NCBI GenBank assembly: GCA_964215955.1
Contig: CAXPDR010000029.1
Span: forward strand, 1,073-65,072
Source: Flavobacteriaceae bacterium
GTDB taxonomy: Bacteria > Bdellovibrionota > Bacteriovoracia > Bacteriovoracales > Bacteriovoracaceae
Length of the DNA stretch: 64,000 nt
Direction of reading: 5' to 3'
In this document: positions 1 through 64,000 of the stretch, piece by piece
Numbering within the stretch: position 1 is the stretch's first letter
How the letters are laid out: every line of letters begins with the position of its first letter
Made by a program: the position numbers and the translations under genes
Notes under the pieces: model-generated
The model's input: only the letters and a program-made list of their open reading frames with translations
Told to the model about the DNA's origin: nothing
Databases searched by the model: none

Positions 1-1
1 T

Positions 2-937
2 ATTGAAGCATTACCATCTATTCTAGTTGGGATGCCTTCATTAATTGATAAACCACTTTATCAATCCCAATACCAAACAAATAGTTTTTATGGCCTTGCT
101 TATTATTTAAATCAAGAAGGTTATAATTCATCTTTTTTCCATGGAGGAAAAAGAGGAACGATGGACTTTGATGCCTACACAAGATCAATTGGAATTCCTA
201 ATTATTTTGGGAAAGAAGACTATCCATTTTCTGAACACTTTGATGGTGCATGGGGAATTTATGATGATAAATTTATGAGTTGGTTTGGAGAGGAGTTGGG
301 AAAGAAAAAAGAACCTTTTTTTAGTACATTCTTCTCTTTAAGTTCACATCAACCATATTCAATTCCAAAAGAGTTTAAGAACAAATTTCCAAAAGGGAAT
401 TTAGAGATCCATGAGAGTATAGGTTATGTGGATTATTCTTTGCAGGAATTTTTTAGAAAATACAATAATAAAGATTGGTTTAAGAATACCTTATTTGTGA
501 TTACTGCAGATCATACTCAAAAAACTAAAGGCTTAAGGTATAATAATACTCTTGGTAAGTATCGTGTACCTTTGTTGTTTTATCATCCAAAGCTTGATTT
601 AAGTGACCTTGATAGTAAAAAAGTTACTCAGCATGCAGACATCATTCATAGTATTTTAGATTTTTTAGATATCGAGCCTAAGCAGAAGCTTCTCTTTGGG
701 GAAAGTGTATTTTCTAAGAACTACGAAACGATAAATTTAAGTTATATAAATGGTTCTTATTCTTTATTTTATAAAAATATCTTAACCCGAATGATAGATG
801 GTAAAACTGTAAATAAAAGATATTCAAAGGACTTACATTCTGAAACTATTCTTACAGGTCAAAAACAGTCTGAAGAGCTTAAAGCTTTGATTCAGTATAC
901 TATAAATGGGCTTATTAAAAATCAGCTTTATCAGTAA
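2..937 (+). CDS. sulfatase/alkaline-phosphatase superfamily protein (LtaS/MdoB-like), 5'-truncated by window edge
   Basis: The reading frame is open to the window start. The C-terminal half of a sulfatase-type catalytic domain is present (FVITADHTQ motif, YRVPLLFYHP). Confidence 0.55.
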   Translation: MEALPSILVGMPSLIDKPLYQSQYQTNSFYGLAYYLNQEGYNSSFFHGGKRGTMDFDAYTRSIGIPNYFGKEDYPFSEHFDGAWGIYDDKFMSWFGEELGKKKEPFFSTFFSLSSHQPYSIPKEFKNKFPKGNLEIHESIGYVDYSLQEFFRKYNNKDWFKNTLFVITADHTQKTKGLRYNNTLGKYRVPLLFYHPKLDLSDLDSKKVTQHADIIHSILDFLDIEPKQKLLFGESVFSKNYETINLSYINGSYSLFYKNILTRMIDGKTVNKRYSKDLHSETILTGQKQSEELKALIQYTINGLIKNQLYQ

Positions 938-1020
938 GTTGATTAAAAAATAAACACCTATCTAGATAATTATTTCATACAAACTATAATCAATATTCAT
1001 TAAGCTCTAAACTATTAAAA

Positions 1021-1974
1021 GTGTATTATTTAAAAGCTTTTATATTTATTTTCACAATCTCAAATGTTTTTGGAAGTGAAGTCGATCATTATTCAACTTT
1101 AGATAAGTCTTTAAAAGATTCAACGACAGAACTTAACCGGTTTGTGAATAAATCTATAAAAGATATTGTTGATGAACTAAATAAAAAGGGCAGTTGCACT
1201 GAGGATATGCGAATTTCAATTGCAGATGAATTAGTATCCAGATTTCAAGGTCTTGGTTGGAGAGCATTTCCACGTATTGAAACAGATATTGCCGATGAAC
1301 TTAAAGACAATCAAAAAATTAGTTTAACTCAAAGCGAGTCCATTTATAAAAATTTTGGATTTTCTGAAGGTTTTGCTGCTGGATTAGGATTAGCCTGTTG
1401 TTCAGATCTAGTAAAAGTAAATAATGTTAGGGTTGGTACAGATAAGTTAGGCCATTTCTTTTTAGAAGGGTACTATTTTTATTTAGAGTCACTTAAAAAG
1501 CAAAAATCTTACTTAGGGAGGTTAGAACGCAGCTTTTTAAGCCAGAGGGCCAGGATTGAAGATAATACTTATGCAGAATTAAAAATTCATGCCATTAATA
1601 AAATGTCTGAAGAAAATCTTTTTGGATATTATATGACAGGGGTTTATTCATATGCAGATAAAATTGCAAATTATGAAGGAACTAATTTTTGGAAAGAATT
1701 CTTTTCTAAGAGTAGTAGATTCATTGAATGTAATCAGGGAAAAACTATAATAAAAAGTAAATTTGATTGGAAAAACTATGTAAACCCTATGTGGGATGAA
1801 TCCATCAACTGTAATAAATATGTAGATAAGGACTCAACCCTTGAAGTAGAAAGTCAGATTCTAGATTCTGATTATGGCAGCTGTCCGAGAAGGACGGATT
1901 TATGTGAAGTTGGACGCAAGAAATATGGAAAGCAGGCTTCGTTTTTAATACATCCTAAATGTTTCAAAAATTAA
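1021..1974 (+). CDS. secreted hypothetical protein
   Basis: 317-aa ORF with a GTG start and an N-terminal signal peptide (FIFIFTISNVFGSEV). I recognised no family. Confidence 0.5.
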   Translation: MYYLKAFIFIFTISNVFGSEVDHYSTLDKSLKDSTTELNRFVNKSIKDIVDELNKKGSCTEDMRISIADELVSRFQGLGWRAFPRIETDIADELKDNQKISLTQSESIYKNFGFSEGFAAGLGLACCSDLVKVNNVRVGTDKLGHFFLEGYYFYLESLKKQKSYLGRLERSFLSQRARIEDNTYAELKIHAINKMSEENLFGYYMTGVYSYADKIANYEGTNFWKEFFSKSSRFIECNQGKTIIKSKFDWKNYVNPMWDESINCNKYVDKDSTLEVESQILDSDYGSCPRRTDLCEVGRKKYGKQASFLIHPKCFKN

Positions 1975-2036
1975 TCTCGAATTTTGTTGTTGTCTTGCGA
2001 TTAAATAATCACGTAGTTTACATAAAGAAAAACAAG

Positions 2037-2054
2037 CCCTTACAGAAGTAAGGG
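2037..2054 (+). terminator. stem-loop downstream of the 1021-1974 gene
   Basis: cccttac-agaa-gtaaggg, a 7-bp stem. The U-tract is weak (agtatttg). Confidence 0.35.
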
Positions 2055-2084
2055 AGTATTTGAATTCACTTTAGTTTATAAGCT

Positions 2085-2098
2085 AACGACGCGTCATT
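2085..2098. promoter_or_regulatory. near-palindrome AACGACGCGTCATT upstream of the liu operon (candidate operator)
   Basis: The core GACGCGTC (2088-2095) is a perfect palindrome and a GC-rich island in an AT-rich leader, about 70 nt upstream of the liuB start. Confidence 0.25.
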
Positions 2099-2164
2099 TC
2101 TTGTCAGTTTTACTCAGTAAAGTTAGGATGATCCATCTTTAAATACTTGAATTATAAGAAGGTA

Positions 2165-3781
2165 ATGATGGAAATTATTGGTTCACACATAGACTCAACA
2201 TCTGAGTTATTCCAAGAAAATGCAGACTTTAATCACGCTCTTCGTTCTGAGTTTATGGCCCATATTGAAAAAGTAAAAATGGGTGGTGGTGAAAAGTACG
2301 TTGAAAAACATAAGAAAAGAAATAAATTTTTAGCAAGGGAAAGAATTGATAAAATTTTAGATGATGGCTCTGAGTTTATTGAGCTTTCAGCTCTTGCTGG
2401 TAATGAAGTTTATAAAGAAGATGTACCAAGTGCAGGTGTTGTGACCGGAATTGGAAGAGTTCACGGCATAGAGTGCATGTTTGTTGCAAATGATGCTACT
2501 GTAAAGGGTGGTACGTATTTTCCTTTAACTGTAAAAAAACATCTAAGGGCTCAAGAGATTGCTCTGAAGAATAAACTTCCTTGTATTTATCTGGTGGATT
2601 CTGGTGGAGCATTTCTTCCAATGCAGGATGAAGTTTTTCCAGATAAAGATCACTTTGGAAGAATTTTTTATAATCAAGCTCAGATGAGTGCAAAAGGAAT
2701 TCCACAAATTGCGGTCGTTCTTGGCTCATGTACTGCAGGTGGAGCCTATGTTCCTGCCATGAGTGATGAAACAGTTATTGTTAAGGGCAATGGTACAATC
2801 TTTTTAGGTGGACCGCCTTTAGTTAAAGCAGCTACGGGAGAAGAGGTTAGTGCCGAAGATCTTGGTGGAGCAGATGTTCATACAAAAATTTCAGGTGTTG
2901 CAGATCATTTTGCAGAAGATGAAGAGGATGCTCTGGCCATCACTAGAGATATTGTTGAAAATTTAAACTTTAAAGCTAATGATAAAGAAAAAACCGTAAC
3001 CAATGTTGAAGATCCATATTTTAGTTCCGACGAAATATATGGAATTATTCCAAAAGATACAAGAAAGCCGTACGATGTCAGAGAGATTATTGCACGGTTA
3101 GTTGATGGTTCTAAATTTCAAGAGTTTAAAAAACATTATGGTGAAACTCTCGTTTGTGGTTTTGCAAATATTCATGGTTATAAGGTTGGAGTTATTGCGA
3201 ATAATGGTATTTTATTCTCTGAAAGTGCTGTTAAAGGTGCTCACTTTATTGAGCTTTGTAGTCAAAGAAAAATTCCTTTATTATTTCTTCAAAATATTAC
3301 AGGATTTATGGTTGGAAGAAAATATGAGTCGGAAGGAATCGCCAAGCATGGAGCTAAATTAGTTACAGCTGTTTCAACAGCTAATGTTCCTAAATACACT
3401 GTCGTTATTGGTGGATCATTTGGAGCTGGTAATTATGGAATGTGTGGTAGAGCATATGATCCAAGATTTTTATGGATGTGGCCTAATGCTAAAATTTCTG
3501 TGATGGGTGGTGAGCAAGCAGCTGGAGTTCTTGCAACTGTAAGACAAGATGGTTTGAGATACAAAGGCCAAGAACCAATGACTGAAGAACAGGTCAAAGA
3601 TTTTAAACAACCAATTCTTGATAAATATGAAAAGGAAGGTTCAGCTTATTATAGTACTGCTAGAATTTGGGATGATGGTATTATTCTTCCTGATGAAACT
3701 AGAGATACTCTTGGGATGGCTTTAGCAATTTCACATAATGAAGAATACGGAGACACAAAATTTGGTGTTTTTAGGATGTAA
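2165..3781 (+). CDS. liuB: 3-methylcrotonyl-CoA carboxylase beta subunit (carboxyltransferase)
   Basis: Motifs match MCCase beta closely: [60 protein letters not shown]. The ATG at 2165/2168 follows a GAAGG SD. The track ORF starts at TTG 2147. Confidence 0.9.
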
Positions 3782-3783
3782 TA

Positions 3784-4566
3784 ATGAATTTATTATTAGT
3801 TAATAAAATTAAAGAGGGTGTAACTGAGGTTAAATTAAATAGACCTGAGATACATAACGCCTTTAATGATGAACTTATTCAAGATATAATTAAATGTTTT
3901 AATGAGTTGGAGAATGACGATAATACTAATATTGTTGTTCTAACTGGTGAGGGACGTTCCTTTTGTGCTGGTGCAGATTTAAACTGGATGAAGTCTATGG
4001 TGAATTATTCCAAAGATGAAAATATCCAGGACTCAAAACAATTATTTAAAATGTTTGAAACAATTAATAACTTTTCAAAGCCAATCATTGGAAAGATTAA
4101 TGGTCATGCTTTAGGTGGAGGCGTAGGGTTAGTTGCAGTTTGCGATTATGTTTTGACCCACGAAAAAGCTAAGTTTGGTTTTACTGAAGTTCGACTTGGT
4201 CTAATTCCAGCTGTTATTTCACCATTTTGTATTAACAAAATAGGTGAGTCTCATGCGAGAGCTTGGTTTATGTCAGGTGAAATGTTTAAAGCCAATAAAG
4301 CATTTGATTTAGGCTTAGTTCATGAAGTTACAAGCATAGAAGAGTTCGATGAAAGATTTGAAGAGATTTTAAAGTCCTTTCAAAAAGCAGGGCCAATTGC
4401 TGCTAGAGAGGCTAAGAAATTAATAAAAAATGTTTTGAAATTAGAAGATGATAAACAAAGTGAATATACTTGTAGTGCTATTGCTGAAAGAAGAATCAGT
4501 GAAGAAGGGCAGGAAGGAATGAGTGCTCTTTTGGAAAAGAGAGCAGCAAATTGGATGGAACAATGA
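3784..4566 (+). CDS. liuC: methylglutaconyl-CoA hydratase (crotonase family)
   Basis: Crotonase signature LNRPEIHNAF ... GEGRSFCAGADLNWM. It lies between the two MCCase subunits, as in the canonical liuBCD order, and starts 3 nt after the liuB stop. Confidence 0.8.
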   Translation: MNLLLVNKIKEGVTEVKLNRPEIHNAFNDELIQDIIKCFNELENDDNTNIVVLTGEGRSFCAGADLNWMKSMVNYSKDENIQDSKQLFKMFETINNFSKPIIGKINGHALGGGVGLVAVCDYVLTHEKAKFGFTEVRLGLIPAVISPFCINKIGESHARAWFMSGEMFKANKAFDLGLVHEVTSIEEFDERFEEILKSFQKAGPIAAREAKKLIKNVLKLEDDKQSEYTCSAIAERRISEEGQEGMSALLEKRAANWMEQ

Positions 4567-6503
4567 TCAAAAAAATATTAATCGCTAATAGAGGTGAGAT
4601 TGCTTTAAGGGTTATTAAAACTTGTAAGGCAAAGGGAATCAAAACTGTAACCTTATATGCTGCTGATGATGCAACTTTACCTCATGCTGGTGCTGGAGAT
4701 GAGAATATCGCTCTAGGAAGAGGACCTCTTTCTGAAACATATTTAAATCAAGATAAAATTATTCAAATAGCAAAGGAAACTGGGGCGGAGGCAATACACC
4801 CTGGTTATGGTTTTCTCTCTGAAAATACAGAGTTTTGTAAGAAAGTTAGTGATGCTGGTTTAATTTTTATCGGTCCGAGTACTGAAGCAATCGAGCTTAT
4901 GGGGGATAAAAAAGAGTCTAAAGTTAAAATGGAAGCTTTAGGTATTCCACTAGTCCCAGGTTATCATGGTGAAAATCAAGAACCAGATTTCTTATTTGAA
5001 GAAGCCAAAAAAATTGGTTTCCCCGTTTTAATTAAGGCAACCGCTGGTGGTGGTGGAAAAGGTATGAGAATTGTAAATTCTGAAAGTGAATTTACGGATG
5101 CTCTTAATGCCTCAAAAAGAGAAGCATTGAATGCATTTTCAAATGATAAGGTATTACTAGAAAAGTACATAATTAATCCAAGACATATTGAAGTTCAGTT
5201 GGTTTCTGATGGACAAGGCAACCACTTTCATTTTTTTGAAAGAGAGTGTTCTATTCAAAGACGTTATCAAAAAGTAATTGAGGAAACACCTTCTCCTGCT
5301 TTAAATGATGAGTTAAGAGCTTCTGTATGTGACACAGCTGTAAAAATAGCGAAAGGAATTAATTATATTGGTGCAGGGACCATAGAATATATTTTGGCAC
5401 CAAATAATGAATTTTATTTTCTCGAAATGAATACAAGGCTTCAGGTTGAACATCCTGTTACTGAAATGGTTACAGGTGTGGATCTTGTTGATCTTCAAAT
5501 TCAGGCTGCTCAAGGGCTAGCTTTTAAATTCAAACAGGAAGATATCAATCAGACTGGTCATTCAATTGAGTGTCGAATATATGCGGAAGATCCTGATAAT
5601 GAGTTTCTTCCAACTACTGGGCGAATTCAAAAGATTGAAACAAATCCTGAAACTGATTATAGACTAGATTGTGGTTATAGAGATGGAAATCATATTTCAA
5701 CTAATTATGATCCTATGCTCGCAAAACTTATAACTTATGATACGGACAGATACTCGGCCATTGAAAAAATGCAAGTCAGTCTTAATAATGTATTATTCGG
5801 AGGAACTAAGACAAATAGAGATTATTTGAAAAGAGTTCTAGATAATGAGAAATTTATCGAAGGAAATATTCATACCCACTTGATTGAGCAGGATAAAGAA
5901 GAGCTTAAAAAGAAAAAGTGGGAACAAAATATTGAGGCTCATTTTGTGGCAGTATCTTTAATTTCAGCAACGAAGCCAGTTCAAAACCTTTGGGACAAAA
6001 AGTTTAAACAAACCAATAAAGTCATTTCGATAGATGGAGATGAAATCTCCGTTGTCGTGAACTCTTTGAATCGAAATGGTATTTTATTTTCTTTAGAAGG
6101 AAAAAAATATCGTTATGAAACACTTCTGTGGGAAAAAGGTCATATCGTTTTAGAAAGTAAGGGAGAAATCATTTCATCCCATCTCTTTATGAACCAAAAT
6201 GGAAGCTTTCAGGTTTTTGTTAATGATTTTGAGGCGATTGTTGATGTTGCATCAAAAGCGAGAAGAGCTTCTAGCTCTCAGCAATTATCAGAGGGATCTC
6301 TTCAAAGCCCGATGCCTGGAAAGGTCTTTAAGGTATTGAAGAATGTTGGAGATAAAGTTGAGAAAGGTGAGTCTGTAATAATTGTAGAAGCAATGAAAAT
6401 GGAGCATACAATTAAAGCTACTACTGAAGGATTAATAAAGGATATTTTCTTTAAAGAAGGTGATCAAGTCCAAGGTGGAGTTTTACTTTGTGAAATAGAG
6501 TAG
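4563..6503 (+). CDS. liuD: 3-methylcrotonyl-CoA carboxylase alpha subunit (biotin carboxylase + biotinyl carrier domain)
   Basis: Biotin carboxylase N-terminus MIKKILIANRGEIALRVI, ATP-grasp region, and C-terminal biotinylation motif EAMKMEH. Its ATG overlaps the liuC stop (ATGA at 4563-4566). Confidence 0.9.
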   Translation: MIKKILIANRGEIALRVIKTCKAKGIKTVTLYAADDATLPHAGAGDENIALGRGPLSETYLNQDKIIQIAKETGAEAIHPGYGFLSENTEFCKKVSDAGLIFIGPSTEAIELMGDKKESKVKMEALGIPLVPGYHGENQEPDFLFEEAKKIGFPVLIKATAGGGGKGMRIVNSESEFTDALNASKREALNAFSNDKVLLEKYIINPRHIEVQLVSDGQGNHFHFFERECSIQRRYQKVIEETPSPALNDELRASVCDTAVKIAKGINYIGAGTIEYILAPNNEFYFLEMNTRLQVEHPVTEMVTGVDLVDLQIQAAQGLAFKFKQEDINQTGHSIECRIYAEDPDNEFLPTTGRIQKIETNPETDYRLDCGYRDGNHISTNYDPMLAKLITYDTDRYSAIEKMQVSLNNVLFGGTKTNRDYLKRVLDNEKFIEGNIHTHLIEQDKEELKKKKWEQNIEAHFVAVSLISATKPVQNLWDKKFKQTNKVISIDGDEISVVVNSLNRNGILFSLEGKKYRYETLLWEKGHIVLESKGEIISSHLFMNQNGSFQVFVNDFEAIVDVASKARRASSSQQLSEGSLQSPMPGKVFKVLKNVGDKVEKGESVIIVEAMKMEHTIKATTEGLIKDIFFKEGDQVQGGVLLCEIE

Positions 6504-6506
6504 AAT

Positions 6507-7421
6507 ATGTTTGAAAGTTTACCTAAAAGTGTAAAAATTGTTGAGGTTGGTCCTAGGGATGGATTACAGAATGAGAAGATATCTTTAAGTTTAGAAGATA
6601 AACTTAAGTATATTCATTTGCTTACTCAATCAGGATTGAAGAATATTGAAGCTACAAGTTTCGTTCGTGCTGATAGAATACCTCAAATGGCAGATGCCAA
6701 GAAACTCTTTAGTGCATTAAAAAAAGAAAGCAACTTTTCTGATTTTAATTTTCCTTGTTTAGTTCCTAATATGAAAGGCTTTGATCTTGCTTTAGAGGCA
6801 GGAGTCGAAGAAATATCTTTATTCTCAGCAACAAGTGATGAATTCACCAAAAAGAATATAAATTGCACTGTAGATGAAAGCTTTGAACGGATGGAACCCG
6901 TATCTAAAGAAGCGATAAAGCATGGCCTGAAAATTAGAGGCTATATCTCAACAGCTTTTGGTTGTCCTTATGCTGGCCTAATGCCTGCTGATGATCTTGT
7001 TAAGGTTGCAAAAAGGTTTTTGGATTTAGGTGTTTATGAAATAAGTATTGGCGATACAATAGGAGTTGCAACACCGTCTCAAGTTTATGAATATATTTCA
7101 GCTTTAAAAGTTATTATGCCTGTTGATAAAATTGCCATGCATTTTCATGATACGAGAGGAATGGCCCTGGCAAATATTTTAGTTTCACTAGAGCAAGGTA
7201 TATCTGTTTTTGATTCTTCTTCAGGAGGTCTTGGAGGTTGTCCTTATGCAAAAGGGGCAACAGGAAATATTGCGACAGAGGATGTACTTTATTTGATGAA
7301 TTCTTTAGGTATTGATACTGGAGTTGACTTAGGCAAACTCAAAATAGCATCAGACTTTATTTTAGAAAAAGTTGGAAAAGTTAGTCCTTCAAAATATTTT
7401 CAAACCTTAAATAGGAATTAA
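6507..7421 (+). CDS. liuE: hydroxymethylglutaryl-CoA lyase
   Basis: Classic N-terminus VKIVEVGPRDGLQNE, plus HFHDTRGMALANI and GGLGGCPYA motifs. It starts 3 nt after the liuD stop. Confidence 0.9.
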   Translation: MFESLPKSVKIVEVGPRDGLQNEKISLSLEDKLKYIHLLTQSGLKNIEATSFVRADRIPQMADAKKLFSALKKESNFSDFNFPCLVPNMKGFDLALEAGVEEISLFSATSDEFTKKNINCTVDESFERMEPVSKEAIKHGLKIRGYISTAFGCPYAGLMPADDLVKVAKRFLDLGVYEISIGDTIGVATPSQVYEYISALKVIMPVDKIAMHFHDTRGMALANILVSLEQGISVFDSSSGGLGGCPYAKGATGNIATEDVLYLMNSLGIDTGVDLGKLKIASDFILEKVGKVSPSKYFQTLNRN

Positions 7422-7423
7422 GT

Positions 7424-8233
7424 ATGAGTTATGATTCAAAATCTAATTTAATTTTAAAATATGAAAATAACGTTTTGTGGATCACTCTCAATCGAGCTGA
7501 AAGTAGTAATGCATTTTCAGATGAGATGATTAAGTTCTTAGTTGAAACTCTTGAGCAAGCTGATGAAGACAATGATATAAGATGTATTGTTATTACTGGT
7601 GCTGGTAAGCACTTTTGTGCTGGTGGTGATGTTAAAGCAATGCAGACCAAGTCAGGAATGTTTGCAGGGGAGTCCAATGAGTTACGTGAAAGATATAAAA
7701 GAGGAATTCAAAAAATTCCATTATGTTTTGAAAGGCTATCTACCCCTGTCGTTGCCATGATTAATGGTGCAGCTATTGGTGCAGGACTTGATCTAGCTTG
7801 TATGTGTGATATTAGGATTGCTAGTGAATATGCAAAGTTTGGTGAAACTTTTACCAAGCTAGGCTTAATTCCAGGTGATGGAGGGACTTATTTTTTACAA
7901 AGAATAGTTGGTTTTGGAAAGGCAATGGAATTAACTTTAACAGGTGAAATTATCAATTGTGAAAATGCAAAAAATATCGGACTAGTGAACTATGTCGTAG
8001 GGGCAGATCAATTACTGAGTAAAACTCAAGAGATAGTAGATAAAATTATTTCAAATGCTCCAATTGCGGTTCAAATGGCAAAGCGTTCATTAATTTCCAG
8101 CTATAGAAGTGACCTACAGACAAGCCTAGACATGCTTTCAGCTTATCAGGGAATAACTCAAAGAACATCTGACCATTTTGAAGCTGTAAACTCTGTTTTT
8201 AATAAAAGTCAAACAGATTTTTCTCACAAATAA
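7424..8233 (+). CDS. enoyl-CoA hydratase/isomerase family protein (second crotonase of the operon)
   Basis: Crotonase signature ITGAGKHFCAGGDVKAM and INGAAIGAGLDLACMCD. It starts 2 nt after the liuE stop. Confidence 0.8.
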   Translation: MSYDSKSNLILKYENNVLWITLNRAESSNAFSDEMIKFLVETLEQADEDNDIRCIVITGAGKHFCAGGDVKAMQTKSGMFAGESNELRERYKRGIQKIPLCFERLSTPVVAMINGAAIGAGLDLACMCDIRIASEYAKFGETFTKLGLIPGDGGTYFLQRIVGFGKAMELTLTGEIINCENAKNIGLVNYVVGADQLLSKTQEIVDKIISNAPIAVQMAKRSLISSYRSDLQTSLDMLSAYQGITQRTSDHFEAVNSVFNKSQTDFSHK

Positions 8234-8322
8234 TTAATACCATTTTTTTTAAATTTCATTTTGACATTCATCATCAATATTTGCGAAAATTAATTATTAG
8301 AAAATATTACGTGGGAAGATTA

Positions 8323-8661
8323 GTGATTAAATTGAGTTTCTTTTTTTTAAGTTTCTTAACATTAATTAGTTGCTCAAGCATAAGCTTTAAATCTTCTAAT
8401 GCAATTTCTACAAGCTTTGATTTTAAAGATGATAAAGAGTCAAAAGTATCTGTAGAAATTTCTAAACCTTTCTATATGTGGGGGAATGTTCCTAGTGAAC
8501 AAGTTGTTGAAGTTGATAGAGTATTTGTAAGTAAAGGTTTTAGTGAAATTTCAAATCTTGAGATAAAAGAAATAAAAACAACAAAAAAGTTTTTGTGGAT
8601 GTTGGCTACTTTTGGCATGTACTATCCACAGACATTTATAATGAGTGCAAAAGCGAATTAG
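8323..8661 (+). CDS. small lipoprotein, Bor/Iss-like
   Basis: Lipobox FLTLISC. The C-terminal pattern FYMWGNVP...VEVD...LATFGMYYPQTF resembles the Bor-family pattern (FFVSGIGQ...LGIYTP). The track ORF starts at TTG 8281; GTG 8323 after GGGAAG is my preferred start. Confidence 0.45.
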   Translation: MIKLSFFFLSFLTLISCSSISFKSSNAISTSFDFKDDKESKVSVEISKPFYMWGNVPSEQVVEVDRVFVSKGFSEISNLEIKEIKTTKKFLWMLATFGMYYPQTFIMSAKAN

Positions 8662-8788
8662 TTTTGGTGGCCAAGGATGGACGCCGTATGGGCCAAGGAA
8701 GGCCCTTCCTATAAATTCCTTATATTTTTATTTATCTACTTCGTCGTTTCGTTTATTTATTCACTCGACGATCACTAGATCGACTCAC

Positions 8789-10198
8789 TTATCTAATAGG
8801 AGTATCCTGACATCTGTAGAGTTCAAATTCTCCTGGTGATTCAAGCTTGGATCTAGCGTCTCTTAAAGCTGTTCTTAAACCCTCTTCAACCACTGGATGG
8901 TAAAAAGGCATAGTAAGCATTTCTTGAACTGTAAGCTTCATTGCCATTCCCCATGCAATCAAGTGAGCGAGATGCTCACCATCTGGAGCAAATAACTCAG
9001 CTCCCAAGATTTTTCCACTAGAGCTTTCGGCGAATATTTTAAGCATTCCCTTTTCTTTAAGCTTAACGATACTTCTTCCTTGCCCTTCAAAGCTTACAAA
9101 ACCAGTAACAAAGTCTTGGTTTTGTTCTTTGAGTTCTTTATATCTACTACCTATTGTTGCAATATTGGGATCTGAGAAAGTTATTCCAAGCATGGGTCTC
9201 TTTTGAAAACATTGCTTACCGTTGACAGCATTGTGACCTGCTATGAATCCTTCATCTGCTGCTTCGTGAAGAAGAGTTCTTTCTGCAGTAACATCTCCAA
9301 CGAGATAGAGGTGTTCAAAGTTTTTTAATGAAAAATCGCTTTTATTAAACTCAGGAACTTTTCCCTGTAATTCTGGGGCTAAGTTTTCTAAGCCTAGGTT
9401 GAAGACATTTGGTCTTCTTCCAACTGCGACGATGGCTTTATCAACGGGAACTCTTTTTCCATCTACTTCGACTAGAAGTTTACCATTTTCGGTACCTACT
9501 AAATTAGCACCATTTGTATATATGGGCATTTCTTCACTTAACTTTTTTATAATATAGTCTTGAAGCTCTGGTTCACTGGCCCCTCCAATTTCTTTTCCAA
9601 GACCTGCGGCCAAAACATTCACACCAATTCTATTTAAAGCCTGACCTAATTCTAAACCAATGACTCCAAGACCAATTACAGCTACAGTTTCTGGTAGCTT
9701 ATCTAATTCAAAAAACTGATCTGTAGTGATGATATGTTCTCTAAATTCCATCCATGGTTTTGGAATTATAGGACTTGAGCCTGTGGCAATGATAATTTTA
9801 TCTGCCTGAATCTTTTCATCACCAAGATCTAGGGTATTTTGATCTATAAACTTTGCACGTTTTCTGATCAATTTATCCTCATAGTCTGGAAGGGAGGATT
9901 TAACCCCACGGACAAATCTGTCTCTTAGAGATCTTACATGCTCCATGACCTTATCTTGGTTAACTCTAATATTTTCTGAACCAAATATTCCTTGTTGTTC
10001 TAAAGAATGTCTGCGATGAAAATCATTTGCAGCTTGAATTAAAACCTTTGATGGCATACAACCAACACGAGCGCAAGTTGTTCCCAGCGGGCCATCATCA
10101 ATGATGGCGTAATTATCTGTGATCTTTGCAACTTCTTTTCTTGCTGTTAACCCAGCAGTCCCTGCTCCAATTATAACTACATCATATCTTTTCATCAT
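8789..10198 (-). CDS. pyridine nucleotide-disulfide oxidoreductase, dihydrolipoamide dehydrogenase/glutathione-reductase family
   Basis: FAD fold VVIIGAGTAGL, redox-active disulfide GTTCARVGCMPSK, NAD fold VIGLGVIGLELGQ, and a C-terminal dimerisation His-Glu region FYHPVVEEG. Confidence 0.8.
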   Translation of the reverse strand: MMKRYDVVIIGAGTAGLTARKEVAKITDNYAIIDDGPLGTTCARVGCMPSKVLIQAANDFHRRHSLEQQGIFGSENIRVNQDKVMEHVRSLRDRFVRGVKSSLPDYEDKLIRKRAKFIDQNTLDLGDEKIQADKIIIATGSSPIIPKPWMEFREHIITTDQFFELDKLPETVAVIGLGVIGLELGQALNRIGVNVLAAGLGKEIGGASEPELQDYIIKKLSEEMPIYTNGANLVGTENGKLLVEVDGKRVPVDKAIVAVGRRPNVFNLGLENLAPELQGKVPEFNKSDFSLKNFEHLYLVGDVTAERTLLHEAADEGFIAGHNAVNGKQCFQKRPMLGITFSDPNIATIGSRYKELKEQNQDFVTGFVSFEGQGRSIVKLKEKGMLKIFAESSSGKILGAELFAPDGEHLAHLIAWGMAMKLTVQEMLTMPFYHPVVEEGLRTALRDARSKLESPGEFELYRCQDTPIR

Positions 10199-10210
10199 TT
10201 CTTCCTTTGG

Positions 10211-10930
10211 TTACTTTAATTTCTCTTTAAGTGATTCAAAACCACCAATTCTTACACCGTTTGAAAAAATTTGAGGAACTTTTGTCTCTCCACTTATGGC
10301 AATTAGTGTTTTGATGGAATAGTCTTTATTAAGTGTATGTTCATCGTATTTAATCCCTTTTTCTTCCAAGAGTTTTTTAGCATTTACACAGAACTCACAC
10401 CCTTCTCTGGTGTAGATAGTGTAAGATGATGGAATTTCAATATCTAAGCTCTTAAGCATTGTATCTGCATCTGAAACTGAAAATGGATCACCTGGTTTTT
10501 CCGTTTCTATAAACATCTTTTCAATAATTCCATCTGTTACAATCATTGAGTAACGCCATGATCTTTTACCAAAACCTAAATCGTTTTTATCTACAAGAAA
10601 TCCTAGGCTATTAGTTAACTCACCATTTCCATCTGGAAGCATTGTGATATTTTTGGCATTTTGTTCTTCTTGCCATTGATTCATAACAAAGGTGTCATTA
10701 ACAGATAAGCAGATGACATCATCGAATCCATTAGCGATAAAAGTGTCATACAGCTCATTATATCTTGGGAGGTGAGTGGATGAGCACGTTGGCGTAAATG
10801 CTCCTGGAAGAGCAAAAACAGCTACTTTTTTCCCTTTAAAATAGTCATCTGTTGTGAGTTGTTTCCATTCGTGACCAACTCTTACTGGAAATGTAAAATT
10901 TTTAAGTTTAGTTCCGGTTACATCTTTCAT
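10211..10930 (-). CDS. hybrid peroxiredoxin (Prx5-type) fused to glutaredoxin
   Basis: The N-terminal half carries the Prx5 motif FALPGAFTPTCSSTHLP. The C-terminal half is a Grx fold with the CxxC motif REGCEFCVNAKKLL and the ending VPQIFSNGVRIGG. Confidence 0.85.
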   Translation of the reverse strand: MKDVTGTKLKNFTFPVRVGHEWKQLTTDDYFKGKKVAVFALPGAFTPTCSSTHLPRYNELYDTFIANGFDDVICLSVNDTFVMNQWQEEQNAKNITMLPDGNGELTNSLGFLVDKNDLGFGKRSWRYSMIVTDGIIEKMFIETEKPGDPFSVSDADTMLKSLDIEIPSSYTIYTREGCEFCVNAKKLLEEKGIKYDEHTLNKDYSIKTLIAISGETKVPQIFSNGVRIGGFESLKEKLK

Positions 10931-11035
10931 TCTATTCTCCTTGGTTGAAACTAAGACTAGTATCGTTTAAAAAGTGTATAGAATCTAATTATTAATATTT
11001 ATAGGTTAATAGAAATAATTTATGATGTTAGTTTT

Positions 11036-13069
11036 TCACTCATCAAGTGACTTTAAAAGGTCATTAAAGAAATTGGATTTATATTCGGCCTCCTCTTCTT
11101 CTGAGAGGTGGCTGAAGGAATTTCTGTCTTGCTCTATAAAGTAGTCTTGATGTTCCACAAGGAAGCGGCTCATGGCCCTTCTTATGTCCTTACCATAGAT
11201 TTTACGCTCTTTTGCATAAGTCATTATGAGGCGACGTTTAGCTCGGGTGATTCCTACGTAGCAAAGACGTCTCTCCTCATCTATATCACCATTCTCTCTT
11301 ATGACATTTTTATGGGGGAGTAGTTCTTCTTCCATGCCTAGGAGAAAACAGGTGTCAAACTCTAACCCTTTTGAAGAGTGAAGGGTCATTAATTGAACCT
11401 CGTTTTTTAAGACATCGTCATCATTTTGTTTGTCTTGATTATCGACCAGTAAAAGTCTCTCTAGGTAATTTTGAAGTGTCGCTTCTTCTGCAAAACGATC
11501 TACAAAACGATCCGTCGAAAGAAGAAAGCTTTTTACATCATCTCTTTTTCTTGCGGCAACTTTCGGTGAATCATAGGACTTTGCCACAAAATCGAAATAA
11601 TTGATTTCATCAATTAAGGCAGCTAAAGCCTGAGTCAGTGTCATCGTAGTAAAGAGTCTATTGTACTTTTTAATAATGGCCATGAAATCTTGAAGAGCTT
11701 TTCCCTTTTTTGTTTCATCCATGGAACATTCTTGTTCAATGACTTCAAATAAGGTTATTCCTCTTTGAGCTGATAGTTCTAAAAAACCTTTAAGCGTCTT
11801 CGTTCCAACTCCGCGCTGAGGGATATTCAAAATTCTTCTAAGACTTAACTCATCTTTCGGATTAAAAATAACTGAAAGATAAGCAATCAGATCTTTAATT
11901 TCCTTCTTTTCATAAAACTTTTGGCCACCAATGATGGTATAAGGTATTTGGGCCAGTCTTAATTGATCCTCTACAGGTGGAACCTGAGTATTGCTTCTGT
12001 AAAGAATTGCTACGTCTCCTAGAAACTTTCCTTGCTTTTGAATATTGATAATTTCATCGATAACAATTTGTGCTTCATGGTCTCCATTTGCAGCAGACCA
12101 AAGATGAGGAACCAGACCATCAGTAACGTGAGTTCTCATGGTTTTATCTTTTCTCTTTTTGTTATCTTTAATAACAATATTGGCAAGATTTAATATTTTA
12201 TCTCCGGATCTGTAATTATGCTCTAGTTTAATAACAGTAGTCGCTGGAAAAACTTTTTCAAAATTTAAAATATTTGAAATATCTGCCCCTCGAAAGGCAT
12301 AGATTGATTGATCATCATCACCTACAACACAAATATTTTGATGAGTAGAGGTAAGGGCCTTAACCATTTCAAATTGGAGACCATTGGTATCTTGATATTC
12401 ATCAATCATAATGTATTTATATTTTTGAGAATATTTTTCGGCAATATCTGGTCTGGCCTGAAAAAGTCTTACACATAAAAATAAGATATCATCAAAATCA
12501 ACAGCGTTATAAAAATGTAATTTATCTTGGTAGTAATGGTATACAAACTCTGTGGCCTCATCGTAAGGATCTTCTGGATCGAAGTATTCTGTATCCTTAA
12601 ACTCCTCAGCAGAAATACCGGCATTTTTTAATTTACCAATTTTAGACATGATGGTTTTTTTATCAAATGATTCTTTATCTAATTTTATCTTCTTTAATCC
12701 TTCACGGACAATCGCCATTTGATCTCCTTGATCGTAAATGGTGAAGTCTTTGTTATAGCCAATGTGCTGGATATCTTCTCGTAAGATTCTAATGCCTAAT
12801 GAGTGATAAGTAGAAAGTGTAATCCCTCTTTTTTTTCTTGATCCCAATAATTTGGAAACTCTTTCATGCATTTCCATGGCCGCTTTGTTGGTAAAACTTA
12901 CAGCAAGAATTTCTTTGGGATTAATTCTGAGATTATCAATCATATGACCAATTCTATAGGTGAGAGTTCTAGTCTTTCCTGAACCGGCTCCAGCTAAAAT
13001 CAAAACAGGACCATTCACGGTCTCAGCTGCAAGTCTTTGCTCTGTATTTAATCCACTCAAATCAATCAT
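11036..13069 (-). CDS. uvrD: ATP-dependent DNA helicase, UvrD/PcrA/Rep family (SF1)
   Basis: LNTEQRLAAE...GPVLILAGAGSGKTRTLTYRI (motif I), IMIDEYQDTN (motif II), TLHSSKGLEFD and CYVGITRAKRRL (motifs V/VI). Confidence 0.9.
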   Translation of the reverse strand: MIDLSGLNTEQRLAAETVNGPVLILAGAGSGKTRTLTYRIGHMIDNLRINPKEILAVSFTNKAAMEMHERVSKLLGSRKKRGITLSTYHSLGIRILREDIQHIGYNKDFTIYDQGDQMAIVREGLKKIKLDKESFDKKTIMSKIGKLKNAGISAEEFKDTEYFDPEDPYDEATEFVYHYYQDKLHFYNAVDFDDILFLCVRLFQARPDIAEKYSQKYKYIMIDEYQDTNGLQFEMVKALTSTHQNICVVGDDDQSIYAFRGADISNILNFEKVFPATTVIKLEHNYRSGDKILNLANIVIKDNKKRKDKTMRTHVTDGLVPHLWSAANGDHEAQIVIDEIINIQKQGKFLGDVAILYRSNTQVPPVEDQLRLAQIPYTIIGGQKFYEKKEIKDLIAYLSVIFNPKDELSLRRILNIPQRGVGTKTLKGFLELSAQRGITLFEVIEQECSMDETKKGKALQDFMAIIKKYNRLFTTMTLTQALAALIDEINYFDFVAKSYDSPKVAARKRDDVKSFLLSTDRFVDRFAEEATLQNYLERLLLVDNQDKQNDDDVLKNEVQLMTLHSSKGLEFDTCFLLGMEEELLPHKNVIRENGDIDEERRLCYVGITRAKRRLIMTYAKERKIYGKDIRRAMSRFLVEHQDYFIEQDRNSFSHLSEEEEAEYKSNFFNDLLKSLDE

Positions 13070-13259
13070 GCAGATACTCTAGAGAGACTTACTCAAGTAG
13101 TAAAGATTTATTTGTAAATTCAAGTGTTTAAGTCGTTTGTTTATATTTTCTTTATTATTGTCCAGTTATACTGGCAACTCACTTATTTTTTGAACTTTAT
13201 TCGTATTAGAATTTTATTTAGGGGTCTTCTCTAAGTCCTTGAATTTAAGAGTTATGACT

Positions 13260-13287
13260 TAAAACTTATCTATAATAGTGCCGATAA
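13260..13287 (+). promoter_or_regulatory. sigma-28 (FliA)-type promoter, TAAA-N16-GCCGATAA
   Basis: TAAA at 13260-13263 and GCCGATAA at 13280-13287, followed by the AAAGGAG SD at 13298 and a start at 13304/13313. Confidence 0.55.
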
Positions 13288-13303
13288 GCTTTAAAATAAA
13301 GGA

Positions 13304-13684
13304 GTGAAATACTTGGTAATTTTAAAAACATTCTTACTCATTGGTTTAAGCCTTTTACTTTCCTGTGGAAGTGAGATTCAAGTATCACAATTTACAGAGG
13401 ATCAATCAGTTCTCGATGTGAGGGTAGAGCAACTTTCTACTCAGGCAGATCCAACGAAATCAGCTAATATTTACTTTAATGTTTATTTTTCTAATCCCAT
13501 CGAATCAAAAACTTTTGGTGCTGATGATATTATCCAAGATGGAACATCTTCTAGAATTATTTGGGATGTAATTCATGTCTCAGAGGGAAAACACTTTATT
13601 GTCATTGGTACAGGCCCAATGACTAATGGAACTTTTATTTTAAACAGTACTGACACTCCGTACATTAGATTATGGAGATGTTAA
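13304..13684 (+). CDS. lipoprotein with Ig-like surface domain, possibly the 5' part of a frameshifted gene
   Basis: Lipobox LLLSCGS. TTG 13313, 8 nt after the AAAGGAG SD, is the more likely start. The pattern ADPTKSANIYFNVYFSNPIESKTFGADDI is typical of bacterial Ig-like surface-repeat domains. A sigma-28-type promoter lies just upstream. Confidence 0.55.
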   Translation: MKYLVILKTFLLIGLSLLLSCGSEIQVSQFTEDQSVLDVRVEQLSTQADPTKSANIYFNVYFSNPIESKTFGADDIIQDGTSSRIIWDVIHVSEGKHFIVIGTGPMTNGTFILNSTDTPYIRLWRC

Positions 13685-13691
13685 TGGAGAT

Positions 13692-13889
13692 TTGGGTACA
13701 AGCTGTTCTGTTTCCGGCCTTGTGAATGTTACCGAAACAACTGGTTGTTCTTATGATGGATCTGGTGTTTGTACGGTGGGAGTCACTGGGTTGTTAAATT
13801 ATACAGGGGCCGCAAATTTTGATTTTACTATTTCTGATATTGATGGAGTATCTGAATTGGCAACAGCGAATATTACAATTAATCCTTAG
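13692..13889 (+). CDS. cadherin/Ig-like domain fragment, probably the 3' part of the preceding gene in the +1 frame
   Basis: This frame is open from 13644 (…LDYGDVNGDLGTSCS…) and ends in a typical Ig-like domain terminus, ANFDFTISDIDGVSELATANITINP. It has no signal peptide and no well-spaced SD of its own. Confidence 0.35.
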   Translation: MGTSCSVSGLVNVTETTGCSYDGSGVCTVGVTGLLNYTGAANFDFTISDIDGVSELATANITINP

Positions 13890-14301
13890 TTTTAAAACCC
13901 TTAATAGAGTTATTATAAATATCTGTGAGTTCACTAAAATAATCTCCAGATCTTAAAATGAGCTCTTTTACTTCACCTTCATCCTTTGATTCTTTGAGAG
14001 TCTTTTTTAGTTTGAATATAGGCCCAGCTATTTTATGGGTTTTAAAAATTAAAAGAACGTAGATAATGCCTAAACTTAATAAGGCAAAGAGGCTGAGGAA
14101 TATAATATAATGATTTCTAAAATTATTAAGCTTTGTTGCGATTTCATTATTTGAGACAAATTCCAAAATATCATTTGACCAGTATACAATGGATCCAATG
14201 AGGAATAAGTTTTGAATCAAAAAAATCGCCAATATGAAGAACGTAAAGTTCAGTTGAAATTTTTTATCTACTAAGACTAAAAGTCTTCTGTATGGATGCA
14301 T
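13879..14301 (-). CDS. small two-TM membrane protein with HAMP-like linker
   Basis: Two hydrophobic helices are followed by FKTHKIAGPIFKLKKTLKE, a HAMP-like amphipathic segment. It lies 11 nt downstream of the 14313-15167 gene. Confidence 0.5.
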   Translation of the reverse strand: MHPYRRLLVLVDKKFQLNFTFFILAIFLIQNLFLIGSIVYWSNDILEFVSNNEIATKLNNFRNHYIIFLSLFALLSLGIIYVLLIFKTHKIAGPIFKLKKTLKESKDEGEVKELILRSGDYFSELTDIYNNSIKGFKTKD

Positions 14302-14312
14302 AAAATATTCCT

Positions 14313-15167
14313 TTACCTTAAAAGGCTAACTAAATCATTTAGTTCACCGGCCAAGTCTTCATGGTAGATGAATTTCATTTCATTACCAATTTTAATGATA
14401 TTATCAGTGTTCCATTGTATTTTTACAACCTCATCTTTTTTATTATTACTGAACTCAAATGCAAGGACATTATGAAGATCTGGAGTGAGTAGTCTATTGT
14501 CTAAAATTCTATCGGAGTAAAGAAAACAATTTTTATCAATCCATTTCTTAACCTTTTGCCCATCTATAATACTTGAAATATGACGACCAGTTTTATCTAA
14601 CTTTATCCATTCATTTTTTTTCTTAACTATTTTAAAACCATTAAGGCTTATTGAGGTGGGGCTTGAGCTACACCATTTTATTTTTTCATCCTTAAAGCTT
14701 TTTGAACCGGTTAAAAATAGGGATCTCTCTTGGGTTCCAAGACGCCCTCCTTGTCCAGCAAGGGGACCATTTTCAAAGCGTATAATTTCACCATTAGAAG
14801 AGATATTCCAAACTTCATGATTTTCGTGTTTTAATTTTATTTTAATGACGGCGTTTGGAATTTTATCAATTGGATATGCTTTTACTGATGAAAGAAAACT
14901 TAAGCGATCTTGAATTGAGTTTGGAGAGTGGTTATGGCCATTCCATTTTCCGAGTCTATTATTTCTTTTAAAAATCTTTTCTTCATTATAGGTTTGAAAG
15001 GAAAACTCAATTACCGCGTCTGGGTGAAAATTTAACTTCTTACTAAAACCAGTTAAAGGAAGTTCTTTTTCACTAAAACTCTGATGGGAGAGGTTAAAAA
15101 AGTAGACGAGTAGTCCAATTAGCCCGACAAGAGAAAAAGATAAAAAAGTGAACAAATGCTTTTTCAT
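14313..15167 (-). CDS. membrane-anchored or secreted hypothetical protein
   Basis: 284-aa ORF with an N-terminal hydrophobic anchor (FTFLSFSLVGLIGLLVYFF). I recognised no family. Confidence 0.5.
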   Translation of the reverse strand: MKKHLFTFLSFSLVGLIGLLVYFFNLSHQSFSEKELPLTGFSKKLNFHPDAVIEFSFQTYNEEKIFKRNNRLGKWNGHNHSPNSIQDRLSFLSSVKAYPIDKIPNAVIKIKLKHENHEVWNISSNGEIIRFENGPLAGQGGRLGTQERSLFLTGSKSFKDEKIKWCSSSPTSISLNGFKIVKKKNEWIKLDKTGRHISSIIDGQKVKKWIDKNCFLYSDRILDNRLLTPDLHNVLAFEFSNNKKDEVVKIQWNTDNIIKIGNEMKFIYHEDLAGELNDLVSLLR

Positions 15168-15450
15168 ATATAGATCCTAGAATCATTAATATATTTGTTT
15201 TGGAATTATTCCTTACTATTTTACATTGTAATTGGGATATTTTAAATTCCAAAAATTTAGGGCATTTGTTCTTTTTAAGTCAAGAGGTGCCTTGTTTATG
15301 TGCTTTCCTTTAGGTTGTGAAGTATTTAACTATTCGCTTTTTCAAAGGTATTGGTCTGTAATACATATTTGACAGAAAAAATTGGCGAAATAATTAAGTT
15401 AAACAATAGGGGTTTATTCTGTAAATGGATAGAACTAGTCCATTTAACGT

Positions 15451-15477
15451 TAAATTTTAGTCACTTATAGCCGATAA
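15451..15477 (+). promoter_or_regulatory. sigma-28 (FliA)-type promoter, TAAA-N15-GCCGATAA
   Basis: TAAA at 15451-15454 and GCCGATAA at 15470-15477, a perfect match to the enterobacterial FliA -35/-10 core and spacing. It lies 65 nt upstream of the GLUG paralog 1 ATG. Confidence 0.65.
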
Positions 15478-15541
15478 GTCCTAGGTCAATACTTTCCTTA
15501 ATTTATAATAGAAAGGGGAAGTAAGCCCTTTAGGATATTTT

Positions 15542-18500
15542 ATGAAATTTATTAATTTTGCGTTTTTAATTTTGACTTTTAATTTTGTTTCTTGTTCTCA
15601 AGGGCCTGGAAAAACTAATGTCAAAATATCCCTGGCAGCAATAAGTGGAAGTGAAAAATTCCCTGGTGGACTTTTTCTTTATGGGAAAAATAAATCAATT
15701 CCAGATATGGGTTTTGCCAGAAAAGTAAATGCAGATGATACTCTTGAGTTAGAACTTGAAAATGGTGACTGGGGTTTTGTGGTCATGGGGTGGGACGGTT
15801 CTCAATACTATGAGGGAAATGCATTTTGTGATGCTATGGCAAAAAAACTTGATGGTGCTGAAGTCAGTCTTTCTTTGGAAGCGACTAGGGCCAAATGTAG
15901 TCCAAGATATATAAATGGTACGAATGAGCTTTACAATGGATTTTATTCTTTAAAAATTCATACTTGTGCAGGCATAAGAGATCATATTGCGAATGGAGAA
16001 CCAATTCCTTCTAACTTTAAATGTGATGGTAGCATGGATATATTTGACGGAGGAATGAAGTCTTTTAAAGTTTACTTGGCTGAGTTTATGCCAGGAGAAG
16101 GGGAGCGTTTTTCAAGTGAGTCACGTTGTTTGACTACAACAAATTCCACAACTCCTGCTTCTGTTAATCTTCCTCTTGGATCAGATAAAATAAAGACTGC
16201 TGTATTGATCAAAGGATACTCAGATAGTTCTTGTACTTCAGAAGTTAAAAAATACGTTTTTAGAGATGGTATCAAATTTCCTGAGGATGATTTTAATGCC
16301 GCAGCAGTGCTAGATAGTGTAACAAAAACGGTAAATCTTTTTGCTCATGCTAAGTTGTGTAATGAGGCGCAAAAAAACTCACCAGTTTTTGCTGCAAGCT
16401 CAGACACAGATAATGATGGCTTGAGTGATACTCATTTAATTTGTACACCTACTCAGTTTGCAAGTATAGATGGTTTTCCAACTGATAATTTTATATTAGG
16501 TGCTGATATTGATATGAGTGGGTTGAACACAATAACGAGCACATTTTCAGGTAATTTCGATGGGCAAAATTATAGATTGTACGATGGTGTACAACCCATA
16601 TTTCAAGAAGTCTCAGCAAGTGGTACTGATATAAGAATTGAAAATTTAATTATAGATAATTTTCAGATAGATTATAATTTTGAACCTTCAACGAATACAC
16701 TTGGGATACTTGCCAATCAAAGCTATCCATCAGGTGGAAAATTAGAAATAACTAATTTGTATTTTAACTCGAATAATAAAATAGAAATCTCTGTGGCTAA
16801 CGGTGGAACTATTTCAACCAATACGTATCTTGGGGGATTAATTGGAGATGTCCAAGTTCAAACTAGTGGAAAATTAGAAGTTCGTGACATAAAAATGAAT
16901 GGTTTAGTTAGGGCTTATGATGACAATATTAGAGTTGGAGGTGTGTTTGGTCGCTTTAAAAATACCAGTGGTGAAAAACCAAAAGTTGAATCAAGCCGCG
17001 TTGGAACCTCTTCAGAAAAAATGATGATTCAAGGTTATCAAAAAATCGGTGGTATCGCTGGACAGATACAAGATGCAGAAGTTGTTCAAAAAACAGCGGT
17101 TTTTGCAAAGCTTAAAGGAAAGGATTTTGTAGGTGGGATTGTTGGTGATGCACTTGATGGAACTGAAATTAGAGATGCAAAAACAGATATTGAATATGTA
17201 CCATTCGATAGCTCTAACTCAAGAGTTGGTGGTATTATTGGTGGAATCGCAGGTGATTTCTCTGTAAAAGTAGATGGGGTCATGGCAAATTTGGTTGTCC
17301 TTGAGCCTACTGGGACTAAAAAAGTAGACCAATTAGGTGGTATTATTGGTGGAAAAAATTTTGGTTCTGGAGCTGTTAATCCTTTTCAAATTTCAAATTC
17401 AAAAGCCATTGTTGATTTTAATGTTAATGGACAATCTCATGGGGGATTGGTTGGAAGTCAATCTGTTACAAATGGAACACGAGATGAAATTAGAAATTCA
17501 ATTGCTATGGGGAGCTTACTTGAATCAAGTAGGGTAACGTCGAATATAAATAAAGGTGGATTCGCAGGGGACTCAAGTAACCTTAAGATCGAAATGTCAG
17601 TTGCAAGTTTTACTAGTATTGAAGGAGACCGACAATTAGGTGGAGGGATTGGTTATAGTAATAACACAATTTTAAATGAATCCCATATCAAAGGACATGT
17701 GGAATGTTTAAAAAATACTGCTTATCTTTCGTGTGGTGGTATTACTGGTCTAAATAACGATTCATTTAATACTGGGCACTTTGAAGACCTTTATGTGGAT
17801 GTAAGTCTGAATGTTCCAAACTTTGATGTAGATGGTAATAGTGGTTGTAGTCTTCAGAAGTGTGGACGACTTGCTGGAAATAATCTTTCTTCTTATATGA
17901 GTTTTGAGAGAATTTATCTGGTACAAAGCCAAATGCTAGATATGAATGAAGCAGATATTAGTTTTAATACAGGATCAGGGAATGTGACTCCAGGTGATCA
18001 CATAGACAATTTACAAACTGATGATTCCACAACTTGTAATGGAGCCATCCTAGGAAAATTTGATAATTCTCATGGTATTTTTTCCTCTTGTGGTTTATTA
18101 TTTGAAAAGCAGTGGCGAAGCTATGGTTTTGCGGGTGAGTACCTTGCTGGGAATTGGATTGAACCGTTTGAAATCTATTCAACTGTTGAATGGAATAATA
18201 TTAAAGCCGATGCTTTCTTAGTTCAACAGACTTTTAAGCTAATGGATGATTTAGATTTTGCCAGTGGAACTTTTGAACCTATTGGGTCAATTTCCAATCC
18301 TTTTTCGGGAAGAATTATTCCGAATGGGAAGACTTTGAAAAGAATTAATTTCACAGCCGGAAATGATAATGCTGGTATCTTTAATGCCACAGGAAATGGT
18401 GCAAGTATAGGTTGGTATAATGATCCTCTTAAAATTTTTGATATGACGATTGATTGTACTTCTCAATTAAACTGTGGAGTCATTGGCCAAGCACAAGATA

Positions 18501-19195
18501 CGAATTTATTTGTTGTGGTTAAAGATGGAGATGTTTACGGTACTGGTGATAATTATGGGGGCTTAGTTGGGCTTGGAGTAGAAAGGATTAGTATTAATAA
18601 CTCTGGTTATGAAGGAAAGGTCCACGGGAATAGTAAAGTCGGAGGACTTGTTGGCTTTTTAAGTAATGGTGGTTCTGGTGGTGATCATCAAATTAAAAAT
18701 TCTTTTGTTAGAGCAAAGTTAATTCAAGCTGATGGAGGTTCAAGTTATAGTGGAGGATTTGTTGGTTTAATTAATTTAAATAATGAAGAATTGGAGATTG
18801 AAAACTCTTATCTTAAGTTCATAAACACTGGTATAGATAACTTTAAAGGAGACATAGCTGGCTTATTAATGGGTGGGATGAATTCAGGTTATAAGCTTAA
18901 GAATATTTTTGCTAATACAAAATATTTATCTCTGGCTTCTGGAACTACCTTATATAAAGGAGCATGGAATTTAGGTTCTGCGACTGACAACGGGAGAAGC
19001 TACACCCTTGTTGAGCCGGTTGCTAGAGGATATAGTGTTTCATCGACAGCTATGGATCCGAACTTTCCACTTGTTTCTAGAGAAGCCGATCTTAATACAG
19101 ATATGTACAGAAGAGACGGTGGTGGAAGCGTGTGGTATCAAGATGTGAACGGAGAAGTCTTTCTCGCTTGGGAAAAGGCACTTGGTTTAAAATAG
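15542..19195 (+). CDS. giant GLUG-repeat surface lipoprotein (paralog 1)
   Basis: Lipobox FNFVSCSQ. At least 13 GGhhG (GLUG-type) repeats, e.g. YLGGLIGDV, KIGGIAGQI, RVGGIIGG, KVGGLVGF. Pre-repeat motifs FSGNFDGQNY and NPFSGRIIPNGK. The N-terminal domain is homologous to the 36738-40580 product. Confidence 0.75.
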   Translation: MKFINFAFLILTFNFVSCSQGPGKTNVKISLAAISGSEKFPGGLFLYGKNKSIPDMGFARKVNADDTLELELENGDWGFVVMGWDGSQYYEGNAFCDAMAKKLDGAEVSLSLEATRAKCSPRYINGTNELYNGFYSLKIHTCAGIRDHIANGEPIPSNFKCDGSMDIFDGGMKSFKVYLAEFMPGEGERFSSESRCLTTTNSTTPASVNLPLGSDKIKTAVLIKGYSDSSCTSEVKKYVFRDGIKFPEDDFNAAAVLDSVTKTVNLFAHAKLCNEAQKNSPVFAASSDTDNDGLSDTHLICTPTQFASIDGFPTDNFILGADIDMSGLNTITSTFSGNFDGQNYRLYDGVQPIFQEVSASGTDIRIENLIIDNFQIDYNFEPSTNTLGILANQSYPSGGKLEITNLYFNSNNKIEISVANGGTISTNTYLGGLIGDVQVQTSGKLEVRDIKMNGLVRAYDDNIRVGGVFGRFKNTSGEKPKVESSRVGTSSEKMMIQGYQKIGGIAGQIQDAEVVQKTAVFAKLKGKDFVGGIVGDALDGTEIRDAKTDIEYVPFDSSNSRVGGIIGGIAGDFSVKVDGVMANLVVLEPTGTKKVDQLGGIIGGKNFGSGAVNPFQISNSKAIVDFNVNGQSHGGLVGSQSVTNGTRDEIRNSIAMGSLLESSRVTSNINKGGFAGDSSNLKIEMSVASFTSIEGDRQLGGGIGYSNNTILNESHIKGHVECLKNTAYLSCGGITGLNNDSFNTGHFEDLYVDVSLNVPNFDVDGNSGCSLQKCGRLAGNNLSSYMSFERIYLVQSQMLDMNEADISFNTGSGNVTPGDHIDNLQTDDSTTCNGAILGKFDNSHGIFSSCGLLFEKQWRSYGFAGEYLAGNWIEPFEIYSTVEWNNIKADAFLVQQTFKLMDDLDFASGTFEPIGSISNPFSGRIIPNGKTLKRINFTAGNDNAGIFNATGNGASIGWYNDPLKIFDMTIDCTSQLNCGVIGQAQDTNLFVVVKDGDVYGTGDNYGGLVGLGVERISINNSGYEGKVHGNSKVGGLVGFLSNGGSGGDHQIKNSFVRAKLIQADGGSSYSGGFVGLINLNNEELEIENSYLKFINTGIDNFKGDIAGLLMGGMNSGYKLKNIFANTKYLSLASGTTLYKGAWNLGSATDNGRSYTLVEPVARGYSVSSTAMDPNFPLVSREADLNTDMYRRDGGGSVWYQDVNGEVFLAWEKALGLK

Positions 19196-19220
19196 ATCTG
19201 ACAAATTATTAAAATTTACG

Positions 19221-19257
19221 TATATTATCCTCAAACTAATAATTTGAGGATAATATA
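19221..19257 (+). promoter_or_regulatory. perfect 15-bp stem / 7-nt loop hairpin sequestering the metG SD and start codon
   Basis: tatattatcctcaaa (19221-19235) and tttgaggataatata (19243-19257) are exact reverse complements. The right arm contains GAGGA (19246-19250) and the A of ATG 19257. Confidence 0.6.
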
Positions 19258-20954
19258 TGAAGCACTTAGTCACGTCTGCACTACCTTACGCTAATGGACC
19301 TATTCACTTTGGACATATTGCTGGAGTTTATTTACCAGCTGATATCTATACGAAACATAGAAAATTAAAAGGTGAAAAATGTATTCATATTAGTGGTTCT
19401 GATGAACATGGTGTGGCGATTATGCAAAATGCTCAAAAAGCGGGGAAGTCGTATAAAGAGTATGTTGACGAGTGGAATCAAGAGCATTTCGAGCTATTTA
19501 AAAAATATGGAATCGAATTTGATTTTTTTGGACAGACTTCTGAGAAGTACCATGAGGAAGAAGTATTAAAGTGGTTTGATGAGTTGCATGCTAAAGGTTT
19601 TATTGAAAAGAGGGCCGAAGAGCAGCTTCAGTGTCAGGATTGTCATAATTATCTTCCAGATCGTTTTGTGGAAGGGACTTGTTATGTTTGTGACTATGAA
19701 GAAGCAAGAGGAGATGAGTGCCCTAATTGTGGAGAGTGGATTGATGCTGTAAAGCTTAAAAACCCTACATGTAAGTTTTGTGAATCAAAAAATATTGAAG
19801 TTAAGTCTGTAGATCAGTGGTATTTGATGCTTTCAAAATATCATAAGGAATTTAGAGAGTGGTTTGAAGGTGTTTCTCCTACTTGGAGAAAAACGGTGAC
19901 TAGCTTTGTTGATTCTTTAACTAAAGAAGAAATGGTTGATCGTGCGATTACCAGAGATTTAGACTGGGGAATTGATGTTCCGTTAGCTGAGGCGAAAGGG
20001 AAGAAACTATATGTGTGGTTTGACGCGCCAATTGGGTATGTTTCAAATACCAAAGAGTTTTTAAAGAAAACTGAATCAAGTGATGATTATATAAAAGATT
20101 GGTGGCAAGCAGAAGATACTGTGATCACTAATTTTATTGGTAAAGATAATATCATTTTTCATGCGATTATCTTTCCTATGATGAGCCTTGCTAGTGGCAG
20201 GGCCAATGCGGTTAAAAGTCTTCCAGCGAATCAATATGTAAATTTGGAAGGAAAGCAATTTTCTAAGTCTAAGGGATGGTATGTAGACGCTCATGGTGCT
20301 GTGGATGAATTCGGAGCAGATGCTCTAAGATATTATCTAACAACACTTATCCCTGAGAGTAATGATTCTAGTTATACTTGGGAAGGATTTGAAGCTAAGA
20401 TTAATAATGAGCTTGCTAATAATATTGGAAATTTTGTCAATCGTGGAATGACTTTTTTCTATAAGAATTGGAAAGAAGGTATTAGTGAGGATAAGTTTTT
20501 AAGCTTTTATGAAACAGAAGCATTTAAAGATTTAAAAGTTCAAGTTGCTACGATTAATGAAACTCTAGATAATATTCAAGTTAAAAGAGCACTTGAACAA
20601 ATTATGCATTTAGGTCAAACTGCAAATACATTCTTTTCAGATAATGCTCCTTGGGCGCAAATTAAAGAAGATAATGATGCGGCAGCAACGACAATCGCTC
20701 ACTCGGCTATCTATGTTTTAACTTTGAGTGCTTTATTAACTCCATATCTTCCGACCCTTTCATCTCAAATTAAAGAGTATTTTGGTGGTTTATCAGATGA
20801 AGTCGTTAAAGATCTATACACTGGAGAATTTGAGCTTTTAAAGGACTTTGTGAAAGGTGGAGTCCAAATTGTTAAAAAGCCTAAGGGGCTAGTTCAAAAA
20901 ATTGAAGCTGATCGTATTAAAGAGTTAAATGAGCAGTTGAGGGCCAAGGCATAA
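19257..20954 (+). CDS. metG: methionyl-tRNA synthetase (short form, no C-terminal Trbp111-like domain)
   Basis: HIGH-type motif ALPYANGPIHFGHIAG, KMSKS-type motif KFSKSKG, and zinc knuckles CQDCHNY / CYVC / CPNC / CKFC. Confidence 0.95.
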   Translation: MKHLVTSALPYANGPIHFGHIAGVYLPADIYTKHRKLKGEKCIHISGSDEHGVAIMQNAQKAGKSYKEYVDEWNQEHFELFKKYGIEFDFFGQTSEKYHEEEVLKWFDELHAKGFIEKRAEEQLQCQDCHNYLPDRFVEGTCYVCDYEEARGDECPNCGEWIDAVKLKNPTCKFCESKNIEVKSVDQWYLMLSKYHKEFREWFEGVSPTWRKTVTSFVDSLTKEEMVDRAITRDLDWGIDVPLAEAKGKKLYVWFDAPIGYVSNTKEFLKKTESSDDYIKDWWQAEDTVITNFIGKDNIIFHAIIFPMMSLASGRANAVKSLPANQYVNLEGKQFSKSKGWYVDAHGAVDEFGADALRYYLTTLIPESNDSSYTWEGFEAKINNELANNIGNFVNRGMTFFYKNWKEGISEDKFLSFYETEAFKDLKVQVATINETLDNIQVKRALEQIMHLGQTANTFFSDNAPWAQIKEDNDAAATTIAHSAIYVLTLSALLTPYLPTLSSQIKEYFGGLSDEVVKDLYTGEFELLKDFVKGGVQIVKKPKGLVQKIEADRIKELNEQLRAKA

Positions 20955-20976
20955 GGACTTTTATTCGTCATTAGCG

Positions 20977-21169
20977 AATGAGTTTAAAGACAAAGTCTGG
21001 AAGCGAATGATTATATAACTTAATAACAATTGTTTGAAAGAGCTTCCAATTAATCTGGATTAGGGTGAATTATTGTTTAAATCTAATACTGATATACTAA
21101 CGCCTTCTAGCAAATATCCTTATGAAACAAATTATTGCTTCAGTTGTTTATTTTAACTTTAAACTCATT
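20977..21169 (+). repeat. MITE-like intergenic repeat, copy A (193 bp, 13-bp perfect terminal inverted repeats)
   Basis: The TIRs are AATGAGTTTAAAG (20977-20989) and CTTTAAACTCATT (21157-21169). Four internal blocks are shared with copy B: 20984-21003, 21040-21049, 21097-21110 and 21136-21150. Confidence 0.7.
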
Positions 21170-21202
21170 AACAACATCAAAAACTGTGAGATAAATTTAG
21201 CC

Positions 21203-21796
21203 TTATTCTTCCTTGTGATAAAGGTATTGGTTTCCTTTGATATTTAAGGATTGCTTAAATTCATGGCGGGTTCTATTCCAGGTATGAACGACATGGCCGG
21301 TTTCTGAATCAATATAGGCTTCAAAGCTAAATGGCTTTCCAGCTTGATTTTTGAAACTTACTAGGACGTGTTCAAGATGTTTACCAACATTATCACTTAC
21401 TTTGATCACAGATCTTTTTAATTCAACCTTAAAGTCTTTAACTTGATTGTTAGGAATGAGTTTAAAGAAGTTTTTTTGATATTTTTCTTTCCAATCATCA
21501 TTTACCGAATTTGCAAGATAAAGGTCTTTTAAATTTTGAACTTTTCCTAAATAGATTCTTTTATTTTCTTTTTTTATTTGAACCGGGATATTTGGTACTG
21601 AGGCAATTTTTCTTGAAGCTGGTTTAACCGGATCAATATTTTCATTCTTGGTGACCACTGAACTAGAATCTTTTTTTTCTTTTACTTCATTTTTAGCAGT
21701 GTTCATCTTCTTTGAAGAAGGATTAACCAGGAGAAAAGTGCTAACTCCTATGATTAAGCTTAAAACGATAAAAATTTCTTTCTTCTTATTTTTCAT
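21203..21796 (-). CDS. membrane-anchored protein with PepSY-like C-terminal domain
   Basis: N-terminal TM helix (IFIVLSLIIGVSTFLLV). The C-terminus, HVLVSFKNQAGKPFSFEAYIDSETGHVVHTW, fits the PepSY pattern (…v.v…g…e..iD..TG.v…). Its start lies 1 nt after the upstream protease stop. Confidence 0.45.
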   Translation of the reverse strand: MKNKKKEIFIVLSLIIGVSTFLLVNPSSKKMNTAKNEVKEKKDSSSVVTKNENIDPVKPASRKIASVPNIPVQIKKENKRIYLGKVQNLKDLYLANSVNDDWKEKYQKNFFKLIPNNQVKDFKVELKRSVIKVSDNVGKHLEHVLVSFKNQAGKPFSFEAYIDSETGHVVHTWNRTRHEFKQSLNIKGNQYLYHKEE

Positions 21797-21797
21797 T

Positions 21798-24524
21798 TTA
21801 ATCTAAAACCGTAAATTGAAGGTTAATCACTTTGTATGGCTCATGTCCAATATACTCATAATCACTAAAGTCTTTTATATCTCCAGCTGATGCTCCTGCT
21901 GGAATATTATCAAAACAATCACTACAGTTAGAAAATCTCACTCTAAAGCGGCAATTAAACTTTGTTCCTGGTTCAATCCATTTATTGACTTCCATTACTA
22001 CGAGATGGCCAGAATCAAATGCAAAACCATCTTTATTCGCCTGATAAGTTTCAGACCATGTTTGTTGAGGATCAATTTTACCTAAGACACCCTGTGAAGC
22101 TCCTGGTAAAAATCTCATAAGGCATTCATTAGGATTAAAATCATCTCCTGATTTAGAAGGATTATTTAAACAGTCTGAATCTTCAAGTCCAATAGAGTAG
22201 TTTCTAAAAAAGTCTTGAGAAACCCATTTGGTTTCATTTTCATCACTGTATTGCACGAGACAAATAGGTTGGGGGGCATCTAAATCATATTTTGGAAATA
22301 CTTTATCTACACCGTCTGTTTCGGATTTATCTAATTTCTTATTTGTTTTTGAAATTGTGGCACAATTTCCAGGAGTACTGGTACTAGAATCAGTAACTCC
22401 ACCTTCGGATGAACTTGGAAAACCATCAACCATACATGGAACATGGGTTGCAACTCCACCAGTTATATCTCCGTTACTAAGTGCCGTTTTATTGCTCATT
22501 TTATTAGTATAAGTATTGGATGTACTCGTAAGTTTCATATGATCCCAGTCATTGGCCAGAAACTGAACCCCACCCATTGGAGAGTTCGAGTTATTAAATA
22601 GATTGAGTGAAACCGCTACAACTTCACCTGGGCTAATTTTTACATTTCCATTATTATATTCTGTTCCTGCAATGCCTTCCGTTGGACTTACTCTTTTTCC
22701 TTGGAAGGTTAGGTTGGTAAGTATGTTCTTCATATCGTTTTGACCATCGATAACAAAGGCAACAGCTTCCTCATCTAATTTTATAAAATCTTTAGAAATA
22801 AGAACTGATTGTTTACGATTATTTTCGTTTACAGCGGTGTTTAAAGGAATAGATTTGAGATATTTATTATTGAAAATATATCTATTATTATAAGCACTGT
22901 AGTAGGTGAGCGCGTTTGTATCAAGGTCTAATCCATTTCCTCTATCTTCATATGATCTAAATAGGAGTAATCCATAATCATCTAAAAGCTTCTCTGATGA
23001 ATCAACACTAAATTCAGGGCATAAATTATTTGATATATGGTAAATTATATTTTTACCAAAAATTCTAAAAAATCTTCGAAAGTTTGGAGGATTTACGACT
23101 TGAGTCCATAAAAAAGATTCGTCAGGATTTAAATTAGTAAAAAATAAATTCGCTAGTCCTGTATTGCTAGGATAAGTGTATTCAGAGAAGTAGTCAGAGC
23201 CCTTAGCGGTTAAGTCGCCAATCTCTGCTAGGGTTTCAGACAAAAGTAAAACGACATAATCAGTTGTTCTTTTATGGATATAATTTTTATCTGAACTTTC
23301 AAAAGAGCATCTATTTTTAAACTCTTTCGTTAGAGCGACAAGATAATGAGAAATAGTTCCTGAAGCGTAGTGAACATCTTCAACTGGCACTAAAGGGTTA
23401 CCTGGGTCATAATGAACGTGTTGTGGATAAGATAGTCTTTGCCCAGATGCTTCAGCTACATCTATTGAATGCTCTTCTTCACTTTCAGAAAGAGGACGAT
23501 ACTTAGTAATTGTAGAGTCTCCATTTTCATCTTTTGAAAGAGTTCTTAGCTTATAGAAAGCAAATTCTCCAAAGCTTGTTCTGTTATTCATATAATATGC
23601 AAAATAATCTGCGATTCCTTCGTTTATAGCTCCGGCTTCATCATAATAAATTTCCCCAAGGTCGGACTCATAATCATGGGCCGAGCTATAAGGAAGTGAG
23701 GTTCCAGGATCAATACCTTTGGTTACATTTCTTTGGTTCATCATGGTTTTGACAAAAACATGTCCCATTTCATGATAAATAATACTTGGATCTTGAACCA
23801 TTCTAAATCCAGCTGTGTCATAACCAAAACAAAGTATGTCTTCAGCAGGACTGAAATAGGCATTATATTCCAAATAACATTTTGAATAAGCCTTAAGAGT
23901 TTTTTGAATTCCTTTATCTTGAATCAAAATAGAACCAGTATCTAAAAAGTTCCACTTAGTTGCTGGTGGAATAGCCAATTCATCTTTATCAAGGTGAACA
24001 GATTTATGGACAAAACTCATTGTATCTAGGAAACGATTGAGCATTGTATTTAAATGATAAAAAGTATTTACCTGGTAGAATTCGTCCGAATTTTTATCAA
24101 AAACCCAAGACTCATTTTGATTTTGTAGGAGAGTGGTTGATGCATTATCATCGTTAAGTACCGCCAGACATTCATCATCTGTTACAGAAGTTTTTAAACT
24201 TGATTCAGATGGATTAAAAATATTTGGAAAGTATTGCTTTACTTCACAATCAGAGTGAAGGGCAGCATTGTCTGTGATAAATTGTGGTTCTAAAAAACCT
24301 GAGAAGTTTGTACTTGTGGTGTATTTACCTTTCATGGCGATAATATTGTCGGGATAAATAAGTCCTTGATTAGTACCAGCATAAACATTAGCATCTGATC
24401 TTCTTACCGATTCAGTTTGTGTGTTTTTTAAAATGTCAGTACAGGCACTACTAAGAAGAGCAATAGAACTCAAAAGAGCTATGTTTTTGTACTGTGAATA
24501 TAGTTTATTTAAACTCTTTTTCAA
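21798..24524 (-). CDS. thermolysin-like (gluzincin, M4/M36-like) zinc metalloprotease lipoprotein
   Basis: Lipobox LLSSACTD and a TTG start after an AAGGA SD. HEMGH lies at 23760-23774, followed by EAGAINEGIADYFAYYM, which resembles thermolysin ESGAINEAISDIFG (third zinc-ligand Glu). There is a large C-terminal extension. Confidence 0.7.
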   Translation of the reverse strand: MKKSLNKLYSQYKNIALLSSIALLSSACTDILKNTQTESVRRSDANVYAGTNQGLIYPDNIIAMKGKYTTSTNFSGFLEPQFITDNAALHSDCEVKQYFPNIFNPSESSLKTSVTDDECLAVLNDDNASTTLLQNQNESWVFDKNSDEFYQVNTFYHLNTMLNRFLDTMSFVHKSVHLDKDELAIPPATKWNFLDTGSILIQDKGIQKTLKAYSKCYLEYNAYFSPAEDILCFGYDTAGFRMVQDPSIIYHEMGHVFVKTMMNQRNVTKGIDPGTSLPYSSAHDYESDLGEIYYDEAGAINEGIADYFAYYMNNRTSFGEFAFYKLRTLSKDENGDSTITKYRPLSESEEEHSIDVAEASGQRLSYPQHVHYDPGNPLVPVEDVHYASGTISHYLVALTKEFKNRCSFESSDKNYIHKRTTDYVVLLLSETLAEIGDLTAKGSDYFSEYTYPSNTGLANLFFTNLNPDESFLWTQVVNPPNFRRFFRIFGKNIIYHISNNLCPEFSVDSSEKLLDDYGLLLFRSYEDRGNGLDLDTNALTYYSAYNNRYIFNNKYLKSIPLNTAVNENNRKQSVLISKDFIKLDEEAVAFVIDGQNDMKNILTNLTFQGKRVSPTEGIAGTEYNNGNVKISPGEVVAVSLNLFNNSNSPMGGVQFLANDWDHMKLTSTSNTYTNKMSNKTALSNGDITGGVATHVPCMVDGFPSSSEGGVTDSSTSTPGNCATISKTNKKLDKSETDGVDKVFPKYDLDAPQPICLVQYSDENETKWVSQDFFRNYSIGLEDSDCLNNPSKSGDDFNPNECLMRFLPGASQGVLGKIDPQQTWSETYQANKDGFAFDSGHLVVMEVNKWIEPGTKFNCRFRVRFSNCSDCFDNIPAGASAGDIKDFSDYEYIGHEPYKVINLQFTVLD

Positions 24525-24537
24525 ACTCTATCCTTGT

Positions 24538-27500
24538 TTATTGGCTCAGTCCCATAGACTGTCCCCAAACATTTCCTAGTTGTTGGAAAGTTGCTCCGTA
24601 AATATCCTTACCAACACCGTTGGCATTTACGCTATTACAAACGGCGACAGAAATTTGTCCTGCACGTTCTCTTTGTTTTTTACAATTATAAGCAGCAGCA
24701 TAGGCTTTAAGCTGTTCTTCATATTTTTCTAAGAGATCATCGTAATTATTTGGTTTAGCACTACATTCACTCATACCAAGCTCTTTTAGAAGATTTTTGT
24801 TTATAAAACTTGAGTAGTTACTTGCAGTTACTTCGGTCACTGAGTCTTTATTTTCTGTGGTACATTTAACAAAATTAGGTTTATCGTAACAAATTTTTTG
24901 AGTATCAATGGCTTCTTTAATTTTTTCTTCATCACAAAACTTTCCATCAAGTTTTGCAAGTTCTTCATATTTATTACAAGTTTTTTCACCACTTTCAAAT
25001 AGTTCTTTTGCGCTACTATTGTTACAAAAGCTTTCTGCGGATATATATTGAGATTTCTCACCTTTCATTAAAGGTAGAGTATCATCAGAAATTTCACATT
25101 TTGAATCCCATGATCTAATTTGGGCTATGGCAGCCTTATCCTGGGCGGAGGCATTTGGATTCATAGGATTAGCCGCCGCTAGTTGAATGACTTTTCCAAG
25201 TTCTGTTGCTAGTTCTTCCGTATCGACTTTGTCAGGATCTACGTTAAAGGCCTGAAGACTTCCACAAGCTCTATTTAGATTTTCATTCATTTCACTTTCT
25301 TGTTGTGCCTGCTGAGATTGAGCTTCGGCGACACCATTTAAGGCTTGATTACAATCTGCGATGACTCCTTTCCAGTATGATTTATTGTTCTTGTAATTAT
25401 TTAAATAAGTTGCTTTTTGTGCTGCAACTGAACCACCTTTTCCATTAGAACCAAAGTACTCACTTCTTTGTTTGGCCATGGCCTTAATCATTTCATTACT
25501 ATCACTAACTAGTGCGTTAAGATAAGCTTCTGGATCTTCCATCATTAAGCTCTCATCAATTCCTTTTAAATAGCTTTTCTTACTAAGCTGAAACTTAAGG
25601 TGTGGTGTTCTAAAAATTCCCCCAAGATCCATTTGAGCATCGATAGATCTTGATTGTCTTTCTAATTCCATATTTAGAGCATTCATTTCAGATTTTAAAT
25701 CTTTTACTAACTTTTTGACTTCAGTGTTATAGGCATTGGTTGCATTATACTGCTCTGTTTTTACCGCTGTGAAAACCGAATTAACTTGAGAATAACAGGC
25801 CTTCATATTAGAAGCACATTTGGTAGCAGTTCTTAAACAAAAATTTTGGCCATTAATATTTAAGGCTCCATCACAACTTTTACTAGCAACACCTGTCGTT
25901 GTATCCCAGTTACAAGTTTTTAATTCTTCTTTTATTGTTGAGTTTAATGAAGAAGCTGCAACTTTTCGAAGATTAGTCATTTCCATAGAGTATTTTTTTA
26001 ATTCATTTACTGCTTGAGCCTGAGAATAACCACTTGGATTTGAAGGATTTCTGGAGTTGAATTTTCTCTCACATTGATCCTTAAAAATACTTAAGTAACT
26101 AGATGCACGCATCGGAACTGATGCTGGAATAGTTTTATTTTCAAGAATTATTGATTGATTTGGAATAAAAACATAATTTTTAAATCTTTCCTTAGCTTCT
26201 TCTTTCTCGACAGCTTTAATCATATCGTCAATTGTTCCGCCGCTTGCTAAAGCTCTAGAGATGATCCCAGCATAGGCATTGTCCTGACCTTTTAAGTTTA
26301 TTCTTGGGTTTTTAAATTGTCTTGAGAACTTTTCAATTCCACCCATCTTTTTAGTAATATAGTCACCAGTAAGACAAGCATTTTTTTGATCGAGTTCATA
26401 TTGATCTAATTTCTTTAAAAGGTCTTTGTATGAAGTAGGGTTATCTTTTTTCTGTACACTTGCTAGGTATCTTCCTAGGGTATTTGACGAATCAGAACCA
26501 CTAGTGACTTCAGCTATATTATATTGAGTCATAAGCTTTTGTTGTTTGGACTTTTGTTCTGACTCAAAGTTTTTCAAAATTTGAGCAAGAGCTGGGTTTT
26601 TCTTTGGAAATAATTTTCCTCTGTAAACCACGCCGTCTTTGTCAGGTGAGATGGAGTTTCTATTACTCATATCTGAGGTGATATTATTCGCTAGTTGATC
26701 AATCTCTTTTTCGATTTGTTTACTTCGAGTCAAAAGGGATTGACCTGACATTCCTCTCGAATTGTCATTTATTTTATTGTACATATTATCTTGAATTGAC
26801 CTAAGTCCACCGCTTTTTCCAAGTTTTTGAAGTTCCGCACCATCGGTTAAAGAACCACATGTATTATTAGGATCTTTGTTGCCTAAAAGTAGTTGGGAGA
26901 ATTTTCCATCTTTGTGGTATTTATCAAAATCTTTTCCACCATCCAGTAGGGCACTAGTCGCTTTAACTGTGGCCACTATTGGTTCAGCTTTGACTTGAAA
27001 ATCATCTAGTAGCTTTTTTAAGTTTTTTTGGTAAGCACGAATTTGTTCTTCTCTCGCTAGGAGTTGTGTGTTTGCATTTTTAATGGCCTCATCATAACAA
27101 GTTAATCCTTGAGAGGTTTTTGTTTCGTGACCTTTTGTGGTGTAGTTTTCCAGTTCATTAAGGTTTTCTTCAGCGAGCTCCATAAGAGCGGCGGCATAAC
27201 CACCTGCAAGTTGTTGGTGATCTGTATTGCTACATTTCATTCCATCAGAAAGGGAGTTTGGTCTGGCCGGTAAAACGATACAACCTCTAAACACTCCTGG
27301 TACTTGTTGGGGGTCTACAATTTGACCTGCTAGACTTACATGAGATCTTAAACTTTCTTTGTATTGATTAATATTCCCATTATTGGCCGTTTGCATATAG
27401 CCTGATACACCTGCAGTTAGGGCATTAGTGAAATAACCTAGGTATCTGGCACCAGTTGTCCACATCGATTCTTTTCTAGAAACATCTTGTTGTGCTTGCC

Positions 27501-27585
27501 CATAGGCTAACGGTCCAAGACATAGCTCAAAAATAATGAGTAAGTTTAAAACTTGAAAAATACTTTTTAATTTTGCTCTAAGCAT
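24538..27585 (-). CDS. large secreted helical/coiled-coil protein, unknown function
   Basis: 1,015-aa ORF with a signal peptide (LLIIFELCLGPLAYGQA). The composition is long, heptad-like and rich in K/E/Q/N, with scattered Cys pairs. It is the first gene downstream of a sigma-28-type promoter. Confidence 0.6.
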   Translation of the reverse strand: MLRAKLKSIFQVLNLLIIFELCLGPLAYGQAQQDVSRKESMWTTGARYLGYFTNALTAGVSGYMQTANNGNINQYKESLRSHVSLAGQIVDPQQVPGVFRGCIVLPARPNSLSDGMKCSNTDHQQLAGGYAAALMELAEENLNELENYTTKGHETKTSQGLTCYDEAIKNANTQLLAREEQIRAYQKNLKKLLDDFQVKAEPIVATVKATSALLDGGKDFDKYHKDGKFSQLLLGNKDPNNTCGSLTDGAELQKLGKSGGLRSIQDNMYNKINDNSRGMSGQSLLTRSKQIEKEIDQLANNITSDMSNRNSISPDKDGVVYRGKLFPKKNPALAQILKNFESEQKSKQQKLMTQYNIAEVTSGSDSSNTLGRYLASVQKKDNPTSYKDLLKKLDQYELDQKNACLTGDYITKKMGGIEKFSRQFKNPRINLKGQDNAYAGIISRALASGGTIDDMIKAVEKEEAKERFKNYVFIPNQSIILENKTIPASVPMRASSYLSIFKDQCERKFNSRNPSNPSGYSQAQAVNELKKYSMEMTNLRKVAASSLNSTIKEELKTCNWDTTTGVASKSCDGALNINGQNFCLRTATKCASNMKACYSQVNSVFTAVKTEQYNATNAYNTEVKKLVKDLKSEMNALNMELERQSRSIDAQMDLGGIFRTPHLKFQLSKKSYLKGIDESLMMEDPEAYLNALVSDSNEMIKAMAKQRSEYFGSNGKGGSVAAQKATYLNNYKNNKSYWKGVIADCNQALNGVAEAQSQQAQQESEMNENLNRACGSLQAFNVDPDKVDTEELATELGKVIQLAAANPMNPNASAQDKAAIAQIRSWDSKCEISDDTLPLMKGEKSQYISAESFCNNSSAKELFESGEKTCNKYEELAKLDGKFCDEEKIKEAIDTQKICYDKPNFVKCTTENKDSVTEVTASNYSSFINKNLLKELGMSECSAKPNNYDDLLEKYEEQLKAYAAAYNCKKQRERAGQISVAVCNSVNANGVGKDIYGATFQQLGNVWGQSMGLSQ

Positions 27586-27612
27586 TCATTATCCCTTTAC
27601 AATCTCTTAGAC

Positions 27613-27639
27613 TTATCGGCTCTAACTGGGTGAAATTTA
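27613..27639 (-). promoter_or_regulatory. sigma-28 (FliA)-type promoter, TAAA-N15-GCCGATAA
   Basis: The minus strand reads TAAAtttcacccagttagaGCCGATAA. The -10 box ends 27 nt upstream of ATG 27585, with an AAAGGGA SD in between. Confidence 0.65.
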
Positions 27640-27793
27640 ACATTTAGCTAAATAAATCTTTCTTCTTTTATTATAAATTCTGGACTCAATTACTCAAAAT
27701 TAACCAAGATTTGTCCATCGAACACTTGGCATTTTGTGTCAATTAGTTAAACTAAATATATGGAATTATTTGATTTTTTATTAAAGGCACATA

Positions 27794-30244
27794 GTGTTTA
27801 AGAATATTATAAAAAATAAGAAGCTGGCTGAAAATAATGGCAGTGAGGATTCTAACCCATTGAAAAATGATGGGCTCGATCAAGTTGCGTATATTACAAT
27901 AACTCATGGTTCTAGTAGTTTATCTCACGAAATAGGGAATAAATTAACTATTGGCTCTGAGATTGGTGAGTTCATTTGTAAGTTCGATGGAATTGCCAGT
28001 AGACATTGTACTATCTTAAAAAATAATGAAGTCTTTTGCTTTATAGATCATGGAAGCGAGGAAGGAACTTTTTTAGATGGAAAACGTTTAGATGCTGGTA
28101 AAACTATTTTCTATTCAGAAGGAGATAGTATTAAATTTGGACCTAATAGGGCCATGATTGAATACAAATCAGTACCTGCTGATGATGCTTTAAAATTAGA
28201 TGAGTTTGAGGGTGAAGAATTTTCTGGAGAAATGGAAGAGCTACCAGCTACGCCGGTTGGAGAGAGTACAGTTGTACGAAACTTCAAAGAGCTTAGCCAT
28301 ATGTTGGAAGAGGCTGAAGCAGCTGAAACAAAAGAGGAGAGTGTATCAGATGATCCAGTTTTCAATAAGGCTGAAGGTTCTGATGGAACATTCAATCTTG
28401 ATGAAGCTTTAAATCAAAAAGAAAATCCTAAAAAAATAGATTTTGAGAATTATCGTCCTGATCTTTCAAATGTTGATGTTGAAGAGTTAGAAGTTGATGA
28501 AAGCATTTTGCAAGAAAGATTAAAGAAAACTTCAAAGCTCAGTAAGGTAAAAAGTAATAGTAAAACTAAAACCCGAAAAGGACTTAATAAGCCTATTCCT
28601 AGAAATAAAAAAGGTAAGAAGTTTAAATCGGTTGTGGTACCTGCAGCTAATACTCTTCAAAGATTAATGGCCATTGTTATTGATTCATTAGTGGCCTTAT
28701 CTATTTATAATGTTTTTTATGTTTTCGTAGATTTTAAAAAGTTTTTTGACGGCCTGCCTGGTTTATTTGGAATTATATTTAATCCAGTTTATGAGAATTT
28801 ATTTAAAAATCATGTGGAGAAATATGTATTGTCAGATGCTCAAGTTGAAGGATTTATAACTTCGATTTTATTGCATCCAAGTTTGAATTTAATTCTTTCC
28901 TTTATTCTTTTTATATATCTTATAAGGTGGTCAACAACCATTATTTTGGGGACAAGTATTGGCCAGAGGCTTATTGGGTTAGGTAGTGAAGAAGGACCTC
29001 TTAAAAAACGTATAAATGGATTTTTAAGAGAACTTTTAGGGTTTTTCTTAGCACCATTTATTCTTTTTGATTTACCTGCTTTATTTGGAAAGAGAACTTT
29101 AAAAGAATTAGTTACAAGGACGAGGATTTCTACTCCTGGAGTCTTTGTCTCTATGTTCTTATCTATGATCTTGATTCCATTTCTTGGTATCTTATTTATG
29201 ATTAGTCCCTTGATCAAAGGTTTAGAGACTTTGTCTCCAGTCATTACAAAGAAATCTCAATCTATTGGAAAACCATGGATGTATAAGGAACCTGTTTATG
29301 CCAGTAGTTTGAAAATCAAATATGAAGAATCATCCGAAATTGTCGATTTACCATTTTTCGAGATAGAACTACGAGATAATAAGAGGTTTTTGACTTCAGG
29401 GATAACTTATTTAGATCTTAAAACAGGCTCCTATTTGAATTTAAAAAAAGTAAAAGAATTTTCCATGTTCTCTGTTTTAAAAGAATATATCGACTTAAAT
29501 TATTTTAGTCGTTTTTTTGAGCCTTACCTGTATAAACGAATAAGGGAAATGGGTTCAACTACAGACTCCTTTAAGCGTGTTAGTGATAAACTTTCTAAGT
29601 CTTTAATTGAAGATCTAAATGGAGTTTTTCTTAATGCTTATGAGTTGGATGCAAGACGACTTGTTTCTCATATTGTAAGTGCTGGACCAATGTTGGCCGG
29701 TCATCGTGATTTTAGAGAGAAGTTGGATACAGTTTTAGAGAAACAGGTTAATTGGATAAGTGCTACTAAGCTTGGAGGAGTGTCGGGAATCTTGTTTGCT
29801 TTAAATATTCCAGAGGGAGAACAATACGCTTTTATCCCACACAGTGTTAGTAAATCAAGGGTTTATGTATTTTCTGAAGATCCGATGGACGCCAGATCTC
29901 AAAGACTATTTCATCCATTGAACTTTGCAGGTGATGGCAAAGATATCATTGAATCTGCTACTGGCCAATTTATCGCTGGATTTAAAAAAGATATTAATTA
30001 TGAAAATTTTGAAATCGCTCAAAAGGTATTTGAAAAATATTTTAATACGGCCAGGTACTTGATTGAAAAAAATAATATTAGCGGAGTCATTAATCTTCAA
30101 AATAATTTACAAAGACTACTTCAGATGTTGAAAGAAAATAAAAAAAGAAATGTGAAGCTTTATTTAAACCTTAATGAACTTCAACAAGCTATTAAGAAAC
30201 GTGATTACAACTACCTTCAGATTCAGAACACAAGGACTATTTAA
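27794..30244 (+). CDS. FHA-domain / RDD-domain multi-pass membrane protein
   Basis: N-terminal FHA pattern (LTIGSE...ASRHCTILKNNEVFCFIDHGSEEGTFLDGKRL). An acidic then Lys-rich linker follows, then an RDD-like TM region (RLMAIVIDSLVALSIYNVF...) and a large C-terminal domain. Confidence 0.7.
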   Translation: MFKNIIKNKKLAENNGSEDSNPLKNDGLDQVAYITITHGSSSLSHEIGNKLTIGSEIGEFICKFDGIASRHCTILKNNEVFCFIDHGSEEGTFLDGKRLDAGKTIFYSEGDSIKFGPNRAMIEYKSVPADDALKLDEFEGEEFSGEMEELPATPVGESTVVRNFKELSHMLEEAEAAETKEESVSDDPVFNKAEGSDGTFNLDEALNQKENPKKIDFENYRPDLSNVDVEELEVDESILQERLKKTSKLSKVKSNSKTKTRKGLNKPIPRNKKGKKFKSVVVPAANTLQRLMAIVIDSLVALSIYNVFYVFVDFKKFFDGLPGLFGIIFNPVYENLFKNHVEKYVLSDAQVEGFITSILLHPSLNLILSFILFIYLIRWSTTIILGTSIGQRLIGLGSEEGPLKKRINGFLRELLGFFLAPFILFDLPALFGKRTLKELVTRTRISTPGVFVSMFLSMILIPFLGILFMISPLIKGLETLSPVITKKSQSIGKPWMYKEPVYASSLKIKYEESSEIVDLPFFEIELRDNKRFLTSGITYLDLKTGSYLNLKKVKEFSMFSVLKEYIDLNYFSRFFEPYLYKRIREMGSTTDSFKRVSDKLSKSLIEDLNGVFLNAYELDARRLVSHIVSAGPMLAGHRDFREKLDTVLEKQVNWISATKLGGVSGILFALNIPEGEQYAFIPHSVSKSRVYVFSEDPMDARSQRLFHPLNFAGDGKDIIESATGQFIAGFKKDINYENFEIAQKVFEKYFNTARYLIEKNNISGVINLQNNLQRLLQMLKENKKRNVKLYLNLNELQQAIKKRDYNYLQIQNTRTI

Positions 30245-31051
30245 ATGGACATATATTGGGCCCTCTTTTATGGATTTATCCAGGGTATTTCAGAATTTTT
30301 ACCTATCAGCTCTAGTGGTCATTTAGCTTTAATTCCTTTTTTTGCAAAATTGGAAGATCCTGGCGTGGTATTTGATCTCCTTATGCATTTAGGGACGGCG
30401 ATTGCTGTTATTTTATACTTTCATAAAGAAGTTAAAAGATTAGTCGTTGAATGTTTTGAATTATTTTTTAAGAGGAACTTAGAGGGGACTATATTTTTAC
30501 AGAACTTTGCTATAGCGACGGGCTTTTCTTTTCTTCTTATTCTTTTAATAAAAAACATTGCGTTTGCTTATGGACGTAATCCTATTTTTATTGGAATAAA
30601 CTTTATCGTTTTTGGCCTTCTTATGTACCTTTCAGATAGAAAAAAGAATAGTGGACTGGATTTGACCCAGCAAAAGGGATTTAAATCTGCAATTATAGTT
30701 GGGTTATCTCAAAGCTTAGCGGTCTTTCCAGGTGTTAGTCGTTCTGGAATTACCTTAACGACATCTAGGTATTTAGGGATGAGTAGGGTGGAGGCAAGTA
30801 GGTTTTCTTTTCTCCTATCTCTACCAGTTATTTTAGGAAGTATCGTTTTTAAGGTGCCAGAAATTGTTTCAGGTGAGGCGACTTTTGTTCCTATGTCTAT
30901 TGTTGTGATTGGAGTGTTATCATCATTTTTCTTTGGGATTATTACTATTCATTTTTTCTTGAAAACAATTTCTAAGATCGGACTTAAGTACTTTAGTATT
31001 TATCGGCTAATTATAGGTTCAATTCTTATTTTTTTAGCAATTTCTAAATAA
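30245..31051 (+). CDS. uppP: undecaprenyl-diphosphate phosphatase
   Basis: BacA/UppP motifs QGISEFLPISSSGHL and PGVSRSGITLT; 8-TM profile. Its ATG directly abuts the upstream stop codon. Confidence 0.9.
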   Translation: MDIYWALFYGFIQGISEFLPISSSGHLALIPFFAKLEDPGVVFDLLMHLGTAIAVILYFHKEVKRLVVECFELFFKRNLEGTIFLQNFAIATGFSFLLILLIKNIAFAYGRNPIFIGINFIVFGLLMYLSDRKKNSGLDLTQQKGFKSAIIVGLSQSLAVFPGVSRSGITLTTSRYLGMSRVEASRFSFLLSLPVILGSIVFKVPEIVSGEATFVPMSIVVIGVLSSFFFGIITIHFFLKTISKIGLKYFSIYRLIIGSILIFLAISK

Positions 31052-31061
31052 CTAAAAGTTA

Positions 31062-34000
31062 TTATTCACCTATTGCACTAGATCCACCACCAGTACCACC
31101 TGAGCCACCGCTTGATCCACCAGAACTACTTCCACCACCACATGGATCAGTTGGTTCTTCATAATCAGATGGAACACAGTAAACGTGATTATTCCACTTT
31201 AAACCTGCTTTGTATCTAGAAACAATTCCATCGACATCAACATCATCATCAAGTGTTTCAAGGTAGGCCCATCTTCTTGTTTTTGAACAAGCGTCTGGAG
31301 CTTTGTTATCATAGTCAATTGGAATATGAAGTCTATTTATGACTGAACCGTATACGGCCTTACCTGAACAACACATTGTTGAGGCCATTTTCAAAACCGT
31401 TTCTTTCTTAATATAACCAGTCGTTGGATCTATTTCACTCTCTTTAATTTCTTGTCCATTAAAGTAAGCACCTTCACTAGAAACATATCTATTGGTGTAG
31501 ACAGAAAGGTCAGTAAAGTCCTCAAGGCAACATCTAGCAACTCCATCAACTGAATTTACAGTTCCTGTACAGCAAGAACTGGCCGGAGTTGTCTGATCAA
31601 CTTCGAATCCTGTAGGAACACAACAATTAAATTCATTCTCAGAAAAGACTTTCTTTAATTTTCCACTTCCTATTTCAAAATTGTCATATGAAGCGGCAGA
31701 GTAGTATTGAGTTCCGCCATATGTTGCATCCACGACACCAGTGGTGTTCACATCTTTAATTGTATTATCTAGTGGTAATTTTAGCGCTTTAATGTCCTCT
31801 TGATCTTCATTAAGTGGCTTTTCAACGTCATTATTGGTTTCAATTAGGACCTGTGGAATTCCTAATAATTCAAACTTTCCAAACCAATTAAGGTATTTAA
31901 GTTCCTCATCTGATCCTTCGGCAATGTTTTTTACTTCACAATCTGTTGTGACATAATCATTAAGGTTACAAGTATATTGCATCACCAATGGATTATAATC
32001 AGGGATGACATTTGCTGCTGGTACTTTATTAGGGTTCCAGCTAAGAGGTCTAAATGTTTCCAATGAAATATTTTGTTGAGTAGAGGCCGTAAACTTATTA
32101 CCACCATTATTGGCATTTGAACCTGTAGCAAATTTTCTTACCCAGTGACCTGTACAACACATTCTTTGGTTGTGTAAATGAAGAGTATTATACTTTTTAA
32201 TATTATTATCCGTAAGCGCCAATGGACTTGATGGTTGAGGAGCAGCAGAGATCATTGCTGGATATCTACTAGGCTCGTCAATTAATTTATCGTATACGGT
32301 ATGAGTTCGACTATATCTTGTAGGGTCGTTATAGTTGAGATTAACACCAGGTAGGAGAGGATTACCAACTGCATTCACAACTTTAAAAGAAGAGTTCTCA
32401 TGGGGTTGAGAGTAATATGTAAATTCTTTCCCAGTTTCTCTACAACAGTGATTTTCATAAGTTTCATATAGTGGGTTAGGGTAAATTGAGTTTGTTTGGT
32501 ATCTTTGTTGTGAATTACCACAAACTAATTCTTCTTCCCAAAACTTCTCTTCTGCTTCAGAAATTTCGCCGTTGAAGTTAGAAACTGATTTAAATTTTGT
32601 CGAAATGAAATTATTTGGAGCACATTCAAAGTCAGAAAAACATTTTGCACCTGGAGCTCTTAAGCAGGTATTTTTATGATACCCCATTTTTGTGACTTGA
32701 GTGTCTTCATCATTAAAAAGATTTGCATTACTTAAAGAGTCTAAAATAAGTGAATTGGTTGAAAGATTTGCTCTATTTGCATATTGATTATGTTTACTCG
32801 ATGGCAGGGAAATATCTTGAAAATGAGTATATTCACCTTCTGCATCTGTAGCTGGGCAGGCTGCAAAGTAGTTTTGATCCTTAATTATGGTAGAGGACAT
32901 TGTCCTTCCTACGTTATTAATTTTATCCGCCTCTCTTGGGGAAATATTCGTAAAATTCATATTTTCAGTGCTAGTAATATTATCAGCATCTTTTCCTGGG
33001 ACACATAAACCTTTTATTTTGGTTGAATTAAAATGGTTTTTTATACTGGTCACTATACTTTCATTGCCATAGTAATTATAAGGTCGTCCTAGGTTTCTAG
33101 CACCAAGACCAAAGGTATCAGTCTTATCACTGATAAAACTTTGGATATTTTGACCAGTAGGGCTTTCTGCATATCTAGAAATTTTATTATTAAATTCAGA
33201 CTCTGTTACGCCTGCACAAAAAGAGTTGTGCGAACAGGTATGAAGTGCAACATTGTTAGAGTTCGTATATGAGTCAGATGAATCTACGTTAAAGTTATTT
33301 TTCTCACAAATAGCACCTACTCCACGATAGACACATCTTTTGGCTTGGCCATTGCTTCCTCCTAGTAAGGAGAGCAGTGAAACTTGTCTACTTCCGCTAA
33401 CTTCTTTCCCGTTGGTATCAAAAGTTGGCCATGGAGTCGTAAGATTGGAAACATTTTGGCATGTATAATCATAGCCCATTTGAGCGATACAATCATTATC
33501 TGTTTGGCAGAAATGGGCCCTCTGGCATTCAGCACCATCACTATCAGAATCATGGGTTATCAGAGATCCTGAATTGAGGATGGCATTCATTTCATTTATT
33601 TTGACTTCATAGGTATTAGAGATGGTTAGATCCCCAAAATAGGCATTAATGGCCAGATAAAGCTTATTGGATTCCGCTTTTATTCGTCTTTGGTTTCCAA
33701 TTGCAAACCATTTTACACCATCAAATGAACCAATAAGTGAGGCGTAATCAAAACCATACCAATCTTTATTATAACCATTAGCAAAAAGAAAGTGTTGGGC
33801 TTTAAGACGATTTTGTCTTTGTAAATTTACATCTGGGTTTACGACATGAGTCCACGGAATCATGGTCGCCGGTACGAAACAGGCCCTACCAAATCTTAAG
33901 TCATCAGCTCGGTAATCTCCTTGATTGGTTCTTCTTCTTGATTCAACCAAGTCTGGGGTATACCCAGCACCATGTTCTTGAAAAATATTTGGAAATACTC

Positions 34001-36146
34001 TTTGTAATCCAGAAAAATAATCAACACCACAATTTAAACATGAAGAGAAAGCCCCTGAGTCTACAAATATATCGTAACTTGTACCTTTCTTAACGTTAAC
34101 AACTTTAGGTGGAAGAGGTGAGGATGCATCAATATTCATAGATCCATAAATTTCATTAAAACCAACATGTGTATCTACATTGTTTGGTTTTAAATAGTTC
34201 CCATCCGTATACTCAAAAGCTGTACCTTCTTGAGCATTATTAGAAGGAACATCTCCTAAATCATAATTGAGTCCATTAATATCATAAAATTTTTGAGGAA
34301 CAGATTTAGCACTGACATAAACTGTTTCTTGAAGTGGTGCATCTGGATCATTCCTACTTGGATATACGCAAGAATAACTAGTAATCTTATCTTCTCCGTT
34401 AGTGTTTGTGATTACTGGTTTTAAGGAGCATGGATCTTCATTTGGATCACATTTACAATGCTCATCAATTTTAGCCTGAGCTTTCTCTTTTGATAGAGTT
34501 AGTTTATCTACATTTGCCGAAACAAAATAAGTAATGGTTATTTCTTGATTATCGTACACAGGGAATCTGAGAGCATCAAATAAAACGCTCTTTCCAGATA
34601 ATGACCACGTATCACTTCCTTCAGGAATAATACTTCCCCCCACATCTACAATGACGTTAAAACCAACATCGGCATAGCTTGGAAGTTTGAATTCTTGATT
34701 TCCCGACTGATGATCACTAGAGCGGCCAGGATTAGAAACTTGACCTTGTACGTAGAATTTCTTACAACGTGCTAGACTTGATCCTAACTTTTCACAAGTT
34801 CCATCGATTTTATATTTAACTGACATCGTATCATTCACAGCGTTTACAGGAAGTGCTCTATTGATACTTGCTGATTGAGCAGCTGTTAAGCTGTCATTAT
34901 TTCCACCTATCGCAACTCCAGAGTAAGGAGCAACATAAGTATCATTTGAGTAAAACCTTTCTTTAAAGATCGTTTCTCCAGCATAGGTTATTTCAACGAT
35001 ATTGTTTGGATTTGTACTTGGAACTATTGAAGAAAAATTAATATCATCTGTTTCTGCTTTAAAAGTATATGCACTTCCATTCATTAAACTGGAAGCATTA
35101 GTATAGTTATTTGTACATATAGCAAATTCATCAACTAATGGAGTTGTACAATTATAAAGGTCAGTGAGTTCTGTAAATAAGTCTGTTGCATCTTGAATGG
35201 GATCATTTGGCTCATTTGGATCAGTATTGTCATTATCATCAGATGGAATCAAATTAGGGCAGACATAAAAAATATCTTCGTAATCCTTTAATAACTCTGG
35301 TCTTGTTTGCAAAAGTTCTAAAGCTATAAGGTATTTATCACTTGTTGTATCAACTTCTGATCTCACATTCCCATGATTAACACATTGACCTGCAAGACAG
35401 CAGTTAAATCCAATAGCACTACAATTTGCATTGGTACTACAAACAGGAGATGTCTCAGTTGAAGATCCAATATTAGGAATTCTATTTAAATTTAAAAAAT
35501 TAATATTGGCATCAGTTTTTAGAATTCCCTCATAGGTATAAAGATTTAATCCCGTTGAGGAAATATTTCCGTTACAATTAGGGCAAACTTCTTCAAGACT
35601 AAAGGACGCACTTTGTTGTGAGAAATCTGAATCCACCTTACTTAGAAGTGAAGTGGATAGACAATCATTTTGATTGATTGTTTTATTATTTGGTTCCACT
35701 TGTAAGAAGTATTCTTTCCCTCCAATCGATGCATTCAAATAAGATCTAATTCTCGCTGAAGCAATGAGAATTGGTTTTGCTCCAGAGCCAGTTAAACCTT
35801 TAAATTCAACAACCAAACAGTAATTAGTTTGAGATGATATTGTTTGAGTTTTTAAAAAACTCATAAGCTGATTTCCACGAATGAGAAAAGAGTCATTGAA
35901 ATTGCTAAAAACATTTATGGTTGTCGTAGATTGTTCACTTCCTAGCTGCAAGAAATTAGTTTGTTGGGGAAGGGTTCCAGTTTGAATTTCTTCACCTGTT
36001 GTGTTGTCAGTTGATCCAGAACCTGTATTATTATTTTCTGTCACAGGTATACTTTGTCTTACCTGCTCATTGGATAAACATCCGCTTAGAATTAAAATTC
36101 CTAGGATGTTAAATAGAAAAATTTTAAGCTGTTTAAATATTCTCAT
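31062..36146 (-). CDS. giant cysteine-rich surface lipoprotein, unknown family
   Basis: 1,694-aa ORF with lipobox LILSGCLS. It has many Cys clusters including CC doublets (NCCLAGQC, HCCRETG, RMCCTGHW, FNCCVPTG, SSCCTG, ARCCLEDF, TMCCSG) and a Gly/Ser-rich C-terminal tail. Confidence 0.7.
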   Translation of the reverse strand: MRIFKQLKIFLFNILGILILSGCLSNEQVRQSIPVTENNNTGSGSTDNTTGEEIQTGTLPQQTNFLQLGSEQSTTTINVFSNFNDSFLIRGNQLMSFLKTQTISSQTNYCLVVEFKGLTGSGAKPILIASARIRSYLNASIGGKEYFLQVEPNNKTINQNDCLSTSLLSKVDSDFSQQSASFSLEEVCPNCNGNISSTGLNLYTYEGILKTDANINFLNLNRIPNIGSSTETSPVCSTNANCSAIGFNCCLAGQCVNHGNVRSEVDTTSDKYLIALELLQTRPELLKDYEDIFYVCPNLIPSDDNDNTDPNEPNDPIQDATDLFTELTDLYNCTTPLVDEFAICTNNYTNASSLMNGSAYTFKAETDDINFSSIVPSTNPNNIVEITYAGETIFKERFYSNDTYVAPYSGVAIGGNNDSLTAAQSASINRALPVNAVNDTMSVKYKIDGTCEKLGSSLARCKKFYVQGQVSNPGRSSDHQSGNQEFKLPSYADVGFNVIVDVGGSIIPEGSDTWSLSGKSVLFDALRFPVYDNQEITITYFVSANVDKLTLSKEKAQAKIDEHCKCDPNEDPCSLKPVITNTNGEDKITSYSCVYPSRNDPDAPLQETVYVSAKSVPQKFYDINGLNYDLGDVPSNNAQEGTAFEYTDGNYLKPNNVDTHVGFNEIYGSMNIDASSPLPPKVVNVKKGTSYDIFVDSGAFSSCLNCGVDYFSGLQRVFPNIFQEHGAGYTPDLVESRRRTNQGDYRADDLRFGRACFVPATMIPWTHVVNPDVNLQRQNRLKAQHFLFANGYNKDWYGFDYASLIGSFDGVKWFAIGNQRRIKAESNKLYLAINAYFGDLTISNTYEVKINEMNAILNSGSLITHDSDSDGAECQRAHFCQTDNDCIAQMGYDYTCQNVSNLTTPWPTFDTNGKEVSGSRQVSLLSLLGGSNGQAKRCVYRGVGAICEKNNFNVDSSDSYTNSNNVALHTCSHNSFCAGVTESEFNNKISRYAESPTGQNIQSFISDKTDTFGLGARNLGRPYNYYGNESIVTSIKNHFNSTKIKGLCVPGKDADNITSTENMNFTNISPREADKINNVGRTMSSTIIKDQNYFAACPATDAEGEYTHFQDISLPSSKHNQYANRANLSTNSLILDSLSNANLFNDEDTQVTKMGYHKNTCLRAPGAKCFSDFECAPNNFISTKFKSVSNFNGEISEAEEKFWEEELVCGNSQQRYQTNSIYPNPLYETYENHCCRETGKEFTYYSQPHENSSFKVVNAVGNPLLPGVNLNYNDPTRYSRTHTVYDKLIDEPSRYPAMISAAPQPSSPLALTDNNIKKYNTLHLHNQRMCCTGHWVRKFATGSNANNGGNKFTASTQQNISLETFRPLSWNPNKVPAANVIPDYNPLVMQYTCNLNDYVTTDCEVKNIAEGSDEELKYLNWFGKFELLGIPQVLIETNNDVEKPLNEDQEDIKALKLPLDNTIKDVNTTGVVDATYGGTQYYSAASYDNFEIGSGKLKKVFSENEFNCCVPTGFEVDQTTPASSCCTGTVNSVDGVARCCLEDFTDLSVYTNRYVSSEGAYFNGQEIKESEIDPTTGYIKKETVLKMASTMCCSGKAVYGSVINRLHIPIDYDNKAPDACSKTRRWAYLETLDDDVDVDGIVSRYKAGLKWNNHVYCVPSDYEEPTDPCGGGSSSGGSSGGSGGTGGGSSAIGE

Positions 36147-36379
36147 CTCTATTGTCTTTTCGTCTATTTAGGTGCCTCTTCTTAATAAATTATCCCATAG
36201 ACAGAGGCTTTTACTCTGAATTTGGCTTATCTGGTTGAAATCTTAAGGAAGCTTAAAAACAGGGCTGCAATATTTGCCTACAATTTTGGCCGGATAAACC
36301 GATACAAGTTATAGAAATTCTTATGCATAAATTTCAATGTTAGAATGAAATTACTATGATTTTAGATACGGGAGTAAGC

Positions 36380-36682
36380 ATGAAAAAAATTATCTTTTGT
36401 TTAAGTCTTGTAGGAGCAATGAGTTTTACAAGTGCTTTTGCTCAGAGCCAAGCTGACGTTATGCAGGCTTTAGAACAAATGGAAAAAAGTGGAATGTTTA
36501 CTAAAGAACAGATAGAAGGGGCTAAAAGAGAGCTGGCTGGTTGGGATGATGAGAAAATGATGAATATGGTTCAAAATGCCCGTATGCGTGCTAAGGATCC
36601 TGAAGTAAGAAAAAAGGCGATGGAAATTAAAAAGCAAATGGAAAAAGAAAAGGGAGTTGTTTTTCCTGAGACAGGTCGATGA
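36380..36682 (+). CDS. small secreted helical protein
   Basis: ATG 36380 follows a GGGAG SD. Signal peptide MKKIIFCLSLVGAMSFTSAFA. The mature part is about 80 aa and charged/helical. Confidence 0.55.
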   Translation: MKKIIFCLSLVGAMSFTSAFAQSQADVMQALEQMEKSGMFTKEQIEGAKRELAGWDDEKMMNMVQNARMRAKDPEVRKKAMEIKKQMEKEKGVVFPETGR

Positions 36683-36696
36683 AATTAACCAACCTA

Positions 36697-36735
36697 CTTT
36701 AAGCTCATCCCCTCGTAAAGGGGATGGTTAATAAG
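36697..36735 (+). repeat. partial (end-only) copy of the same repeat family
   Basis: ctttaagctcatcccctcgtaaaggggatggttaataag aligns by hand at about 35 of 41 positions with the reverse complement of 50201-50241, the hairpin-bearing end of copy B. Confidence 0.55.
36706..36726. terminator. hairpin between convergent genes (36380-36682 + and 36738-40580 -)
   Basis: catcccct-cgtaa-aggggatg, an 8-bp GC-rich stem. It is part of the partial copy of the intergenic repeat family. Confidence 0.45.
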
Positions 36736-36737
36736 TT

Positions 36738-39700
36738 TCATTGTCCCACTGCAGAAGTATTTGAATCATGAGACTGAAATTCCCAATTTAACAAAAACTC
36801 ATTTCGATTATTATCATATAGTGTATCTGAAAAATCAAAAGAACTGACGTTGTCTAAGAAGTCCTGGGGATTAGAAAAATAAGCTGTAGCAAAAGAAGAA
36901 TCATCGGAGCTTGTTCCAATAATAAATGAATCTATTGCTATATTAGTAGAGCTTGTTCCGATAAATAAGCTATTTGAGCCAGAACCCCCAAAATTATTTC
37001 CATTGATAATAACGAGATTATTTTCAAAAATACTACTATCTGGAGCTGAACCTGCAATACCACCGTTTTGGCCGCCTGATCCGGCAGCAAAATTTGTTGT
37101 TTTTGTAAGATCAAAATCGATTATATTCGTTTTGTATATTGCGTCTGATGTTCCTTCGTAACCAATTAAGCCTCCTGCGTAAGATGATGTTTTACTTGTT
37201 ATAAGATCATCGATTTTTACTTTTGAATTTTCTACCCGAAAATAGGAAGAAGTATTTAATCCAACTAGGCCGCCAATATATCTAGCATCTCCAAGTATTT
37301 TTCCAGAAAACAAGCTATTTTTAATAAAGGTTATAGAACTGTTTATACCAATTAAACCTCCAGCATTAGTTGCAGCTCCTGAAGTAGTGTTTATTTCACC
37401 ATTAGTGATTCTTGCACTTATAAAGCTACTATGTGAAATTCCTGCAATAGATCCTAAATAGTCTAAGTCATGTGTGGTATTATTTAAAAGAAGTCCGTCA
37501 ACTAATAATGGAAGATCAGGGGTACCTGCTAAACTTATAAAACTTGAACTCGAGTTACCAAGGGTCGTGATAATCCCAATAGATTTTGAGTCACAGCTAT
37601 TGGCAGTCCAGATCGCATCATCTAAATTAATCGTTATATTTTTAAGTGTAAAAGGTAATCCTTCAGGATTAAAATTAGAGAGTAGGGTTCCTGTAAAGCT
37701 TGAACTTAGATTACAGCTAAGAAGTCCACTTAATGGGTCAACAAAGGCTCCAATTGGAACAAATTTTGTTGGGTCATTTTGAAAATCTATATTATCTGCA
37801 AGAGCAAACCCCTTATTCAGAAGAAATGCATCACTGTTAATTCTATTCCATTCATTTTCATTATGGATTTTAAAAGGCTCAAATAGATTTCCTAGTCTAA
37901 ATCTATTACCTCCAAATTCTGGATCATTAAACAAACCATAATCAATCCAATGTTCAAGAAAGAGCGGAACTGGGTCTGTTAAAATTGTTGAAGTTGCAAC
38001 CCAGTTAGGAAGACCAGTTTGATAACTCAGATCAGTTATATCGTCAACTAAGATGGAGCTTTTGCCTGAAACTCCACTTATAGTAGAGTAGTTACTTGAG
38101 GAGGTTTTAATTTCTGGAGCAATTGCACCACTACTTCCACCTAGAGAATAGTATCCGGCTGTGTTGACTACATTTGTTTCGATTAATGAACCAAGAATAC
38201 TTACAAATTGAACAGGTCTTGCTGGAAAAGTTTGAAGAGCATTTATATTTTCACCAATTACAAAGCCGCATTGTTTTGTCGAGCTAGCACTGTCACAGTT
38301 ATCAGCTATGACTTCAATATTGGCAATAACTTTAGAGTGCTCAACTCTTCCTGAAGTTCCGTTATAACCAGTAATTCCCCCAACGGCGAAATCGCCACCT
38401 TCACTAGTTGCATCTAAATTAAGATTTTCAATATTTGCAAAGCATTCAGAAATTAAACCTAGGTTTTTACCTGTGATTCCGCCAAGGTTATCTCCTCCTG
38501 TTAATTCTTTAAAATTAGCAATGGAAAACCTAATTACGTTTGAAGTATTTTGATTATATCCCACGAGGCCACCTCGATTGTCATTAACTAAATCAATGGG
38601 CGATACTATTTTGATTATCCCCATTGCAATTGAGTGTGTGATATTAACACCACCGAGAAATGAGTGTGTTGCTCCATCATTCATAACCCCAATGAGTCCA
38701 CCCACATTACTTCCATTAAAGTCAAAATAGACAATTGTTCCTACATTATTAATCAGATTTGCTGATGTTTCAGTTCTTCCTACTGCGCCACCTACATTAG
38801 AAAAGGTATCATCGAAGTCGATTATTGAAAAATTTGATAAACTATGATGAATCTCAGATCCTTGAGCAGTTCCAATCAGCCCTCCAATTCCATCGCATAT
38901 ATCAGTTGCTGGGGAGGTCACAGCCGGTCCTTTTGCTTTTGAACAGCTTATTGTACTAATTGACCCATTATCATCTTCTGAAAAGATTGACCTCTCAATC
39001 ACTGAGGAAATTGCTGAACCTATGATCCCTCCTAGTTGATCTGTTCCATTTAAGTCAACTTTAGTTAAGCTGGCTCCACTTATATTTGTATTATCAGCGT
39101 ATCCGATCAAACCTCCAGTTTCTGATTGATCGGAAATAATCGTGAGATTGTGAATATCAATATCATTTAATTCTACTTCTCCTGATGGATTCGTGACTTT
39201 TCCAATTAGGCCACCGGTTGGAGATGTTGAATCCCCATTAAATGAAATAATGTTTGCGCCTTGTGAATATACTTCAATATCAGATAGATTAACTATTGCT
39301 CCTGTACTTGTTGAAATTTTTCCAATGAGACCGCCTGTCGCATTTGCCCCTGTTGAATTGACACCAATAGCTAGGCTATCGATACTTATGTTATGAAAAC
39401 GTGTATTCGTTGATGTTCCTGCTGTCACTTCATTAATTAGTGCTCCTGTATAAGGACCAGTAGTAGAAATGTTCACACCTTGAATTGTGAAATTACCAAT
39501 AAATTTTTCACCAGAAAGATTGGAGAAGTTATTAATTAAAGGCTTATCTAATCCAATAATCTTTTTATTATTACCATTAAAGTTTCCTGTGAAAGATGAA
39601 ATAGTATTAAAACCGGTGGCAGTAATATTTTTTCCGAGGATGTAGTTATTTGTTCCTGTCATCATTTCAAGTTCAGCTTTATTACAAATGACATAAGGAA

Positions 39701-40580
39701 TTGTGCCTCCGTCTCCAATCTCGAAACCGACATTATTGACAGCATATGTTGGACAAAGAGGTTGTCTTATATAAAATGTATTGGTGTTAGTTGCTATATT
39801 TGCTTTAACAAAAGAACCATAGACCGTTTGAGAACCTTCATAGAATCCACTTTTGAAATCGATCTTATCCCCAGTTCCAGCACATCCTTCTTGAGAATAT
39901 GCGATAATTGACTGAGGAATTCCTTTAAATATAAGTGGTCTAACCTGAGGATTTCTTAATACATGGTGATCGTTATTACCATCTGTAATACATGTAGATT
40001 CGAATGGATTTGATCTATTTTCAAACATCCGTTCTTCATTCGAAAAATTGACATCATAAGAAACAATTTTATAACTTTTATAAACTCCAGGTGCTTCTGA
40101 GCAATCATCACCTAAAAAAATCTCATTGTCGCCTTTGGTGCAAGAGATAAACTCTGCTGGTCTTGGACTTCCACTCGCTTCGTTATATTCACCTTCATCA
40201 CTTTTGAAAGGTTCTTCTCCACAACCATCTGTACTGGGAGTTAAATTTATATCTACAGGTGAGCCATCCAATTTTATTTCACCCTCCGTAATAAAGCATT
40301 TAGGTACTCCTGCCATCGCACTAGTGCCAGCATCCCACCCAACAGCGCCAAATTCCCATTTACCGTTATCTAAATCGACTTCATAGGTAGTGGTATTTAA
40401 TAATCTTTTAGTAAAGACAACTTTAGTATCTGGATTATGACCAAGAATATAAAGTCCACCAGGAAACTCATTGGGACCAAAAGATGCACCGAAACTAATT
40501 TTGGCCGAAGTTGTCTCTGGCTTAGGTGAGCAACTAATTAAAATTAAAAATCCAAAGATAAATATTGTTAAGTTTTTCAT
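36738..40580 (-). CDS. giant GLUG-repeat surface lipoprotein (paralog 2)
   Basis: Lipobox LILISCSP when started at ATG 40580. At least 14 GGhhG repeats (ATGGLIGKI, ETGGLIGYA, NVGGLIGVM, YIGGLVGLN ...). The N-terminal domain (KISFGASFGPNEFPGGLYILGHN) and the mid-protein module (FEPFKIHNENEWNRINSDAFL) align with paralog 1. Confidence 0.75.
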   Translation of the reverse strand: MKNLTIFIFGFLILISCSPKPETTSAKISFGASFGPNEFPGGLYILGHNPDTKVVFTKRLLNTTTYEVDLDNGKWEFGAVGWDAGTSAMAGVPKCFITEGEIKLDGSPVDINLTPSTDGCGEEPFKSDEGEYNEASGSPRPAEFISCTKGDNEIFLGDDCSEAPGVYKSYKIVSYDVNFSNEERMFENRSNPFESTCITDGNNDHHVLRNPQVRPLIFKGIPQSIIAYSQEGCAGTGDKIDFKSGFYEGSQTVYGSFVKANIATNTNTFYIRQPLCPTYAVNNVGFEIGDGGTIPYVICNKAELEMMTGTNNYILGKNITATGFNTISSFTGNFNGNNKKIIGLDKPLINNFSNLSGEKFIGNFTIQGVNISTTGPYTGALINEVTAGTSTNTRFHNISIDSLAIGVNSTGANATGGLIGKISTSTGAIVNLSDIEVYSQGANIISFNGDSTSPTGGLIGKVTNPSGEVELNDIDIHNLTIISDQSETGGLIGYADNTNISGASLTKVDLNGTDQLGGIIGSAISSVIERSIFSEDDNGSISTISCSKAKGPAVTSPATDICDGIGGLIGTAQGSEIHHSLSNFSIIDFDDTFSNVGGAVGRTETSANLINNVGTIVYFDFNGSNVGGLIGVMNDGATHSFLGGVNITHSIAMGIIKIVSPIDLVNDNRGGLVGYNQNTSNVIRFSIANFKELTGGDNLGGITGKNLGLISECFANIENLNLDATSEGGDFAVGGITGYNGTSGRVEHSKVIANIEVIADNCDSASSTKQCGFVIGENINALQTFPARPVQFVSILGSLIETNVVNTAGYYSLGGSSGAIAPEIKTSSSNYSTISGVSGKSSILVDDITDLSYQTGLPNWVATSTILTDPVPLFLEHWIDYGLFNDPEFGGNRFRLGNLFEPFKIHNENEWNRINSDAFLLNKGFALADNIDFQNDPTKFVPIGAFVDPLSGLLSCNLSSSFTGTLLSNFNPEGLPFTLKNITINLDDAIWTANSCDSKSIGIITTLGNSSSSFISLAGTPDLPLLVDGLLLNNTTHDLDYLGSIAGISHSSFISARITNGEINTTSGAATNAGGLIGINSSITFIKNSLFSGKILGDARYIGGLVGLNTSSYFRVENSKVKIDDLITSKTSSYAGGLIGYEGTSDAIYKTNIIDFDLTKTTNFAAGSGGQNGGIAGSAPDSSIFENNLVIINGNNFGGSGSNSLFIGTSSTNIAIDSFIIGTSSDDSSFATAYFSNPQDFLDNVSSFDFSDTLYDNNRNEFLLNWEFQSHDSNTSAVGQ

Positions 40581-40763
40581 AATATTCCTATCGGTCAAAA
40601 ACGACTTTTTCTAAATTATAAAGGCTTTGTTTATTGTTATGAGATTTCATGAGTTTAGGGAGTCCGAGAGGATATATTTTAGAAATCCTGACCAAAAGAT
40701 TTGGCATATTTTAATATTTCTAGATATCTAAACATGACAACTCATTTGGACGATAAAGGCTCC

Positions 40764-41546
40764 ATGAAAAATATAAAAACAGTTTTAATTGTCGTTAGTG
40801 ACAAAGAAAGGCTTGGTATTGTTGAAGAGCTTCTTATGGAGCAAAAGTATAAAGTCGTGACTGCAAATAATTCTAATGAAGCTCGCCTTAAATTCTCTAA
40901 TGAGGAATTTCATATGGTCATTGTAGATATGACAGTACCTGGTTTTAGTGCAAAAAATTTTATTGAAAGCATTCGAAGAAAAGAAGACTTAAAAAGTGTG
41001 AAAAATATTTTACCAGTTTTAGTGCTTGGTGATAAACCAGATGAATTTCATGAACAATTTTCTATGGTTGATAATGTTAAATATATGGAGTTTCCATTTT
41101 CAAAACTTCAGCTAAAGAAAAAACTTTTAACTTTTATCGGACACTCAGAAGTTATTTCTAATAATACCAAGATTGTTGAAAAAGATGAATACCTCATTAC
41201 TGAAGGTGGTGTTTCTCACGAAATGTATTGGATACTATCCGGAAAATTTATCATAACGAAGATGAATCATGATAATCAAAATGTTATTATTGGTGAAGTG
41301 TTTCCAGGTGAGTTAGTAGGTGAGATGAGCTTTCTTGATAGCCTTCCTAGGTCAGCTAGTGTTAGGGCCGTTGAGCAAGGAGAAGTATTGGTTATCCCTC
41401 ACAAAAAGTTTATTGATGTTTTGGAAAATCAACCTAGATGGTTTCGTTCTTTAATGCAGACTATGTCTCATCGTTTAAGGGATGCAGATAAAAAAATTGC
41501 GAGAAAAATTATTGGTGAAGATAAAAGAAAGAAAAAAGAGGAGTAA
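40764..41546 (+). CDS. atypical receiver (REC-like) domain fused to a cyclic-nucleotide-binding domain
   Basis: REC-like N-terminus (KTVLIVVSD...HMVIVDMTVPG) in which the conserved Thr and Lys positions look substituted. cNMP-binding C-terminus (GELVGEMSFLDSLPRSASVRAVEQGEVL). The start is uncertain: track TTG 40701, ATG 40734 or ATG 40764. Confidence 0.65.
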   Translation: MKNIKTVLIVVSDKERLGIVEELLMEQKYKVVTANNSNEARLKFSNEEFHMVIVDMTVPGFSAKNFIESIRRKEDLKSVKNILPVLVLGDKPDEFHEQFSMVDNVKYMEFPFSKLQLKKKLLTFIGHSEVISNNTKIVEKDEYLITEGGVSHEMYWILSGKFIITKMNHDNQNVIIGEVFPGELVGEMSFLDSLPRSASVRAVEQGEVLVIPHKKFIDVLENQPRWFRSLMQTMSHRLRDADKKIARKIIGEDKRKKKEE

Positions 41547-41549
41547 TAT

Positions 41550-42152
41550 ATGAATATGATTTTAGTAGGTGTTGTTGTGGCCATTCTAGGTGGAGGAGTA
41601 CTAATCGCTCTTTTTTGCATTTCTATCTATAATAATATTGTAAAGCTTAAGAATGAATACAAAAACGGCTTTTCTCAGATAGATGTCCAATTACAAAGAC
41701 GATATGACTTAATTCCAAACTTAGTTAATTCTGCTAAGGCTTTCATGGAGCATGAAAAAGAAACCTTGACGGGAGTTATTGAAGCAAGAAATCAAGCTTT
41801 AAATAGTGAAAAAGCTTTAAAGAAAAATCCTGAAAACTCTAAAGCTGTAAAAGACTTTAATATGGCCGAAGCTAATTTGAATAAAAGTATTTCTGGAATG
41901 TTTGCATTATTTGAAAATTATCCAGATTTAAAATCAGATTCAACTATGACAAATTTAATGGAAGAGTTAAGCTCAACCGAAAATAAAATTTCATTTGCTC
42001 GTCAAGCTTATAATGATGCAGTAATGCATTATAATGTTGGGATTCAGCAATTTCCAAACAATATTTTGGCAGGTATTTTTAACTTTGGAAATGTCGATCA
42101 ATTAGAACTAGAAAATCAAGAAGCACGCAAGGCCATAAAAGTAGAATTCTGA
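41550..42152 (+). CDS. lemA: LemA family membrane protein
   Basis: An N-terminal TM helix followed by the LemA pattern QIDVQLQRRYDLIPNLV ... NYPDLKSD ... ENKISFARQAYNDAV. Confidence 0.85.
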   Translation: MNMILVGVVVAILGGGVLIALFCISIYNNIVKLKNEYKNGFSQIDVQLQRRYDLIPNLVNSAKAFMEHEKETLTGVIEARNQALNSEKALKKNPENSKAVKDFNMAEANLNKSISGMFALFENYPDLKSDSTMTNLMEELSSTENKISFARQAYNDAVMHYNVGIQQFPNNILAGIFNFGNVDQLELENQEARKAIKVEF

Positions 42153-42153
42153 A

Positions 42154-43920
42154 ATGAGATTTTTCGAAGATCAAAGAATAGCGAAAAAAAATACGAGAAG
42201 GCTATACTTGAGCTTTATCATGCTTGTAAGCTTTGTTAGTCTTGGGATTGGTTTTATCACCACATGGTATATTCCCTTAGATAAGGTGATTGAAAACAAA
42301 AAACTGAAACATCCTCCTAGAGCTGAAGTTAAGACTCAAAAACAAAGAAAAAAGTATAAAGAATACTATTCACGTAAGGAGATAATTGAACAAAGGATCT
42401 ATAATCCGAGCTTTTACCTTGTTAGTTGTGGTATTTCTGCGTTGATTTTTTTGATCATTAATATCTTAAGCTATTTTAAAATTAAAGAACTTAGAGTTTC
42501 ACCAACCGGAATTTGTTATTATTTGGGAGCCAAACTAAATAGAAAACCAAGTAACTTTAAAGAAAAACAACTGTTAAATATTGTAGAAGAAATGAGTATC
42601 GCTAGTCGTGTCCCACTTCCGAAAGTTTTTATTTTAGATGTTGAAGGTATAAATGCATTTGCTTGTGGGTATGATATTAACAGCTCTGCAATATGTGTGA
42701 CTAGAGGGTGCTTGGAAAAGTTAAGTAGAGATGAGTTACAAGCAATTATTGGTCATGAGTTTAGTCATATCCTGAATGGTGATATGACGATCAACTTAAA
42801 GCTTATTGGGATGATTCATGGATTGGTTGCGCTTTATTATTTTGGAATTAGAATTCTTGGAGCCAATGGTAGAAGGAGACGTAGAGAGAAAGGAAGTGGG
42901 GTGGGCTTAGTTTTTATAATCTTTGGCGGTGTTGGATGGTTTGCTGGTTCATGGCTTAAATCAAGAATTAGTGTTCAAAGGGAATTCTTGGCCGATGCTT
43001 CATCTGTACAATTCACAAGGAATTCTTCAGCTCTTATTAAAGTCTTTGAAAAAATCCATTTTTTTGAAGGAGTTCAAAAAATAGAACATAGTAGAAGAGA
43101 TGAAATTGAGCATATGTTTTTTACTAATACGATAAAAAACTTTTTTCAATTTAGAACTCATCCAGAAATTATCGATAGGATTAAACGAATTGATAAAAAC
43201 TATTTACCTTCTAACTTGAAAAAACTAAATTTTCCTCCTGTATTGGATGAAGAGCCTAAAGAATCAGCAACTGAAAATAACAAAAATATTTCCATGTCTG
43301 ATTTATTTCCAGCTGTTCTATATTTAAATGCAACTTTTGAAAGCCAAAATGAAAATACTTTTTGTGATGTCATCGAAGAAATTATTCATAGAAAAGGTAA
43401 ATTCGACTCGATTGGCTCGGATGAGCTTTTAGCTGTGCTTCAAATACTTTTTGGTGAATTAAATATGTTATCAGATGGTGAAAAGGAAGTTTGTTATAAA
43501 AAACTAAAAGAAGAAATCGCTAAAGATAAGAAGTTTGATTACCATGAATTTATAATTTATAGCTACCTTAAACCTGCTTTAAAAAATAAAGAAGTGAAAT
43601 TTAAGGAGATTCCAGCAAGTAAAACGAGAGAAGAGATTTGTTTAATAGCAGCCTTTGCTCTAAAGGTAGCTAAGCTTAAAGATCTACCAACTGATCTTGA
43701 ATTAGAACTTATTGATAATCACCAGCACAATAAGAAATTGTCTTATTCAGGTTTGGGAAAAGCATTTGAGAAACTAAGGTTTCTGCGAGTTCGGGATAAA
43801 GAAAAATTGGTTCATGATCTTGAAAAGATCTTTTTCTATGATGGGCAAATGAGTTCAAAGGAACATATGCTCTACTTTGTATTGCTACAAATTCTAGGGG
43901 TTCCTGGTGTTAGAGAGTAG
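42154..43920 (+). CDS. M48-family (HtpX-like) zinc metallopeptidase with long C-terminal extension
   Basis: HEXXH motif at IIGHEFSHILNGD with TM segments on either side and a downstream REFLADASS motif. It starts 1 nt after the lemA stop. Confidence 0.75.
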   Translation: MRFFEDQRIAKKNTRRLYLSFIMLVSFVSLGIGFITTWYIPLDKVIENKKLKHPPRAEVKTQKQRKKYKEYYSRKEIIEQRIYNPSFYLVSCGISALIFLIINILSYFKIKELRVSPTGICYYLGAKLNRKPSNFKEKQLLNIVEEMSIASRVPLPKVFILDVEGINAFACGYDINSSAICVTRGCLEKLSRDELQAIIGHEFSHILNGDMTINLKLIGMIHGLVALYYFGIRILGANGRRRRREKGSGVGLVFIIFGGVGWFAGSWLKSRISVQREFLADASSVQFTRNSSALIKVFEKIHFFEGVQKIEHSRRDEIEHMFFTNTIKNFFQFRTHPEIIDRIKRIDKNYLPSNLKKLNFPPVLDEEPKESATENNKNISMSDLFPAVLYLNATFESQNENTFCDVIEEIIHRKGKFDSIGSDELLAVLQILFGELNMLSDGEKEVCYKKLKEEIAKDKKFDYHEFIIYSYLKPALKNKEVKFKEIPASKTREEICLIAAFALKVAKLKDLPTDLELELIDNHQHNKKLSYSGLGKAFEKLRFLRVRDKEKLVHDLEKIFFYDGQMSSKEHMLYFVLLQILGVPGVRE

Positions 43921-43962
43921 CTCTTTATACTCATCCTGCACAAAGGACTCTGAAAATAATAA

Positions 43963-45204
43963 TTAAGCTTCAATAATAGCTTCCAACATTTTAAAAAGGG
44001 CCGCTTGAGAAAAACGTTGTTTAAGTGAAAGCCTATTGCCTCTAAAATGATAAATTTTGCTTTCGGTTTTATATTTTGTAGAGACACCAATACCCACCGT
44101 TCCAACTGGTTTACCAGGTGTAGCCCCGCCTGGTCCTGCGATGCCTGTGGTGGATACTGCAATATCTACTTCTAGATGCTTTCTTGCACCTTGGGCCATT
44201 TCAAAAGCTGTTTGTTCAGAGACTGCTCCATAATCTTTTAAGGTTTGTTCTGATACATTTAAGGATTTCATTTTTACTTCATTCGAATAACTTACAACAC
44301 TTCCCCAAAATACTGAGGATGAGCCAGAAATATCTGTTATTCTACTCGCAAGTAAACCTCCAGTGCAAGACTCAGAAAACCCTATTGTTAAACCTTTTTC
44401 TTTCGCCTTGAGGACTATAACTTCTTCTAAGAGCTCTGGACCTATATGCCAAATGTAATCTTTTATTGGTGTTGAGTTAATAAGTTTGAGTACTTCCTTC
44501 TCATCAGCTAGAAGCTGCTCCTTGGATTTAGCATTCAATTTAACACCAATATCTACACCACCAGAGTGTGGAAGAGAGCTTACAGTTCCAAATTCTTCTA
44601 GTCTTTTCCAAAGATTGGGTGCAAGTTCATGAAAGATTTTCGATTCAGGAACTTTCCAGGTTTTTACAATCACGTTTTTTATAAATCTATCATTTTGGTC
44701 TTCAAACCAAACGGGGAAAATGGACTGCTCTAACATCTCCTGAAACTCTGCAGGGACACCCGGGAGAGAAAATATCTCATATTCATCTTGATTGATATAA
44801 ATTCCAGGTGCATATCCAACGGGATTAAGGAGTGGGGTGAAGCCTTCAGGCATAAGATGATAATGCATGACAGATTTATCATAATCCCTATTTCCTCTTT
44901 CAAAATGAGTTAGAGTTATTTGAGTTGCAGCTTCACTTTCTGAAAGTTCTTCCTTAAAAAGTTCACAAAGCATGGGTTTCGTTATGTCATCAAGGGTAGG
45001 TCCAAGTCCTCCTGAAATGAAAATAGTATAATCCTTAAGGCTTTGGATCAATTTAGTTAGCTCTTCTTTTTCATCTCCACAAATAATGACCTTACTTAGG
45101 TTATGGCCGAGATCGGTCAGTCTCTTTCCTAAATATTGGGTATTTTTGTCTATGATTTTTCCATCTAAGAGTTCACTTCCTATGGCGATAAGGGCTGTTT
45201 TCAT
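43963..45204 (-). CDS. cinA: CinA family protein (MoCF-binding + nicotinamide-nucleotide amidohydrolase PncC domains)
   Basis: N-terminus MKTALIAIGSELLDGKIIDKNTQYLGKRLTDLG, and a C-terminal PncC domain with ESCTGGLLA and TGIAGPGG motifs. Confidence 0.85.
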   Translation of the reverse strand: MKTALIAIGSELLDGKIIDKNTQYLGKRLTDLGHNLSKVIICGDEKEELTKLIQSLKDYTIFISGGLGPTLDDITKPMLCELFKEELSESEAATQITLTHFERGNRDYDKSVMHYHLMPEGFTPLLNPVGYAPGIYINQDEYEIFSLPGVPAEFQEMLEQSIFPVWFEDQNDRFIKNVIVKTWKVPESKIFHELAPNLWKRLEEFGTVSSLPHSGGVDIGVKLNAKSKEQLLADEKEVLKLINSTPIKDYIWHIGPELLEEVIVLKAKEKGLTIGFSESCTGGLLASRITDISGSSSVFWGSVVSYSNEVKMKSLNVSEQTLKDYGAVSEQTAFEMAQGARKHLEVDIAVSTTGIAGPGGATPGKPVGTVGIGVSTKYKTESKIYHFRGNRLSLKQRFSQAALFKMLEAIIEA

Positions 45205-45294
45205 TCTTGATCCTAAATACTTAAAATATGGTAAAAAATTTATAATATCAGATATTTTATAGGCAACACGCTATTAATGCTATAGTAAAGCTCT

Positions 45295-46842
45295 ATGTCA
45301 GAAAAATTACAATTCAAGTTAGATTTTGATGCTAAGCTAGAGCATTATATGAGTTCTAAATATCCTCAGTTTGTAGATTATAGAATTATTTCTAAAAGTC
45401 TGGATGCGAGAGGAGCCCCAAGAGGAAAAAAACCAGTTTATCTCTACATTATTGAAGGGATTAAAAAGGGTGAGTCTTTCAATAAAGACGAGTTTGATGT
45501 TGAAGATATTAATTATCAAGGTAAGACTCCGGTTATTATAGGAGCTGGGCCTGCAGGACTTTTTGCCGCTCTTAGGTTTGCGGACTACGGAATTAAAACA
45601 ATCGTTGTAGAACGTGGAGACGAGGCGACTAAAAGGATGCTTCATATTTCTCGTTATTGGAGAAATGGGGTTCTCAATACTGAAAGTAATGTTTGCTATG
45701 GAGAAGGTGGTGCAGGGTTATTTTCTGATGGGAAACTTATTACGAGAGTCAAATCGCCTTTTATTAAATATGTCATGAATAAATTTGTGGAATTTGGTGC
45801 GCCTGAGGAAGTAGCCTATATTTCTAACCCGCATCTAGGTTCAAATAAAATTAGAAAAATCATCACTAAAGTTTCTGATTATTTAAGATCTCAAGGTCAT
45901 GAAATTATCTATAATACCAAGATGGATGAAGTTCTCTTTGAGGGTGACAAAGTCGTTGGGGTAAAGCTTAGCGATGGAAAAGTTTTAGACACTGACCATG
46001 TCATTTTTGCCACAGGACACTCAGCAGGTGAACTATATGAGCAACTCATGCAAAAACATGTGGCCATGGCACCTAAAGACTTTGCGGTTGGAGTTAGGAT
46101 TGAGCACCCAAGAGCAGCAATTGATCAACTTCAACATGGGACTTATTGGGAAAGTGAATTCTTAGGAGCTGCCAGGTATAGACTTTCTCATCATGATAAG
46201 AAGTCTGATAAAGGTACTTATAGTTTCTGTATGTGTCCTGGTGGATATGTTCTTTCTAGCGGTACTGAGGCGGATGGAATTGTTGTGAATGGAATGAGTA
46301 ATTATGCTAGAAATTCTAGATGGTCCAATTCGGCCATTGTTGTTTCGGTGAATGCAGGTAGAGACTTTGATAAGAAAGATATTCTCTCAGGGGTAGAGTT
46401 TCAACACAGCATTGAAAGAAAAGCCTATAAGACTTCAGTGGAGGAAGCCGATGGAAAAATGCTTCCTGCGATGAGTGTAAAAGAGTTTTTAGAAAACAAA
46501 TTAAATAAAAATGAGCTTCCCAAAACGAGCTCCCCAAGTGGTATTTTTAAAACTAATATTCGAAAAATCTTTCCTGAGTTTATTAATACCCATCTGGAAG
46601 AGGGGCTTAGGCAGTTTGATAAAAAAATGCCGGGGTTTTCAAGTGACCCCAAAGCCATTCTCATAGCTCCTGAGACGAGAACTTCTGCTCCCATTACAAT
46701 TTTAAGAGATAAAAAGAATTTAGAGTCTACTTCTCATAAAGGATTTTATCCTTGTGGTGAAGGGGCAGGCTATGCTGGAGGAATAACTTCAGCTGCAGTT
46801 GATGGAATAAAAGTTGCTGAGGCGATAATTCAGTCTTTTTAG
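45295..46842 (+). CDS. FAD-dependent oxidoreductase (COG2509-type NAD(FAD)-utilising dehydrogenase)
   Basis: Dinucleotide fold VIIGAGPAGLFAAL..VVERG. Motifs FSDGKL, ATGHSA and a C-terminal PCGEGAGYAGGI are typical of this family. Confidence 0.7.
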   Translation: MSEKLQFKLDFDAKLEHYMSSKYPQFVDYRIISKSLDARGAPRGKKPVYLYIIEGIKKGESFNKDEFDVEDINYQGKTPVIIGAGPAGLFAALRFADYGIKTIVVERGDEATKRMLHISRYWRNGVLNTESNVCYGEGGAGLFSDGKLITRVKSPFIKYVMNKFVEFGAPEEVAYISNPHLGSNKIRKIITKVSDYLRSQGHEIIYNTKMDEVLFEGDKVVGVKLSDGKVLDTDHVIFATGHSAGELYEQLMQKHVAMAPKDFAVGVRIEHPRAAIDQLQHGTYWESEFLGAARYRLSHHDKKSDKGTYSFCMCPGGYVLSSGTEADGIVVNGMSNYARNSRWSNSAIVVSVNAGRDFDKKDILSGVEFQHSIERKAYKTSVEEADGKMLPAMSVKEFLENKLNKNELPKTSSPSGIFKTNIRKIFPEFINTHLEEGLRQFDKKMPGFSSDPKAILIAPETRTSAPITILRDKKNLESTSHKGFYPCGEGAGYAGGITSAAVDGIKVAEAIIQSF

Positions 46843-46902
46843 CTTCTCCTATAAAGCAAACTATGTCATAATTGGGCCAAATTCGTACTATTTGGAGCTA
46901 AA

Positions 46903-48714
46903 ATGAAATTGAAAAATATTGCTATCGTTGCCCACGTTGACCATGGGAAGACGACTCTTGTTGATGAACTATTAAAACAATCAGGACTTTTTGCAGCGCA
47001 CGAGACTGTCGAAGAGAGAGTTATGGATAGCGGTGAGCTCGAAAAAGAAAGAGGAATTACCATTTCAGCTAAAAACTGTGCTTTTGCATGGCAAGATTAT
47101 AAAATTAACTTATTAGATACTCCAGGCCACGCCGACTTTGGTGGAGAGGTGGAAAGATCCTTAATGATGGTAGATGGTATTGTTCTTTTAGTTGATGCCG
47201 CTGAAGGACCACTTCCTCAGACAAGATTTGTCCTTCAAAAGGCGATTGAACAAGGTATTAAGATTGGAGTTATGATCAATAAGATTGATCGTCCAGATGA
47301 AAGACACGAAGAAGTTCAATTAGAAATCGAAGATCTTTTATTAGAGCTTGTTGATTTAGCGGGAGTTGAAGACTTTGATTTAGATATCCCATTTTTCTTT
47401 GGTTCAGGTAGAGATGGATATGCTTCAGATGATCCTGCTGCAAGAGAGGGAAGCCTTACTCCATTGTTAGACTTCTTTGTTGGTGGATATTTTCCAGAAG
47501 CTAATTTAGATAAAAATGGTAATCTTCAAATGCTAGTGACGAATTTAGATTATTCAAAATACCTAGGAACCTTGATGATTGGAAGAATCTCAAGCGGAAC
47601 TATGATCGCTAATAAACCATATAATTGGATTAATGCCTCTGGAAAACCAAAACAAATCAAGGTTGGAAAAATCCAAATTTTTGATGGTCTTGGATTTAAA
47701 GAGGTTGAATCTGCTGATGCAGGTGAGATCGTAATCTTAAATGGTGTTGAAGATGCTCATATCGGAGATACAATTACATCACTAGATAATCCTGAAGCTC
47801 TTCCAAGAGTTGAAGTTGATCCTCCAACGGTTTCTGTTCAAGTTTCAGTTTCTACTTCTCCACTTTCTGGTCAAGAAGGTGAATATTTAACTTCAAGAAA
47901 GTTAGAAGAGTTTTTACAAGAAGCTATTAGAAAAAATGTTTCTCTTCAATACGAACCAACTGAAGATCCAAAGGTTTTTATTTTAAAGGCTAGAGGGGAG
48001 TTACAAGTTGCTATAGTTTTTGAAGAAATCAGAAGAGCAGGTTTTGAATTAATGATTGCAAGACCTCAGGTTCTTATGATCGAAGAAGATGGTGTAAAGC
48101 AAGAGCCTTATGAAAAGGTTGTCTTTGATGTTCCTAACGAATCAACTGGTGTTGTAACTGAAGCGATGGGAACGAGAAAAGGTCTTATGGAAGCTATGAG
48201 TCCTATCGGTGATACGAGAACGAGAATCGAATTTAAAGTTCCATCTCGTGGTCTTATTGGTTTTAGATCTCAATTTCTTACAGACACTAAAGGGGAAGGC
48301 TTAATGAGTTCTTACTTTTTAGGGTACGGTGATTATGTTGGAAAAATGTTAGCTAGACAAAATGGTGCACTTATTTCTGATAGAGCTGGGAAAACAACTC
48401 CATACGCACTATTCAATGTTCTTTCTTCTGGACAACAATTTGTTAAGCCAGGTGAAAAGGTTTATGAGGGGATGGTTGTCGGTGAGCACACAAGACCAAA
48501 TGATCTAAACTTAAACGTTGTTAGAGAGAAGCATTTAACTTCAGTAAGAACTGCTGGAAAAGATGAGAATATCTCATTACCACCAATTGTTCCAAGAACT
48601 CTCGAATGGGCACTAGATTGGATTGATGATGATGAGTGGGTTGAAGTCACTCCAGAGAATATCAGAATCAGGAAGAAGGTTCTTAAATCTAATGAGAGAT
48701 CGGTTAAAAGATAG
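46903..48714 (+). CDS. typA: translational GTPase TypA/BipA
   Basis: NIAIVAHVDHGKTTLVD, DTPGHADFGGEVER and NKIDR G-motifs; the length and C-terminal domain are typical of BipA. Confidence 0.95.
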   Translation: MKLKNIAIVAHVDHGKTTLVDELLKQSGLFAAHETVEERVMDSGELEKERGITISAKNCAFAWQDYKINLLDTPGHADFGGEVERSLMMVDGIVLLVDAAEGPLPQTRFVLQKAIEQGIKIGVMINKIDRPDERHEEVQLEIEDLLLELVDLAGVEDFDLDIPFFFGSGRDGYASDDPAAREGSLTPLLDFFVGGYFPEANLDKNGNLQMLVTNLDYSKYLGTLMIGRISSGTMIANKPYNWINASGKPKQIKVGKIQIFDGLGFKEVESADAGEIVILNGVEDAHIGDTITSLDNPEALPRVEVDPPTVSVQVSVSTSPLSGQEGEYLTSRKLEEFLQEAIRKNVSLQYEPTEDPKVFILKARGELQVAIVFEEIRRAGFELMIARPQVLMIEEDGVKQEPYEKVVFDVPNESTGVVTEAMGTRKGLMEAMSPIGDTRTRIEFKVPSRGLIGFRSQFLTDTKGEGLMSSYFLGYGDYVGKMLARQNGALISDRAGKTTPYALFNVLSSGQQFVKPGEKVYEGMVVGEHTRPNDLNLNVVREKHLTSVRTAGKDENISLPPIVPRTLEWALDWIDDDEWVEVTPENIRIRKKVLKSNERSVKR

Positions 48715-48752
48715 GCATTCTTTAAAAGAATTGATTAAAATGCCTAGTTTTT
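48712..48752 (+). terminator. candidate intrinsic terminator of typA
   Basis: taggcatt ... aatgccta forms an 8-bp stem with a large loop, followed by gttttt. Confidence 0.35.
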
Positions 48753-48858
48753 GGGTCTATATAAATTATCAAAAGTGAATAGTTGTTAATTTTCCTTCGA
48801 CTTTTCAGCGATTTACGTCTTTTCTTGAAAAGAATCTAAAGCTGATTACAATATAAGC

Positions 48859-50199
48859 ATGATTAAAAGACTTTTAATACTTATTCAATTTGGGATCCTT
48901 ACTTCTTGTGTAACATCAGAGATTAATATCGATACAGTTGCTGAAGAGACGAAAGAAGTTATTCCAGAAGTTGTATTTCAAGGTGTAAATGATGAAAGCT
49001 TTGGAGTAAAAAGACTTAGCTCTTCTGATGATCATAGTATCGCTTTTGATAGCGCAATGGATTCACATGGAAATGTATATATCACTGGTTATACTCAAAA
49101 TATTGCTTCCAGTTTAAAGACGTTAACAGTTTGGAAGTATTATAGTAATGGAAGCTTAGATAGTAGTTTTGGATCGGGTGGTGCTTGGTATTATAATGGT
49201 GATTCTTCAGATAAAGATAGTGAAGGCTTGGCCATTGAAATTGATAAAAATGAAAAGCTTATTATTGCTGGTTATACAAAAGATAGTAGAGCAAGGGCCT
49301 TAGCCTTGAGGTTAAACTCAAATGGAACTCTTGATACAAGCTTTGCAAGTTCTGGTTATTATATTTATTCTCATCCTAGTGCTGGTGCAAGTCAGGGGGA
49401 GAGAGCAAACTGTCTGGCGATTGGTGAAAATCAAAATATCTACCTTGGAGGACAAGGGTATCATGTAAATGATAAAAGTTTGAAGATTTGGAAGCTAGAC
49501 CAAAATGGAAATGTCGTCACGAGCTTTGCTAGTTCTGGCCTTTGGCAGATGAATAACACTGCTGGAGGGGCTGGTTCGGATAAAATAATCACCTGTGATT
49601 ACCATGACAATGCCATTATTTTTGGAGGATATTCTTGGGGAGGAAGTTCTGGTGGTAAGCATAATGCATTTATTGGAAAAATTTCTTCCTTAGGAGTTAT
49701 TGATTCATCTTTTGGCACTAGTGGGTTTATCATCGAAAATGAAATAGCCGGTGGGACTAATGTTAACGATTATATTGATAAAATAAAAGTACGCTCTGAT
49801 GGACATATTTACGTCCTAGGAAGATCGACAAACTCTGGTGGTGATGTTGATACATTTTTATTAGAAGTGGGTTTTGATGGGAGTAATAGCGACATTTCAA
49901 TAAATATATTTAATGATATTTTGGGATACCCAGGCAATGATAAACTCATGGATATTTACTATGAGTCCAGCACTAAAAAATTGTTTACAGTTGGAAATGC
50001 ACCCGGTGCAGGTGGCTTTACTGCGGCCATCGCAGGGGTTATCAATTCAGACTACACGATAGATATTTTAAGCCAAACTGAGACTGTTTACGGCGGATCA
50101 ATTTTTAACAATATCTCATTTAGAAATAAAAAACTTTATAATATTGGTTTTGAAACAAAGTCAGTAGAAAAAGGCTTAATAATAAGTCGATTAAAATAA
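48859..50199 (+). CDS. lipoprotein with delta-60-type beta-propeller repeats
   Basis: Lipobox GILTSC. Repeats of about 55-60 aa carry the delta-60 signature: YSNGSLDSSFGSGG, LNSNGTLDTSFASSG, LDQNGNVVTSFASSG, SSLGVIDSSFGTSG. Confidence 0.65.
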   Translation: MIKRLLILIQFGILTSCVTSEINIDTVAEETKEVIPEVVFQGVNDESFGVKRLSSSDDHSIAFDSAMDSHGNVYITGYTQNIASSLKTLTVWKYYSNGSLDSSFGSGGAWYYNGDSSDKDSEGLAIEIDKNEKLIIAGYTKDSRARALALRLNSNGTLDTSFASSGYYIYSHPSAGASQGERANCLAIGENQNIYLGGQGYHVNDKSLKIWKLDQNGNVVTSFASSGLWQMNNTAGGAGSDKIITCDYHDNAIIFGGYSWGGSSGGKHNAFIGKISSLGVIDSSFGTSGFIIENEIAGGTNVNDYIDKIKVRSDGHIYVLGRSTNSGGDVDTFLLEVGFDGSNSDISINIFNDILGYPGNDKLMDIYYESSTKKLFTVGNAPGAGGFTAAIAGVINSDYTIDILSQTETVYGGSIFNNISFRNKKLYNIGFETKSVEKGLIISRLK

Positions 50200-50200
50200 T

Positions 50201-50435
50201 CTTGATTAACCGTCCCCTCTGCGTGGGGATGAAGCTTAAAGCCAAAGTAAACAACTGAAGCACTATACTGTGTTTTAAACCGATTCGACTAGAAGGCGTT
50301 AGGGGATTTATTATTTTTTGTGGGAAAAAGGAAAATAAAAAGTCTCGGGTCTTTGGAAGCTCTTGAAATTATTGTTACAAAAACAAATTAATCTTTCACT
50401 TCCAGACTTTGTCTTTAAGATCATCCCCAATCAAG
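50201..50435 (-). repeat. MITE-like intergenic repeat, copy B (inverted relative to copy A)
   Basis: The TIRs are TGGGGATGAAGCTTAAAG (50224-50241) and CTTTAAGATCATCCCCA (50413-50429), with outer cttgatt/aatcaag ends. Blocks 50399-50418 (20/20 identical to copy A), 50353-50362, 50289-50302 and 50248-50262 match copy A in reverse complement. Confidence 0.7.
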
Positions 50436-50459
50436 TAGGTTAGTTATTAACCTTGAAGA

Positions 50460-50900
50460 TTAATTATTATTTTTCAAATGATCAAAAAGAACGTTTAATC
50501 CCTTTTTATCTCGTCTACGTTTAGGAGCTTTTACTGCTGGAGTTTCTGTTTCTGTCGGTGCTTTTTCAGACCTTATCGTTTTATAAGCGGGTCTGTTTTC
50601 TTTTGCGATACTTACTTTTAACGTTCTTCCTTGGAAAACCTTTCCATCAAGATCTTTGATAACTCGGTTTGCACCATTTTCATCAGCTACTTGAACAAAG
50701 GCAATACCCTTATTTAGACCAGTTTTGGTATCTTTTACAATATTTACAAAGTTCACCTTTACATATTTCTGAACAATTTTTTTTACATCAATGGCATCAA
50801 GCTTATATTTAAGTCCTGAAATATATAGAGTCACGTTCTTGCCTTGTTTAAGGCTTCCATATAATGGTGTTTTATTTAGTTTTTTCTCAACTTTTTGCAT
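50460..50900 (-). CDS. RRM-type RNA-binding protein with basic tails
   Basis: RNP-2 (TLYISGL) and RNP-1 (KGIAFVQV) motifs with the correct spacing. Basic C-terminal tail KAPKRRRDKK. Confidence 0.7.
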   Translation of the reverse strand: MQKVEKKLNKTPLYGSLKQGKNVTLYISGLKYKLDAIDVKKIVQKYVKVNFVNIVKDTKTGLNKGIAFVQVADENGANRVIKDLDGKVFQGRTLKVSIAKENRPAYKTIRSEKAPTETETPAVKAPKRRRDKKGLNVLFDHLKNNN

Positions 50901-51003
50901 ATTTACCTACTTTAAAAGGCTTTTTAGCACCTTTTAACAAGGAAGTCTTAACTTTCTTAAGTATTTGTAAAATCTACTGATTTTGATGGTTTATGAAATG
51001 GAT

Positions 51004-51030
51004 TAAATTAAATTTTTCCAATTCCGATAA
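51004..51030 (+). promoter_or_regulatory. sigma-28 (FliA)-type promoter, TAAA-N15-TCCGATAA
   Basis: TAAA at 51004-51007 and TCCGATAA at 51023-51030, followed by a GATAAGGAG SD and ATG 51059. Confidence 0.55.
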
Positions 51031-51058
51031 GTTAAATGGATAGATAAGGAGTCATTTA

Positions 51059-51301
51059 ATGAAGATATTATTAGTTTCTTTGTTGTTATCACCAGTCGTT
51101 TTTGGAAAAGCAGTAGATTTGTCTGAGTTTAATGAGAAGCTTCATCAAAATATGGATACTGTCTTAGAGCAGAACCCGCAAGTTTATGAGAAAAAGTCTT
51201 TTGGTAGAGCACCTGCTTCTGTTCCAAGTGAGAGTCCTGAAAACCTAACAGAAAAACTAGATCATTTTGATGAGCAGATTGATGGGCAAAAATCTTGGTA
51301 A
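51059..51301 (+). CDS. small secreted acidic protein
   Basis: 80-aa ORF with signal peptide MKILLVSLLLSPVVFG and SD GATAAGGAG. A sigma-28-type promoter lies upstream and a strong terminator downstream. Confidence 0.55.
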   Translation: MKILLVSLLLSPVVFGKAVDLSEFNEKLHQNMDTVLEQNPQVYEKKSFGRAPASVPSESPENLTEKLDHFDEQIDGQKSW

Positions 51302-51327
51302 TAAATGTGAAATTTATAGAATAAAAA

Positions 51328-51355
51328 AGCCTCCAAGTACTGGAGGCTTTTTTTA
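51328..51355. terminator. bidirectional intrinsic terminator
   Basis: aaaaa-AGCCTCCA-agtac-TGGAGGCT-ttttttt, between convergent genes 51059-51301 (+) and 51359-52108 (-). Confidence 0.8.
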
Positions 51356-51358
51356 TGT

Positions 51359-52108
51359 TTACTGTTTAAAAATACCTTTCAGTGACCCAGCAAGATCTAG
51401 TGGGACTGGAAAAATTACGGAAGACTTATTACTTCCACTTGAGACTTCTCTCATTGTGTCTAAATATCTAAGTGTCATAGCATTGTCTTCTTGTGCTAGG
51501 ACTCCAGCAGCTTCTGCCAGCTTTTTAGCAGCTTGAAATTCACCATCTGCAGAAATAATTTTTGCTCTTTTTTCTCTTTCTGCTTCGGCTTGCTTGGCCA
51601 TCGCTCTTTGCATATTTTCTGGAAGATCAATTGCTTTTAATTCTACATTTGTTACTTTGATTCCCCATGGTTCAGTTTGATCATCTAAAATAACTTGTAA
51701 TTTCGCATTGATATCATCTCTTTGAGAGAGAACTTCATCTAACTCATATTGGCCAATAACAGATCTTAAAGTTGTTTGGGCAATTTGTGATGTTGCATGA
51801 TAAAAGTTTTCAACCTTAATAACAGATTTTTGAGGATTATTTACTCTGAAGTAAACAACTCCATTAACCTTTAAGGTCACGTTGTCTTTGGTGATGATAT
51901 CTTGTGAAGGAATATCCATTGTAACAACTCTTAGATCAACTTTAACCATTTTTTCGATAATGGGTATTAAGATAATAAGACCTGGACCTCTTACTCCTGC
52001 GTAAGATCCTAGTCTAAAGATAACACCTCTTTCAAATTCATTAAGAATTTTGATAGAGGACATTAGTAATAAAACTAAAATAACAATTAATGGTAAAAAT
52101 CCAAACAT
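51359..52108 (-). CDS. SPFH/band-7 (stomatin-like) protein
   Basis: An N-terminal TM helix followed by the stomatin pattern [16 protein letters not shown]...[19 protein letters not shown]...YFRV. Confidence 0.85.
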
Positions 52109-52121
52109 ATTCTCTCCTAAA

Positions 52122-53426
52122 TTATTTTGCTGAAATAGTTAAATGCAATTTTTCATTATCTAGATGATCAACTTTTACATGATCACCTTCTTTAAATTCG
52201 GTACTAGAGTAGGCACTCCAAATTTCTCCATCAAGTTTAACTTGATATTTAAATTTACCTTCGTCCTTACCCATGAGTTTTGAGACAATGGCTTCTTCCC
52301 CACGAGTATCAAAAAGTTCTTTGTTTTTTCTATAAGTCTTTATAAAGTAGAAACCAATAAATCCTACATAAATTGCGATAGCAGAAACGACAGAAATGAT
52401 AACTTTGATTTCTAGTTCGATAAAACTATTGTCTGTTCTAAATAAGAAGAGTGACCCAAATATTAACGAAGCTAGACCTGCTAAAGTTAAGACTCCAAAA
52501 CTGGTAATATATGCTTCCAATACGAAGAGGATAAAACTTAAAATGATTAATCCCATTGCTCCCATATTTAGAGGTAGCACCTGAAATCCTATCGCTGCTA
52601 AAACAAGGAAAAAAGCACCTAAGGCCCCTGCGATTATTCCACCAGGCGCTTGAAGCTCGAAATAGATTAAAGCAGCTCCAATAATAAATAAAACATATGC
52701 TGTTGTTGGATTGGCAAAAATATTTAATATTTGTTGACCCGGGTCCATTTCAATATTTTCTACTGGAACATTTGGCTGAATTTCTAGCTTATATGCTTTG
52801 CCTTTAACTGTGACTTCTAAATTATTTAAATAAGCTAATAATTCTTTTTGATCATTAATAATATTATCAATCACTTTTTCTTTTAAAGCAGTTCTTGCAT
52901 CTAAGCTTTCTGCCTCCGAAATCATTTTTTCAAAATGCTCCGGGTTTCTTCCTCTGGCTTTTGAAAGGGAAGTCACCAAGGCCACTAAATCATTTACAGC
53001 TTTAGACTTAGCATCTTTTTGTTCAATATCTTTTCCCATTTGAATCGGAGTTGCTGCACCAATATTAGTTCCTTCACTCATCACAAGAATATGAGCTCCA
53101 CTTGCAATAATTGCACCTGCACTAGTAGCACTCGCACCTTCTGGAGTAATCCAAATTGCTATTGGAAAATCTACTGAACCCATAGCGGTTAGTATTTCTT
53201 TGGTTGTGGTAACCAGTCCGCCAGGGGTATCAAGCTTTATGAGAACAAAGTCGTTATTTTTTTGAGATAATTTTTTTAAATTTGTTTCTATATAATTAAA
53301 AGTCGCCGGATTTATACTTGAGTTGATATTTAAAGTAGTTACCTTATTTATAGAATAATTTTCCTTAGCATAAACATTAGTAAAACTTAATAATAGACAA
53401 ATGGCGTAAAAATAAACTCTTTTCAT
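52122..53426 (-). CDS. nfeD: NfeD-family membrane-bound ClpP-class serine protease
   Basis: Signal peptide, then a ClpP-like domain ([10 protein letters not shown]...[13 protein letters not shown]), multi-TM region and C-terminal OB-like NfeD domain. It sits immediately upstream of the SPFH gene. Confidence 0.8.
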
Positions 53427-53482
53427 AATATAAAAATAGATTAAAAATGCCCCTTTCGTAAAACAAAAAAGGGTAGATATTA

Positions 53483-54796
53483 GTGAAACGTTCTAAAATT
53501 GTTGTGTTGGGTCATATTCTTAATCCTATTTCAGATACAAAGTGTGAGTACTTTAAAAATGGAGTCATGGTTTTATCACCAAAAACTTCTAAAGATAAAA
53601 CGGTCTATTACGTTGAACAGCTCGGTCATAAAAGGATCTTGAGTTCTCTAAGTGAAGGTTTTCAATTAGTGGACTACTCTGATCATGTGATTATCCCTTC
53701 ATTTTTTGATATGCATTTTCATTGGGTTCAAGATGATGTCCGCGAAATGCCTAAAGCCAATTTATTAACATGGCTTGATAATTATACTTTTCCAACAGAG
53801 AAAAAATTTAAAAATAAGACTTATGCTAAGAAACGAGCAAATGAGTTCTTTTCAAGACTTGCTAGTGTTGGAACTTTAGGAGGAGCTTGTTATTCATCAA
53901 TTCATGAACATGCCTGTGAGTATGCTATTGAAAAATGTATTGGAGATTTTACTATTGGGAACGTTTTAATGACCCAGAATTCTCCAAAGTATCTTTCCCA
54001 AACCAAAGATAATGCGGTTGAAATAGTTAAGCGTTTAAGTTCAAAATATAAGTCTAAATATGCTTTAACACCAAGGTTTGCGATCGCAACAGATGCTCAA
54101 ACGATGAAAGAAACTTCGAAAATTGCGAAGAAGAATAAAAGTTTCATGCAATCCCACTTATGTGAAACTCAAAATGAAATAGATTTTGTTAAAAGCTTAT
54201 ATAAAGAGGTAAAAGGATTTGAAAAAGTAAAATCCTATACAGAAATTTATAAGAAAGTTGGAATGCTAGGCCCTAATTGTATTATGGGGCATGGAATTCA
54301 TTTAATGCCAGAAGAAATTGAGATGTTGGCTAAAACTAAAACTGCAATTGCACATTGTCCTACAAGTAATGCTCCAATAAAGGAGAAAGGACTAGGTTCT
54401 GGATTGTTTGATTTTAAACGTATTGAAAAAAATAATATTCGTTGGGCACTAGGATCTGATATTGGTGGTGGTCCAGTATTGTCGATGTTTGATGTTATGC
54501 GTTCTTTTGTGGATCAAAATGCCAAAGCTAATGTAAAAGGTGCAACTTATAAAAAAGCCTTGTACAGGGCCACACTTGCTGGTGCTAAACTTCTGAAATT
54601 AGATAAGAAAAAAGGAAATCTCTCTGTTGGTAAAGAAGCAAATTTTTTAGTTCTTCCGAAGTTAAAAGCTGATGTAGAGCCGAAGGTAGAGAGTATTTTA
54701 GCTCACTATATTGGAAAACATAAAAGGCAAAGAATTAAGTATGATCAGATGTTAGAAAAAGTCTACTTTCAAGGTCAGGTTATTCATTCGAAATAA
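53483..54796 (+). CDS. guaD: guanine deaminase (amidohydrolase superfamily)
   Basis: Matches E. coli GuaD as I recall it: FDMHFHWVQ (metal His-x-His), LLTWLDNYTFPTEKKF, YALTPRFA, SHLCETQNEIDFVKSLY, AHCPTSN, LGSDIGGG. Confidence 0.8.
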   Translation: MKRSKIVVLGHILNPISDTKCEYFKNGVMVLSPKTSKDKTVYYVEQLGHKRILSSLSEGFQLVDYSDHVIIPSFFDMHFHWVQDDVREMPKANLLTWLDNYTFPTEKKFKNKTYAKKRANEFFSRLASVGTLGGACYSSIHEHACEYAIEKCIGDFTIGNVLMTQNSPKYLSQTKDNAVEIVKRLSSKYKSKYALTPRFAIATDAQTMKETSKIAKKNKSFMQSHLCETQNEIDFVKSLYKEVKGFEKVKSYTEIYKKVGMLGPNCIMGHGIHLMPEEIEMLAKTKTAIAHCPTSNAPIKEKGLGSGLFDFKRIEKNNIRWALGSDIGGGPVLSMFDVMRSFVDQNAKANVKGATYKKALYRATLAGAKLLKLDKKKGNLSVGKEANFLVLPKLKADVEPKVESILAHYIGKHKRQRIKYDQMLEKVYFQGQVIHSK

Positions 54797-54857
54797 ATAC
54801 ATATACAAAAACTAAAAATTTTGTAAAAATTTCAAAGAACAAACAAGGATGTTTCAT

Positions 54858-55505
54858 ATGAAAAAACTCATCTTTCCAGTTATTTTTACAATTTCGATTG
54901 GATTGAACTTTTATCTTCTAAGTGGTGATAGCGAGCTATTGGTAAGTGACGATCTCGATGATGCATTATATGAAGAAGTAAATGATCAAATTTCAGTAGC
55001 CCAATCAGCTATAAAGAAAACGGATTTACTGGCGCACAAAAAGAGTCATCATAAACAAAATATTAAAGTCATAGAAAATGAAATCAATACAGCTAATGAA
55101 CCAGATCACCAAGATGATAGAGGTTATAGTGAAGACAAAGCTTCAGAGGACTTTGAAAGAAATTATGAACAATCAAAGTTGAAATGGGATCAAGACTCGC
55201 AAGATTATTTTGAAAGAGAGTTAGGTCTCCGTATCGAAGCTTATGAAACTTATCTCGAATTACAAAAATTAAGAGAAAAAGAAGTAAGTAATTATATGAC
55301 TCCCAAAATTGAAGATGCTAATGGTGAGCCATATCTTTTTACACTAGAAGATAATATTGAAATTGGAAAAATTAATAGTAAGTATCTTAAACAATTAAAA
55401 GATACCATGGGAGCTGAATCTTATGAGAGGTATATTAATTTTAGACAGAATTATAATAAAAAATTAATTACTTCTGGAAATGCTCATTTCTATGTTGAGT
55501 TCTAA
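54858..55505 (+). CDS. membrane-anchored acidic hypothetical protein
   Basis: ATG 54858 follows an AAGGA SD. N-terminal anchor MKKLIFPVIFTISIGLNFYLL. The rest is charged and helical. It overlaps the next gene's start by 14 nt. Confidence 0.5.
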   Translation: MKKLIFPVIFTISIGLNFYLLSGDSELLVSDDLDDALYEEVNDQISVAQSAIKKTDLLAHKKSHHKQNIKVIENEINTANEPDHQDDRGYSEDKASEDFERNYEQSKLKWDQDSQDYFERELGLRIEAYETYLELQKLREKEVSNYMTPKIEDANGEPYLFTLEDNIEIGKINSKYLKQLKDTMGAESYERYINFRQNYNKKLITSGNAHFYVEF

Positions 55506-56676
55506 TCTTTATAAGAACGTTTTTAAAAATCAAAATGGCTTTTCAATTGTTCAAGTTTTAGTTGCTGCAGGAATGGCCGGAGGCTTGGCCGTTGTGATGA
55601 TGCAAATGATGGGGAATTTGAATAAATCCTCTAAATTTGCAGAATCTAAAGTTGATGAAATTGAATTAAGATCAATGGTTCGATTAATCCTATCAAATGA
55701 TAAATTTTGTCGTATTAGTCTTGCCGGCGAAGGACCTCTTGGAAGCCCAACAAACCCTGTAACTTTTCAAAAATCTGCGATTGATGGTGATATGCCTAAT
55801 GAAGGACTTGAATTTGAACTCTTTTATTCATCACCTGATGGTGAGTCCAGAACACAAAAAAAACTTAGTGCGACCGATGATTCACTAAATCGATTCGGAA
55901 ATCTTTCTATTCAAAGCCTTTTCTTGACTATGAATAATGGAGTAGGGAGTAATTACCCAGCAAGCTCTGGTGAGAGTGATATCGGAGAGATTGTTATTGA
56001 AGGAGAGAAAAGAATTCAAGAGAGTAGAGTTGATTTTAAAATGAGTTTTCCCATTAGTGTTAGTTTTAGGACAAATGCAGCTGGGGAGAGTACTATTTTA
56101 AGCTGTTCTTTAATGGGAGAAAAAACTGTCCCACAACTATCAGCAAGTTCTGTTGATTATAAATCTTCTACAGCATGGGGCTCTACTTTAACTTGTGATA
56201 CAGGGCAGTTTATTACAGCAATGTGCTCAAGTGGTAAGAATAAAGACTGTCCTCCTATGTCCTCAGCTCCAACGAGAATTGGCTGTGTTAGTGATACTAC
56301 AGACTCTTATGTTCCAAACTTAGGAGCTTCTGTTTATAAGACTGGTTGGTATAGAAACTTAGTTGTTTGTCCTCCATTTCATGTTGCGGATTCCTTATGT
56401 ACAGCTGGTGAAAACGCTGATTGTAATTATGGAGGTACTGGTTATTTTGCAGTTATGCGTTGTCGTCCTTGGACGGTAGGTTCATCTAGGCAGATGACTA
56501 TTGAGGTCCATGAGTATAAAGGGACTGCAAGTTGGAGTGGTGTGTTATCATGTAGCCCTGGATATTATCTTACTGGTGTATGTGTCTCGGGAGAGCATAA
56601 GGATTGTGCTTTACATGGTAATGATATGGATAAAAATCTTGCAAAAGTTATTAGGTGCTCAAAAGTTATTGAATAG
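55492..56676 (+). CDS. type IV pilin-like (prepilin-type N-terminus) protein with triplicated Cys-rich C-terminal module
   Basis: Basic leader MLSSNLYKNVFKNQNG followed by FSIVQVLVAAGMAGGLAVVMM, a class III signal with Gln at +5. The C-terminus has three repeats of about 60 aa (YK...W...L.C..G....C.SG...DC......C). Confidence 0.6.
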   Translation: MLSSNLYKNVFKNQNGFSIVQVLVAAGMAGGLAVVMMQMMGNLNKSSKFAESKVDEIELRSMVRLILSNDKFCRISLAGEGPLGSPTNPVTFQKSAIDGDMPNEGLEFELFYSSPDGESRTQKKLSATDDSLNRFGNLSIQSLFLTMNNGVGSNYPASSGESDIGEIVIEGEKRIQESRVDFKMSFPISVSFRTNAAGESTILSCSLMGEKTVPQLSASSVDYKSSTAWGSTLTCDTGQFITAMCSSGKNKDCPPMSSAPTRIGCVSDTTDSYVPNLGASVYKTGWYRNLVVCPPFHVADSLCTAGENADCNYGGTGYFAVMRCRPWTVGSSRQMTIEVHEYKGTASWSGVLSCSPGYYLTGVCVSGEHKDCALHGNDMDKNLAKVIRCSKVIE

Positions 56677-56677
56677 T

Positions 56678-58723
56678 CTACTTCGCAACCTTAAGCCATA
56701 GCTTTCTAAAGCGGATGTCTTTCAAATAGTCTTCATCTTTAGTCGACCTAATCGACTGAATTATCCCTGGTAGTAGAGTTGTCATTTCTTTTTCAAATAA
56801 TGATTCCACTTCATTTCTAGCATCTTCACAAGTCATTCCTTTAGGCCCAAAACATGATTGAAAAATAAATGTCTTAATCATATTTTCAAGCTCTTTTTCA
56901 AGCTTTGAAATTTCAGTAATGAGTAGGTCTTGATTTTTAGGAATGTCATTTTCATTTTGTAGTTTATGGTTTGAATTCTGATATGAGCTATTTATTATAG
57001 TTGTAAAATTCGTTATATTTTGGGAAATAGAATCTGTGTCATATTGTCTGTGATCATAATGATCAGATTTATATTCTTCGTATTCTGCCACCATTTCTAA
57101 AAACTTCAAATCTGATTCATGAAGCTTATAGGCAGAAGTATGTAGGTCCTGCTCTTCAGATTGTTGATATAATACATCCATAACATGAGGAAGAGACTTT
57201 GCTAAAAAATTTCTTGATTTTAGATTCATATTATCAAATTCTTTGGCAATTTTTTGATTCTCATTTGAGTATTTTTCTTTAATGAGTTTAAGAATATGAT
57301 TTTCTAATTTGTCTTTCGCTCCAGCTTTATTTAAATGCGCCCACGCAAGTCTGTGGAGTGTGAGGCGACCTTGCAGATTCAAAAACTTCTGAATAGCAGC
57401 TTCATTAAAATTCTTATTTTTTAAGAAATCATTTAAAGAAGTCATACAGTTTTTTAATTCCAGGTTTACTTGAGCCTCTCTCGCTTCACCTTCAACCAAT
57501 TGACTTAAAGGCGTGGCCATAAGTGGATTTACTGTTTCATCACCTTGAAATTTATACTCAATTTGGTTATCTCCTAATGTAAGTTCACCTAATAAGTCTT
57601 CACCCATCTCTAAAGTAATAAATTCATTTGTTTCAAATCTTTGAGATCTATCTCCATCCTTAATGGTAAACTCATCAATTTGTTCTCCATTTTGATCTGT
57701 ATAGCTTTTGTGGTGAGTAATTTGAAGTTCTTTTCCACCTATGTTTAATTTTATAGTCTGATCCTCAAACTTTCCTGTATTTTCTCTCTCGTCATTTTTA
57801 TTTTTAGGCATTTGGAGTTCAGGGGAGATAACCAAGTTATCATCTTCAACTTGTGAGTTTTTTTGGGTGAGAGAGTTTTCAATTTCTGTTCCTGAGCTAT
57901 TTAAAGTTGAAAGATTAGTTTCATCAAATATGGTATTTTCATCTGGAGGATCAATACCTCTTTGATGTAGCTCAAACTCATCAGAATAATCTGTCATTTC
58001 AAAATCATCATTTGCTAAATCCTCAATAGGTCTTAAATACTTTTGTCTATAAGCTTCATCCGGTTCAACAAACTCAATTGAACTACCTTCAAGTATTTTT
58101 TCTGTAATTTCTTCTGGAGAAATGACAAGGCCATCAAATGTATTGTTGCCTAGGATATCAGCTGGTTTAGTAATAACCTCCTTAAGAGGAGATGAGAAAA
58201 TAGGAGTAGAGTGATCAATGTCTGCGTATTTAATGTTTGCGGAGACTTCAATTTCGTCTTCATTTGAGAAATCTAGGTCGTATTGGGTGCTGGCCTGTAG
58301 TTGTCTAAAGAGACCTTCCTTTGATTTTAATATTTCAGCTCTAAAATCATGCTCATTAAAACATTCAAGACTTTTACAATCACTATCTGGTTGTAACTGA
58401 AACGTCTTAGTGACTTTATAGGGTGTATCTTTAATTGGTATATCTAATGAAATTGTATAGCTTGGTTTACTAATGAGAGACTGATTTGAAATAAATGCTG
58501 AATCTCCACCACAGGATATTTCACTGCTATATGTATTTTCAAAATTTATATGACATGTGGTTTGATTTAGCTTTTTAGACTTCTGAATTAATATAGTTTC
58601 ATTTGATTCAAGTGATATGGGCTTTTTTAATTTGAAAATCTCGACGGTGGGTGAATCCGTGGCCGGTGCCGCCAACGTATTTAATTCAAATATAAATAAA
58701 ACTATTCCCAAAATAACTTTCAC
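56678..58723 (-). CDS. secreted acidic hypothetical protein
   Basis: 681-aa ORF with a GTG start and signal peptide (VILGIVLFIFELNTLAAPA). It is highly acidic (D/E-rich) with a helical C-terminal half. Confidence 0.5.
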   Translation of the reverse strand: MKVILGIVLFIFELNTLAAPATDSPTVEIFKLKKPISLESNETILIQKSKKLNQTTCHINFENTYSSEISCGGDSAFISNQSLISKPSYTISLDIPIKDTPYKVTKTFQLQPDSDCKSLECFNEHDFRAEILKSKEGLFRQLQASTQYDLDFSNEDEIEVSANIKYADIDHSTPIFSSPLKEVITKPADILGNNTFDGLVISPEEITEKILEGSSIEFVEPDEAYRQKYLRPIEDLANDDFEMTDYSDEFELHQRGIDPPDENTIFDETNLSTLNSSGTEIENSLTQKNSQVEDDNLVISPELQMPKNKNDERENTGKFEDQTIKLNIGGKELQITHHKSYTDQNGEQIDEFTIKDGDRSQRFETNEFITLEMGEDLLGELTLGDNQIEYKFQGDETVNPLMATPLSQLVEGEAREAQVNLELKNCMTSLNDFLKNKNFNEAAIQKFLNLQGRLTLHRLAWAHLNKAGAKDKLENHILKLIKEKYSNENQKIAKEFDNMNLKSRNFLAKSLPHVMDVLYQQSEEQDLHTSAYKLHESDLKFLEMVAEYEEYKSDHYDHRQYDTDSISQNITNFTTIINSSYQNSNHKLQNENDIPKNQDLLITEISKLEKELENMIKTFIFQSCFGPKGMTCEDARNEVESLFEKEMTTLLPGIIQSIRSTKDEDYLKDIRFRKLWLKVAK

Positions 58724-58973
58724 AGTAACCTATCGGAAATTTTATAAGAAAATTAAAATGATTTAATTAATTGCCATTTTTATTTGTCCTAAATAAATAG
58801 TGCTCGAGCTTGTAAGTCATTGAATTCTTTATGTCGAATAAGATGCCTAAATCTTAATATTAGATATGGAGTATCCTAAAGCTAGAAAAATTAACATAGT
58901 GTAAAACTTGACTTCAGTCGTACGTAGCCTCCAGAACAAGTTAATTGAGTATAATCTTAACAGAGGAAGATGT

Positions 58974-61961
58974 ATGAGACGTTTTTTAGATTATTTTACT
59001 ATTTTGATATCCTTTTTGTTTTCATTTCAAGATGCTTTTGCAAATACGGAAGTTGCTGTAAGTGTTAATGCAACAAGTGCGACATCGACAACAGCTAAAA
59101 AAGCTAAAAGAGGAAGTACTTATGAGTTAAGATTTTCTAAAAATCATTCGGCTTTATACGATGTTAATATTGCTGAAGATGGGATTTATGAAATTAGTGC
59201 AAATTATTCAAGTAAAAATTCTCTTCCTAAGGTTGAGTTAAGTTCAAATGCGAAAGTTATAGACCTTGATGGAAAATCTACAAAAGGTCATGGAAATTTT
59301 CAAACGAGCTTATTTAATCAAAATTTAACTTTAAGGAAGGGTGTGAATAAAATAAAAATAAGTTCTTTAGGCCAAAATTTTTATTTGAAGAAGTTTAAGA
59401 TATTAAAGATAAAAAATATTTCTGAGCATGATATAACTTCTCCAATTAAGGCTTGGGAATATTCTGAAAGTAATATGCCCGTAAATAAGGCCAAGAGAGG
59501 TTCTTCTTTTGAGGTTCGTTTTAAAAAAGGACAATCTCTAAAATATTCAGTTACTAATCCTTTAGAATCAAATACCTTTCGTTTAATGGTTTATTATTCT
59601 TCTAAAAAAGTGAATCCAAAGTTAACATTCAAACTTGGAGGAGAAAGCTATAGCTCAAGTGATTTAGTTTCAACAAATGGTCATGGATCTTATACTCAGA
59701 AAGTAGCATTAGCACATATCTCATTACCTAAAGGTAGTTCTGAATTAGAAATATTGAGTTTAAGTAATAATTTTTATTTGAAGCAGATTAAATTAAGTGA
59801 AACAGAACCTGTAGATGATTCAGATAAAAATATTCATTTACTACCAAGTTTTGTTAAATCTACTAAGTTTTCTTCAAGTAGTGAAGAAGTTTTAATCGGA
59901 AATAGAGGATCAAGTAAGGAGGTTAGGCTCAAGGTTGGTCAAACAATTCAGTATAAAGTTAAGGTTGATAAAAAACTGGATTTAGACCTTTTCTTTAATT
60001 ATTCGTCAGCCCGGACTACTCCAAAGCTCGATTTGCAAATTGATAATAGAGACTGGATTGATTTCTCTTTAGAAAATACTAAATCTCATGGAGACTATAA
60101 AACTAGAAAAATACCAAATATCATCAGTTTAGATCCAGGTACTTACACGTTAAAAGTTAAAGCAAAAACGAGAAACTTTTATTTCAAAGGAATCAACGCG
60201 AAGGAAAGTGTTACAAAAAAACTGAATAGAGTATATGGCGTGAATGTTGGTGGAGAGAGTTTTAGTGATTGGGTTAGTGATATCGGAAAAAATAATGAAG
60301 TTGTTGTTTTAGATAAAGCTAAAAATAAGAACTTTTTTATGTTCGGTAGTGCAGACGATAAAATAGTAAACAACATAAATAATGAATTTAATATTCATCC
60401 ATCTGTTCCAAATGATGTTGATTTAAATATTTATAATAGTTATAGAGGGGAAAGAATGGACCCAGAACATCATGTTCCTGGAATTCATTATAGTTTTGCT
60501 ATAAACTCAGAGTTATCTTATGTAAGGTTACATTTCATGTTAGAAGGTGATAGTAAAAAATTAGTTCTATTTTCAAACTCAAGCCTAAATCATGAGGAAA
60601 TTAATTTACCTGCGGTTTCAAATCCTACAGCATTTTCAATTGAAAAAGAAATTAAGAACCTAAGTGGGAATGAATTAAATATTGGTCTTTTGTCTAAAAA
60701 TTTAAAGGAAAGTTTTTCATTAGTTGGTATCGAATTACTTTCTAGCCAGGAGAGTTCTGACCATTCTAGTAATGAAATTCCTAAAATTTTTATTTCTCCA
60801 AATGGAGCTGGAAACAAGTCTGGTAGTTCTATTTCAAATGCAAAACCTTTTAAGTCTTTAAATTCAGCGATTAGTTCGCTTAGTTCAACAGGAGGAGAGA
60901 TTTTACTACTTTCTAATAAAGGAACTTATTCAATAAAATCAAGTATGAATATCACCAAGGGTGGTGAATCATCGGATAAAGTTGTCATAATTAAAACTTA
61001 CAGAGAGAATGATCATTCTACTAAAGCCTTGTTTCGAGGTACGAGAATAGCTCCTTGGGTAAATAAATCAAATTCTACCGGAAAAGAATTTATTAGATTA
61101 CTAAAAGGTGCAAATCATTTGAGTTTTGAAGATATTGCATTTGAAAATTTTGGTAATGGAATTTTTAGAATCGCTGATAGTATAGAAAATTTAACTCTTA
61201 GAAGAATTCGCGCAAAGAACTTTACCCGCTTAGTAGAAAATTATCATACTGGAAGTGCTAGTCATGCCAGTGTAAAAAAGTTAAATCTTGAAGATATTGA
61301 AGCATATGGATATACAAGAGGAGTGATTCGTTTAAAATATGCAGGAAAGGATATTAAGTTAAGCCGAGTATTAGGAGATTCTCAAGGTCAACTTGATGCA
61401 AAAGATTTTCCAATGGGAATAGCCTTAGACAATAATGTCTCTAATGTGGAAATTAGAAAATCATTGTTAAAAAATCATAGACAAAAAAAGAGCAGTAATT
61501 CCTCATATTTTAACGGCGATGGAATTGCTACCGAATCCAATGTAAGCTCTGTCCTAATTGAGGATACAATTTCTTCAGGAAACTCTGATGGTGGCTTTGA
61601 TTTAAAATCAACCCAAACAATTCTTAAAAGAACACTTGCGCAAAATAACAAAAGGAATTATCGATTCTGGAATGGAGCTGAACTTCAAAATGTTTTAAGT
61701 TTTAATCCTGAGAAGTTTGGAGGGTCTGGTAATAAAGTTCATTTTGGTGCTTATGGCTCAAGGGACTTTGAAATTAAAATCTTTGATATTGATGTTGTTG
61801 ATGAGTCTCCTAATGCTAGAGTGTTTAGTGTTGGCGAAAATAAAAAGTCTTCAATGACAATTGATGGGGGATTAATTTATATTAAAGGTAATCCAAATCT
61901 TACGGACTCACCTGGAAGAGTTAACATTAAAACATCCACAACAATTGAGATTGAAAATTAA
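58974..61961 (+). CDS. secreted multidomain glycan-binding/glycan-active protein: three CBM6/35-like modules, a malectin-like domain and a right-handed beta-helix
   Basis: ATG 58974 follows a GAGGAAG SD. Signal peptide ILISFLFSFQDAFA. Three modules of about 125 aa each end in NFYLKKFK / NFYLKQIK / NFYFKGIN. Malectin-like segment (YGVNVGGESFSDW...YVRLHFML). Beta-helix onset at IFISPNGAGNKSGSSISNAKPFKSLNSAI. Confidence 0.6.
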   Translation: MRRFLDYFTILISFLFSFQDAFANTEVAVSVNATSATSTTAKKAKRGSTYELRFSKNHSALYDVNIAEDGIYEISANYSSKNSLPKVELSSNAKVIDLDGKSTKGHGNFQTSLFNQNLTLRKGVNKIKISSLGQNFYLKKFKILKIKNISEHDITSPIKAWEYSESNMPVNKAKRGSSFEVRFKKGQSLKYSVTNPLESNTFRLMVYYSSKKVNPKLTFKLGGESYSSSDLVSTNGHGSYTQKVALAHISLPKGSSELEILSLSNNFYLKQIKLSETEPVDDSDKNIHLLPSFVKSTKFSSSSEEVLIGNRGSSKEVRLKVGQTIQYKVKVDKKLDLDLFFNYSSARTTPKLDLQIDNRDWIDFSLENTKSHGDYKTRKIPNIISLDPGTYTLKVKAKTRNFYFKGINAKESVTKKLNRVYGVNVGGESFSDWVSDIGKNNEVVVLDKAKNKNFFMFGSADDKIVNNINNEFNIHPSVPNDVDLNIYNSYRGERMDPEHHVPGIHYSFAINSELSYVRLHFMLEGDSKKLVLFSNSSLNHEEINLPAVSNPTAFSIEKEIKNLSGNELNIGLLSKNLKESFSLVGIELLSSQESSDHSSNEIPKIFISPNGAGNKSGSSISNAKPFKSLNSAISSLSSTGGEILLLSNKGTYSIKSSMNITKGGESSDKVVIIKTYRENDHSTKALFRGTRIAPWVNKSNSTGKEFIRLLKGANHLSFEDIAFENFGNGIFRIADSIENLTLRRIRAKNFTRLVENYHTGSASHASVKKLNLEDIEAYGYTRGVIRLKYAGKDIKLSRVLGDSQGQLDAKDFPMGIALDNNVSNVEIRKSLLKNHRQKKSSNSSYFNGDGIATESNVSSVLIEDTISSGNSDGGFDLKSTQTILKRTLAQNNKRNYRFWNGAELQNVLSFNPEKFGGSGNKVHFGAYGSRDFEIKIFDIDVVDESPNARVFSVGENKKSSMTIDGGLIYIKGNPNLTDSPGRVNIKTSTTIEIEN

Positions 61962-61972
61962 AAAAAAAATGT

Positions 61973-62008
61973 AAATAAAGACTTAGCTTTTTAGTTGAGT
62001 CTTTATTT
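61973..62008. terminator. bidirectional hairpin between the 58974-61961 gene and xth
   Basis: aaataaagact (61973-61983) and agtctttattt (61998-62008) form an 11-bp stem, with an A-run upstream. The right arm overlaps the xth stop codon. Confidence 0.45.
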
Positions 62009-62770
62009 TAAGATAAGTTTTATGGGACAGTGATCACTTCCTAGTACTTCTGGGAGGTGAATACAGTCTTTAATCTTAGTTTTTAGATTATTACTGGCCA
62101 TAAAGTAATCGATCCGCCAGCCAATATTTCTTTCTCTACAATTATTTCGATACGTCCACCAAGAATAAACACCTTCTTGTTCTGGATAAAATAATCGTAA
62201 GCAATCAATCATTCCAGCATCTAGGTAATGGTCAATCCATTCCCTTTCATGCTCTAGAAAACCTGTTGTTTTCTTATTTCCTTTTGGATTAGCTAAATCA
62301 ATTTCTTTATGAGCTGTATTGAAGTCTCCAGTAATAATGACTTTTTTACCTTCTGAAATATAGTGATTATACAATTCTAAGACTTTTTCATAGAAGTCTA
62401 GTTTATAGGGAACTCTTCCATGGTCTCTTTGTCCATTAGGAAAATAACAATTAAATAAAACGTAGTTTTTATATTCACAAATAAGTGTTCTTCCTTCTGA
62501 GTCAAATCTTTCTTCCCCTAAGCCCGTTAAAACTTTTAGTGGTTTTTCCTTTGAAAAGACCGCAACACCACTATATCCCTTCTTTTCAGCAGGGTTGATA
62601 TATTTATGGTAATCCTCTAACTCTAAAACTTCCGGGGGAAATTGTTCTTCTAATGCCTTTATTTCCTGCATACAAAGCACATCTGGGCTTTCTTCGTTTA
62701 TCCAATCTAAAAATCCTTTATTAACGCAGGCCCTAATTCCGTTGACGTTCCACGACACAAGTGTTTTCAA
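62003..62770 (-). CDS. xth: exodeoxyribonuclease III
   Basis: SWNVNGIRA, LCMQEIK, GDFNTAH and SDHCP motifs of the ExoIII/APE1 family. Confidence 0.9.
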   Translation of the reverse strand: MKTLVSWNVNGIRACVNKGFLDWINEESPDVLCMQEIKALEEQFPPEVLELEDYHKYINPAEKKGYSGVAVFSKEKPLKVLTGLGEERFDSEGRTLICEYKNYVLFNCYFPNGQRDHGRVPYKLDFYEKVLELYNHYISEGKKVIITGDFNTAHKEIDLANPKGNKKTTGFLEHEREWIDHYLDAGMIDCLRLFYPEQEGVYSWWTYRNNCRERNIGWRIDYFMASNNLKTKIKDCIHLPEVLGSDHCPIKLILK

Positions 62771-62901
62771 AATTTTCCTCTCATTTTTTTTTATCTAATT
62801 CTTTGGCAGTATAGTTGTATAGTTTTTTTCAAGATTGTTAAAGACATTCTGGAAAAAATGATTATTATAAGTAACACCCAATATTCGAAGTAGGAGATGT
62901 C

Positions 62902-63261
62902 ATGCGTTGTTTTAAGAACATTGCTAAGTTAATTCGCACAAAAAGATTACAGCACCCGAAGGCTTATTCACAATCAGAGCTTTCACATTTATTAGGGTAC
63001 AAAAACGGTCAGTTTATTAGCAATGTGGAAAGGGCTTTATGTAATATTCCATTAAAAATGTTAGTAAAAGTTTCAGAAGTTTTAGATATAAACCCAGAAG
63101 AGCTTAAAGCTGCAATTATTGAGGATCACCAAGAAACTCTTGATAATTATTTAAAGCTTGGACAAACAGCAGAGGTTAAAGAACTGCATTCAAATACTGA
63201 GTCAAAAACTCATACAGAATTCCAAGAATCTGCTAGTTTTAAAATGTCTTCGAATTCATAA
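62902..63261 (+). CDS. XRE-family helix-turn-helix transcriptional regulator
   Basis: HTH_3 pattern IRTKRLQHPKAYSQSELSHLLGYKNGQFISNVERA. It is divergent from xth. Confidence 0.65.
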   Translation: MRCFKNIAKLIRTKRLQHPKAYSQSELSHLLGYKNGQFISNVERALCNIPLKMLVKVSEVLDINPEELKAAIIEDHQETLDNYLKLGQTAEVKELHSNTESKTHTEFQESASFKMSSNS

Positions 63262-63290
63262 TTCTCTTTGGAAGTACATATATACAAAAA

Positions 63291-63320
63291 AGCCGGAACT
63301 TAATGCTCCGGCTTTTTTTA
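63291..63320. terminator. bidirectional intrinsic terminator
   Basis: aaaaa-AGCCGGA-acttaatgc-TCCGGCT-ttttttt, between convergent genes 62902-63261 (+) and 63343-63921 (-). Confidence 0.75.
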
Positions 63321-63342
63321 TTTTAAGCTTGTAAGTTAAATT

Positions 63343-63921
63343 TTATTGAGCAACTGGTGGAGATATACCCTTGTATTTATAATAATCATCCATGGTTCCC
63401 TCAGTTTCTTCTGAGTCGCTAGTCCACTCATGACCTTTTTGGCTTTCTAGAAGATGAGGATCTTCGAACTCACCGACAAAACTGACTTCGTCACCTTTAG
63501 GCTCAAGATTGTGCTCAGTGGTGTATTGTCTATCTGCTGGATAAGCATCAATTTTTCCTTTAAGAACTTCTTTTTGCCAGTCAAGTAATCCATTTTCAAA
63601 GGCTCTTAGATTTTTTAGTGCTTGCTGGTAATTTCTTTCAACTTTTTCTAGCTGCTTTTCCTTTCCTCTACCATAGACATCATTGAATTTTTTTCTGGCC
63701 ACTAAATATTGTTCCAAAAGATTGTCGTATTTTTGTAAAATTCGAGATGGAGTTAAGGTTTTTGGTCTTCTATTTTTATTTGCATAGCGTTTATTATTGT
63801 TATTAGACTTATTATTGCTATTGCTAGGACCTTTATTTCCTTGAGCGTTTTTATTATAACGTCTATTGTTATTTCTACGCCTTCTGTTATTGTTATTTTT
63901 GTTTTGAGGAGTATCACTCAT
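63343..63921 (-). CDS. hypothetical protein with Asn/Arg-rich basic N-terminal low-complexity region
   Basis: 192-aa ORF. The N-terminal ~55 aa are almost only N/R/K (NKNNNNRRRRNNNRRYNKN...), followed by a helical middle and an acidic C-terminus. A terminator follows the stop codon. Confidence 0.5.
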   Translation of the reverse strand: MSDTPQNKNNNNRRRRNNNRRYNKNAQGNKGPSNSNNKSNNNNKRYANKNRRPKTLTPSRILQKYDNLLEQYLVARKKFNDVYGRGKEKQLEKVERNYQQALKNLRAFENGLLDWQKEVLKGKIDAYPADRQYTTEHNLEPKGDEVSFVGEFEDPHLLESQKGHEWTSDSEETEGTMDDYYKYKGISPPVAQ

Positions 63922-64000
63922 GACACTTTGCTCCTTATTTCTATTAATGAACCTAAATAATATGATTCTTTATATTTGTTGTCTATGCAGAATCTCCTCA

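Follow-up and report, generated by a model that had tools for sequence, protein, structure and literature searches.

A conserved putative envelope gene cluster of the predatory class Bacteriovoracia with hypervariable GLUG genes at its edges

The window (the whole stretch of DNA that was analysed, 64 kb in length, from a marine predatory bacterium) contains between 13.3 and 40.6 kb a series of genes for large exported proteins, which the initial annotation had read as one surface-protein block bracketed by two inverted GLUG paralogs. The ORFs it named were all recovered with their positions and sizes, a lipobox or signal peptide is readable in each of the large proteins, and the housekeeping genes metG and uppP embedded among them were confirmed by Pfam. 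The genes of the interval are:

13304..13684, plus strand: predicted 126-aa lipoprotein with LLSC lipobox, accessory left island (sequence read)
13879..14301, minus strand: 140-aa membrane protein, left island (sequence read)
14313..15167, minus strand: protein of 284 aa, secreted or with a membrane anchor, left island, differing between strains (sequence read)
15542..19195, plus strand: GLUG1, 1,217-aa lipoprotein, paralog of GLUG2
19257..20954, plus strand: metG, methionyl-tRNA synthetase (Pfam tRNA-synt_1g, Anticodon_3)
21203..21796, minus strand: p197, protein of 197 aa with an N-terminal anchor, final gene in an operon (alignment)
21798..24524, minus strand: protease, 908-aa lipoprotein gluzincin, HEMGH ... 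GAINEGIADYF (Pfam, alignment, hhalign)
24538..27585, minus strand: h1015, 1,015-aa secreted protein, first gene of the operon (sequence read)
27794..30244, plus strand: FHA protein, 816-aa membrane protein (Pfam FHA, E=8e-10)
30245..31051, plus strand: uppP (BacA, undecaprenyl-diphosphatase; Pfam BacA, E=6e-64), abutting the FHA gene
31062..36146, minus strand: CYS, 1,694-aa lipoprotein with 53 Cys, about 50 of them invariant
36356..36682, plus strand: secreted protein of 108 aa, conservation limited to the near (marine) clade
36738..40598, minus strand: GLUG2, lipoprotein with GLUG repeats, 1,286 aa from a TTG start

Sequence comparison indicates that this interval is a mosaic, in which a conserved core has an accessory edge on either side, and that it is not one module enclosed by GLUG paralogs. 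Gene content and order in relatives show the core (21.2-36.1 kb) to be a putative envelope gene cluster common to the predatory class Bacteriovoracia. It comprises CYS, the FHA membrane protein with UppP, and the operon of h1015, protease and p197, whose genes are separated in the window by gaps of 13 nt and 1 nt. The FHA/uppP operon stands tail to tail with CYS and is divergent from the h1015 operon. Homologs come from MAGs named Bacteriovoracaceae or Halobacteriovoraceae, and proteins identical to those of the window were found in TARA and other marine assemblies. Species genomes that encode a CYS relative number 355, and within Bacteriovoracia the protein is almost universal. The order cinA > CYS > < uppP < FHA, followed by h1015 > protease > p197 >, is kept down to 34% CYS identity. 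At loci with at least 9.5 kb of sequence downstream of CYS, the protease was present in 43/45, FHA in 41/45 and uppP in 40/45 cases, and h1015 was detectable by BLAST in 38/45. Two distant loci (L062, L076) carry CYS with none of the other core genes nearby. Identity to orthologs is 34-65% for CYS and 32-61% for the protease, at rates similar to cinA and uppP, while it is 19-39% for h1015 and 22-35% for FHA; CYS is, by this comparison, a slowly evolving protein distributed across the class. On the right the core is followed in relatives by metG as a conserved neighbor. Co-conservation holds for the central genes of the block across the whole class, but the GLUG edges are missing in most relatives.

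None of GLUG1, h1015 and CYS has a match in Pfam or NCBIfam, in agreement with the initial description of these large proteins as having no assignable function. The lipobox Cys of CYS (C23) is invariant in the ortholog alignment. AF2 models of CYS are confident (pLDDT 85.9 for aa 481-1680 and 87.8 for aa 24-540), but gave no Foldseek match in the PDB at E≤1e-3, nor did a sequence search of the PDB yield a match. For the N-terminal model, Foldseek gave weak matches to phage tailspikes and depolymerases, in their N-terminal modules (E as low as 3e-4 in BFVD, and 0.056 for PDB entry 7rfo), with very low TM-scores (0.11-0.17). h1015 evolves fast, yet about 16 of its cysteines are invariant among orthologs; no match of note was obtained in Pfam, PDB or PHROG. 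A flagellin-like profile hit of h1015 in the PDB (E=0.018) vanished under hhalign (probability 0.1%).

The protein that had been called an M4-like protease is indeed a distantly thermolysin-like gluzincin, as hhalign aligned it with thermolysin at a probability of 85% (E=6e-6); against Pfam M4_C it scores below the cut-off (E=5e-4), and M4_C was found in 7/15 orthologs. H251, E252, H255, E302 and D306 are invariant and the HExxH and GAINEGIADYF motifs unchanged in orthologs, as is the lipobox Cys C28, and many other Cys of this protein, which has a Cys-containing C-terminal half, are invariant as well. With the thermolysin family (M4) carrying FTP/PepSY propeptides the protease shares HExxH followed by GAINE(G/A)I(A/S)D(Y/I)F, the motif to which the third zinc ligand belongs. 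It differs from M4 in a 27-residue insert between the two zinc-binding helices, in a Cys-containing C-terminal extension of ~350 aa, and in being a lipoprotein that lacks a propeptide in cis and stays below the Pfam cut-off. The family is also closed and small, with 161 relatives (clusters) among 1.84 billion representatives. A PepSY-like partner would here be encoded in trans and membrane-anchored: the C-terminal domain of p197 (SFEAxVDSxTGxIxxTW) is possibly PepSY-like. The PepSY model was matched in 3/15 p197 orthologs at a statistically weak E of about 0.05, and hhalign aligned the motif, in register, with the thermolysin propeptide in its PepSY part, a weak match with a probability of only 2.4%. 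As to the initial idea of a possible cognate inhibitor, the small downstream gene p197 thereby shows a PepSY-type likeness that is weak.

The FHA protein has its FHA domain at the N-terminus, then some four RDD-like TM helices, and an unassigned C-terminal domain; Pfam detected the FHA domain in 11/16 orthologs and, weakly, RDD in 2/16. This 816-aa protein had not been listed initially, although it also lies inside the block. In most loci the FHA stop and the start of uppP are between -4 and +11 nt apart. Position is the sole link between the FHA/uppP operon and the secreted proteins.

Sigma-28-type promoter-like sites were searched in the window and in relatives, where those before CYS (T[TA]A[AG]-N14-17-CCGA[TA]A) and before h1015 lay ≤150 nt upstream. 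The 64-kb window contains 6 strict matches versus 1.0 expected, a number reached by 0 of 100 shuffles. Within the interval we noted the following strict and degenerate sites:

13260..13286, plus strand: TAAA-N16-GCCGATA, ending 18 nt before the GTG at 13304 of the 126-aa lipoprotein
15450..15476, plus strand: TTAAA-N15-GCCGATA, ending 66 nt before GLUG1, also present in L004
27614..27640, minus strand: site before the h1015/protease/p197 operon, ending 29 nt before the ORF
36220..36246, minus strand: degenerate sigma-28-like site TTAAG-N16-CCAAAT before CYS (sequence read)
40589..40614, minus strand: sigma-28-like site TTAG-N16-ACCGATA, ending 8 nt before the GLUG2 ATG

The first three, all of the form TAAA-N15/16-GCCGATA, are the promoters that had been claimed for the block. 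A transcript from the last site would be near-leaderless. In relatives the motif was found upstream of CYS in 36/72 loci and of h1015 in 26/43, and was absent upstream of FHA (0/52), uppP (0/61), cinA (0/58), p197 (0/31) and two further housekeeping genes (0/59, 0/32), with 0 of about 300 for housekeeping genes overall. The sites are not peculiar to the block, since others lie outside it at 51003 (plus strand) and 58731 (minus strand), preceding unrelated secreted ORFs at 51059 and 58723. The suggested co-regulation is only partly borne out: the motif is shared by several genes of the block and recurs before CYS and the operon in relatives, but it also occurs elsewhere.

The closest known counterpart is the FliA attack-phase regulon of Bdellovibrio bacteriovorus. 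Of 140 attack-phase promoters there, 92 have TTAAG-N16-CCGATA (Karunker et al. 2013, PMC3627812). This motif is ascribed to FliA, which acts as a global attack-phase regulator and drives most attack-phase genes. Both systems share TTAAG/TAAA, a 15-16 nt spacing and (G)CCGATA, and in that obligate predator, as here, the promoter precedes non-flagellar genes for cell-surface proteins, proteases and uncharacterised products. Here, in contrast, the class is a different one (Bacteriovoracia), the promoters are predicted from the motif, and upstream of h1015 orthologs in one clade, that from freshwater, the -10 element is predominantly a GCCGAAAA variant. The passages of PMC3627812 consulted name none of the gene families of the block. 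From the motif, and by analogy with a different class (Bdellovibrionia), we infer that the genes preceded by it may depend on FliA. Because of the sites outside the block and the global role of FliA in Bdellovibrio described in those passages, the sites do not define a private regulon.

These data bear on whether the core is a functional unit at all. Its genes might be independent of each other, with an order kept by slow rearrangement and sigma-28 motifs marking scattered attack-phase genes. Amidohydrolase, NfeD, SPFH, typA, FAD protein and cinA, unrelated housekeeping genes, are equally conserved in order over a long range, and typA, cinA and metG also hold their positions in relatives (high backbone synteny in the family), so that gene order alone is no proof of functional linkage; L062 and L076, with CYS but not the other core genes, and the sites before the unrelated secreted ORFs agree with this reading. 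We nevertheless consider it rather improbable, as genes lie close together or overlap throughout the class both in the three-gene operon and in the FHA/uppP pair, and CYS, h1015 and protease have lineage restriction, many invariant cysteines and promoter type in common, whereas the interleaved housekeeping genes show none of these features.

The edges behave differently. GLUG1 and GLUG2 are paralogs, as had been proposed, and align end to end (26% identity, E=3e-58). GLUG2 matches the Pfam Glug model (E=2e-13, 50 bits, cut-off 20.5), while GLUG1 has no direct match to it and bears the name only by homology to GLUG2. From an alternative ATG at 40580 (36738..40580) GLUG2 has 1,280 aa and opens with a clean lipoprotein signal, MKNLTIFIFGFLILISC. 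Repeated GG[LI][IV]G units suggest a repeat beta-solenoid. GLUG motifs (PF07581) are known from surface proteins and the N-terminal region of M26 IgA1-protease-type zinc metalloproteases (PF05342); GLUG2 passes Glug, and GLUG1 alleles and relatives weakly match Peptidase_M26_N positions 150-250. Unlike M26 proteases, the GLUG proteins here lack the M26 catalytic domain; they are N-terminally lipidated, belong to a Gram-negative predator and have a private N-terminal domain of ~130 aa and extreme strain variability. In the left island, the 126-aa lipoprotein has no Pfam family and the 140-aa membrane protein no significant family in Pfam or NCBIfam.

Only 5 of 80 genome loci (L010, L016, L017, L022, L049) have a GLUG gene next to CYS, with either orientation occurring, and L003 has one in addition. 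Relatives mostly lack GLUG genes, and cinA there adjoins CYS; in L003 the left island is absent and uvrD adjoins metG. Conspecific contigs are 99-100% identical in the core (CYS 99.6% in L004), but GLUG1 shares only 70-76% aa identity between conspecific strains, being hypervariable in its N-terminal two thirds and conserved in the C-terminal ~400 aa. Nucleotide identity between strains is 77% over 14554-17265, the segment 17265-17998 is unalignable, and identity is 99% from 17998 onwards. The C-terminal 200 aa of GLUG2 are 27% identical in conspecific L004, i.e. a very different allele takes its place, and the 284-aa left-island protein has 86.5% aa identity in the same conspecific contigs. 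The GLUG genes are, on this evidence of sequence distribution, hypervariable lineage-specific insertions, and the GLUG bracket drops out as part of the unit, as it is missing in most relatives and strain-variable while the core stays constant.

That the whole 27-kb interval from GLUG1 to GLUG2 forms one co-regulated adhesion or predation toolkit, bracketing paralogs included, appears very improbable and is largely refuted by the comparative data. In its favor are the sigma-28-type sites, which precede the h1015 operon as well as GLUG1 and the 126-aa lipoprotein gene, and probably GLUG2, together with export signals on all large products and an arrangement constant within the species; most relatives, however, keep the core but have no GLUG genes at either edge, L003 has no left island, GLUG orientation differs between loci, the rate of evolution between strains is very different for the GLUG genes and the core, and the promoter type extends beyond the interval. 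Of the surface-toolkit interpretation there remain the co-conserved core and the shared promoters, but not the GLUG bracket or a private regulon.

To our knowledge, every representative of the lineage in culture is an obligate predator, so that 'housekeeping' and 'predation' are inseparable by distribution. The core could serve housekeeping envelope biogenesis, such as building or maintenance of the outer membrane or polar-flagellum sheath, instead of predation, a reading that we regard as unlikely. This role would fit UppP lipid-carrier recycling, the position among uppP, metG and cinA, a CYS nearly universal in the class, and the slow evolution of CYS and protease, comparable to their housekeeping neighbors. 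It would also fit the classical role of sigma-28, a flagellar sigma factor in most bacteria according to PMC3627812, but B. bacteriovorus FliA promoters extend far beyond the flagellum in the same work, no flagellar genes were found in the 64-kb window, and the sole flagellin-like signal, that of h1015, was lost under hhalign.

We favor, with moderate confidence, a conserved attack-phase envelope core combined with swappable GLUG adhesin cassettes. By analogy with the FliA-driven attack-phase genes of B. bacteriovorus, the core and GLUG products would be made in the free-swimming attack phase. They would reach the periplasm or outer membrane through Sec and the lipoprotein pathway and be stabilised by disulfides. 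The core may perform a conserved envelope task; the most likely candidate is that the protease helps to build or use an envelope structure of the attack phase, with the small PepSY-like p197 restraining or chaperoning the protease. Variable surface proteins beside conserved machinery are also seen in phage tailspike/fibre cassettes and in the chimeric fibre adhesins of B. bacteriovorus (PMC10769870); the replacement of GLUG alleles between close strains resembles swappable receptor-binding proteins, a likeness in arrangement and variability. GLUG variability could stem from phage or grazer pressure rather than prey choice. The GLUG proteins would act as swappable adhesins that set the strain-specific contact with prey or surfaces.

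The window (34% G+C) stems from a marine member of Bacteriovoracia, as identical copies of its proteins are found in MAG GCA_035092465.1 and in TARA and other marine assemblies, and the named homologs of its largest lipoprotein (CYS) belong to Bacteriovoracaceae and Halobacteriovoraceae MAGs. Cultured Bacteriovoracia are obligate predators of other bacteria. ORF reading together with Pfam/NCBIfam searches confirmed the genes that the initial annotation had described between 13.3 and 40.6 kb and had taken for one adhesion/predation toolkit bracketed by two inverted GLUG paralogs. The full gene content, to which the reading adds the FHA-domain gene, is:

13304-13684 (+), 126-aa lipoprotein
13879-14301 (-), 140-aa ORF
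14313-15167 (-), 284-aa ORF
15542-19195 (+), GLUG1
19257-20954 (+), metG
21203-21796 (-), p197, 197-aa ORF
21798-24524 (-), 908-aa HExxH lipoprotein, hereafter the protease
24538-27585 (-), h1015, 1,015-aa secreted protein
27794-30244 (+), 816-aa FHA-domain membrane protein
30245-31051 (+), uppP
31062-36146 (-), CYS, 1,694-aa lipoprotein with 53 cysteines
36356-36682 (+), 108-aa secreted ORF
36738-40598 (-), GLUG2, ATG 40580 being the most likely start

Pfam/NCBIfam matches in this block are confined to FHA, BacA, tRNA synthetase, Glug (GLUG2) and a sub-threshold thermolysin C-domain in the 908-aa protein. CYS, the protease and the GLUG proteins are predicted lipoproteins by their lipoboxes, read from the sequence as signal peptides ending in a lipobox; the lipobox cysteine is invariant in CYS (C23) and in the protease (C28). 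Rfam and tRNA scans were both empty. Matches to sigma-70 and terminator consensus were no commoner than in shuffled sequence and were therefore left out when defining transcription units.

A CYS relative is encoded in 355 genomes (scan with one genome per species). In the best 80 loci the order cinA > CYS > < uppP < FHA, then h1015 > protease > p197 >, recurs down to 34% CYS identity, often with metG next after p197. Where the sequence downstream of CYS extends for at least 9.5 kb (45 loci), the protease is present in 43, the FHA gene in 41, uppP in 40 and an h1015 that BLAST can detect in 38; CYS stands without other core genes nearby in two distant loci, L062 and L076. The related contig L003 (MetG 71% identical) shows the order GLUG-like gene, small ORF, CYS (51% identity to the window), FHA protein (24%), h1015 (27%), protease (44%), p197 (31%), metG and uvrD, without uppP at the core position and without the entire 13.3-19.2 kb island. 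Gene spacing indicates two operons, h1015/protease/p197 with intergenic gaps of 13 nt and 1 nt, and FHA/uppP, where the distance from FHA stop to uppP start is -4 to +11 nt in most loci. An apparent FHA-UppP fusion in L032 was rejected as an artefact with an ambiguous base at the junction. In L021 (13093-16242) the h1015 ortholog is split into ORFs of 357 and 592 aa, possibly a pseudogene, a frameshift or an assembly error. As to the synteny and co-occurrence on which the toolkit proposal depended, the core is co-conserved across Bacteriovoracia, but the GLUG brackets are missing from most relatives.

The housekeeping neighbours keep their gene order equally well as the core genes, a weakness common to all readings considered here. 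It leaves room for the explanation that the core genes are unrelated and merely sit on a slowly rearranging backbone, on which promoter type has a bearing. Among 140 attack-phase promoters of B. bacteriovorus, Karunker et al. (PMC3627812) found TTAAG-N16-CCGATA in 92, and they propose FliA as global attack-phase regulator of surface proteins, proteases and many unknowns. Defining a sigma-28 (FliA) site as a -35 TAAA and a -10 GCCGATAA about 15 nt apart, upstream of a gene on the same strand, we recovered the three sites claimed initially, at 13260, 15450 and 27614, which closely precede the 126-aa gene, GLUG1 and h1015. Sigma-28-type sites number 6 in the window (1.0 expected), a count reached in 0 of 100 shuffles. 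Another site (40589-40614, -) stops 8 nt short of the GLUG2 ATG, the CYS site in the window is degenerate (TTAAG-N16-CCAAAT), and two sites lie outside the block at 51003-51029 (+) and 58731-58756 (-); the former precedes an 80-aa secreted ORF (51059-51301) and the latter a 681-aa signal-peptide protein without Pfam family (56678-58723). The sites are conserved at orthologous positions in relatives, the -10 box of the freshwater clade having the GCCGAAAA form. When T[TA]A[AG]-N14-17-CCGA[TA]A was sought within 150 nt upstream of orthologs, it was present for h1015 in 26 of 43 loci and for CYS in 36 of 72, for the operon-internal protease in 2 of 47, and in none for FHA (0/52), uppP (0/61), cinA (0/58), two further housekeeping genes (0/59 and 0/32) and p197 (0/31). 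These counts tie CYS to the h1015 operon by promoter type and set both apart from their housekeeping neighbours, and we regard the backbone explanation as unlikely. Of the co-regulation initially proposed, a shared predicted promoter type stands for CYS and the h1015 operon, but the same type occurs outside the block: judged by sequence, the sites are a genome-wide regulon signal and no private regulon of the block.

The -10 box often ends within 1-25 nt of the start codon (in several CYS orthologs at 4-10 nt; loci L017-L089), a hint of mRNAs in the lineage with very short leaders or none, or else of miscalled starts. The FHA/h1015 intergenic region contains a conserved TATAAT (window 27670-27697, -; same place in L010-L027), which precedes the sigma-28 -35 box by about 30-40 nt and, in the window, has a TTGAGT 16 nt ahead of it. 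The element may be an additional operon promoter, of sigma-70 type, or part of the divergent FHA promoter.

The paralogy of GLUG1 and GLUG2 proposed initially is real and extends over their full length (26% identity, E=3e-58). GLUG2 passes Pfam Glug (PF07581) with 50.0 bits (cut-off 20.5, E=2.4e-13) and a GLUG-related ORF in L017 reaches 45 bits; GLUG1 has no Glug match even at E≤1 and is called GLUG only because of its homology to GLUG2. The lipobox is kept in all GLUG relatives as xSC or xGC after a hydrophobic stretch. None of the papers searched mentions both GLUG and Bdellovibrio. A GLUG gene adjoins CYS in 5 of 80 genome loci, on either strand. In most relatives cinA directly adjoins CYS, and receiver/cNMP-binding, LemA, M48 protease, 108-aa and GLUG genes between the two are found in the window's near clade only. 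The first three of these genes occupy window positions 40701-43920, between cinA and GLUG2/CYS; of this trio, the receiver/cNMP gene, which is oriented divergently from GLUG2, is retained most consistently.

Conspecific contigs are 99.3-100% identical to the window in MetG, p197, protease, h1015, FHA, UppP and CYS at the amino acid level, with 86.5% for the 284-aa protein and 70-76% for GLUG1. Nucleotide identity is 98-99% over 17998-36687 and 77% over 14554-17265, and 17265-17998 is unalignable; beyond 36687, the GLUG2 allele of strain L004 shares 27% identity with that of the window in its last 200 residues. These strain comparisons identify the GLUG paralogs as hypervariable accessory cassettes flanking an invariant 18.7-kb stretch. 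The paralogs, present in few loci and divergent between strains with near-identical cores, lie outside the conserved unit, and the single bracketed toolkit, though its genes and the GLUG paralogy were found as described, appears highly unlikely to us. An inversion between the paralogs was dismissed because they share only 26% amino acid identity.

A non-coding repeat of about 200-260 bp is placed between convergent gene ends at 50195-50455, after the gene of a 446-aa lipoprotein with DUF5122 beta-propeller repeats (48859-50199, outside the block), with a diverged copy between metG and p197 (20978-21165) and a fragment of it separating the 108-aa gene from GLUG2 (36697-36732). Between CYS and uppP, only 10 bp apart in the window, strains L004 and L005 carry an extra, 86%-identical copy (6273-6533). 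The repeat may be a small element that is mobile or bears a terminator. A palindrome with a 17-bp stem lies exactly between the GLUG1 stop and the metG start (19221-19257) and may act as bidirectional terminator or regulatory hairpin. Also outside the block, a large exported protein of 1,017 aa with a CBM6 carbohydrate-binding module is encoded at 58908-61961.

The CYS homologs comprise 55 full-length proteins of 1,636-1,735 aa, all without a functional name, a few matches being partial or longer; about 50 of the cysteines never vary, nor does the lipobox Cys. The CYS sequence profile gave no match in the PDB. Structure prediction, suggested initially for each of the giant proteins, yielded confident CYS models (AlphaFold2 with a 52-sequence alignment) for aa 481-1680 (mean pLDDT 85.9, pTM 0.79) and aa 24-540 (mean pLDDT 87.8, pTM 0.52), but neither matches a PDB structure at E≤1e-3. 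The N-terminal model weakly matches phage tailspike/depolymerase N-terminal modules in BFVD (E down to 3e-4, TM 0.11-0.17), a likeness between models that we treat as a lead only; a PHROGs search with CYS, the GLUG proteins and the protease gave no match. The C-terminal third of CYS (aa 1234-1593) contains six Cys-Cys doublets (CCRETG, CCTGHW, CCVPTG, CCTGTV, CCLEDF, CCSGKA), most with [TS]G 0-2 residues later, which suggests a repeated small disulfide module absent from domain libraries.

h1015 is fast-evolving (19-39% identity to orthologs) and retains its length and about 16 invariant cysteines; a homolog search with a 22-sequence profile returned only two already known proteins. A PDB profile match to flagellin 9au6 (E=0.018) raised a flagellin-like reading, for which we looked for N-terminal D0/D1 helix homology, no Sec signal and no cysteines; it was ruled out by the hhalign comparison with the Salmonella FliC N-terminus (probability 0.1%), the signal peptide and the invariant cysteines. 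The FHA protein combines a cytoplasmic FHA domain above the Pfam threshold (39.4 bits vs 20.7, present in 11 of 16 orthologs), about four TM helices, for which RDD, weakly matched in 2 of 16 orthologs, is a suggestion only, and a C-terminal domain without assigned function.

In the protease, H251, E252, H255, E302 and D306 do not vary across 41 sequences, in which HExxH and GAINEGIADYF are kept; the protein thus has the M4 zinc site of HExxH plus a downstream Glu ligand in an NExxSD-type helix. Its alignment by hhalign with thermolysin HELTH ... GAINEAISD has a probability of 85% (E=6e-6, 27-residue insert). Pfam M4_C stays below the gathering threshold (20.5 bits, cut-off 24.4), and the PDB profile search gave a non-significant bacillolysin match (E=0.3). 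A phmmer search of 1.84 billion representative proteins found 161 relatives; the best 150 of these are all ≤912 aa, align along the query and are orthologs or fragments. The Pfam miss and these few relatives make the protease a distinct gluzincin family; the M4-like label it had been given fits the zinc site but not classical M4 membership. It also differs from the thermolysin family in lacking an in-cis FTP/PepSY propeptide (by Pfam), the mature region following directly after the lipobox. p197 is membrane-anchored and ends in SFEAxVDSxTGxIxxTW. PepSY (PF03413) is the most frequent weak Pfam match among its orthologs (3 of 15, E about 0.05); hhalign brings p197 into register with the PepSY segment of the thermolysin propeptide at a non-significant probability of 2.4% (E=0.019), and the p197 profile had no significant PDB match.

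What the comparisons show is a core of exported, cysteine-rich and lineage-restricted proteins found throughout the class, two tight operons, a shared FliA-type promoter and variable GLUG flanks. By analogy with Bdellovibrio the core genes would be expressed in attack phase, and lipoboxes, signal peptides and invariant cysteines point to a location of their products in the envelope. CYS and the protease evolve at the slow pace of cinA or uppP and for that reason may have a conserved role, mechanical or enzymatic, and the GLUG proteins may be adhesins or recognition factors, because their alleles are replaced at strain level. We find this mosaic of conserved core, attack-phase envelope role and swappable GLUG cassettes somewhat probable as a whole. 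Doubtful is the further step that CYS, h1015, the protease and p197 together make up a new Bacteriovoracia attack-phase envelope machine, mostly of unknown folds and serving prey contact or entry, with the GLUGs as exchangeable prey-recognition cassettes swapped among strains as phage receptor-binding proteins are. The predicted envelope location and the housekeeping-like rates would also suit ordinary envelope or flagellar-sheath upkeep, to be weighed with the FliA-type promoters of CYS and h1015; this we consider doubtful as well. No named system matches the cluster, as the initial annotation had it. Returning to the mosaic, what comes nearest to it is the FliA attack-phase regulon of Bdellovibrio, here with new protein families in a new arrangement.

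Prey recognition and entry are far less studied in marine and freshwater Bacteriovoracia than in Bdellovibrio. What was a 27-kb block of unknowns now resolves into two concrete gene sets: four co-located class-restricted families, conserved like housekeeping genes and, by analogy, probably attack-phase expressed, one of them a 1,694-aa protein of no known fold, and two hypervariable lipoprotein cassettes as candidates for strain-specific prey-range determinants. CYS relatives are present on contigs named Halobacteriovorax and Bacteriovorax stolpii, and orthologs in lineages with cultured representatives make genetics feasible. If the core serves ordinary envelope upkeep, several large orphan families would still gain context. 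Specialists are offered candidate invasion machinery and prey-range determinants, whose function is conjectural.

Follow-up and report, generated by a model that had tools for sequence, protein, structure and literature searches.

The window and its host

The window, by which is meant the whole 64,000-nucleotide stretch of DNA analysed here, has a G+C content of 34%, and Pfam scans of its predicted proteins returned housekeeping and metabolic genes together with many proteins that fall into no family. No tRNA gene was found in a search of the window. The MetRS encoded in the window is 58-82% identical to the enzymes of Halobacteriovorax marinus and of MAGs labelled Bacteriovoracaceae, Halobacteriovoraceae or Oligoflexia, and the next matches after this group come from Bacteroidota at no more than 38% identity. 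A contig of MAG GCA_035092465.1 carries a gene for an identical MetRS, and the relatives of TypA give the same picture. Thus, the relatives of MetRS and TypA indicate that the host is a Bdellovibrio-and-like organism (BALO), namely an uncultured member of the Bacteriovoracaceae/Halobacteriovoraceae on the Bacteriovorax/Halobacteriovorax branch. The genes of interest encode two large lipoproteins of the GLUG family, a small lipoprotein, an 80-aa and a 681-aa secreted protein and the products of a three-gene operon, and all of them are preceded by sequences resembling promoters of the flagellar sigma factor, sigma-28 or FliA (Table 1).

Table 1 Promoter sequences, the genes that follow them and associated features in the window.
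Feature	Position	Strand	Characteristics
Sigma-28-type promoter, small lipoprotein gene	13259..13288	+	TTAAAACT-N13-GCCGATAAG, spacer 1 base longer
Small lipoprotein gene	13313..13684	+	Lipobox LLSC
Sigma-28-type promoter, GLUG-family gene	15450..15478	+	-35 TTAAATTT, 12-nt spacer, -10 GCCGATAAG
GLUG-family lipoprotein gene	15542..19195	+	1217 aa, lipobox FVSC
Palindromic hairpin	19221..19257		17-bp stem, between GLUG-gene stop codon and metG start
Operon p1015-p908-p197	21203..27585	-	1015-aa secreted protein, 908-aa lipoprotein, 197-aa membrane-anchored protein
Sigma-28-type promoter, three-gene operon	27612..27640	-	TTAAATTT-N12-GCCGATAAG
Sigma-70-type promoter	27670..27697	-	TTGAGT-N16-TATAAT, 10/12 matches, ~30 nt upstream of the sigma-28 -35 box
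GLUG lipoprotein paralogue gene	36738..40580	-	1286-aa protein, 1280 aa from ATG 40580; lipobox LISC; PF07581
Candidate sigma-28-type promoter, 1286-aa GLUG lipoprotein paralogue	40589..40620	-	-10 ACCGATAG, weak -35
Sigma-28-type promoter, 80-aa secreted-protein gene	51003..51031	+	TTAAATTA-N12-TCCGATAAG
80-aa secreted-protein gene	51059..51301	+	Signal peptide; conserved BALO family
Candidate sigma-28-type promoter, 681-aa secreted protein	58731..58756	-	TTAATTTT-N12-TCCGATA, then GG

Sigma-28-type promoter sequences in the window

A sequence-only reading of the window had listed four sigma-28-type promoters, and all four are present at the coordinates and on the strands it gave. Their cores are TAAA-N15-GCCGATAA at 15451-15477(+) before the GLUG-family gene and at 27639-27613(-) before the operon, TAAA-N16-GCCGATAA at 13260-13287(+) before the small lipoprotein gene, and TAAA-N15-TCCGATAA at 51004-51030(+) before the gene for the 80-aa protein. 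As that reading had stated, three of the sites match the consensus perfectly and the 51004 site, which carries a G-to-T change, nearly does so. Likewise, the sites had been described as correctly oriented and followed by a Shine-Dalgarno sequence and a nearby start codon, which agrees with what is found: all four are intergenic and aimed at the next gene, octamer and start codon are 16, 64, 27 and 28 nt apart, with a Shine-Dalgarno-like AGGA or AAGGAG in every gap.

Chance expectations were taken from dinucleotide-preserving shuffles of the window. The octamer GCCGATAA by itself occurs four times against 0.80 expected, close to the single occurrence that had been estimated, and TAAA-N14-17-GCCGATAA occurs three times against 0.05 expected, with three or more matches in none of 100 shuffles; the earlier judgement that the full motif should turn up far less than once, and that the sites are not due to chance, is thus upheld. 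The pattern common to all four sites, TAAA-N15-17-CCGATAAG, was picked after the sites had been seen and is found four times against 0.01 expected. Two further matches were treated as chance occurrences. The fourth copy of GCCGATAA, at 31007-31000(-), lies antisense in the 3' end of a bacA-like gene and has no TAAA at the right spacing, and a TAAA-N16-CCGATA at 14535-14510(-), which scores low with the position weight matrix (PWM) described below, lies inside a 284-aa ORF and is 209 nt away from the next start.

The list of four was correct as far as it went but not complete, as it missed two weaker sites at 40620-40589(-) and 58756-58731(-). These are the third and fourth best matches in the window (21.4 and 16.6 bits) to an ungapped PWM that was trained on sites outside the window only and used with a listing cut-off of 12 bits. 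The two best matches are those before the operon (27608-27645, 24.1 bits) and the GLUG-family gene (15445-15482, 22.4 bits), matches in coding regions reach 13.4 at most, and the 13260 and 51004 sites fall below the cut-off of this ungapped model. At both additional sites the -35 box is weak and the -10 box lies very close to the gene, ending 8 nt before ATG 40580 and 7 nt before GTG 58723, respectively, which suggests that mRNAs from these sites would be leaderless or nearly so. The -10 boxes here overlap a possible Shine-Dalgarno sequence (CCGATAGGA), which makes these two sites less secure than the other four, and the overlap with a ribosome-binding site could explain part of their conservation. 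In all, the window holds four, and probably six, sigma-28-type promoter sequences.

Genes following the promoter sequences

The first gene after each of the six sites encodes a protein with a signal peptide or a lipobox, in line with the proposal that the sites precede non-flagellar genes for secreted proteins and lipoproteins. Searches of Pfam, NCBIfam and PDB sequences with these targets gave no family annotation beyond the GLUG motif and a weak M4 peptidase match.

The 1217-aa lipoprotein encoded from 15542 had been named a GLUG lipoprotein. Its kinship with that family is sound, as it is a full-length paralogue (E = 2e-58) of the 1286-aa protein matching PF07581, for which ATG 40580 is the true start; the part of the claim that did not stand is the motif itself, since a Pfam scan of the 1217-aa protein detects no GLUG motif. 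The protein has 14 homologues among 5.8 billion proteins, none of them named, and its gene is mosaic and hypervariable between strains, with two segments at 37-79% nucleotide identity as compared with 99.5% in the flanks. The hairpin downstream of the gene is likely a terminator that would isolate the sigma-28 transcript, and, as it separates the GLUG gene from metG, this transcript is probably monocistronic. A TATAAT at 15503-15508 in the leader of the gene has no convincing -35 box and is not claimed as a promoter.

For the small lipoprotein, the start at GTG 13304 given by the sequence-only reading is replaced here by TTG 13313, which is more likely because AAGGAG directly abuts the GTG. 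The gene is strain-specific, and it may be disrupted, with a possible frameshift into ORF 13692-13889.

The genes for p1015, p908 and p197 are separated by gaps of 13 and 1 nt and their order is conserved in the related loci L003-L015, both of which support the earlier call of an operon extending from 27585 to 21203. Its first product, p1015, is secreted, Cys-rich and probably a coiled-coil protein, while the lipoprotein p908 carries a HEMGH zinc-protease motif along with the weak Pfam match to M4 (thermolysin-like) peptidases. Besides the sigma-28-type sequence, a sigma-70-type promoter sequence stands in tandem and in the same orientation before this operon. In seven aligned orthologous regions its TATAAT is invariant (7/7), and TTG(G/A)AG is found at -35 in five of the seven. 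Sigma-70-like matches as such are no commoner in the window than in shuffled sequence, so it is this conservation that makes the sigma-70-type promoter credible. The operon is probably read by both holoenzymes rather than being restricted to a sigma-28 phase, and with the second promoter its expression need not depend on sigma-28. Finally, the 80-aa protein belongs to a family in which R-x-P-A-S is invariant and most members have a C-terminal W.

Conservation of the promoter boxes in related genomes

In every orthologous upstream region of three of the targets, CCGA(T/A)A is preceded at 15-17 nt by T(T)AA(A)TT. Both boxes are kept before the orthologues of the 1015-aa operon leader (8/8), of the GLUG lipoprotein (6/6) and of the 80-aa protein beside typA (10/10 checked), even though the proteins and the neighbouring DNA are strongly diverged. 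All typA-adjoining orthologues checked in the last family (10/10) have a CCGAT(A/C/G) box 20-36 nt upstream of their start codons, and a wider scan found the motif in 19 members. The boxes of the GLUG gene are present before the orthologues in L004, L005, L006, L010 and L015 and in the other strains L136 and L137, and strains with a 76%-identical GLUG allele retain TTAAATTTTAGCTACTTAAAGCCGATAA upstream. Among the weaker sites, the ACCGATAG of the 40589 site is kept in two of three orthologues (L090 and L104) and absent from the third (L083). The 58731 site is without an available orthologue, as is the 13260 site, which lies in a variable spot.

In L003-L015 the order uvrD-(GLUG gene)-metG-p197-p908-p1015 is retained, with a divergent FHA gene and then bacA after it, and it is here that the divergence of the targets can be set against that of a housekeeping protein: p1015 is 22-37% identical among the relatives, as compared with 59-82% for MetRS. 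The regions upstream of seven p1015 genes, aligned with MAFFT (A1), have a mean column identity of 61%; CCGA.AA is invariant among them, and the AA.TT of the -35 box is conserved. Unconstrained intergenic DNA should be scrambled at such divergence, and the survival of the boxes points to purifying selection on them relative to neighbouring non-coding DNA.

The motif across the clade

The sequence-only reading had proposed looking across the genome for a bias of the motif in position and orientation toward gene starts, and for its enrichment before genes with a signal peptide or lipobox; both were found in a sample of clade loci. Using ORFs from the authors' own simple ORF caller, the strict motif TAAA-N15-17-CCGATA was found 26 times in sense and twice in antisense orientation in 622 upstream regions from 60 clade loci (762 kb), and a relaxed motif 42 times in sense and four times in antisense orientation in the same 622 regions; many of these sites are orthologous, so that the counts overstate the number of independent events; ~15 families are concerned. 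For the window together with 14 metG loci (310 kb), 9 of 12 strict matches lie in the ~6% of the sequence that is intergenic, and 9/9 of these are correctly oriented. Bacteroidota control loci (1.13 Mb), in contrast, show no such bias, as 5 of 21 strict matches are intergenic and two are oriented.

An unbiased survey of hexamer strand asymmetry in the clade upstream regions led to the same element. CCGATA ranks first (42 sense versus 8 antisense, p = 6e-7) and CGATAA second, both of them above the Shine-Dalgarno hexamer AAGGAG, and nothing comparable is seen in the Bacteroidota control. Sense CCGATA occurs in ~10% (42/413) of the clade upstream regions, a proportion that reflects the sampling of two syntenic neighbourhoods in which many sites are orthologous. 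The consensus of 25 sites reads T-T-A-A-A-t-t ... CCGATAAG, and the commonest spacing is TAAA-N16-CCGATA.

The genes following the motif make up 15 protein families, four of them with 7-19 members, and in most of these families a signal peptide or lipobox is present. A crude predictor scores the products of 19 of the 26 clade genes with the motif as signal-like, compared with 227 of 598 others (p = 4e-4). The relaxed pattern also picked up a family of small HTH_3 regulators in the relatives; its orthologue in the window, at 62902, has CTGGAAAA instead of CCGAAA, and for this reason the family was not counted as a sigma-28 target.

Relation to known sigma-28 regulons

In enterobacteria, the FliA consensus is TAAAGTTT-N11-GCCGATAA (refs 24 and 26 of PMC3627812), and the regulon consists essentially of flagellin, motor and chemotaxis genes, amounting to ~1% of the genome (PMC12622784). 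The sites described here resemble enterobacterial class-3 flagellar promoters in their near-identical consensus, in the extended -35 box (TAAAtTTt) and in the full GCCGATAA at three sites, and they are unlike them in having no flagellar target. The statement that the window has no flagellar or chemotaxis gene holds, as Pfam scans of the predicted proteins show no such domain. More widely, fliA, flgM and flagellar genes are absent from the window and from all clade loci examined, and tblastn with flagellin, CheW and MotA queries likewise returned no such gene from these loci.

Sigma-28 factors also serve non-flagellar genes elsewhere. Both sigma-D of B. subtilis and sigma-28 of Chlamydia (for the latter, ref 25 of PMC3627812) drive non-flagellar genes from promoters of the TAAA-N15-GCCGATAT/A type; in B. 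subtilis these include genes for secreted autolysins within the motility regulon, and in Chlamydia, a non-flagellate bacterium, late developmental genes. The phyla are unrelated and the target families are others, and the two examples demonstrate no more than the capacity of sigma-28 to be recruited to cell-surface or developmental programmes.

The closest precedent is B. bacteriovorus HD100 (Karunker et al. 2013, PMC3627812; Avidan et al. 2017, PMC5430801). The sequence-only reading had cited the former study for a FliA-like motif dominating attack-phase promoters, and the consensus TTAAG-N16-CCGATA is indeed reported for 92 of the 140 mapped attack-phase promoters (PMC3627812). It matches the TTAAA-N16-CCGATA found here in spacing and in all but one letter. 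The Bdellovibrio FliA regulon extends well past motility and includes surface proteins and proteases (PMC3627812), and FliA is essential in this organism and, when assayed with reporters in E. coli, switches on the TAD pilus operon (PMC5430801). In several BALOs, flp1 has a putative FliA site 22-26 nt ahead of its ATG (PMC5430801), a similarly short distance to the start codon as here. Moreover, fliA is reported for all Bdellovibrionota strains compared (PMC13147790), and the motility gene set of H. marinus is complete (PMC3526173); a literature search found no transcriptome study of Halobacteriovorax. Both systems belong to obligate-predator lineages of the Bdellovibrionota and both have non-flagellar targets, comprising surface proteins, proteases and uncharacterised exported proteins. 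However, the Bacteriovorax/Halobacteriovorax group belongs to another class of the phylum, its targets are lineage-specific, lack family annotation and have very few homologues, and one of them has a conserved tandem sigma-70-type promoter. In addition, attack-phase promoters were mapped and FliA activity was assayed for B. bacteriovorus, while the promoters described here are predicted from sequence.

Interpretation and alternatives

The sequence-only reading had proposed a candidate attack-phase surface regulon, and this holds in each respect that is open to sequence analysis. The reading that accounts best for these observations, and that is held with good confidence, is that the sites are functional sigma-28 (FliA-class) promoters of exported-protein genes in an uncultured BALO. 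The analysis shows the motif, its occurrence beyond chance, its bias in position and orientation, its conservation across orthologues and the exported nature of the products, and we infer the sigma factor used, the positions of transcription start and the timing of expression by analogy with B. bacteriovorus (PMC3627812, PMC5430801). RNA polymerase carrying the flagellar-type sigma factor would recognise the -35 element T-T-A-A-A-t-t and, 11-12 nt on, an extended -10 element (g/a)CCGATAAG. Transcription would begin a few bases downstream of the -10 element, giving mRNAs with short leaders for lineage-specific exported proteins. The predicted products are the two GLUG-repeat lipoproteins, the 80-aa secreted protein, the small lipoprotein and the three proteins of the operon (Cys-rich secreted p1015, zinc-protease-like lipoprotein p908 and small anchored p197), and the 681-aa secreted protein is probably another. 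In B. bacteriovorus FliA acts at about two thirds of the promoters used in the attack phase, and by analogy the genes described here are most likely expressed in the free-swimming attack phase alongside the flagellum; the operon starting at 27585 is probably also expressed outside it, from its conserved sigma-70-type promoter.

It could be argued that the sigma-28 promoters are real but that the genes they serve belong to the flagellar programme proper, for example as components or modifiers of the membrane sheath that covers BALO flagella or in envelope remodelling coupled to flagellar assembly, instead of making up a distinct surface regulon for attack or prey contact. The motif is that of classical class-3 flagellar promoters, export or lipid anchoring is common to all products and would be expected of sheath or envelope components, and the secreted autolysins under sigma-D in B. 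subtilis show that such proteins can sit within a motility regulon. Nevertheless, this explanation is unlikely: no product matches a flagellar family in Pfam or NCBIfam, the hypervariability of the GLUG gene between strains is easier to reconcile with contact with prey or the environment than with a structural role, and the regulon of Bdellovibrio FliA reaches well beyond motility (PMC3627812).

Alternatively, the element may be read not by FliA but by another alternative sigma factor, or it may be a transcription-factor site or an RNA element of the 5' leader whose likeness to the sigma-28 consensus is fortuitous. FliA is the predicted reader of the sites, about seven sigma factors are reported in BALO genomes (PMC13147790), and a possible ribosome-binding site overlaps the -10 box at two sites. 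Yet, the spacing of the boxes is fixed (TAAA-N16-CCGATA, +/-1) while the distance to the start codon (8-65 nt) and the sequence of the spacer vary, which is the behaviour of a promoter and not of an RNA element, and Rfam finds no RNA family, and thus no known RNA element, in the window. Furthermore, the sigma-28 consensus is matched at every defining position, including the extended -35 box TAAAnTTT and the full octamer, whereas the consensus sequences of ECF factors, sigma-54 and sigma-32 are quite different. This alternative is accordingly given very little weight. Least probable of all, and rejected, is the notion that the matches are due to chance or to the AT-rich composition of the genome, or that a dispersed repeat has spread them. 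A G+C content of 34% would favour spurious matches, and sigma-70-like matches are indeed no commoner than in shuffles; however, the 0.05 sigma-28 motif matches expected in shuffles, the conservation of the boxes across orthologues and the 26:2 orientation bias of the strict motif all speak against chance, and a search for a repeat or mobile element as carrier showed that no repeat family joins the four sites.

Implications for predatory Bdellovibrionota

The functional sigma-28 promoters favoured here reveal no new regulatory principle; the best explanation is the ordinary sigma-28 mechanism, recruited to exported non-flagellar proteins as in Bdellovibrio. The phenomenon is already known in that genus and hinted at in other BALOs. 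What the window appears to add is modest, and consists of family-wide conservation in the sister class, conserved and unannotated families of exported proteins that seem to be linked to sigma-28, the putative tandem sigma-70/sigma-28 arrangement, and the strain-level hypervariability of one predicted target. A broader proposal, put forward tentatively and with somewhat less than even confidence, is that global control of surface-protein genes by the flagellar sigma factor is ancestral to both predatory classes of Bdellovibrionota and no special trait of Bdellovibrio, and that the conserved core of the regulon in the Bacteriovorax lineage comprises the 80-aa protein beside typA, the p1015/p908 operon beside metG and the GLUG lipoproteins, the latter being attack-phase adhesins for prey contact under diversifying selection.

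If the genes are FliA-dependent, the motif would mark, cheaply and from sequence alone, the surface proteins that uncultured marine predators of the Bacteriovorax group probably produce in the attack phase. It would also supply a list of candidates for prey recognition and entry, namely the hypervariable GLUG lipoproteins, the operon with the protease-like lipoprotein and the small secreted protein, and would speak for FliA having taken on its role in regulating the life cycle before the two BALO classes diverged.

Strain variation at the GLUG lipoprotein gene and next to uvrD

Judged by sequence comparison, the GLUG-family lipoprotein gene (15542-19195), predicted to be sigma-28-driven, is mosaic among strains of the same species. 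In the comparison of the window with the locus L001 and with L136 and L137, which are loci from other strains, the 12.8 kb flanking the gene display 99.5% nucleotide identity, and identity remains at 97-100% at its promoter, its 5' end and its final 1 kb. Identity is only 37-79% in two internal segments (~16050-16500 and ~17100-18150), and the three recorded alleles show amino-acid identities of 100, 76 and 75%. The 64-nt leader of this gene contains a GC-rich hairpin that immediately adjoins the Shine-Dalgarno AGGA, with no obvious conservation in L136 or in the related locus L005.

Variation is also found between uvrD and the gene for a 140-aa membrane protein (window 13070-13900 versus L136 223-1330). 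Here, the window carries a small lipoprotein gene with a sigma-28-type promoter, followed by a 65-aa ORF (13692-13889) in a different reading frame, which may be a frameshifted continuation of the lipoprotein gene. Strain L136 encodes a Cys-rich, basic protein of 297 aa that looks transposase-like. More distant relatives carry neither the window nor the L136 genes at this spot, and some of them also lack the GLUG gene.

Promoter-like elements

Several GLUG-family genes and the gene encoding a 681-aa secreted protein have a CCGATAG box ending just 7-9 nt 5' of the start codon. This short distance suggests, as a reading of promoter spacing, that their sigma-28 transcripts are leaderless or nearly leaderless. 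The start codon is GTG in two of these cases, and a GTG start would be unusual for leaderless translation.

Coordinates of intergenic, promoter-like and leader features
Feature	Position	Strand	Location
Hairpin AAAGGG-N8-CCCTTT (6 bp)	15512-15531	+	GLUG gene leader
Close CCGATAG boxes	40580-40594; 58723-58736		Window; also related loci L090, L015
Sigma-70-type promoter TTGGCA-N16-TAAACT	27726-27753	+	Divergently transcribed FHA-domain membrane-protein gene
Fourth exact GCCGATAA	31000-31007	-	Antisense, within 3' end of bacA-like gene
~190-nt element, copy 1	20978-21198	+	Intergenic
~190-nt element, copy 2	50233-50424	-	Intergenic

The fourth exact octamer has a TAAG 18 nt 5' of its CCGATA core; it is probably a chance occurrence, less likely an antisense or read-in promoter. 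The sigma-70-type promoter of the FHA gene is conserved: of the seven relatives in the alignment, six keep GCCAAGT and TATATTTAGTTTA, and the 208-nt divergent region thus holds three conserved promoter-like elements.

A small secreted protein family and a two-copy element

The 80-aa secreted protein (51059-51301) matched no Pfam or NCBIfam family, and belongs to a small family adjoining typA in many metagenome contigs of Bdellovibrio-and-like organisms. Its members (alignment A2) share a signal peptide, a near-invariant phenylalanine, mostly as F-N (FNEKL in the window), and an invariant R-x-P-A-S; the C terminus reads Q-x-G-x-x-x-W, its W being present in most members.

The ~190-nt element had no Rfam match, and blastn detected no copy of it in the related loci compared. 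Each copy lies between convergent gene ends, and the two are 69% identical overall, with near-identical blocks TTAAAGACAAAGTCTGGAAG, AAGAGCTTCCAA, CTAACGCCTTCTAG and TGCTTCAGTTGTTTA. The element may represent a small RNA, or else a miniature mobile element.

Follow-up and report, generated by a model that had tools for sequence, protein, structure and literature searches.

The gap between metG and the gene that converges on it is occupied by a short repeat, copy A, and a repeat of the same kind, copy B, lies in the opposite orientation further along the window (by which is meant the whole stretch of 64,000 nt that was analysed), adjoining a gene for an RRM protein. Both copies sit between convergent genes, immediately past the stop codons, and both contain inverted repeats and four blocks, which have the same sequence and the same succession in copy A as in copy B, blocks 1 and 2 with the stretch between them spanning 66 nt in either copy. 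These features had been pointed out in a sequence-only reading of the window, and all of them were recovered at their places, while shuffled sequence held no such matches: the 20-mer of block 1 matched twice in the window against 0.00 times in 100 dinucleotide-preserving shuffles, and the pattern of block 3, gap and block 4 likewise gave 2 window matches against 0.00 in 100 such shuffles. At least four identical runs of at least 13 nt within 230 nt at 66% identity had a simulated P of ∼0.0004. Chance does not account for the likeness between copy A and copy B.

The limits of the copies had to be redrawn. Copy B had been delimited as 50201–50435, and the inverted repeats of both copies had been taken as termini. 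An element is indeed present there, but its real span is 50207–50447, and its inverted repeats (17–18 bp long) exist but are subterminal, the true ends of copy B lying 17–18 bp further out. Nor are the supposed two full copies equivalent, although both exist: copy B is canonical and polymorphic among strains, whereas copy A is a member of a diverged subfamily and, the blocks aside, shares ∼69% identity with canonical copies. The perfect inverted repeats of copy A read AATGAGTTTAAAG (20977–20989) and CTTTAAACTCATT (21157–21169). In the congeners G006, G001, G004 and G002 the stop codons at this site stand 0–4 nt apart, as against 248 nt here, and the 248-nt gap with copy A in it was kept in all three related assemblies that were recovered via the flanking proteins (L170, L171 and L172). 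The comparison suggests that the copy A insertion probably fills the whole gap (Table 1). A mini copy elsewhere in the window consists of the first 15 nt of the left terminus and the last 31 nt of the right terminus, and is an internal deletion.

Table 1. Positions of the repeat copies and their parts in the window
Feature	Positions	Strand	Sequence	Remarks
Copy A as first delimited	20977–21169	+		Diverged MITE subfamily; perfect 13-bp subterminal inverted repeats
Intergenic gap between metG and the convergent gene, 248 nt	20955–21202	+		Probable full copy A insertion plus decayed ends
Copy A block 1	20984–21003	+	TTAAAGACAAAGTCTGGAAG	3' part is the 5' arm of the conserved 7-bp stem
Copy A block 2	21040–21049	+	GAGCTTCCAA	3' arm of the block 1/block 2 stem
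Copy A block 3	21097–21110	+	CTAACGCCTTCTAG	TAACGCCTTCTA also exact in the G159 and G177 elements
Copy A block 4	21136–21150	+	TGCTTCAGTTGTTTA	TTCAGTTGTT also exact in the G159 and G177 elements
Mini copy, 46 bp	36685–36730	+		Compared with the family consensus
Copy B, full canonical MITE, 241 bp	50207–50447	-		From alignment of 18 canonical copies and target duplications
Copy B left target-site duplication	50448–50457	-	TTCAAGGTTA	Equals the single target copy in the empty allele (L165)
Copy B right target-site duplication	50197–50206	-	ATCAAGATTA	8/10 positions equal the left duplication
Copy B left terminus	50431–50447	-	ATAACTAACCTACTTGA	Resembles the left end of the C31-type insertion sequence
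Copy B right terminus	50207–50223	-	...CGCAGAGGGGACGGTTA	Matches the right end of the insertion sequence, where the transposase ORF stops
Copy B left subterminal inverted repeat	50413–50429	-	CTTTAAGATCATCCCCA	From the sequence
Copy B right subterminal inverted repeat	50224–50241	-	TGGGGATGAAGCTTAAAG	Repeat of the sequence-only reading
Copy B block 1	50399–50418	-		Identical to copy A block 1
Copy B block 2	50353–50362	-		Identical to copy A block 2
Copy B block 3	50289–50302	-		Identical to copy A block 3
Copy B block 4	50248–50262	-		Identical to copy A block 4

A dispersed family and its target sites

The window's own assembly (3.76 Mb in 42 contigs) holds the repeat at 24 loci rather than two. 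With copy A as the query 26 places in this assembly were matched, and three rounds of nhmmer led to 24 loci on 14 contigs, which comprise 18 full canonical copies, 2 diverged full copies (copy A and C34:173018–173223) and 4 fragments, beside none of which was a transposase found. The canonical copies are 240±1 bp long, gene-less, and 81–92% identical to copy B. When aligned with their flanks they start CTAACTAACCTACTTGAATGGGGATGAGCTTAAAG... and end ...CTTTAAGTTCATCCCCACGCAAAGGGGACGGTTA; the tips are imperfect terminal repeats of ∼25 nt (left CTAACTAACCTACTTGAATGGGGAT, right ...ATCCCCACGCAAAGGGGACGGTTA), and inside these lies a subterminal inverted repeat of ∼30 nt. Because the element ends form a long imperfect palindrome, the family model matches the opposite strand too at every full-length locus.

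Insertion has left a 10-bp target-site duplication with the consensus ATAANNTTTT. The 10-mers flanking the copies agree at 8.0 of 10 positions on average, where shuffled pairings give 5.4 and in 2000 shuffles never exceed 6.5, and the duplication is perfect (10/10) at four copies. At copy A, whose outer ends are degenerate, and at the C34 copy, clear target duplications were not found. The canonical copies, copy A and the C34 copy stand at similar distances from one another outside the blocks (∼65–70% identity) and agree completely within them. Copy A and the C34 copy each show matching departures from the canonical sequence in both arms of the subterminal repeat, and these concordant changes argue that the two are separate subfamilies and not decayed canonical copies.

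Related genomes record the insertion of copy B directly. The exact RRM protein adjoining copy B is encoded on contigs of other samples, and copy B itself is present at 99% identity in a TARA Oceans metagenome scaffold and in GCA_035092465.1. In GCA_035092365.1 (L165), by contrast, the site is empty (...aatcTTCAAGGTTAttttaatcg...): the flanks, 97–98% identical, are joined through one single 10-bp target, and the break falls at precisely the redrawn ends of copy B. Copy B was thus inserted precisely, and close relatives differ in whether they carry it.

It might be supposed, as the sequence-only reading itself had allowed, that a segmental duplication, of a gene 3' end or of something else, left the two copies behind as remnants. 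Both lie directly past stop codons, and a frame of ∼50 codons in the canonical consensus ends, like the partner transposase described below, in ...SP.KG.G*. This explanation can be discarded: the 24 loci are dispersed beside unrelated genes, the 10-bp duplications together with the precise empty site of copy B exclude it, and neither copy A nor the C34 copy nor L078 (an element of another genome, see below) keeps the frame intact, its ATG also missing in several canonical copies. A coding element was rejected as a candidate on account of the same broken frame. The absence of a conserved ORF had been remarked on before and was borne out, the same three sequences, read in the frame of block 3, meeting stops at positions that differ from one to the next.

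The repeat thus has what had been proposed for it as a MITE, and more than could be seen in the window: it is short and without a transposase gene, has terminal repeats and a duplication of fixed length, is dispersed in many copies that share termini with an autonomous partner, and has an empty site at copy B. A literature search found no paper on MITEs in Bdellovibrio-like organisms. The family is previously undescribed and, apart from its four conserved internal blocks, is ordinary selfish DNA. It explains ∼20 unannotated intergenic stretches in the genome of a predatory bacterium, and gives annotators the true ends of the element and a target motif.

The partner insertion sequence

The autonomous partner was traced through repeats at contig ends, several of which share a repeat whose opening, TTAACCG(A/C)CCCCTTTG..., is that of the MITE's right tip. 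Away from contig ends, this insertion sequence (IS) lies complete, 1029–1036 bp in length, at C27:36497–37525, C6:66198–67229 and C31:105966–107001, the last being a variant at 70% identity; a truncated copy lies in C37, and several others are cut by contig ends. Each complete copy has one open frame, of 297 aa from the start codon and 303–306 codons between stops, which ends ...KGGG* within the right inverted repeat. The 10-mers flanking the IS agree at 8/10 positions for the C27 copy and 7/10 for the C6 copy.

It is at the tips that IS and MITE coincide. On the right, the IS reads TTAACCG(C/T)CCCCTTTG(C/T)GTGGGGAT, the same as the MITE's right terminus over 25–28 nt, the two right ends being nearly identical (IS TTAACCGCCCCCTTTGTGTGGGGAT, MITE tip TTAACCGTCCCCTTTGCGTGGGGAT); on the left, the C31-type IS (AACTGACCTACTTGGATGG) equals the left tip AACTGACCTACTTGAATGG of some MITE copies at 18/19 positions. 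Profile comparison found nothing significant in common between IS and MITE beyond the terminal 25–28 nt, the only part that aligned, and a derivation of the MITE interior from the IS was rejected on that ground. A placement of block 4 in frame with the LQGHLE codons of the transposase, by way of a 30-nt deletion, was seen by eye and is not significant.

The transposase has a visible N-terminal zinc finger (CPxxxC...CxxC) and weak helix-turn-helix matches, and no match to it was found in Pfam. Its best NCBIfam match is the IS1 family model NF033558 (E = 1e-8, residues 9–151 only), where its 35.4 bits fall short of the curated cutoff of 100; an ISL3 model (E = 1.2e-7) and the IS1/IS1595 zinc domain NF050000 (E = 4e-4, below cutoff) follow. 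Among plasmids, tblastn picked out a protein annotated as an IS1 family transposase, with 23% identity across 95% of the length (E = 3e-5). The layout is also IS1-like, with a size of ∼1 kb, inverted repeats of ∼20–25 bp, a single putative DDE-type transposase, and an ORF that closes inside the right repeat. Given a score of 35 bits against a cutoff of 100 and no Pfam match, the IS1 family label can be only a distant one, and the partner transposase is best described as IS1-like by apparent distant homology. The ends of IS1 read GGT..., and its usual duplication is 8–9 bp. In contrast, the partner IS has ends that read TTAACCG..., a 10-bp duplication, and one ORF with no frameshift. The transposase family was found in 111 of the 237 Halobacteriovoraceae genomes searched; it goes unrecognised by Pfam, and no name for the cluster is on record.

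These observations make it probable (about 0.85) that the feature is a family of MITEs sharing termini with a resident IS1-like insertion sequence. From the shared sequence of the tips we infer that the MITE would be transposed in trans by the 297-aa transposase. The pair of MITE and IS1-like element is active or recently active.

Bacterial MITEs that are moved in trans by a resident IS include MITEAba12 of Acinetobacter, RUP of Streptococcus pneumoniae and MIC231 of Bacillus cereus. The present family is like them in being small, transposase-less and dispersed in many copies, in having terminal repeats in common with an autonomous IS of the same genome, and in its fixed-length duplications, intergenic location and insertion polymorphism among strains. 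The present family differs from such MITEs in its divergent IS1-like partner without a Pfam match and its 10-bp duplication, in the second, long and subfamily-specific subterminal inverted repeat inside the IS-like tips, and in that its most conserved parts are the four internal blocks and not the ends.

Constraint on the four internal blocks

To measure constraint, blocks were delimited afresh by a separate rule, as any stretch of 8 columns or more in which copy A, the canonical consensus and the C34 copy all agree. Non-consensus bases per column, counted over the 18 canonical copies, amounted to 0.28 in the blocks and 1.70 elsewhere (p = 2e-8), a variation six times lower than in the remaining element, and singletons per column to 0.18 and 0.48, respectively (p = 0.003). 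These comparisons indicate that the blocks are constrained. Their sameness could in principle be that of functionless sequence, brought about by recent ancestry, by gene conversion between copies or by mutational cold spots in decaying selfish DNA; the family is young enough for one of its copies to be strain-polymorphic, its copy number is sufficient for conversion, and the block motifs are short. Three lineages that are ∼65–70% identical outside the blocks are nevertheless identical within them (P ∼0.0004 under uniform decay), the concordant repeat-arm changes mark them as separate lineages, and two other genera have exact copies of blocks 3 and 4 in elements that otherwise cannot be aligned, all of which leaves lack of function with very little probability.

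Blocks 3 and 4 at the correct spacing were found, among 237 family genomes, only in this genome (20), in G159 (1; MAG JBEIOQ01) and in G177 (3; MAG JAEYUK01), the latter two both belonging to Halobacteriovoraceae of other genera. The G159 and G177 elements share exactly cTAACGCCTTCTA, a 29–32-nt spacer and TTCAGTTGTT, and are unalignable outside these two blocks. They are bounded by perfect subterminal inverted repeats of 18–26 bp whose sequence bears no relation to that of the repeats in the window's genome (at L076 and L077 the repeats extend imperfectly to ∼45 bp), and as to IS-like tips they show weak resemblance only. Scans of all species representatives and of viral and metagenome contigs for block 1 or for blocks 3 and 4 returned only the G159 and G177 elements and chance matches in coding regions, with one further locus, L107, whose relationship is doubtful. 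That the blocks act by themselves as regulatory motifs was considered as well and rejected, no exact match to block 3 being present in the genome outside the MITE loci. The unusual feature of the family is that its internal blocks are kept more strongly than its ends, and across genera.

Blocks 1 and 2 behave differently from one genus to another. Their arms read CTGGAAG/CTTCCA in the window's genome (G000) and, among the G159 and G177 elements, CAGCTC/GAGCTG in L075 and L078, and CCAGC/GCTGG in L076 and L077. This exchange of arms across genera, in a comparison that covers only ∼7 lineages, shows that an inverted pair is wanted, with which a palindromic binding site and a hairpin, of DNA or of RNA, agree equally well. 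The 5' leader of the IS carries AAAGTCATGAAGCTTTCAT, the inverted pair of blocks 1 and 2 in compact form. Neither the partner IS nor 29 IS copies of other genomes had anything corresponding to blocks 3 and 4, which implies that these two blocks are not simply sites needed by the transposase.

The four blocks would be sequences retained by successful MITE lineages, blocks 1 and 2 serving as a short inverted pair beside the left end, as in the compact form of the IS leader, and blocks 3 and 4 as two motifs 29–32 nt apart beside the right subterminal repeat. They are most likely cis-acting DNA features of the MITE lineage, and for blocks 3 and 4 the most likely role would be that of DNA-level sites that aid persistence or movement of the element, ahead of an autonomous structured RNA. 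There are points that sit uneasily with this explanation. The absence of blocks 3 and 4 from the IS weakens the reading of them as DNA sites, and in the G159 and G177 elements blocks 3 and 4 are exact but the subterminal repeats are unrelated and the tips not clearly IS-like, the reverse of an ordinary MITE, in which the ends are better conserved than the interior. The depletion of singletons in the blocks could reflect selection after insertion, pointing to use by the host. Block conservation thus raises a small, testable question, namely what a non-autonomous element needs besides its transposase-binding sites.

A bolder and rather unlikely interpretation is that the four-block core is a mobile functional module that has been repackaged in different inverted-repeat shells in the Halobacteriovoraceae. 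If so, blocks 3 and 4 would have been selected for a benefit to the host or to persistence, not for need of the transposase, and the core would be an RNA element or a platform for binding host proteins at convergent gene 3' ends, for example a portable insulator, terminator or transcript stabiliser.

RNA structure and the 3' ends of genes

The sequence-only reading had also raised a structured RNA. In its fuller form the conserved core would be a functional RNA or an RNA-level signal, carried by the MITE or recruited from it, the blocks then being single-stranded junctions in a structure with a long closing stem and a second stem of block 1 paired with block 2. Such an RNA might, for example, stabilise a 3' UTR, terminate transcription in both directions, offer a site to RNase III or be a small RNA in its own right. 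Several of the observations above are agreeable to it: blocks 3 and 4 are identical across three genomes of different genera while the flanking repeats differ and yet stay complementary, the arms of blocks 1 and 2 are swapped across genera with complementarity kept, the autonomous IS is without blocks 3 and 4 and hence does not require them for transposition, and singletons are depleted in the blocks. Copies directly past convergent stop codons would, moreover, be transcribed as 3' UTRs.

Tests of structure nonetheless point the other way. Rfam gave no match in the window at gathering thresholds, and permissive runs on copy A (E up to 10) and on copy B (E up to 1) gave chance-level matches only. 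From the interiors of 20 copies RNAalifold predicted only the invariant 7-bp stem of blocks 1 and 2 (7 pairs), with a covariation term of -0.03 and 0 compensatory pairs, and the alternative pairing of block 1 with block 3 that had been suggested was not among the predicted pairs. Folds of the interior (z ∼-1) and of the spacer between blocks 3 and 4 (z ∼0) were no stabler than those of shuffles. Folding of the whole element (z = -2.0 for copy B and -1.0 for copy A) owes its stability mostly to the inverted repeats, and complementary inverted repeats are expected at the DNA level of any transposon. A block 3/block 4 hairpin was rejected, spacer variants breaking the putative pairing instead of compensating. 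A spacer of constant length without conserved pairing is more like two DNA sites in register than an RNA helix. The promoter and terminator scan of copy B found nothing above the shuffled background, a terminator-like site included, and at the 10 loci between tandem genes the orientation of the element relative to the genes is evenly split. A functional RNA in the core is therefore improbable, and a dedicated RNA role of the family is unsupported.

Correia elements of Neisseria and the ERIC/IRU elements of enterobacteria are short, rich in inverted repeats, intergenic or in 3' UTRs, and co-transcribed with their neighbours, with reported effects on RNA processing, stability and termination. 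The present family, which is likewise short, inverted-repeat-rich and intergenic, has no sequence similarity to either (Correia elements are 100–155 bp long and duplicate TA), and by analogy an RNA-level side effect of the same type could attend it. REP and BIME elements, too, are abundant at gene 3' ends and between convergent genes and form hairpins; REPs are 20–40 nt long, lack target duplications and have HUH transposases (RAYT, IS200/IS605-like). The terminal inverted repeats, 10-bp duplications and putative DDE-type partner set the present family apart from them.

The position of the copies may be accounted for by the preferred reading, that of MITEs served by an IS1-like transposase. 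Thirteen of the 24 loci lie between convergent genes (binomial p = 0.002 against an expected 25%), 10 between tandem genes and 1 between divergent genes, and the gap to the nearest 3'-facing stop codon is mostly 2–37 nt. The transposase would bind the termini shared by MITE and IS in trans and insert the MITE via a 10-bp staggered cut at AT-rich sites of the consensus ATAANNTTTT. Such sites would be common at abutting convergent stop codons, where insertion would do little harm, and it would follow that copies come to lie directly past stop codons. Target preference and tolerance of insertions at 3' ends are enough to produce the pattern of location. The target consensus resembles the TAA...TTA junction formed where convergent stop codons abut, and the element's tips bring stop codons in all frames within a few codons.

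Autonomous IS copies and their transposase

The left and right tips of the gene-less 240±1 bp MITE match the ends of a ~1030-bp IS1-like insertion sequence (IS) in the same genome, whose product is a 297-aa zinc-finger transposase. This protein has no match in Pfam and only a sub-threshold match to the IS1 model, and its homologues are found in 111 of the 237 Halobacteriovoraceae genomes, where the ends of the corresponding elements follow the consensus (A/T)AAC(T/C)GCCC...TGGGG. Beyond the copies tabulated below, further ones are cut by the ends of contigs C19, C23, C25, C29 (76687-76921), C31 and C36 of the genome.

IS copies and reduced MITE copies in the genome
Feature	Position	Location	Structure
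IS copy	C27:36497-37525	outside the window	
IS copy	C6:66198-67229	outside the window	
IS copy	C31:105966-107001	outside the window	
IS copy	C37:~17135-17790	outside the window	
46-bp mini copy	36685-36730	window	first 15 nt of MITE left tip fused to last 31 nt of right tip
Solo MITE right tip, TTAACCGTCCCCTTTGCGTGGGGATGAGCTTA	C24:70046-70077	own genome	unrelated sequence after tip

Within the 5' leader of the IS type represented on C27 and C6, ~90-105 nt in from the left end (C27), lies an inverted tip-like sequence, GCTAACCTATTTAAAT, that resembles the left tip of the MITE as well as the C31-type IS at its left end. Because of this internal inverted copy, the outer ~100 nt of the C27/C6-type IS may represent a left end captured from a MITE or IS.

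The open frame of the canonical MITE

The canonical MITE consensus (e.g. C6:16288-16519) contains an open frame of ~50 codons that runs from block 2, one of the four conserved internal blocks, to the last codons of the element, and its end (...SSPRKGDG*) shares its reading frame with the C-terminus of the transposase (...SPHKGGG*). The frame is broken in copy A (window 20977-21169), in the diverged copy on C34 (C34:173018-173223) and in L078, a related element of another genome, which makes it a probable relic rather than a gene.

Insertion at gene ends

When the copy A locus (window 20952-21205) is set beside four congener genomes (G001, G002, G004 and G006), the stop codons of metG and of a convergent 197-aa gene lie 0-4 nt apart in the congeners, and the MITE target motif resembles abutting convergent stop codons such as those at the metG locus of the congeners. 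The 46-bp mini copy is situated directly past the stop codon of the gene at 36738-40580, with no clear target duplication found. The related element L075, in another Halobacteriovoraceae genome (MAG JAEYUK01; G177:C24, ~1111-1161), lies within the final codons of a gene, which takes a new C-terminus and its stop codon from the element; TTCATGAG(C/T)GAAG stands on both sides of this element as a direct repeat of 13 nt, and the tips of the element bear no obvious likeness to the IS.

Other repeats at contig ends

Exact 127-bp overlaps at contig ends are probably an artefact of assembly. Repeat families other than the MITE also interrupt the assembly; for example, a ~145-bp repeat is common to the ends of C2, C13, C15 and C31, and a second is common to those of C14, C34, C38 and C41.

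What the first reader, a model, noticed from the sequence alone, without database searches (positions are those of the whole stretch)
21203..27585. Sigma-28-driven three-gene operon: giant helical secreted protein, thermolysin-like lipoprotein protease and stand-alone PepSY-like protein
The three minus-strand genes are tightly packed, with gaps of 13 nt and 1 nt, behind the 27613-27639 promoter.

The middle gene has HEMGH (23760-23774) plus EAGAINEGIADYFA. This closely resembles the thermolysin third-ligand segment ESGAINEAISDIFG, but with a much longer spacer (about 46 aa versus 19). It also has a lipobox and a C-terminal extension of about 550 aa.

The last gene ends in a PepSY-like pattern (FEAYIDSETGHVVHTW). 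In M4 proteases the PepSY domain is part of the inhibitory propeptide. Here it would be supplied in trans as a membrane-anchored protein, suggesting a protease plus a separate inhibitor or chaperone.

The first gene (1,015 aa, helical, with Cys pairs) has no recognisable family.
Basis: partly seen in the sequence, partly recalled or inferred. Interest (0 to 1): 0.6.

Follow-up and report, generated by a model that had tools for sequence, protein, structure and literature searches.

The report
Predator protease with separately encoded prodomain
A predatory Bacteriovorax-group bacterium encodes, behind a flagellar-type (sigma-28) promoter, an unknown giant secreted protein, a lipid-anchored thermolysin/fungalysin-like zinc protease with no built-in prodomain, and a small membrane-anchored protein whose fold best matches that missing prodomain; it probably folds the protease or keeps it in check, but this is untested.

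Summary
Three tightly packed minus-strand genes (gaps of 13 and 1 nt) follow an exact sigma-28 consensus, TAAA-N15-GCCGATAA. The -10 element is kept in 9 of 9 orthologous loci examined.

- **Middle gene:** a lipoprotein gluzincin. HExxH, the NExxxD glutamate and a later His are invariant. Its only significant PDB fold match is fungalysin (M36). It has a 27-residue insertion between the zinc ligands and no room for a cis propeptide.
- **Last gene:** a membrane anchor, a disordered linker and one helix-plus-four-strand domain. Its two best PDB fold matches are the cleaved propeptide chain of the M4 protease vibriolysin MCP-02. It shares the ID..TG.V...WN motif of M4 propeptides. At sequence level it stays below Pfam's PepSY cut-off.
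- **Linkage:** protease and small protein are adjacent in 33 of 33 genomes that have them, and both are absent from the same 3 genomes.
- **First gene:** the giant protein is an orphan with 20 invariant cysteines. It occurs in 36 of 36 genomes of the family and in none outside it. It can stand alone, and then it still keeps its sigma-28 promoter.

Most likely this is an attack-phase envelope module with a prodomain split off and supplied in trans. It is a new variant of a known kind. Function and co-transcription are untested.

The parts
27613..27639 (-). Sigma-28 (FliA)-type promoter, TAAA-N15-GCCGATAA, ending 27 nt upstream of the ATG of the first gene
   Evidence: Exact consensus. Only 8 such sites in the genome. 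The -10 box CCGA(T/A)AA is kept 21-37 nt before the start codon in 9 of 9 orthologous loci, 8 of them exactly CCGATAA; this includes three loci where the gene lies in a different context. FliA gene present.
24538..27585 (-). Gene 1: 1015-aa secreted, cysteine-rich orphan protein (signal peptide; 22 Cys in the mature part, 20 of them invariant)
   Evidence: ORF. No Pfam, NCBIfam or PDB sequence match, alone or as a profile. 404 representative clusters, nearly all ~900-1100 aa. Invariant Cys listed. Found in 36 of 36 genomes of the family and 0 of 165 outside it.
21798..24524 (-). Gene 2: 908-aa lipoprotein zinc metalloprotease of the thermolysin/fungalysin (M4/M36) superfamily. No cis propeptide, a 27-residue insertion between the zinc ligands, and a ~380-aa beta-rich Cys-containing C-terminal extension
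   Evidence: Invariant H251, E252, H255, E302, D306, H385, H393 and C28. AlphaFold pLDDT 84, pTM 0.87. Only significant PDB fold hit is 4k90_A fungalysin, E 1.1e-4, prob 1.00. hhalign to a canonical M4 gives E 4e-4 with both motifs aligned. Pfam Peptidase_M4_C scores 20.5 bits, below the 24.4 cut-off.
24441..24455 (-). Lipobox L-S-S-A-C (aa 24-28) of the protease
   Evidence: Sequence. Cys28 is invariant in 26 homologs.
23760..23774 (-). HEMGH zinc-binding and catalytic motif (aa 251-255)
   Evidence: Aligned to HEITH of a canonical M4.
23598..23639 (-). EAGAINEGIADYFA: third zinc ligand Glu302 and Asp306, in the position of the thermolysin-type NExxSD segment
   Evidence: Invariant E302, N301, D306. 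Aligned to GESGALNESFSD of a canonical M4.
21203..21796 (-). Gene 3: 197-aa bitopic membrane protein with an N-terminal anchor, a disordered linker and a C-terminal PepSY-like domain
   Evidence: ORF. AlphaFold model. Adjacent to the protease, same order and strand, in 33 of 33 genomes, and absent from the same 3 genomes that lack the protease.
21725..21787 (-). N-terminal transmembrane anchor of the small protein (aa 4-24)
   Evidence: Helix 4-24 in the model. Hydrophobic windows. No cysteine and no obvious signal-peptidase site.
21272..21559 (-). PepSY-like domain (aa ~80-175): helix 102-113 and strands 120-134, 137-149, 155-163, 169-173. Ends in the motif AYIDSETGHVVHTWN
   Evidence: pLDDT 89-97 across this region. 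The top two PDB fold hits are the M4 propeptide chains 3nqz_A (E 5.3e-3, prob 1.00) and 3nqy_A (E 2.3e-2, prob 0.98); chain identity verified. Motif shared with the Vsm and LasB propeptides.

Best explanation
This is a lineage-specific envelope module of the predatory family Bacteriovoracaceae. A FliA (sigma-28) promoter drives it, so it is probably made in the motile attack phase.

- **Gene 2** encodes an N-terminally lipid-anchored zinc endopeptidase of the thermolysin/fungalysin superfamily. Unlike its relatives, it has no N-terminal FTP-PepSY prodomain.
[quoted passage not shown] Its periplasmic domain is a PepSY-like copy of that prodomain. It most likely binds the newly exported protease in trans and acts as folding helper and/or inhibitor or tether. 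The enzyme would become active only once it leaves the inner membrane for the outer membrane or cell surface.
- **Why in trans (inference).** A cleavable N-terminal prodomain would separate the enzyme from its N-terminal lipid anchor. Supplying the prodomain from a separate gene avoids that.
- **Gene 1** encodes a disulfide-rich secreted protein of unknown fold. It is co-expressed but evolutionarily separable. It may be a partner or substrate of the protease, or simply a neighbour in the same regulon.

**Shown:** gene structure, motifs, folds, promoter conservation and strict co-occurrence.
**Inferred:** attack-phase timing, co-transcription, binding, inhibition or chaperoning, and localisation.
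For: **Promoter.** Exact consensus and rare in the genome. The -10 box is conserved in 9 of 9 orthologous loci, including three where the giant gene sits next to ArgRS. FliA is present at 270 bits against a 190-bit cut-off. A relaxed motif also precedes a flagellin, a CheY-like gene and many secreted or lipoprotein genes. In Bdellovibrio, FliA drives about two-thirds of attack-phase promoters, including proteases (PMC3627812; PMC5430801).

**Protease.** Catalytic residues are invariant. The model is confident. Fungalysin is the only significant fold hit. Both ligand motifs align to a canonical M4. HExxH lies only about 223 residues after the lipidated Cys, and the order of secondary-structure elements matches a mature N-subdomain. 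That leaves no room for a ~200-aa prodomain (inference).

**Small protein.** Helix-plus-four-strand domain with pLDDT above 90. Its two best matches among 350,542 PDB chains are the cleaved propeptide of vibriolysin MCP-02. The chain was confirmed as the propeptide because a published PepSY peptide maps to its last 33 residues. It shares the ID..TG.V...WN motif. One ortholog reaches 19.1 bits with Pfam PepSY.

**Linkage.** Protease and small protein are adjacent in 33 of 33 genomes and co-absent in 3 of 3. Their junctions overlap or abut. pI values are complementary, 4.9 against 9.8.

**Precedents.** RhpP/RhpC (PMC6490944) and SleB/YpeB (PMC13556211).
Against:
- PepSY is not supported at sequence level. 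Pfam gives E 0.15 in 1 of 19 members, and the best ortholog scores below the cut-off.
- hhalign against canonical PepSY carriers is weak, E 0.012-0.11. The PDB profile search finds nothing.
- Foldseek E-values for the propeptide match are only 5e-3 and 2e-2. The output does not say which part of the propeptide was aligned.
- Paralogs of the small protein in two genomes sit beside ricin-B-lectin proteins, not proteases. The fold may therefore serve as a general holder of exported proteins.
- No complex could be modelled.
- The small gene lies downstream of the protease, not upstream as a simple gene fission would give.
- The giant protein persists without the pair, so its role in the module is unclear.
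Confidence: 0.62

Rival explanations
1. The small protein is a general membrane-anchored holder or tether for exported proteins, in the manner of YpeB. It positions or stabilises the protease at the inner membrane without acting as a prodomain-like active-site inhibitor or foldase. Its likeness to the M4 propeptide is only a shared small alpha/beta fold.
For: Paralogs with the same architecture and motif abut genes for ricin-B-lectin secreted proteins that have no HExxH. YpeB's PepSY domains restrain a non-protease enzyme by positioning it, not by blocking its site (PMC13556211). Sequence-level PepSY evidence is sub-threshold. Other cystatin- and NTF2-like folds appear lower in the hit list.
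Against: The two best fold hits are specifically the M4 propeptide. The motif matches the propeptide's last strand, including the WN that follows it. The partner is a propeptide-less member of exactly the superfamily that normally carries this domain. Co-occurrence is strict, 33 of 33 and 3 of 3.
Confidence: 0.2
2. The three genes are neighbours in one attack-phase regulon and have no specific functional coupling. The protease is a self-sufficient surface or nutrient protease, and the small protein has an unrelated membrane role.
For: The giant gene occurs alone in three genomes. No direct interaction data exists. Many sigma-28 sites in this genome precede unrelated secreted proteins.
Against: Protease and small gene keep their order, strand and overlapping or abutting junctions in 33 of 33 genomes and are lost or absent together. 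This holds although the small protein has diverged to 16-47% identity in all but one of its relatives. That pattern is typical of obligate partners.
Confidence: 0.1
3. The giant Cys-rich protein is the physiological substrate or cargo of the protease. For example, it could be processed into an active surface or prey-directed factor, so the trio would form one maturation pathway.
For: Gene 1 leads the operon in all sampled genomes that have the pair: collinear in 30 of 33, and the other 3 are broken only by contig ends. In the three genomes without the protease pair, the giant is shorter (869-928 aa) and matches only profile positions ~157-843. Its termini therefore co-vary with presence of the pair.
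Against: This is purely correlative. Those three genomes are also the most divergent. The giant is universal and keeps its own promoter without the protease. No fold or domain information is available for it.
Confidence: 0.15

Closest known systems
M4 (thermolysin, vibriolysin MCP-02, LasB) and M36 (fungalysin) zinc metalloproteases with N-terminal FTP-PepSY prodomains
   Same: Gluzincin fold. HExxH plus NExxxD glutamate ligand plus a later His, all invariant. A PepSY-like domain is associated with the enzyme, and its best structural match is the MCP-02 propeptide.
   Different: - The prodomain-like domain is a separate gene product, encoded downstream and membrane-anchored.
- There is no FTP domain.
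- The enzyme is an N-terminal lipoprotein.
- A 27-residue insertion lies between the zinc ligands.
- There is a ~380-aa C-terminal extension.
- Pfam M4 and M36 models do not reach threshold.
RhpP/RhpC of Pseudomonas savastanoi (PMC6490944)
   Same: An M4-type protease without a propeptide, followed in an operon by a small co-evolving protein. That protein binds, stabilises and inhibits the protease; the authors call it a functional mimic of prepropeptides.
   Different: RhpC is an 11-kDa acidic cytoplasmic protein and is not described as PepSY-like. RhpP has no signal peptide or lipid anchor. Here the partner is basic, membrane-anchored, periplasmic and PepSY-like.
SleB/YpeB of Bacillus spores (PMC13556211)
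   Same: [quoted passage not shown] It is encoded in an operon directly after the hydrolase that it stabilises and holds inactive.
   Different: YpeB has three PepSY domains plus a helical bundle, and its client is a lytic transglycosylase. Here there is one domain, and the client belongs to the peptidase superfamily that normally carries PepSY in cis.
FliA (sigma-28) attack-phase regulon of Bdellovibrio bacteriovorus (PMC3627812, PMC5430801)
   Same: A sigma-28-type -35/-10 promoter (CCGATA box) in front of non-flagellar secreted proteins and proteases in an obligate predator.
   Different: Shown experimentally only in Bdellovibrio. Here it is inferred from sequence and conservation in the sister class, and these genes have no orthologs in Bdellovibrio.

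Membership tests
Peptidase family M4 (thermolysin) | HExxH with the third zinc ligand Glu in an NExxSD-type segment, plus a downstream catalytic His | tested here: met
   H251, E252, H255, N301, E302, D306 and H385 are invariant in 26 homologs. Both motifs align to a canonical M4 at E 4e-4.
Peptidase family M4 (thermolysin) | A 20-residue step from the second His to the Glu ligand | tested here: not met
   47 residues here (H255 to E302) against 20 in the canonical M4 of L034. The 27-residue insertion is modelled as a beta-hairpin.
Peptidase family M4 (thermolysin) | Pfam Peptidase_M4 (PF01447) and Peptidase_M4_C (PF02868) above the gathering score | tested here: not met
   Only PF02868 appears, at 20.5 bits against a 24.4 cut-off. 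There is no PF01447 hit and no NCBIfam hit.
Peptidase family M4 / M36 | N-terminal FTP-PepSY prodomain in cis | tested here: not met
   No FTP or PepSY Pfam hit. HExxH lies only about 223 residues after the lipidated Cys, and the order of structural elements matches a mature N-subdomain.
Peptidase family M36 (fungalysin) | Fold similarity to a solved fungalysin catalytic domain | tested here: met
   4k90_A is the only PDB hit with E below 0.001: E 1.1e-4, prob 1.00, 462 aligned columns, TM 0.44 on the target.
Peptidase family M36 (fungalysin) | Sequence match to the Pfam or PDB fungalysin family | tested here: not met
   No M36 family in the Pfam scan at E up to 1. No PDB sequence hit with the single sequence or the profile.
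PepSY domain (PF03413) | Pfam score at or above the 24-bit gathering score | tested here: not met
   The window protein gets no hit. One of 19 orthologs reaches E 0.15. In six-frame search the best ortholog scores 19.1 bits, E 0.0045.
PepSY domain (PF03413) | One helix packed on a four-stranded antiparallel sheet, structurally similar to the PepSY-containing M4 propeptide | tested here: met
   The model has helix 102-113 plus four strands at pLDDT above 90. The top two PDB fold hits are 3nqz_A and 3nqy_A, the MCP-02 propeptide.
PepSY domain (PF03413) | C-terminal strand motif (I/V)D..TG.(V/I), as in M4 propeptides | tested here: met
   YIDSETGHVVHTWN here, against FIDATTGDVLQKWN in Vsm and VIDAKTGEVLDQWE in LasB. 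D163 is at least 90% conserved and G167 invariant across 19 orthologs.
FliA / sigma-28-dependent promoter | TAAA-N15-GCCGATAA consensus at a suitable distance from the gene, with a FliA gene in the genome | tested here: met
   Exact match 27 nt before the ATG. TIGR02479 scores 270 bits. Conserved in orthologous loci.
FliA / sigma-28-dependent promoter | Transcription start at the site, and dependence on FliA | not testable with these tools
No RNA data could be laid on the region.
Bacterial lipoprotein | Signal peptide ending in a lipobox with an invariant Cys | tested here: met
   LLSSAC with Cys28, invariant in 26 homologs; consensus L..LSSC.
YpeB-type membrane-anchored PepSY regulator | Type II membrane anchor, disordered linker and extracytoplasmic PepSY domain(s), encoded directly after the client enzyme | tested here: met
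   TM helix 4-24, low-confidence linker ~25-78, domain 80-175. The gene lies 1 nt after the protease gene. YpeB description in PMC13556211. This is likeness of architecture only; it is not a YpeB ortholog.

The most novel reading that the evidence does not exclude
An N-terminally lipid-anchored thermolysin/fungalysin-type protease cannot keep both its anchor and a cleavable N-terminal prodomain. This lineage may have solved that by detaching the prodomain and anchoring it in the inner membrane.

That would create a spatial checkpoint. The reusable trans-prodomain folds and silences each newly exported enzyme at the inner membrane. Extraction by the Lol pathway to the outer membrane or cell surface pulls the two apart and arms the protease, and this happens only in attack-phase cells.

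The co-transcribed, family-universal 1000-aa disulfide-rich protein would be the protease's client or surface partner in prey attack.
Probability: 0.2. Interest if true: 0.7.

Novelty: new variant of a known kind. Interest (0 to 1): 0.5.

Why it matters
Thermolysin-type enzymes are textbook cases of folding assisted by an intramolecular chaperone. A natural system where the PepSY-like prodomain is a separate, membrane-tethered gene product would be a ready-made model for chaperone and inhibitor action in trans. It would also show how lipoprotein proteases are kept harmless inside the producer.

For predator biology, the operon is a near-universal, single-copy module of the Bacteriovoracaceae and appears to be driven by the attack-phase sigma factor. 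The protease and the orphan giant protein are therefore concrete candidates for prey-contact or invasion functions, in a lineage where almost no such factors have been characterised. The protease also defines an unassigned gluzincin family lying between M4 and M36.

Tried and rejected
- **Sequence-level assignment of the small protein to PepSY.** Pfam on 8 and then 19 orthologs, PDB profile searches and hhalign against three canonical PepSY carriers were all sub-threshold. The register of the weak alignments was nevertheless correct.
- **Word-based homolog search for the giant protein.** It returned only the query itself because common words saturated the candidate list. I replaced it with syntenic copies and the exhaustive profile search.
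- **Pfam, NCBIfam and PDB profile searches for the giant protein.** They gave only spurious coiled-coil matches such as STAT3 and keratin.
- **Reading the MCP-02 structure paper** (PNAS 2010, PMC2955107). It is not held. Chain identity was verified instead by mapping a published PepSY peptide onto 3nqy_A.
- **Internal promoters and terminators.** Their counts did not differ from shuffled sequence, so this was uninformative.
- **Apparent absence of the small gene in locus L012.** This was an artefact of the start-codon filter. The frame is intact.
- **A flagellar structural role.** I rejected this as the default reading. FliA is a general attack-phase factor in the related Bdellovibrio, and most sigma-28 sites in this genome precede secreted or lipoprotein genes.


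Full report
**What is there.** The window comes from a 3.76-Mb, ~34% G+C genome. Named homologs place it in the Bacteriovoracaceae/Halobacteriovoraceae, which are predatory Bdellovibrionota. Three minus-strand ORFs lie at 24538-27585 (1015 aa), 21798-24524 (908 aa) and 21203-21796 (197 aa), separated by 13 and 1 nt. The middle gene starts at TTG, behind an AAGGA Shine-Dalgarno.

**Promoter.** 27613-27639(-) reads TAAATTTCACCCAGTTAGAGCCGATAA. This is an exact TAAA-N15-GCCGATAA, ending 27 nt before the ATG.
- With up to 1 mismatch the window has 4 sites against 0.34 expected.
- The genome has 8 exact sites with a 14-16 nt spacer, against 2 for the reversed control. Three of the 8 are in this window.
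- The genome encodes a bona fide FliA, 270 bits against a 190-bit cut-off.
- A relaxed motif gives 44 sites. They precede a flagellin, a CheY-like gene and many signal-peptide or lipoprotein genes.
- In nine orthologous loci, a CCGA(T/A)AA box (exactly CCGATAA in eight) sits 21-37 nt before the start codon of the giant gene.
- Three of those genomes have the giant gene in a different neighbourhood, next to ArgRS. The promoter therefore travels with the gene.
- In Bdellovibrio, FliA-type sites drive about two-thirds of mapped attack-phase promoters, including proteases and surface proteins, and FliA is essential (PMC3627812; PMC5430801).

I therefore read the site as a real FliA promoter and infer attack-phase expression. 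Counts of internal promoter-like and terminator-like sites do not differ from shuffled sequence.

**The protease.**
- More than 250 full-length relatives were found, and every named one is labelled only "hypothetical".
- Across 26 diverse members, C28 (lipobox), H251, E252, H255, N301, E302, D306, H385 and H393 are invariant, as are many cysteines in the C-terminal half.
- Pfam gives only Peptidase_M4_C, below threshold at 20.5 against 24.4 bits. NCBIfam and PDB sequence searches give nothing.
- The AlphaFold model is confident, pLDDT 84 and pTM 0.87. Its only significant PDB fold match is the Aspergillus fungalysin catalytic chain 4k90_A, E 1.1e-4 and probability 1.00.
- A profile comparison with a canonical M4 protease from a sister genome aligns HEMGH with HEITH and DEAGAINEGIAD with GESGALNESFSD at E 4e-4. 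A 27-residue insertion lies between them, modelled as a beta-hairpin.
- HExxH lies only about 223 residues after the lipidated Cys. The element order (strands, a long helix, strands, then the active-site helix) matches a mature N-subdomain. My inference is that there is no room for a ~200-residue prodomain.
- Residues ~530-908 form beta-rich, Cys-containing domains with no match. That makes the extension about 380 aa, not about 550.

The enzyme is thus an apparently active, unassigned gluzincin family lying between M4 and M36.

**The small protein.**
- It diverges fast: 16-47% identity to all but one relative, against 39-60% for the protease. I recovered orthologs by synteny.
- The model built on 19 orthologs shows a membrane helix (4-24), a low-confidence linker, and a domain at residues ~80-175 with pLDDT 89-97. 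The domain is one helix followed by four antiparallel strands.
- Among 350,542 PDB chains the two best fold matches are 3nqz_A (E 5.3e-3, probability 1.00) and 3nqy_A (E 2.3e-2, probability 0.98), from the autoprocessed vibriolysin MCP-02.
- I confirmed that this chain is the cleaved N-terminal propeptide. A PepSY peptide of the related Vsm protease, printed in PMC5078317, maps to residues 148-180 of the 180-residue chain.
- The same search shows the motif in LasB pro-elastase (VIDAKTGEVLDQWEGLAHA). Vsm has FIDATTGDVLQKWNGLNH, and the small protein has YIDSETGHVVHTWNRTRH.
- Sequence statistics stay weak. Pfam PepSY gives E 0.15 in 1 of 19 orthologs. One ortholog, lying directly after its protease, reaches 19.1 bits in a six-frame search, against a 24-bit cut-off. 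hhalign gives E 0.012-0.11 in the correct register. The PDB profile search finds nothing.

I therefore call it PepSY-like by fold, motif and context. It is not a demonstrated Pfam member.

**Linkage across genomes.** The sample was 201 genomes of the phylum.

| Gene | Genomes of the family (of 36) | Outside the family (of 165) |
|---|---|---|
| Giant protein | 36 | 0 |
| Protease | 33 | only weak hits to the catalytic core |
| Small protein | 33 | only weak partial hits in 3 genomes |

- The same three genomes (G081, G113, G182) lack both the protease and the small protein.
- Wherever they are present, the two genes are adjacent in the same order and strand (33 of 33), usually overlapping or abutting.
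- Giant, protease and small gene are collinear in 30 of 33 genomes. The other three are interrupted only by contig ends.
- In the three genomes without the pair, the giant gene is shorter, sits next to ArgRS and keeps its sigma-28 promoter.
- The protease and small protein therefore behave as an obligate pair, and the giant gene is separable.
- Locus L012 first seemed to lack the small gene. It has the frame intact but no ATG, GTG or TTG start.

**The giant protein.**
- It has a signal peptide and 22 cysteines in the mature part. Twenty of these are invariant across 25 diverse members.
- The family has 404 representative clusters among 1.84 billion proteins, nearly all ~900-1100 aa.
- No family or solved-structure match exists at the sequence or profile level.
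- The best-conserved block is NFC(L/V)RTA.TCA.NM..C, around residues 581-597.
The "helical" description remains unverified, apart from weak coiled-coil-type matches.

**How it most likely works.** This is inferred. In attack-phase cells FliA transcribes the operon. The protease is exported and lipidated. The inner-membrane-anchored PepSY-like domain binds it as a prodomain supplied in trans, helping it fold and/or holding it inactive or tethered. Once the lipoprotein is sorted away from the inner membrane it becomes active at the outer membrane or surface.

A topological argument supports a trans arrangement: cleaving an N-terminal prodomain would cut the enzyme off its N-terminal lipid anchor. 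The complementary pI values, 4.9 and 9.8, and the translationally coupled junctions fit a stoichiometric pair.

Two tested systems give precedent.
- **RhpP/RhpC.** A propeptide-less M4 protease plus a co-evolving downstream partner that binds, stabilises and inhibits it. The authors call the partner a functional mimic of prepropeptides (PMC6490944).

**Caution.** In two genomes, extra paralogs of the small protein lie beside secreted ricin-B-lectin proteins that have no HExxH. The fold may be a more general holder of exported proteins. That supports the rival reading of tether rather than inhibitor.

**Novelty.** I found no published description of a membrane-anchored PepSY-like partner for a propeptide-less lipoprotein M4/M36-like protease. 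The parts and the principle are known, so this is a new variant of a known kind. Earlier notes from this scan report similar split prodomains in other genomes and the sigma-28 regulon in this genome. They agree with my reading but are not independent evidence.

Noticed in passing
window 15451-15477 (+), 13261-13287 (+), 51004-51030 (+): Further sigma-28-type sites in the window. One is an exact consensus 64 nt before the 1217-aa lipoprotein gene (15542-19195). One, with a 16-nt spacer, lies before a 126-aa lipoprotein ORF. One, with a single mismatch, lies before an 80-aa secreted ORF. Three of the genome's 8 exact sites are in this window.
   Followed up: partly
window 27726-27753 (+): A sigma-70-like TTGGCA-N16-TAAACT site lies in front of the divergent FHA-domain gene (27794-30244). 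The underlying blocks, seen as ...ATATTTAGTTTA... and ...TGCCAAG... on the other strand, are conserved in all six syntenic intergenic regions. The FHA gene and BacA are syntenic with the operon in most loci.
   Followed up: partly
L037 4670-5461 and 13857-14636; L038 4916-5458 and 8961-9566; L039 4652-5353; L040 5112-5828: Two genomes of the family (G138, G118) carry 2-4 extra paralogs of the small membrane-anchored PepSY-like protein, with acidic C-terminal tails. Two of them abut genes for secreted ricin-B-lectin-domain proteins (623 and 698 aa), and one abuts a 266-aa secreted protein with no family.
   Followed up: partly
L012 about 8600-9080 (+): The ortholog of the small gene is an intact ~155-codon frame (…SSFEAMVDEKTSQVIRTWNQTKFE…). 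It has no ATG, GTG or TTG start, and gene callers missed it. It may use a non-canonical start codon.
   Followed up: no
L030 5537-8323 (-), L031 5899-8562 (-), L032 4026-6635 (+): In the three genomes lacking the protease pair, the giant protein is shorter (869-928 aa) and matches only profile positions ~157-843. Its N- and C-terminal regions therefore differ exactly where the protease pair is absent.
   Followed up: no
whole genome G000: The Pfam PepSY model finds no match at E up to 0.1 anywhere in the window's own genome in six frames. Several sister genomes carry canonical ~570-aa M4/M36-type precursors with cis PepSY (for example L034 and L035).
   Followed up: partly
window 20977-21169: The intergenic stretch after the small gene carries inverted terminal repeats (AATGAGTTTAAAG ... 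CTTTAAACTCATT). Another reader flagged it as a MITE-like element. No intrinsic terminator was found after the operon.
   Followed up: no
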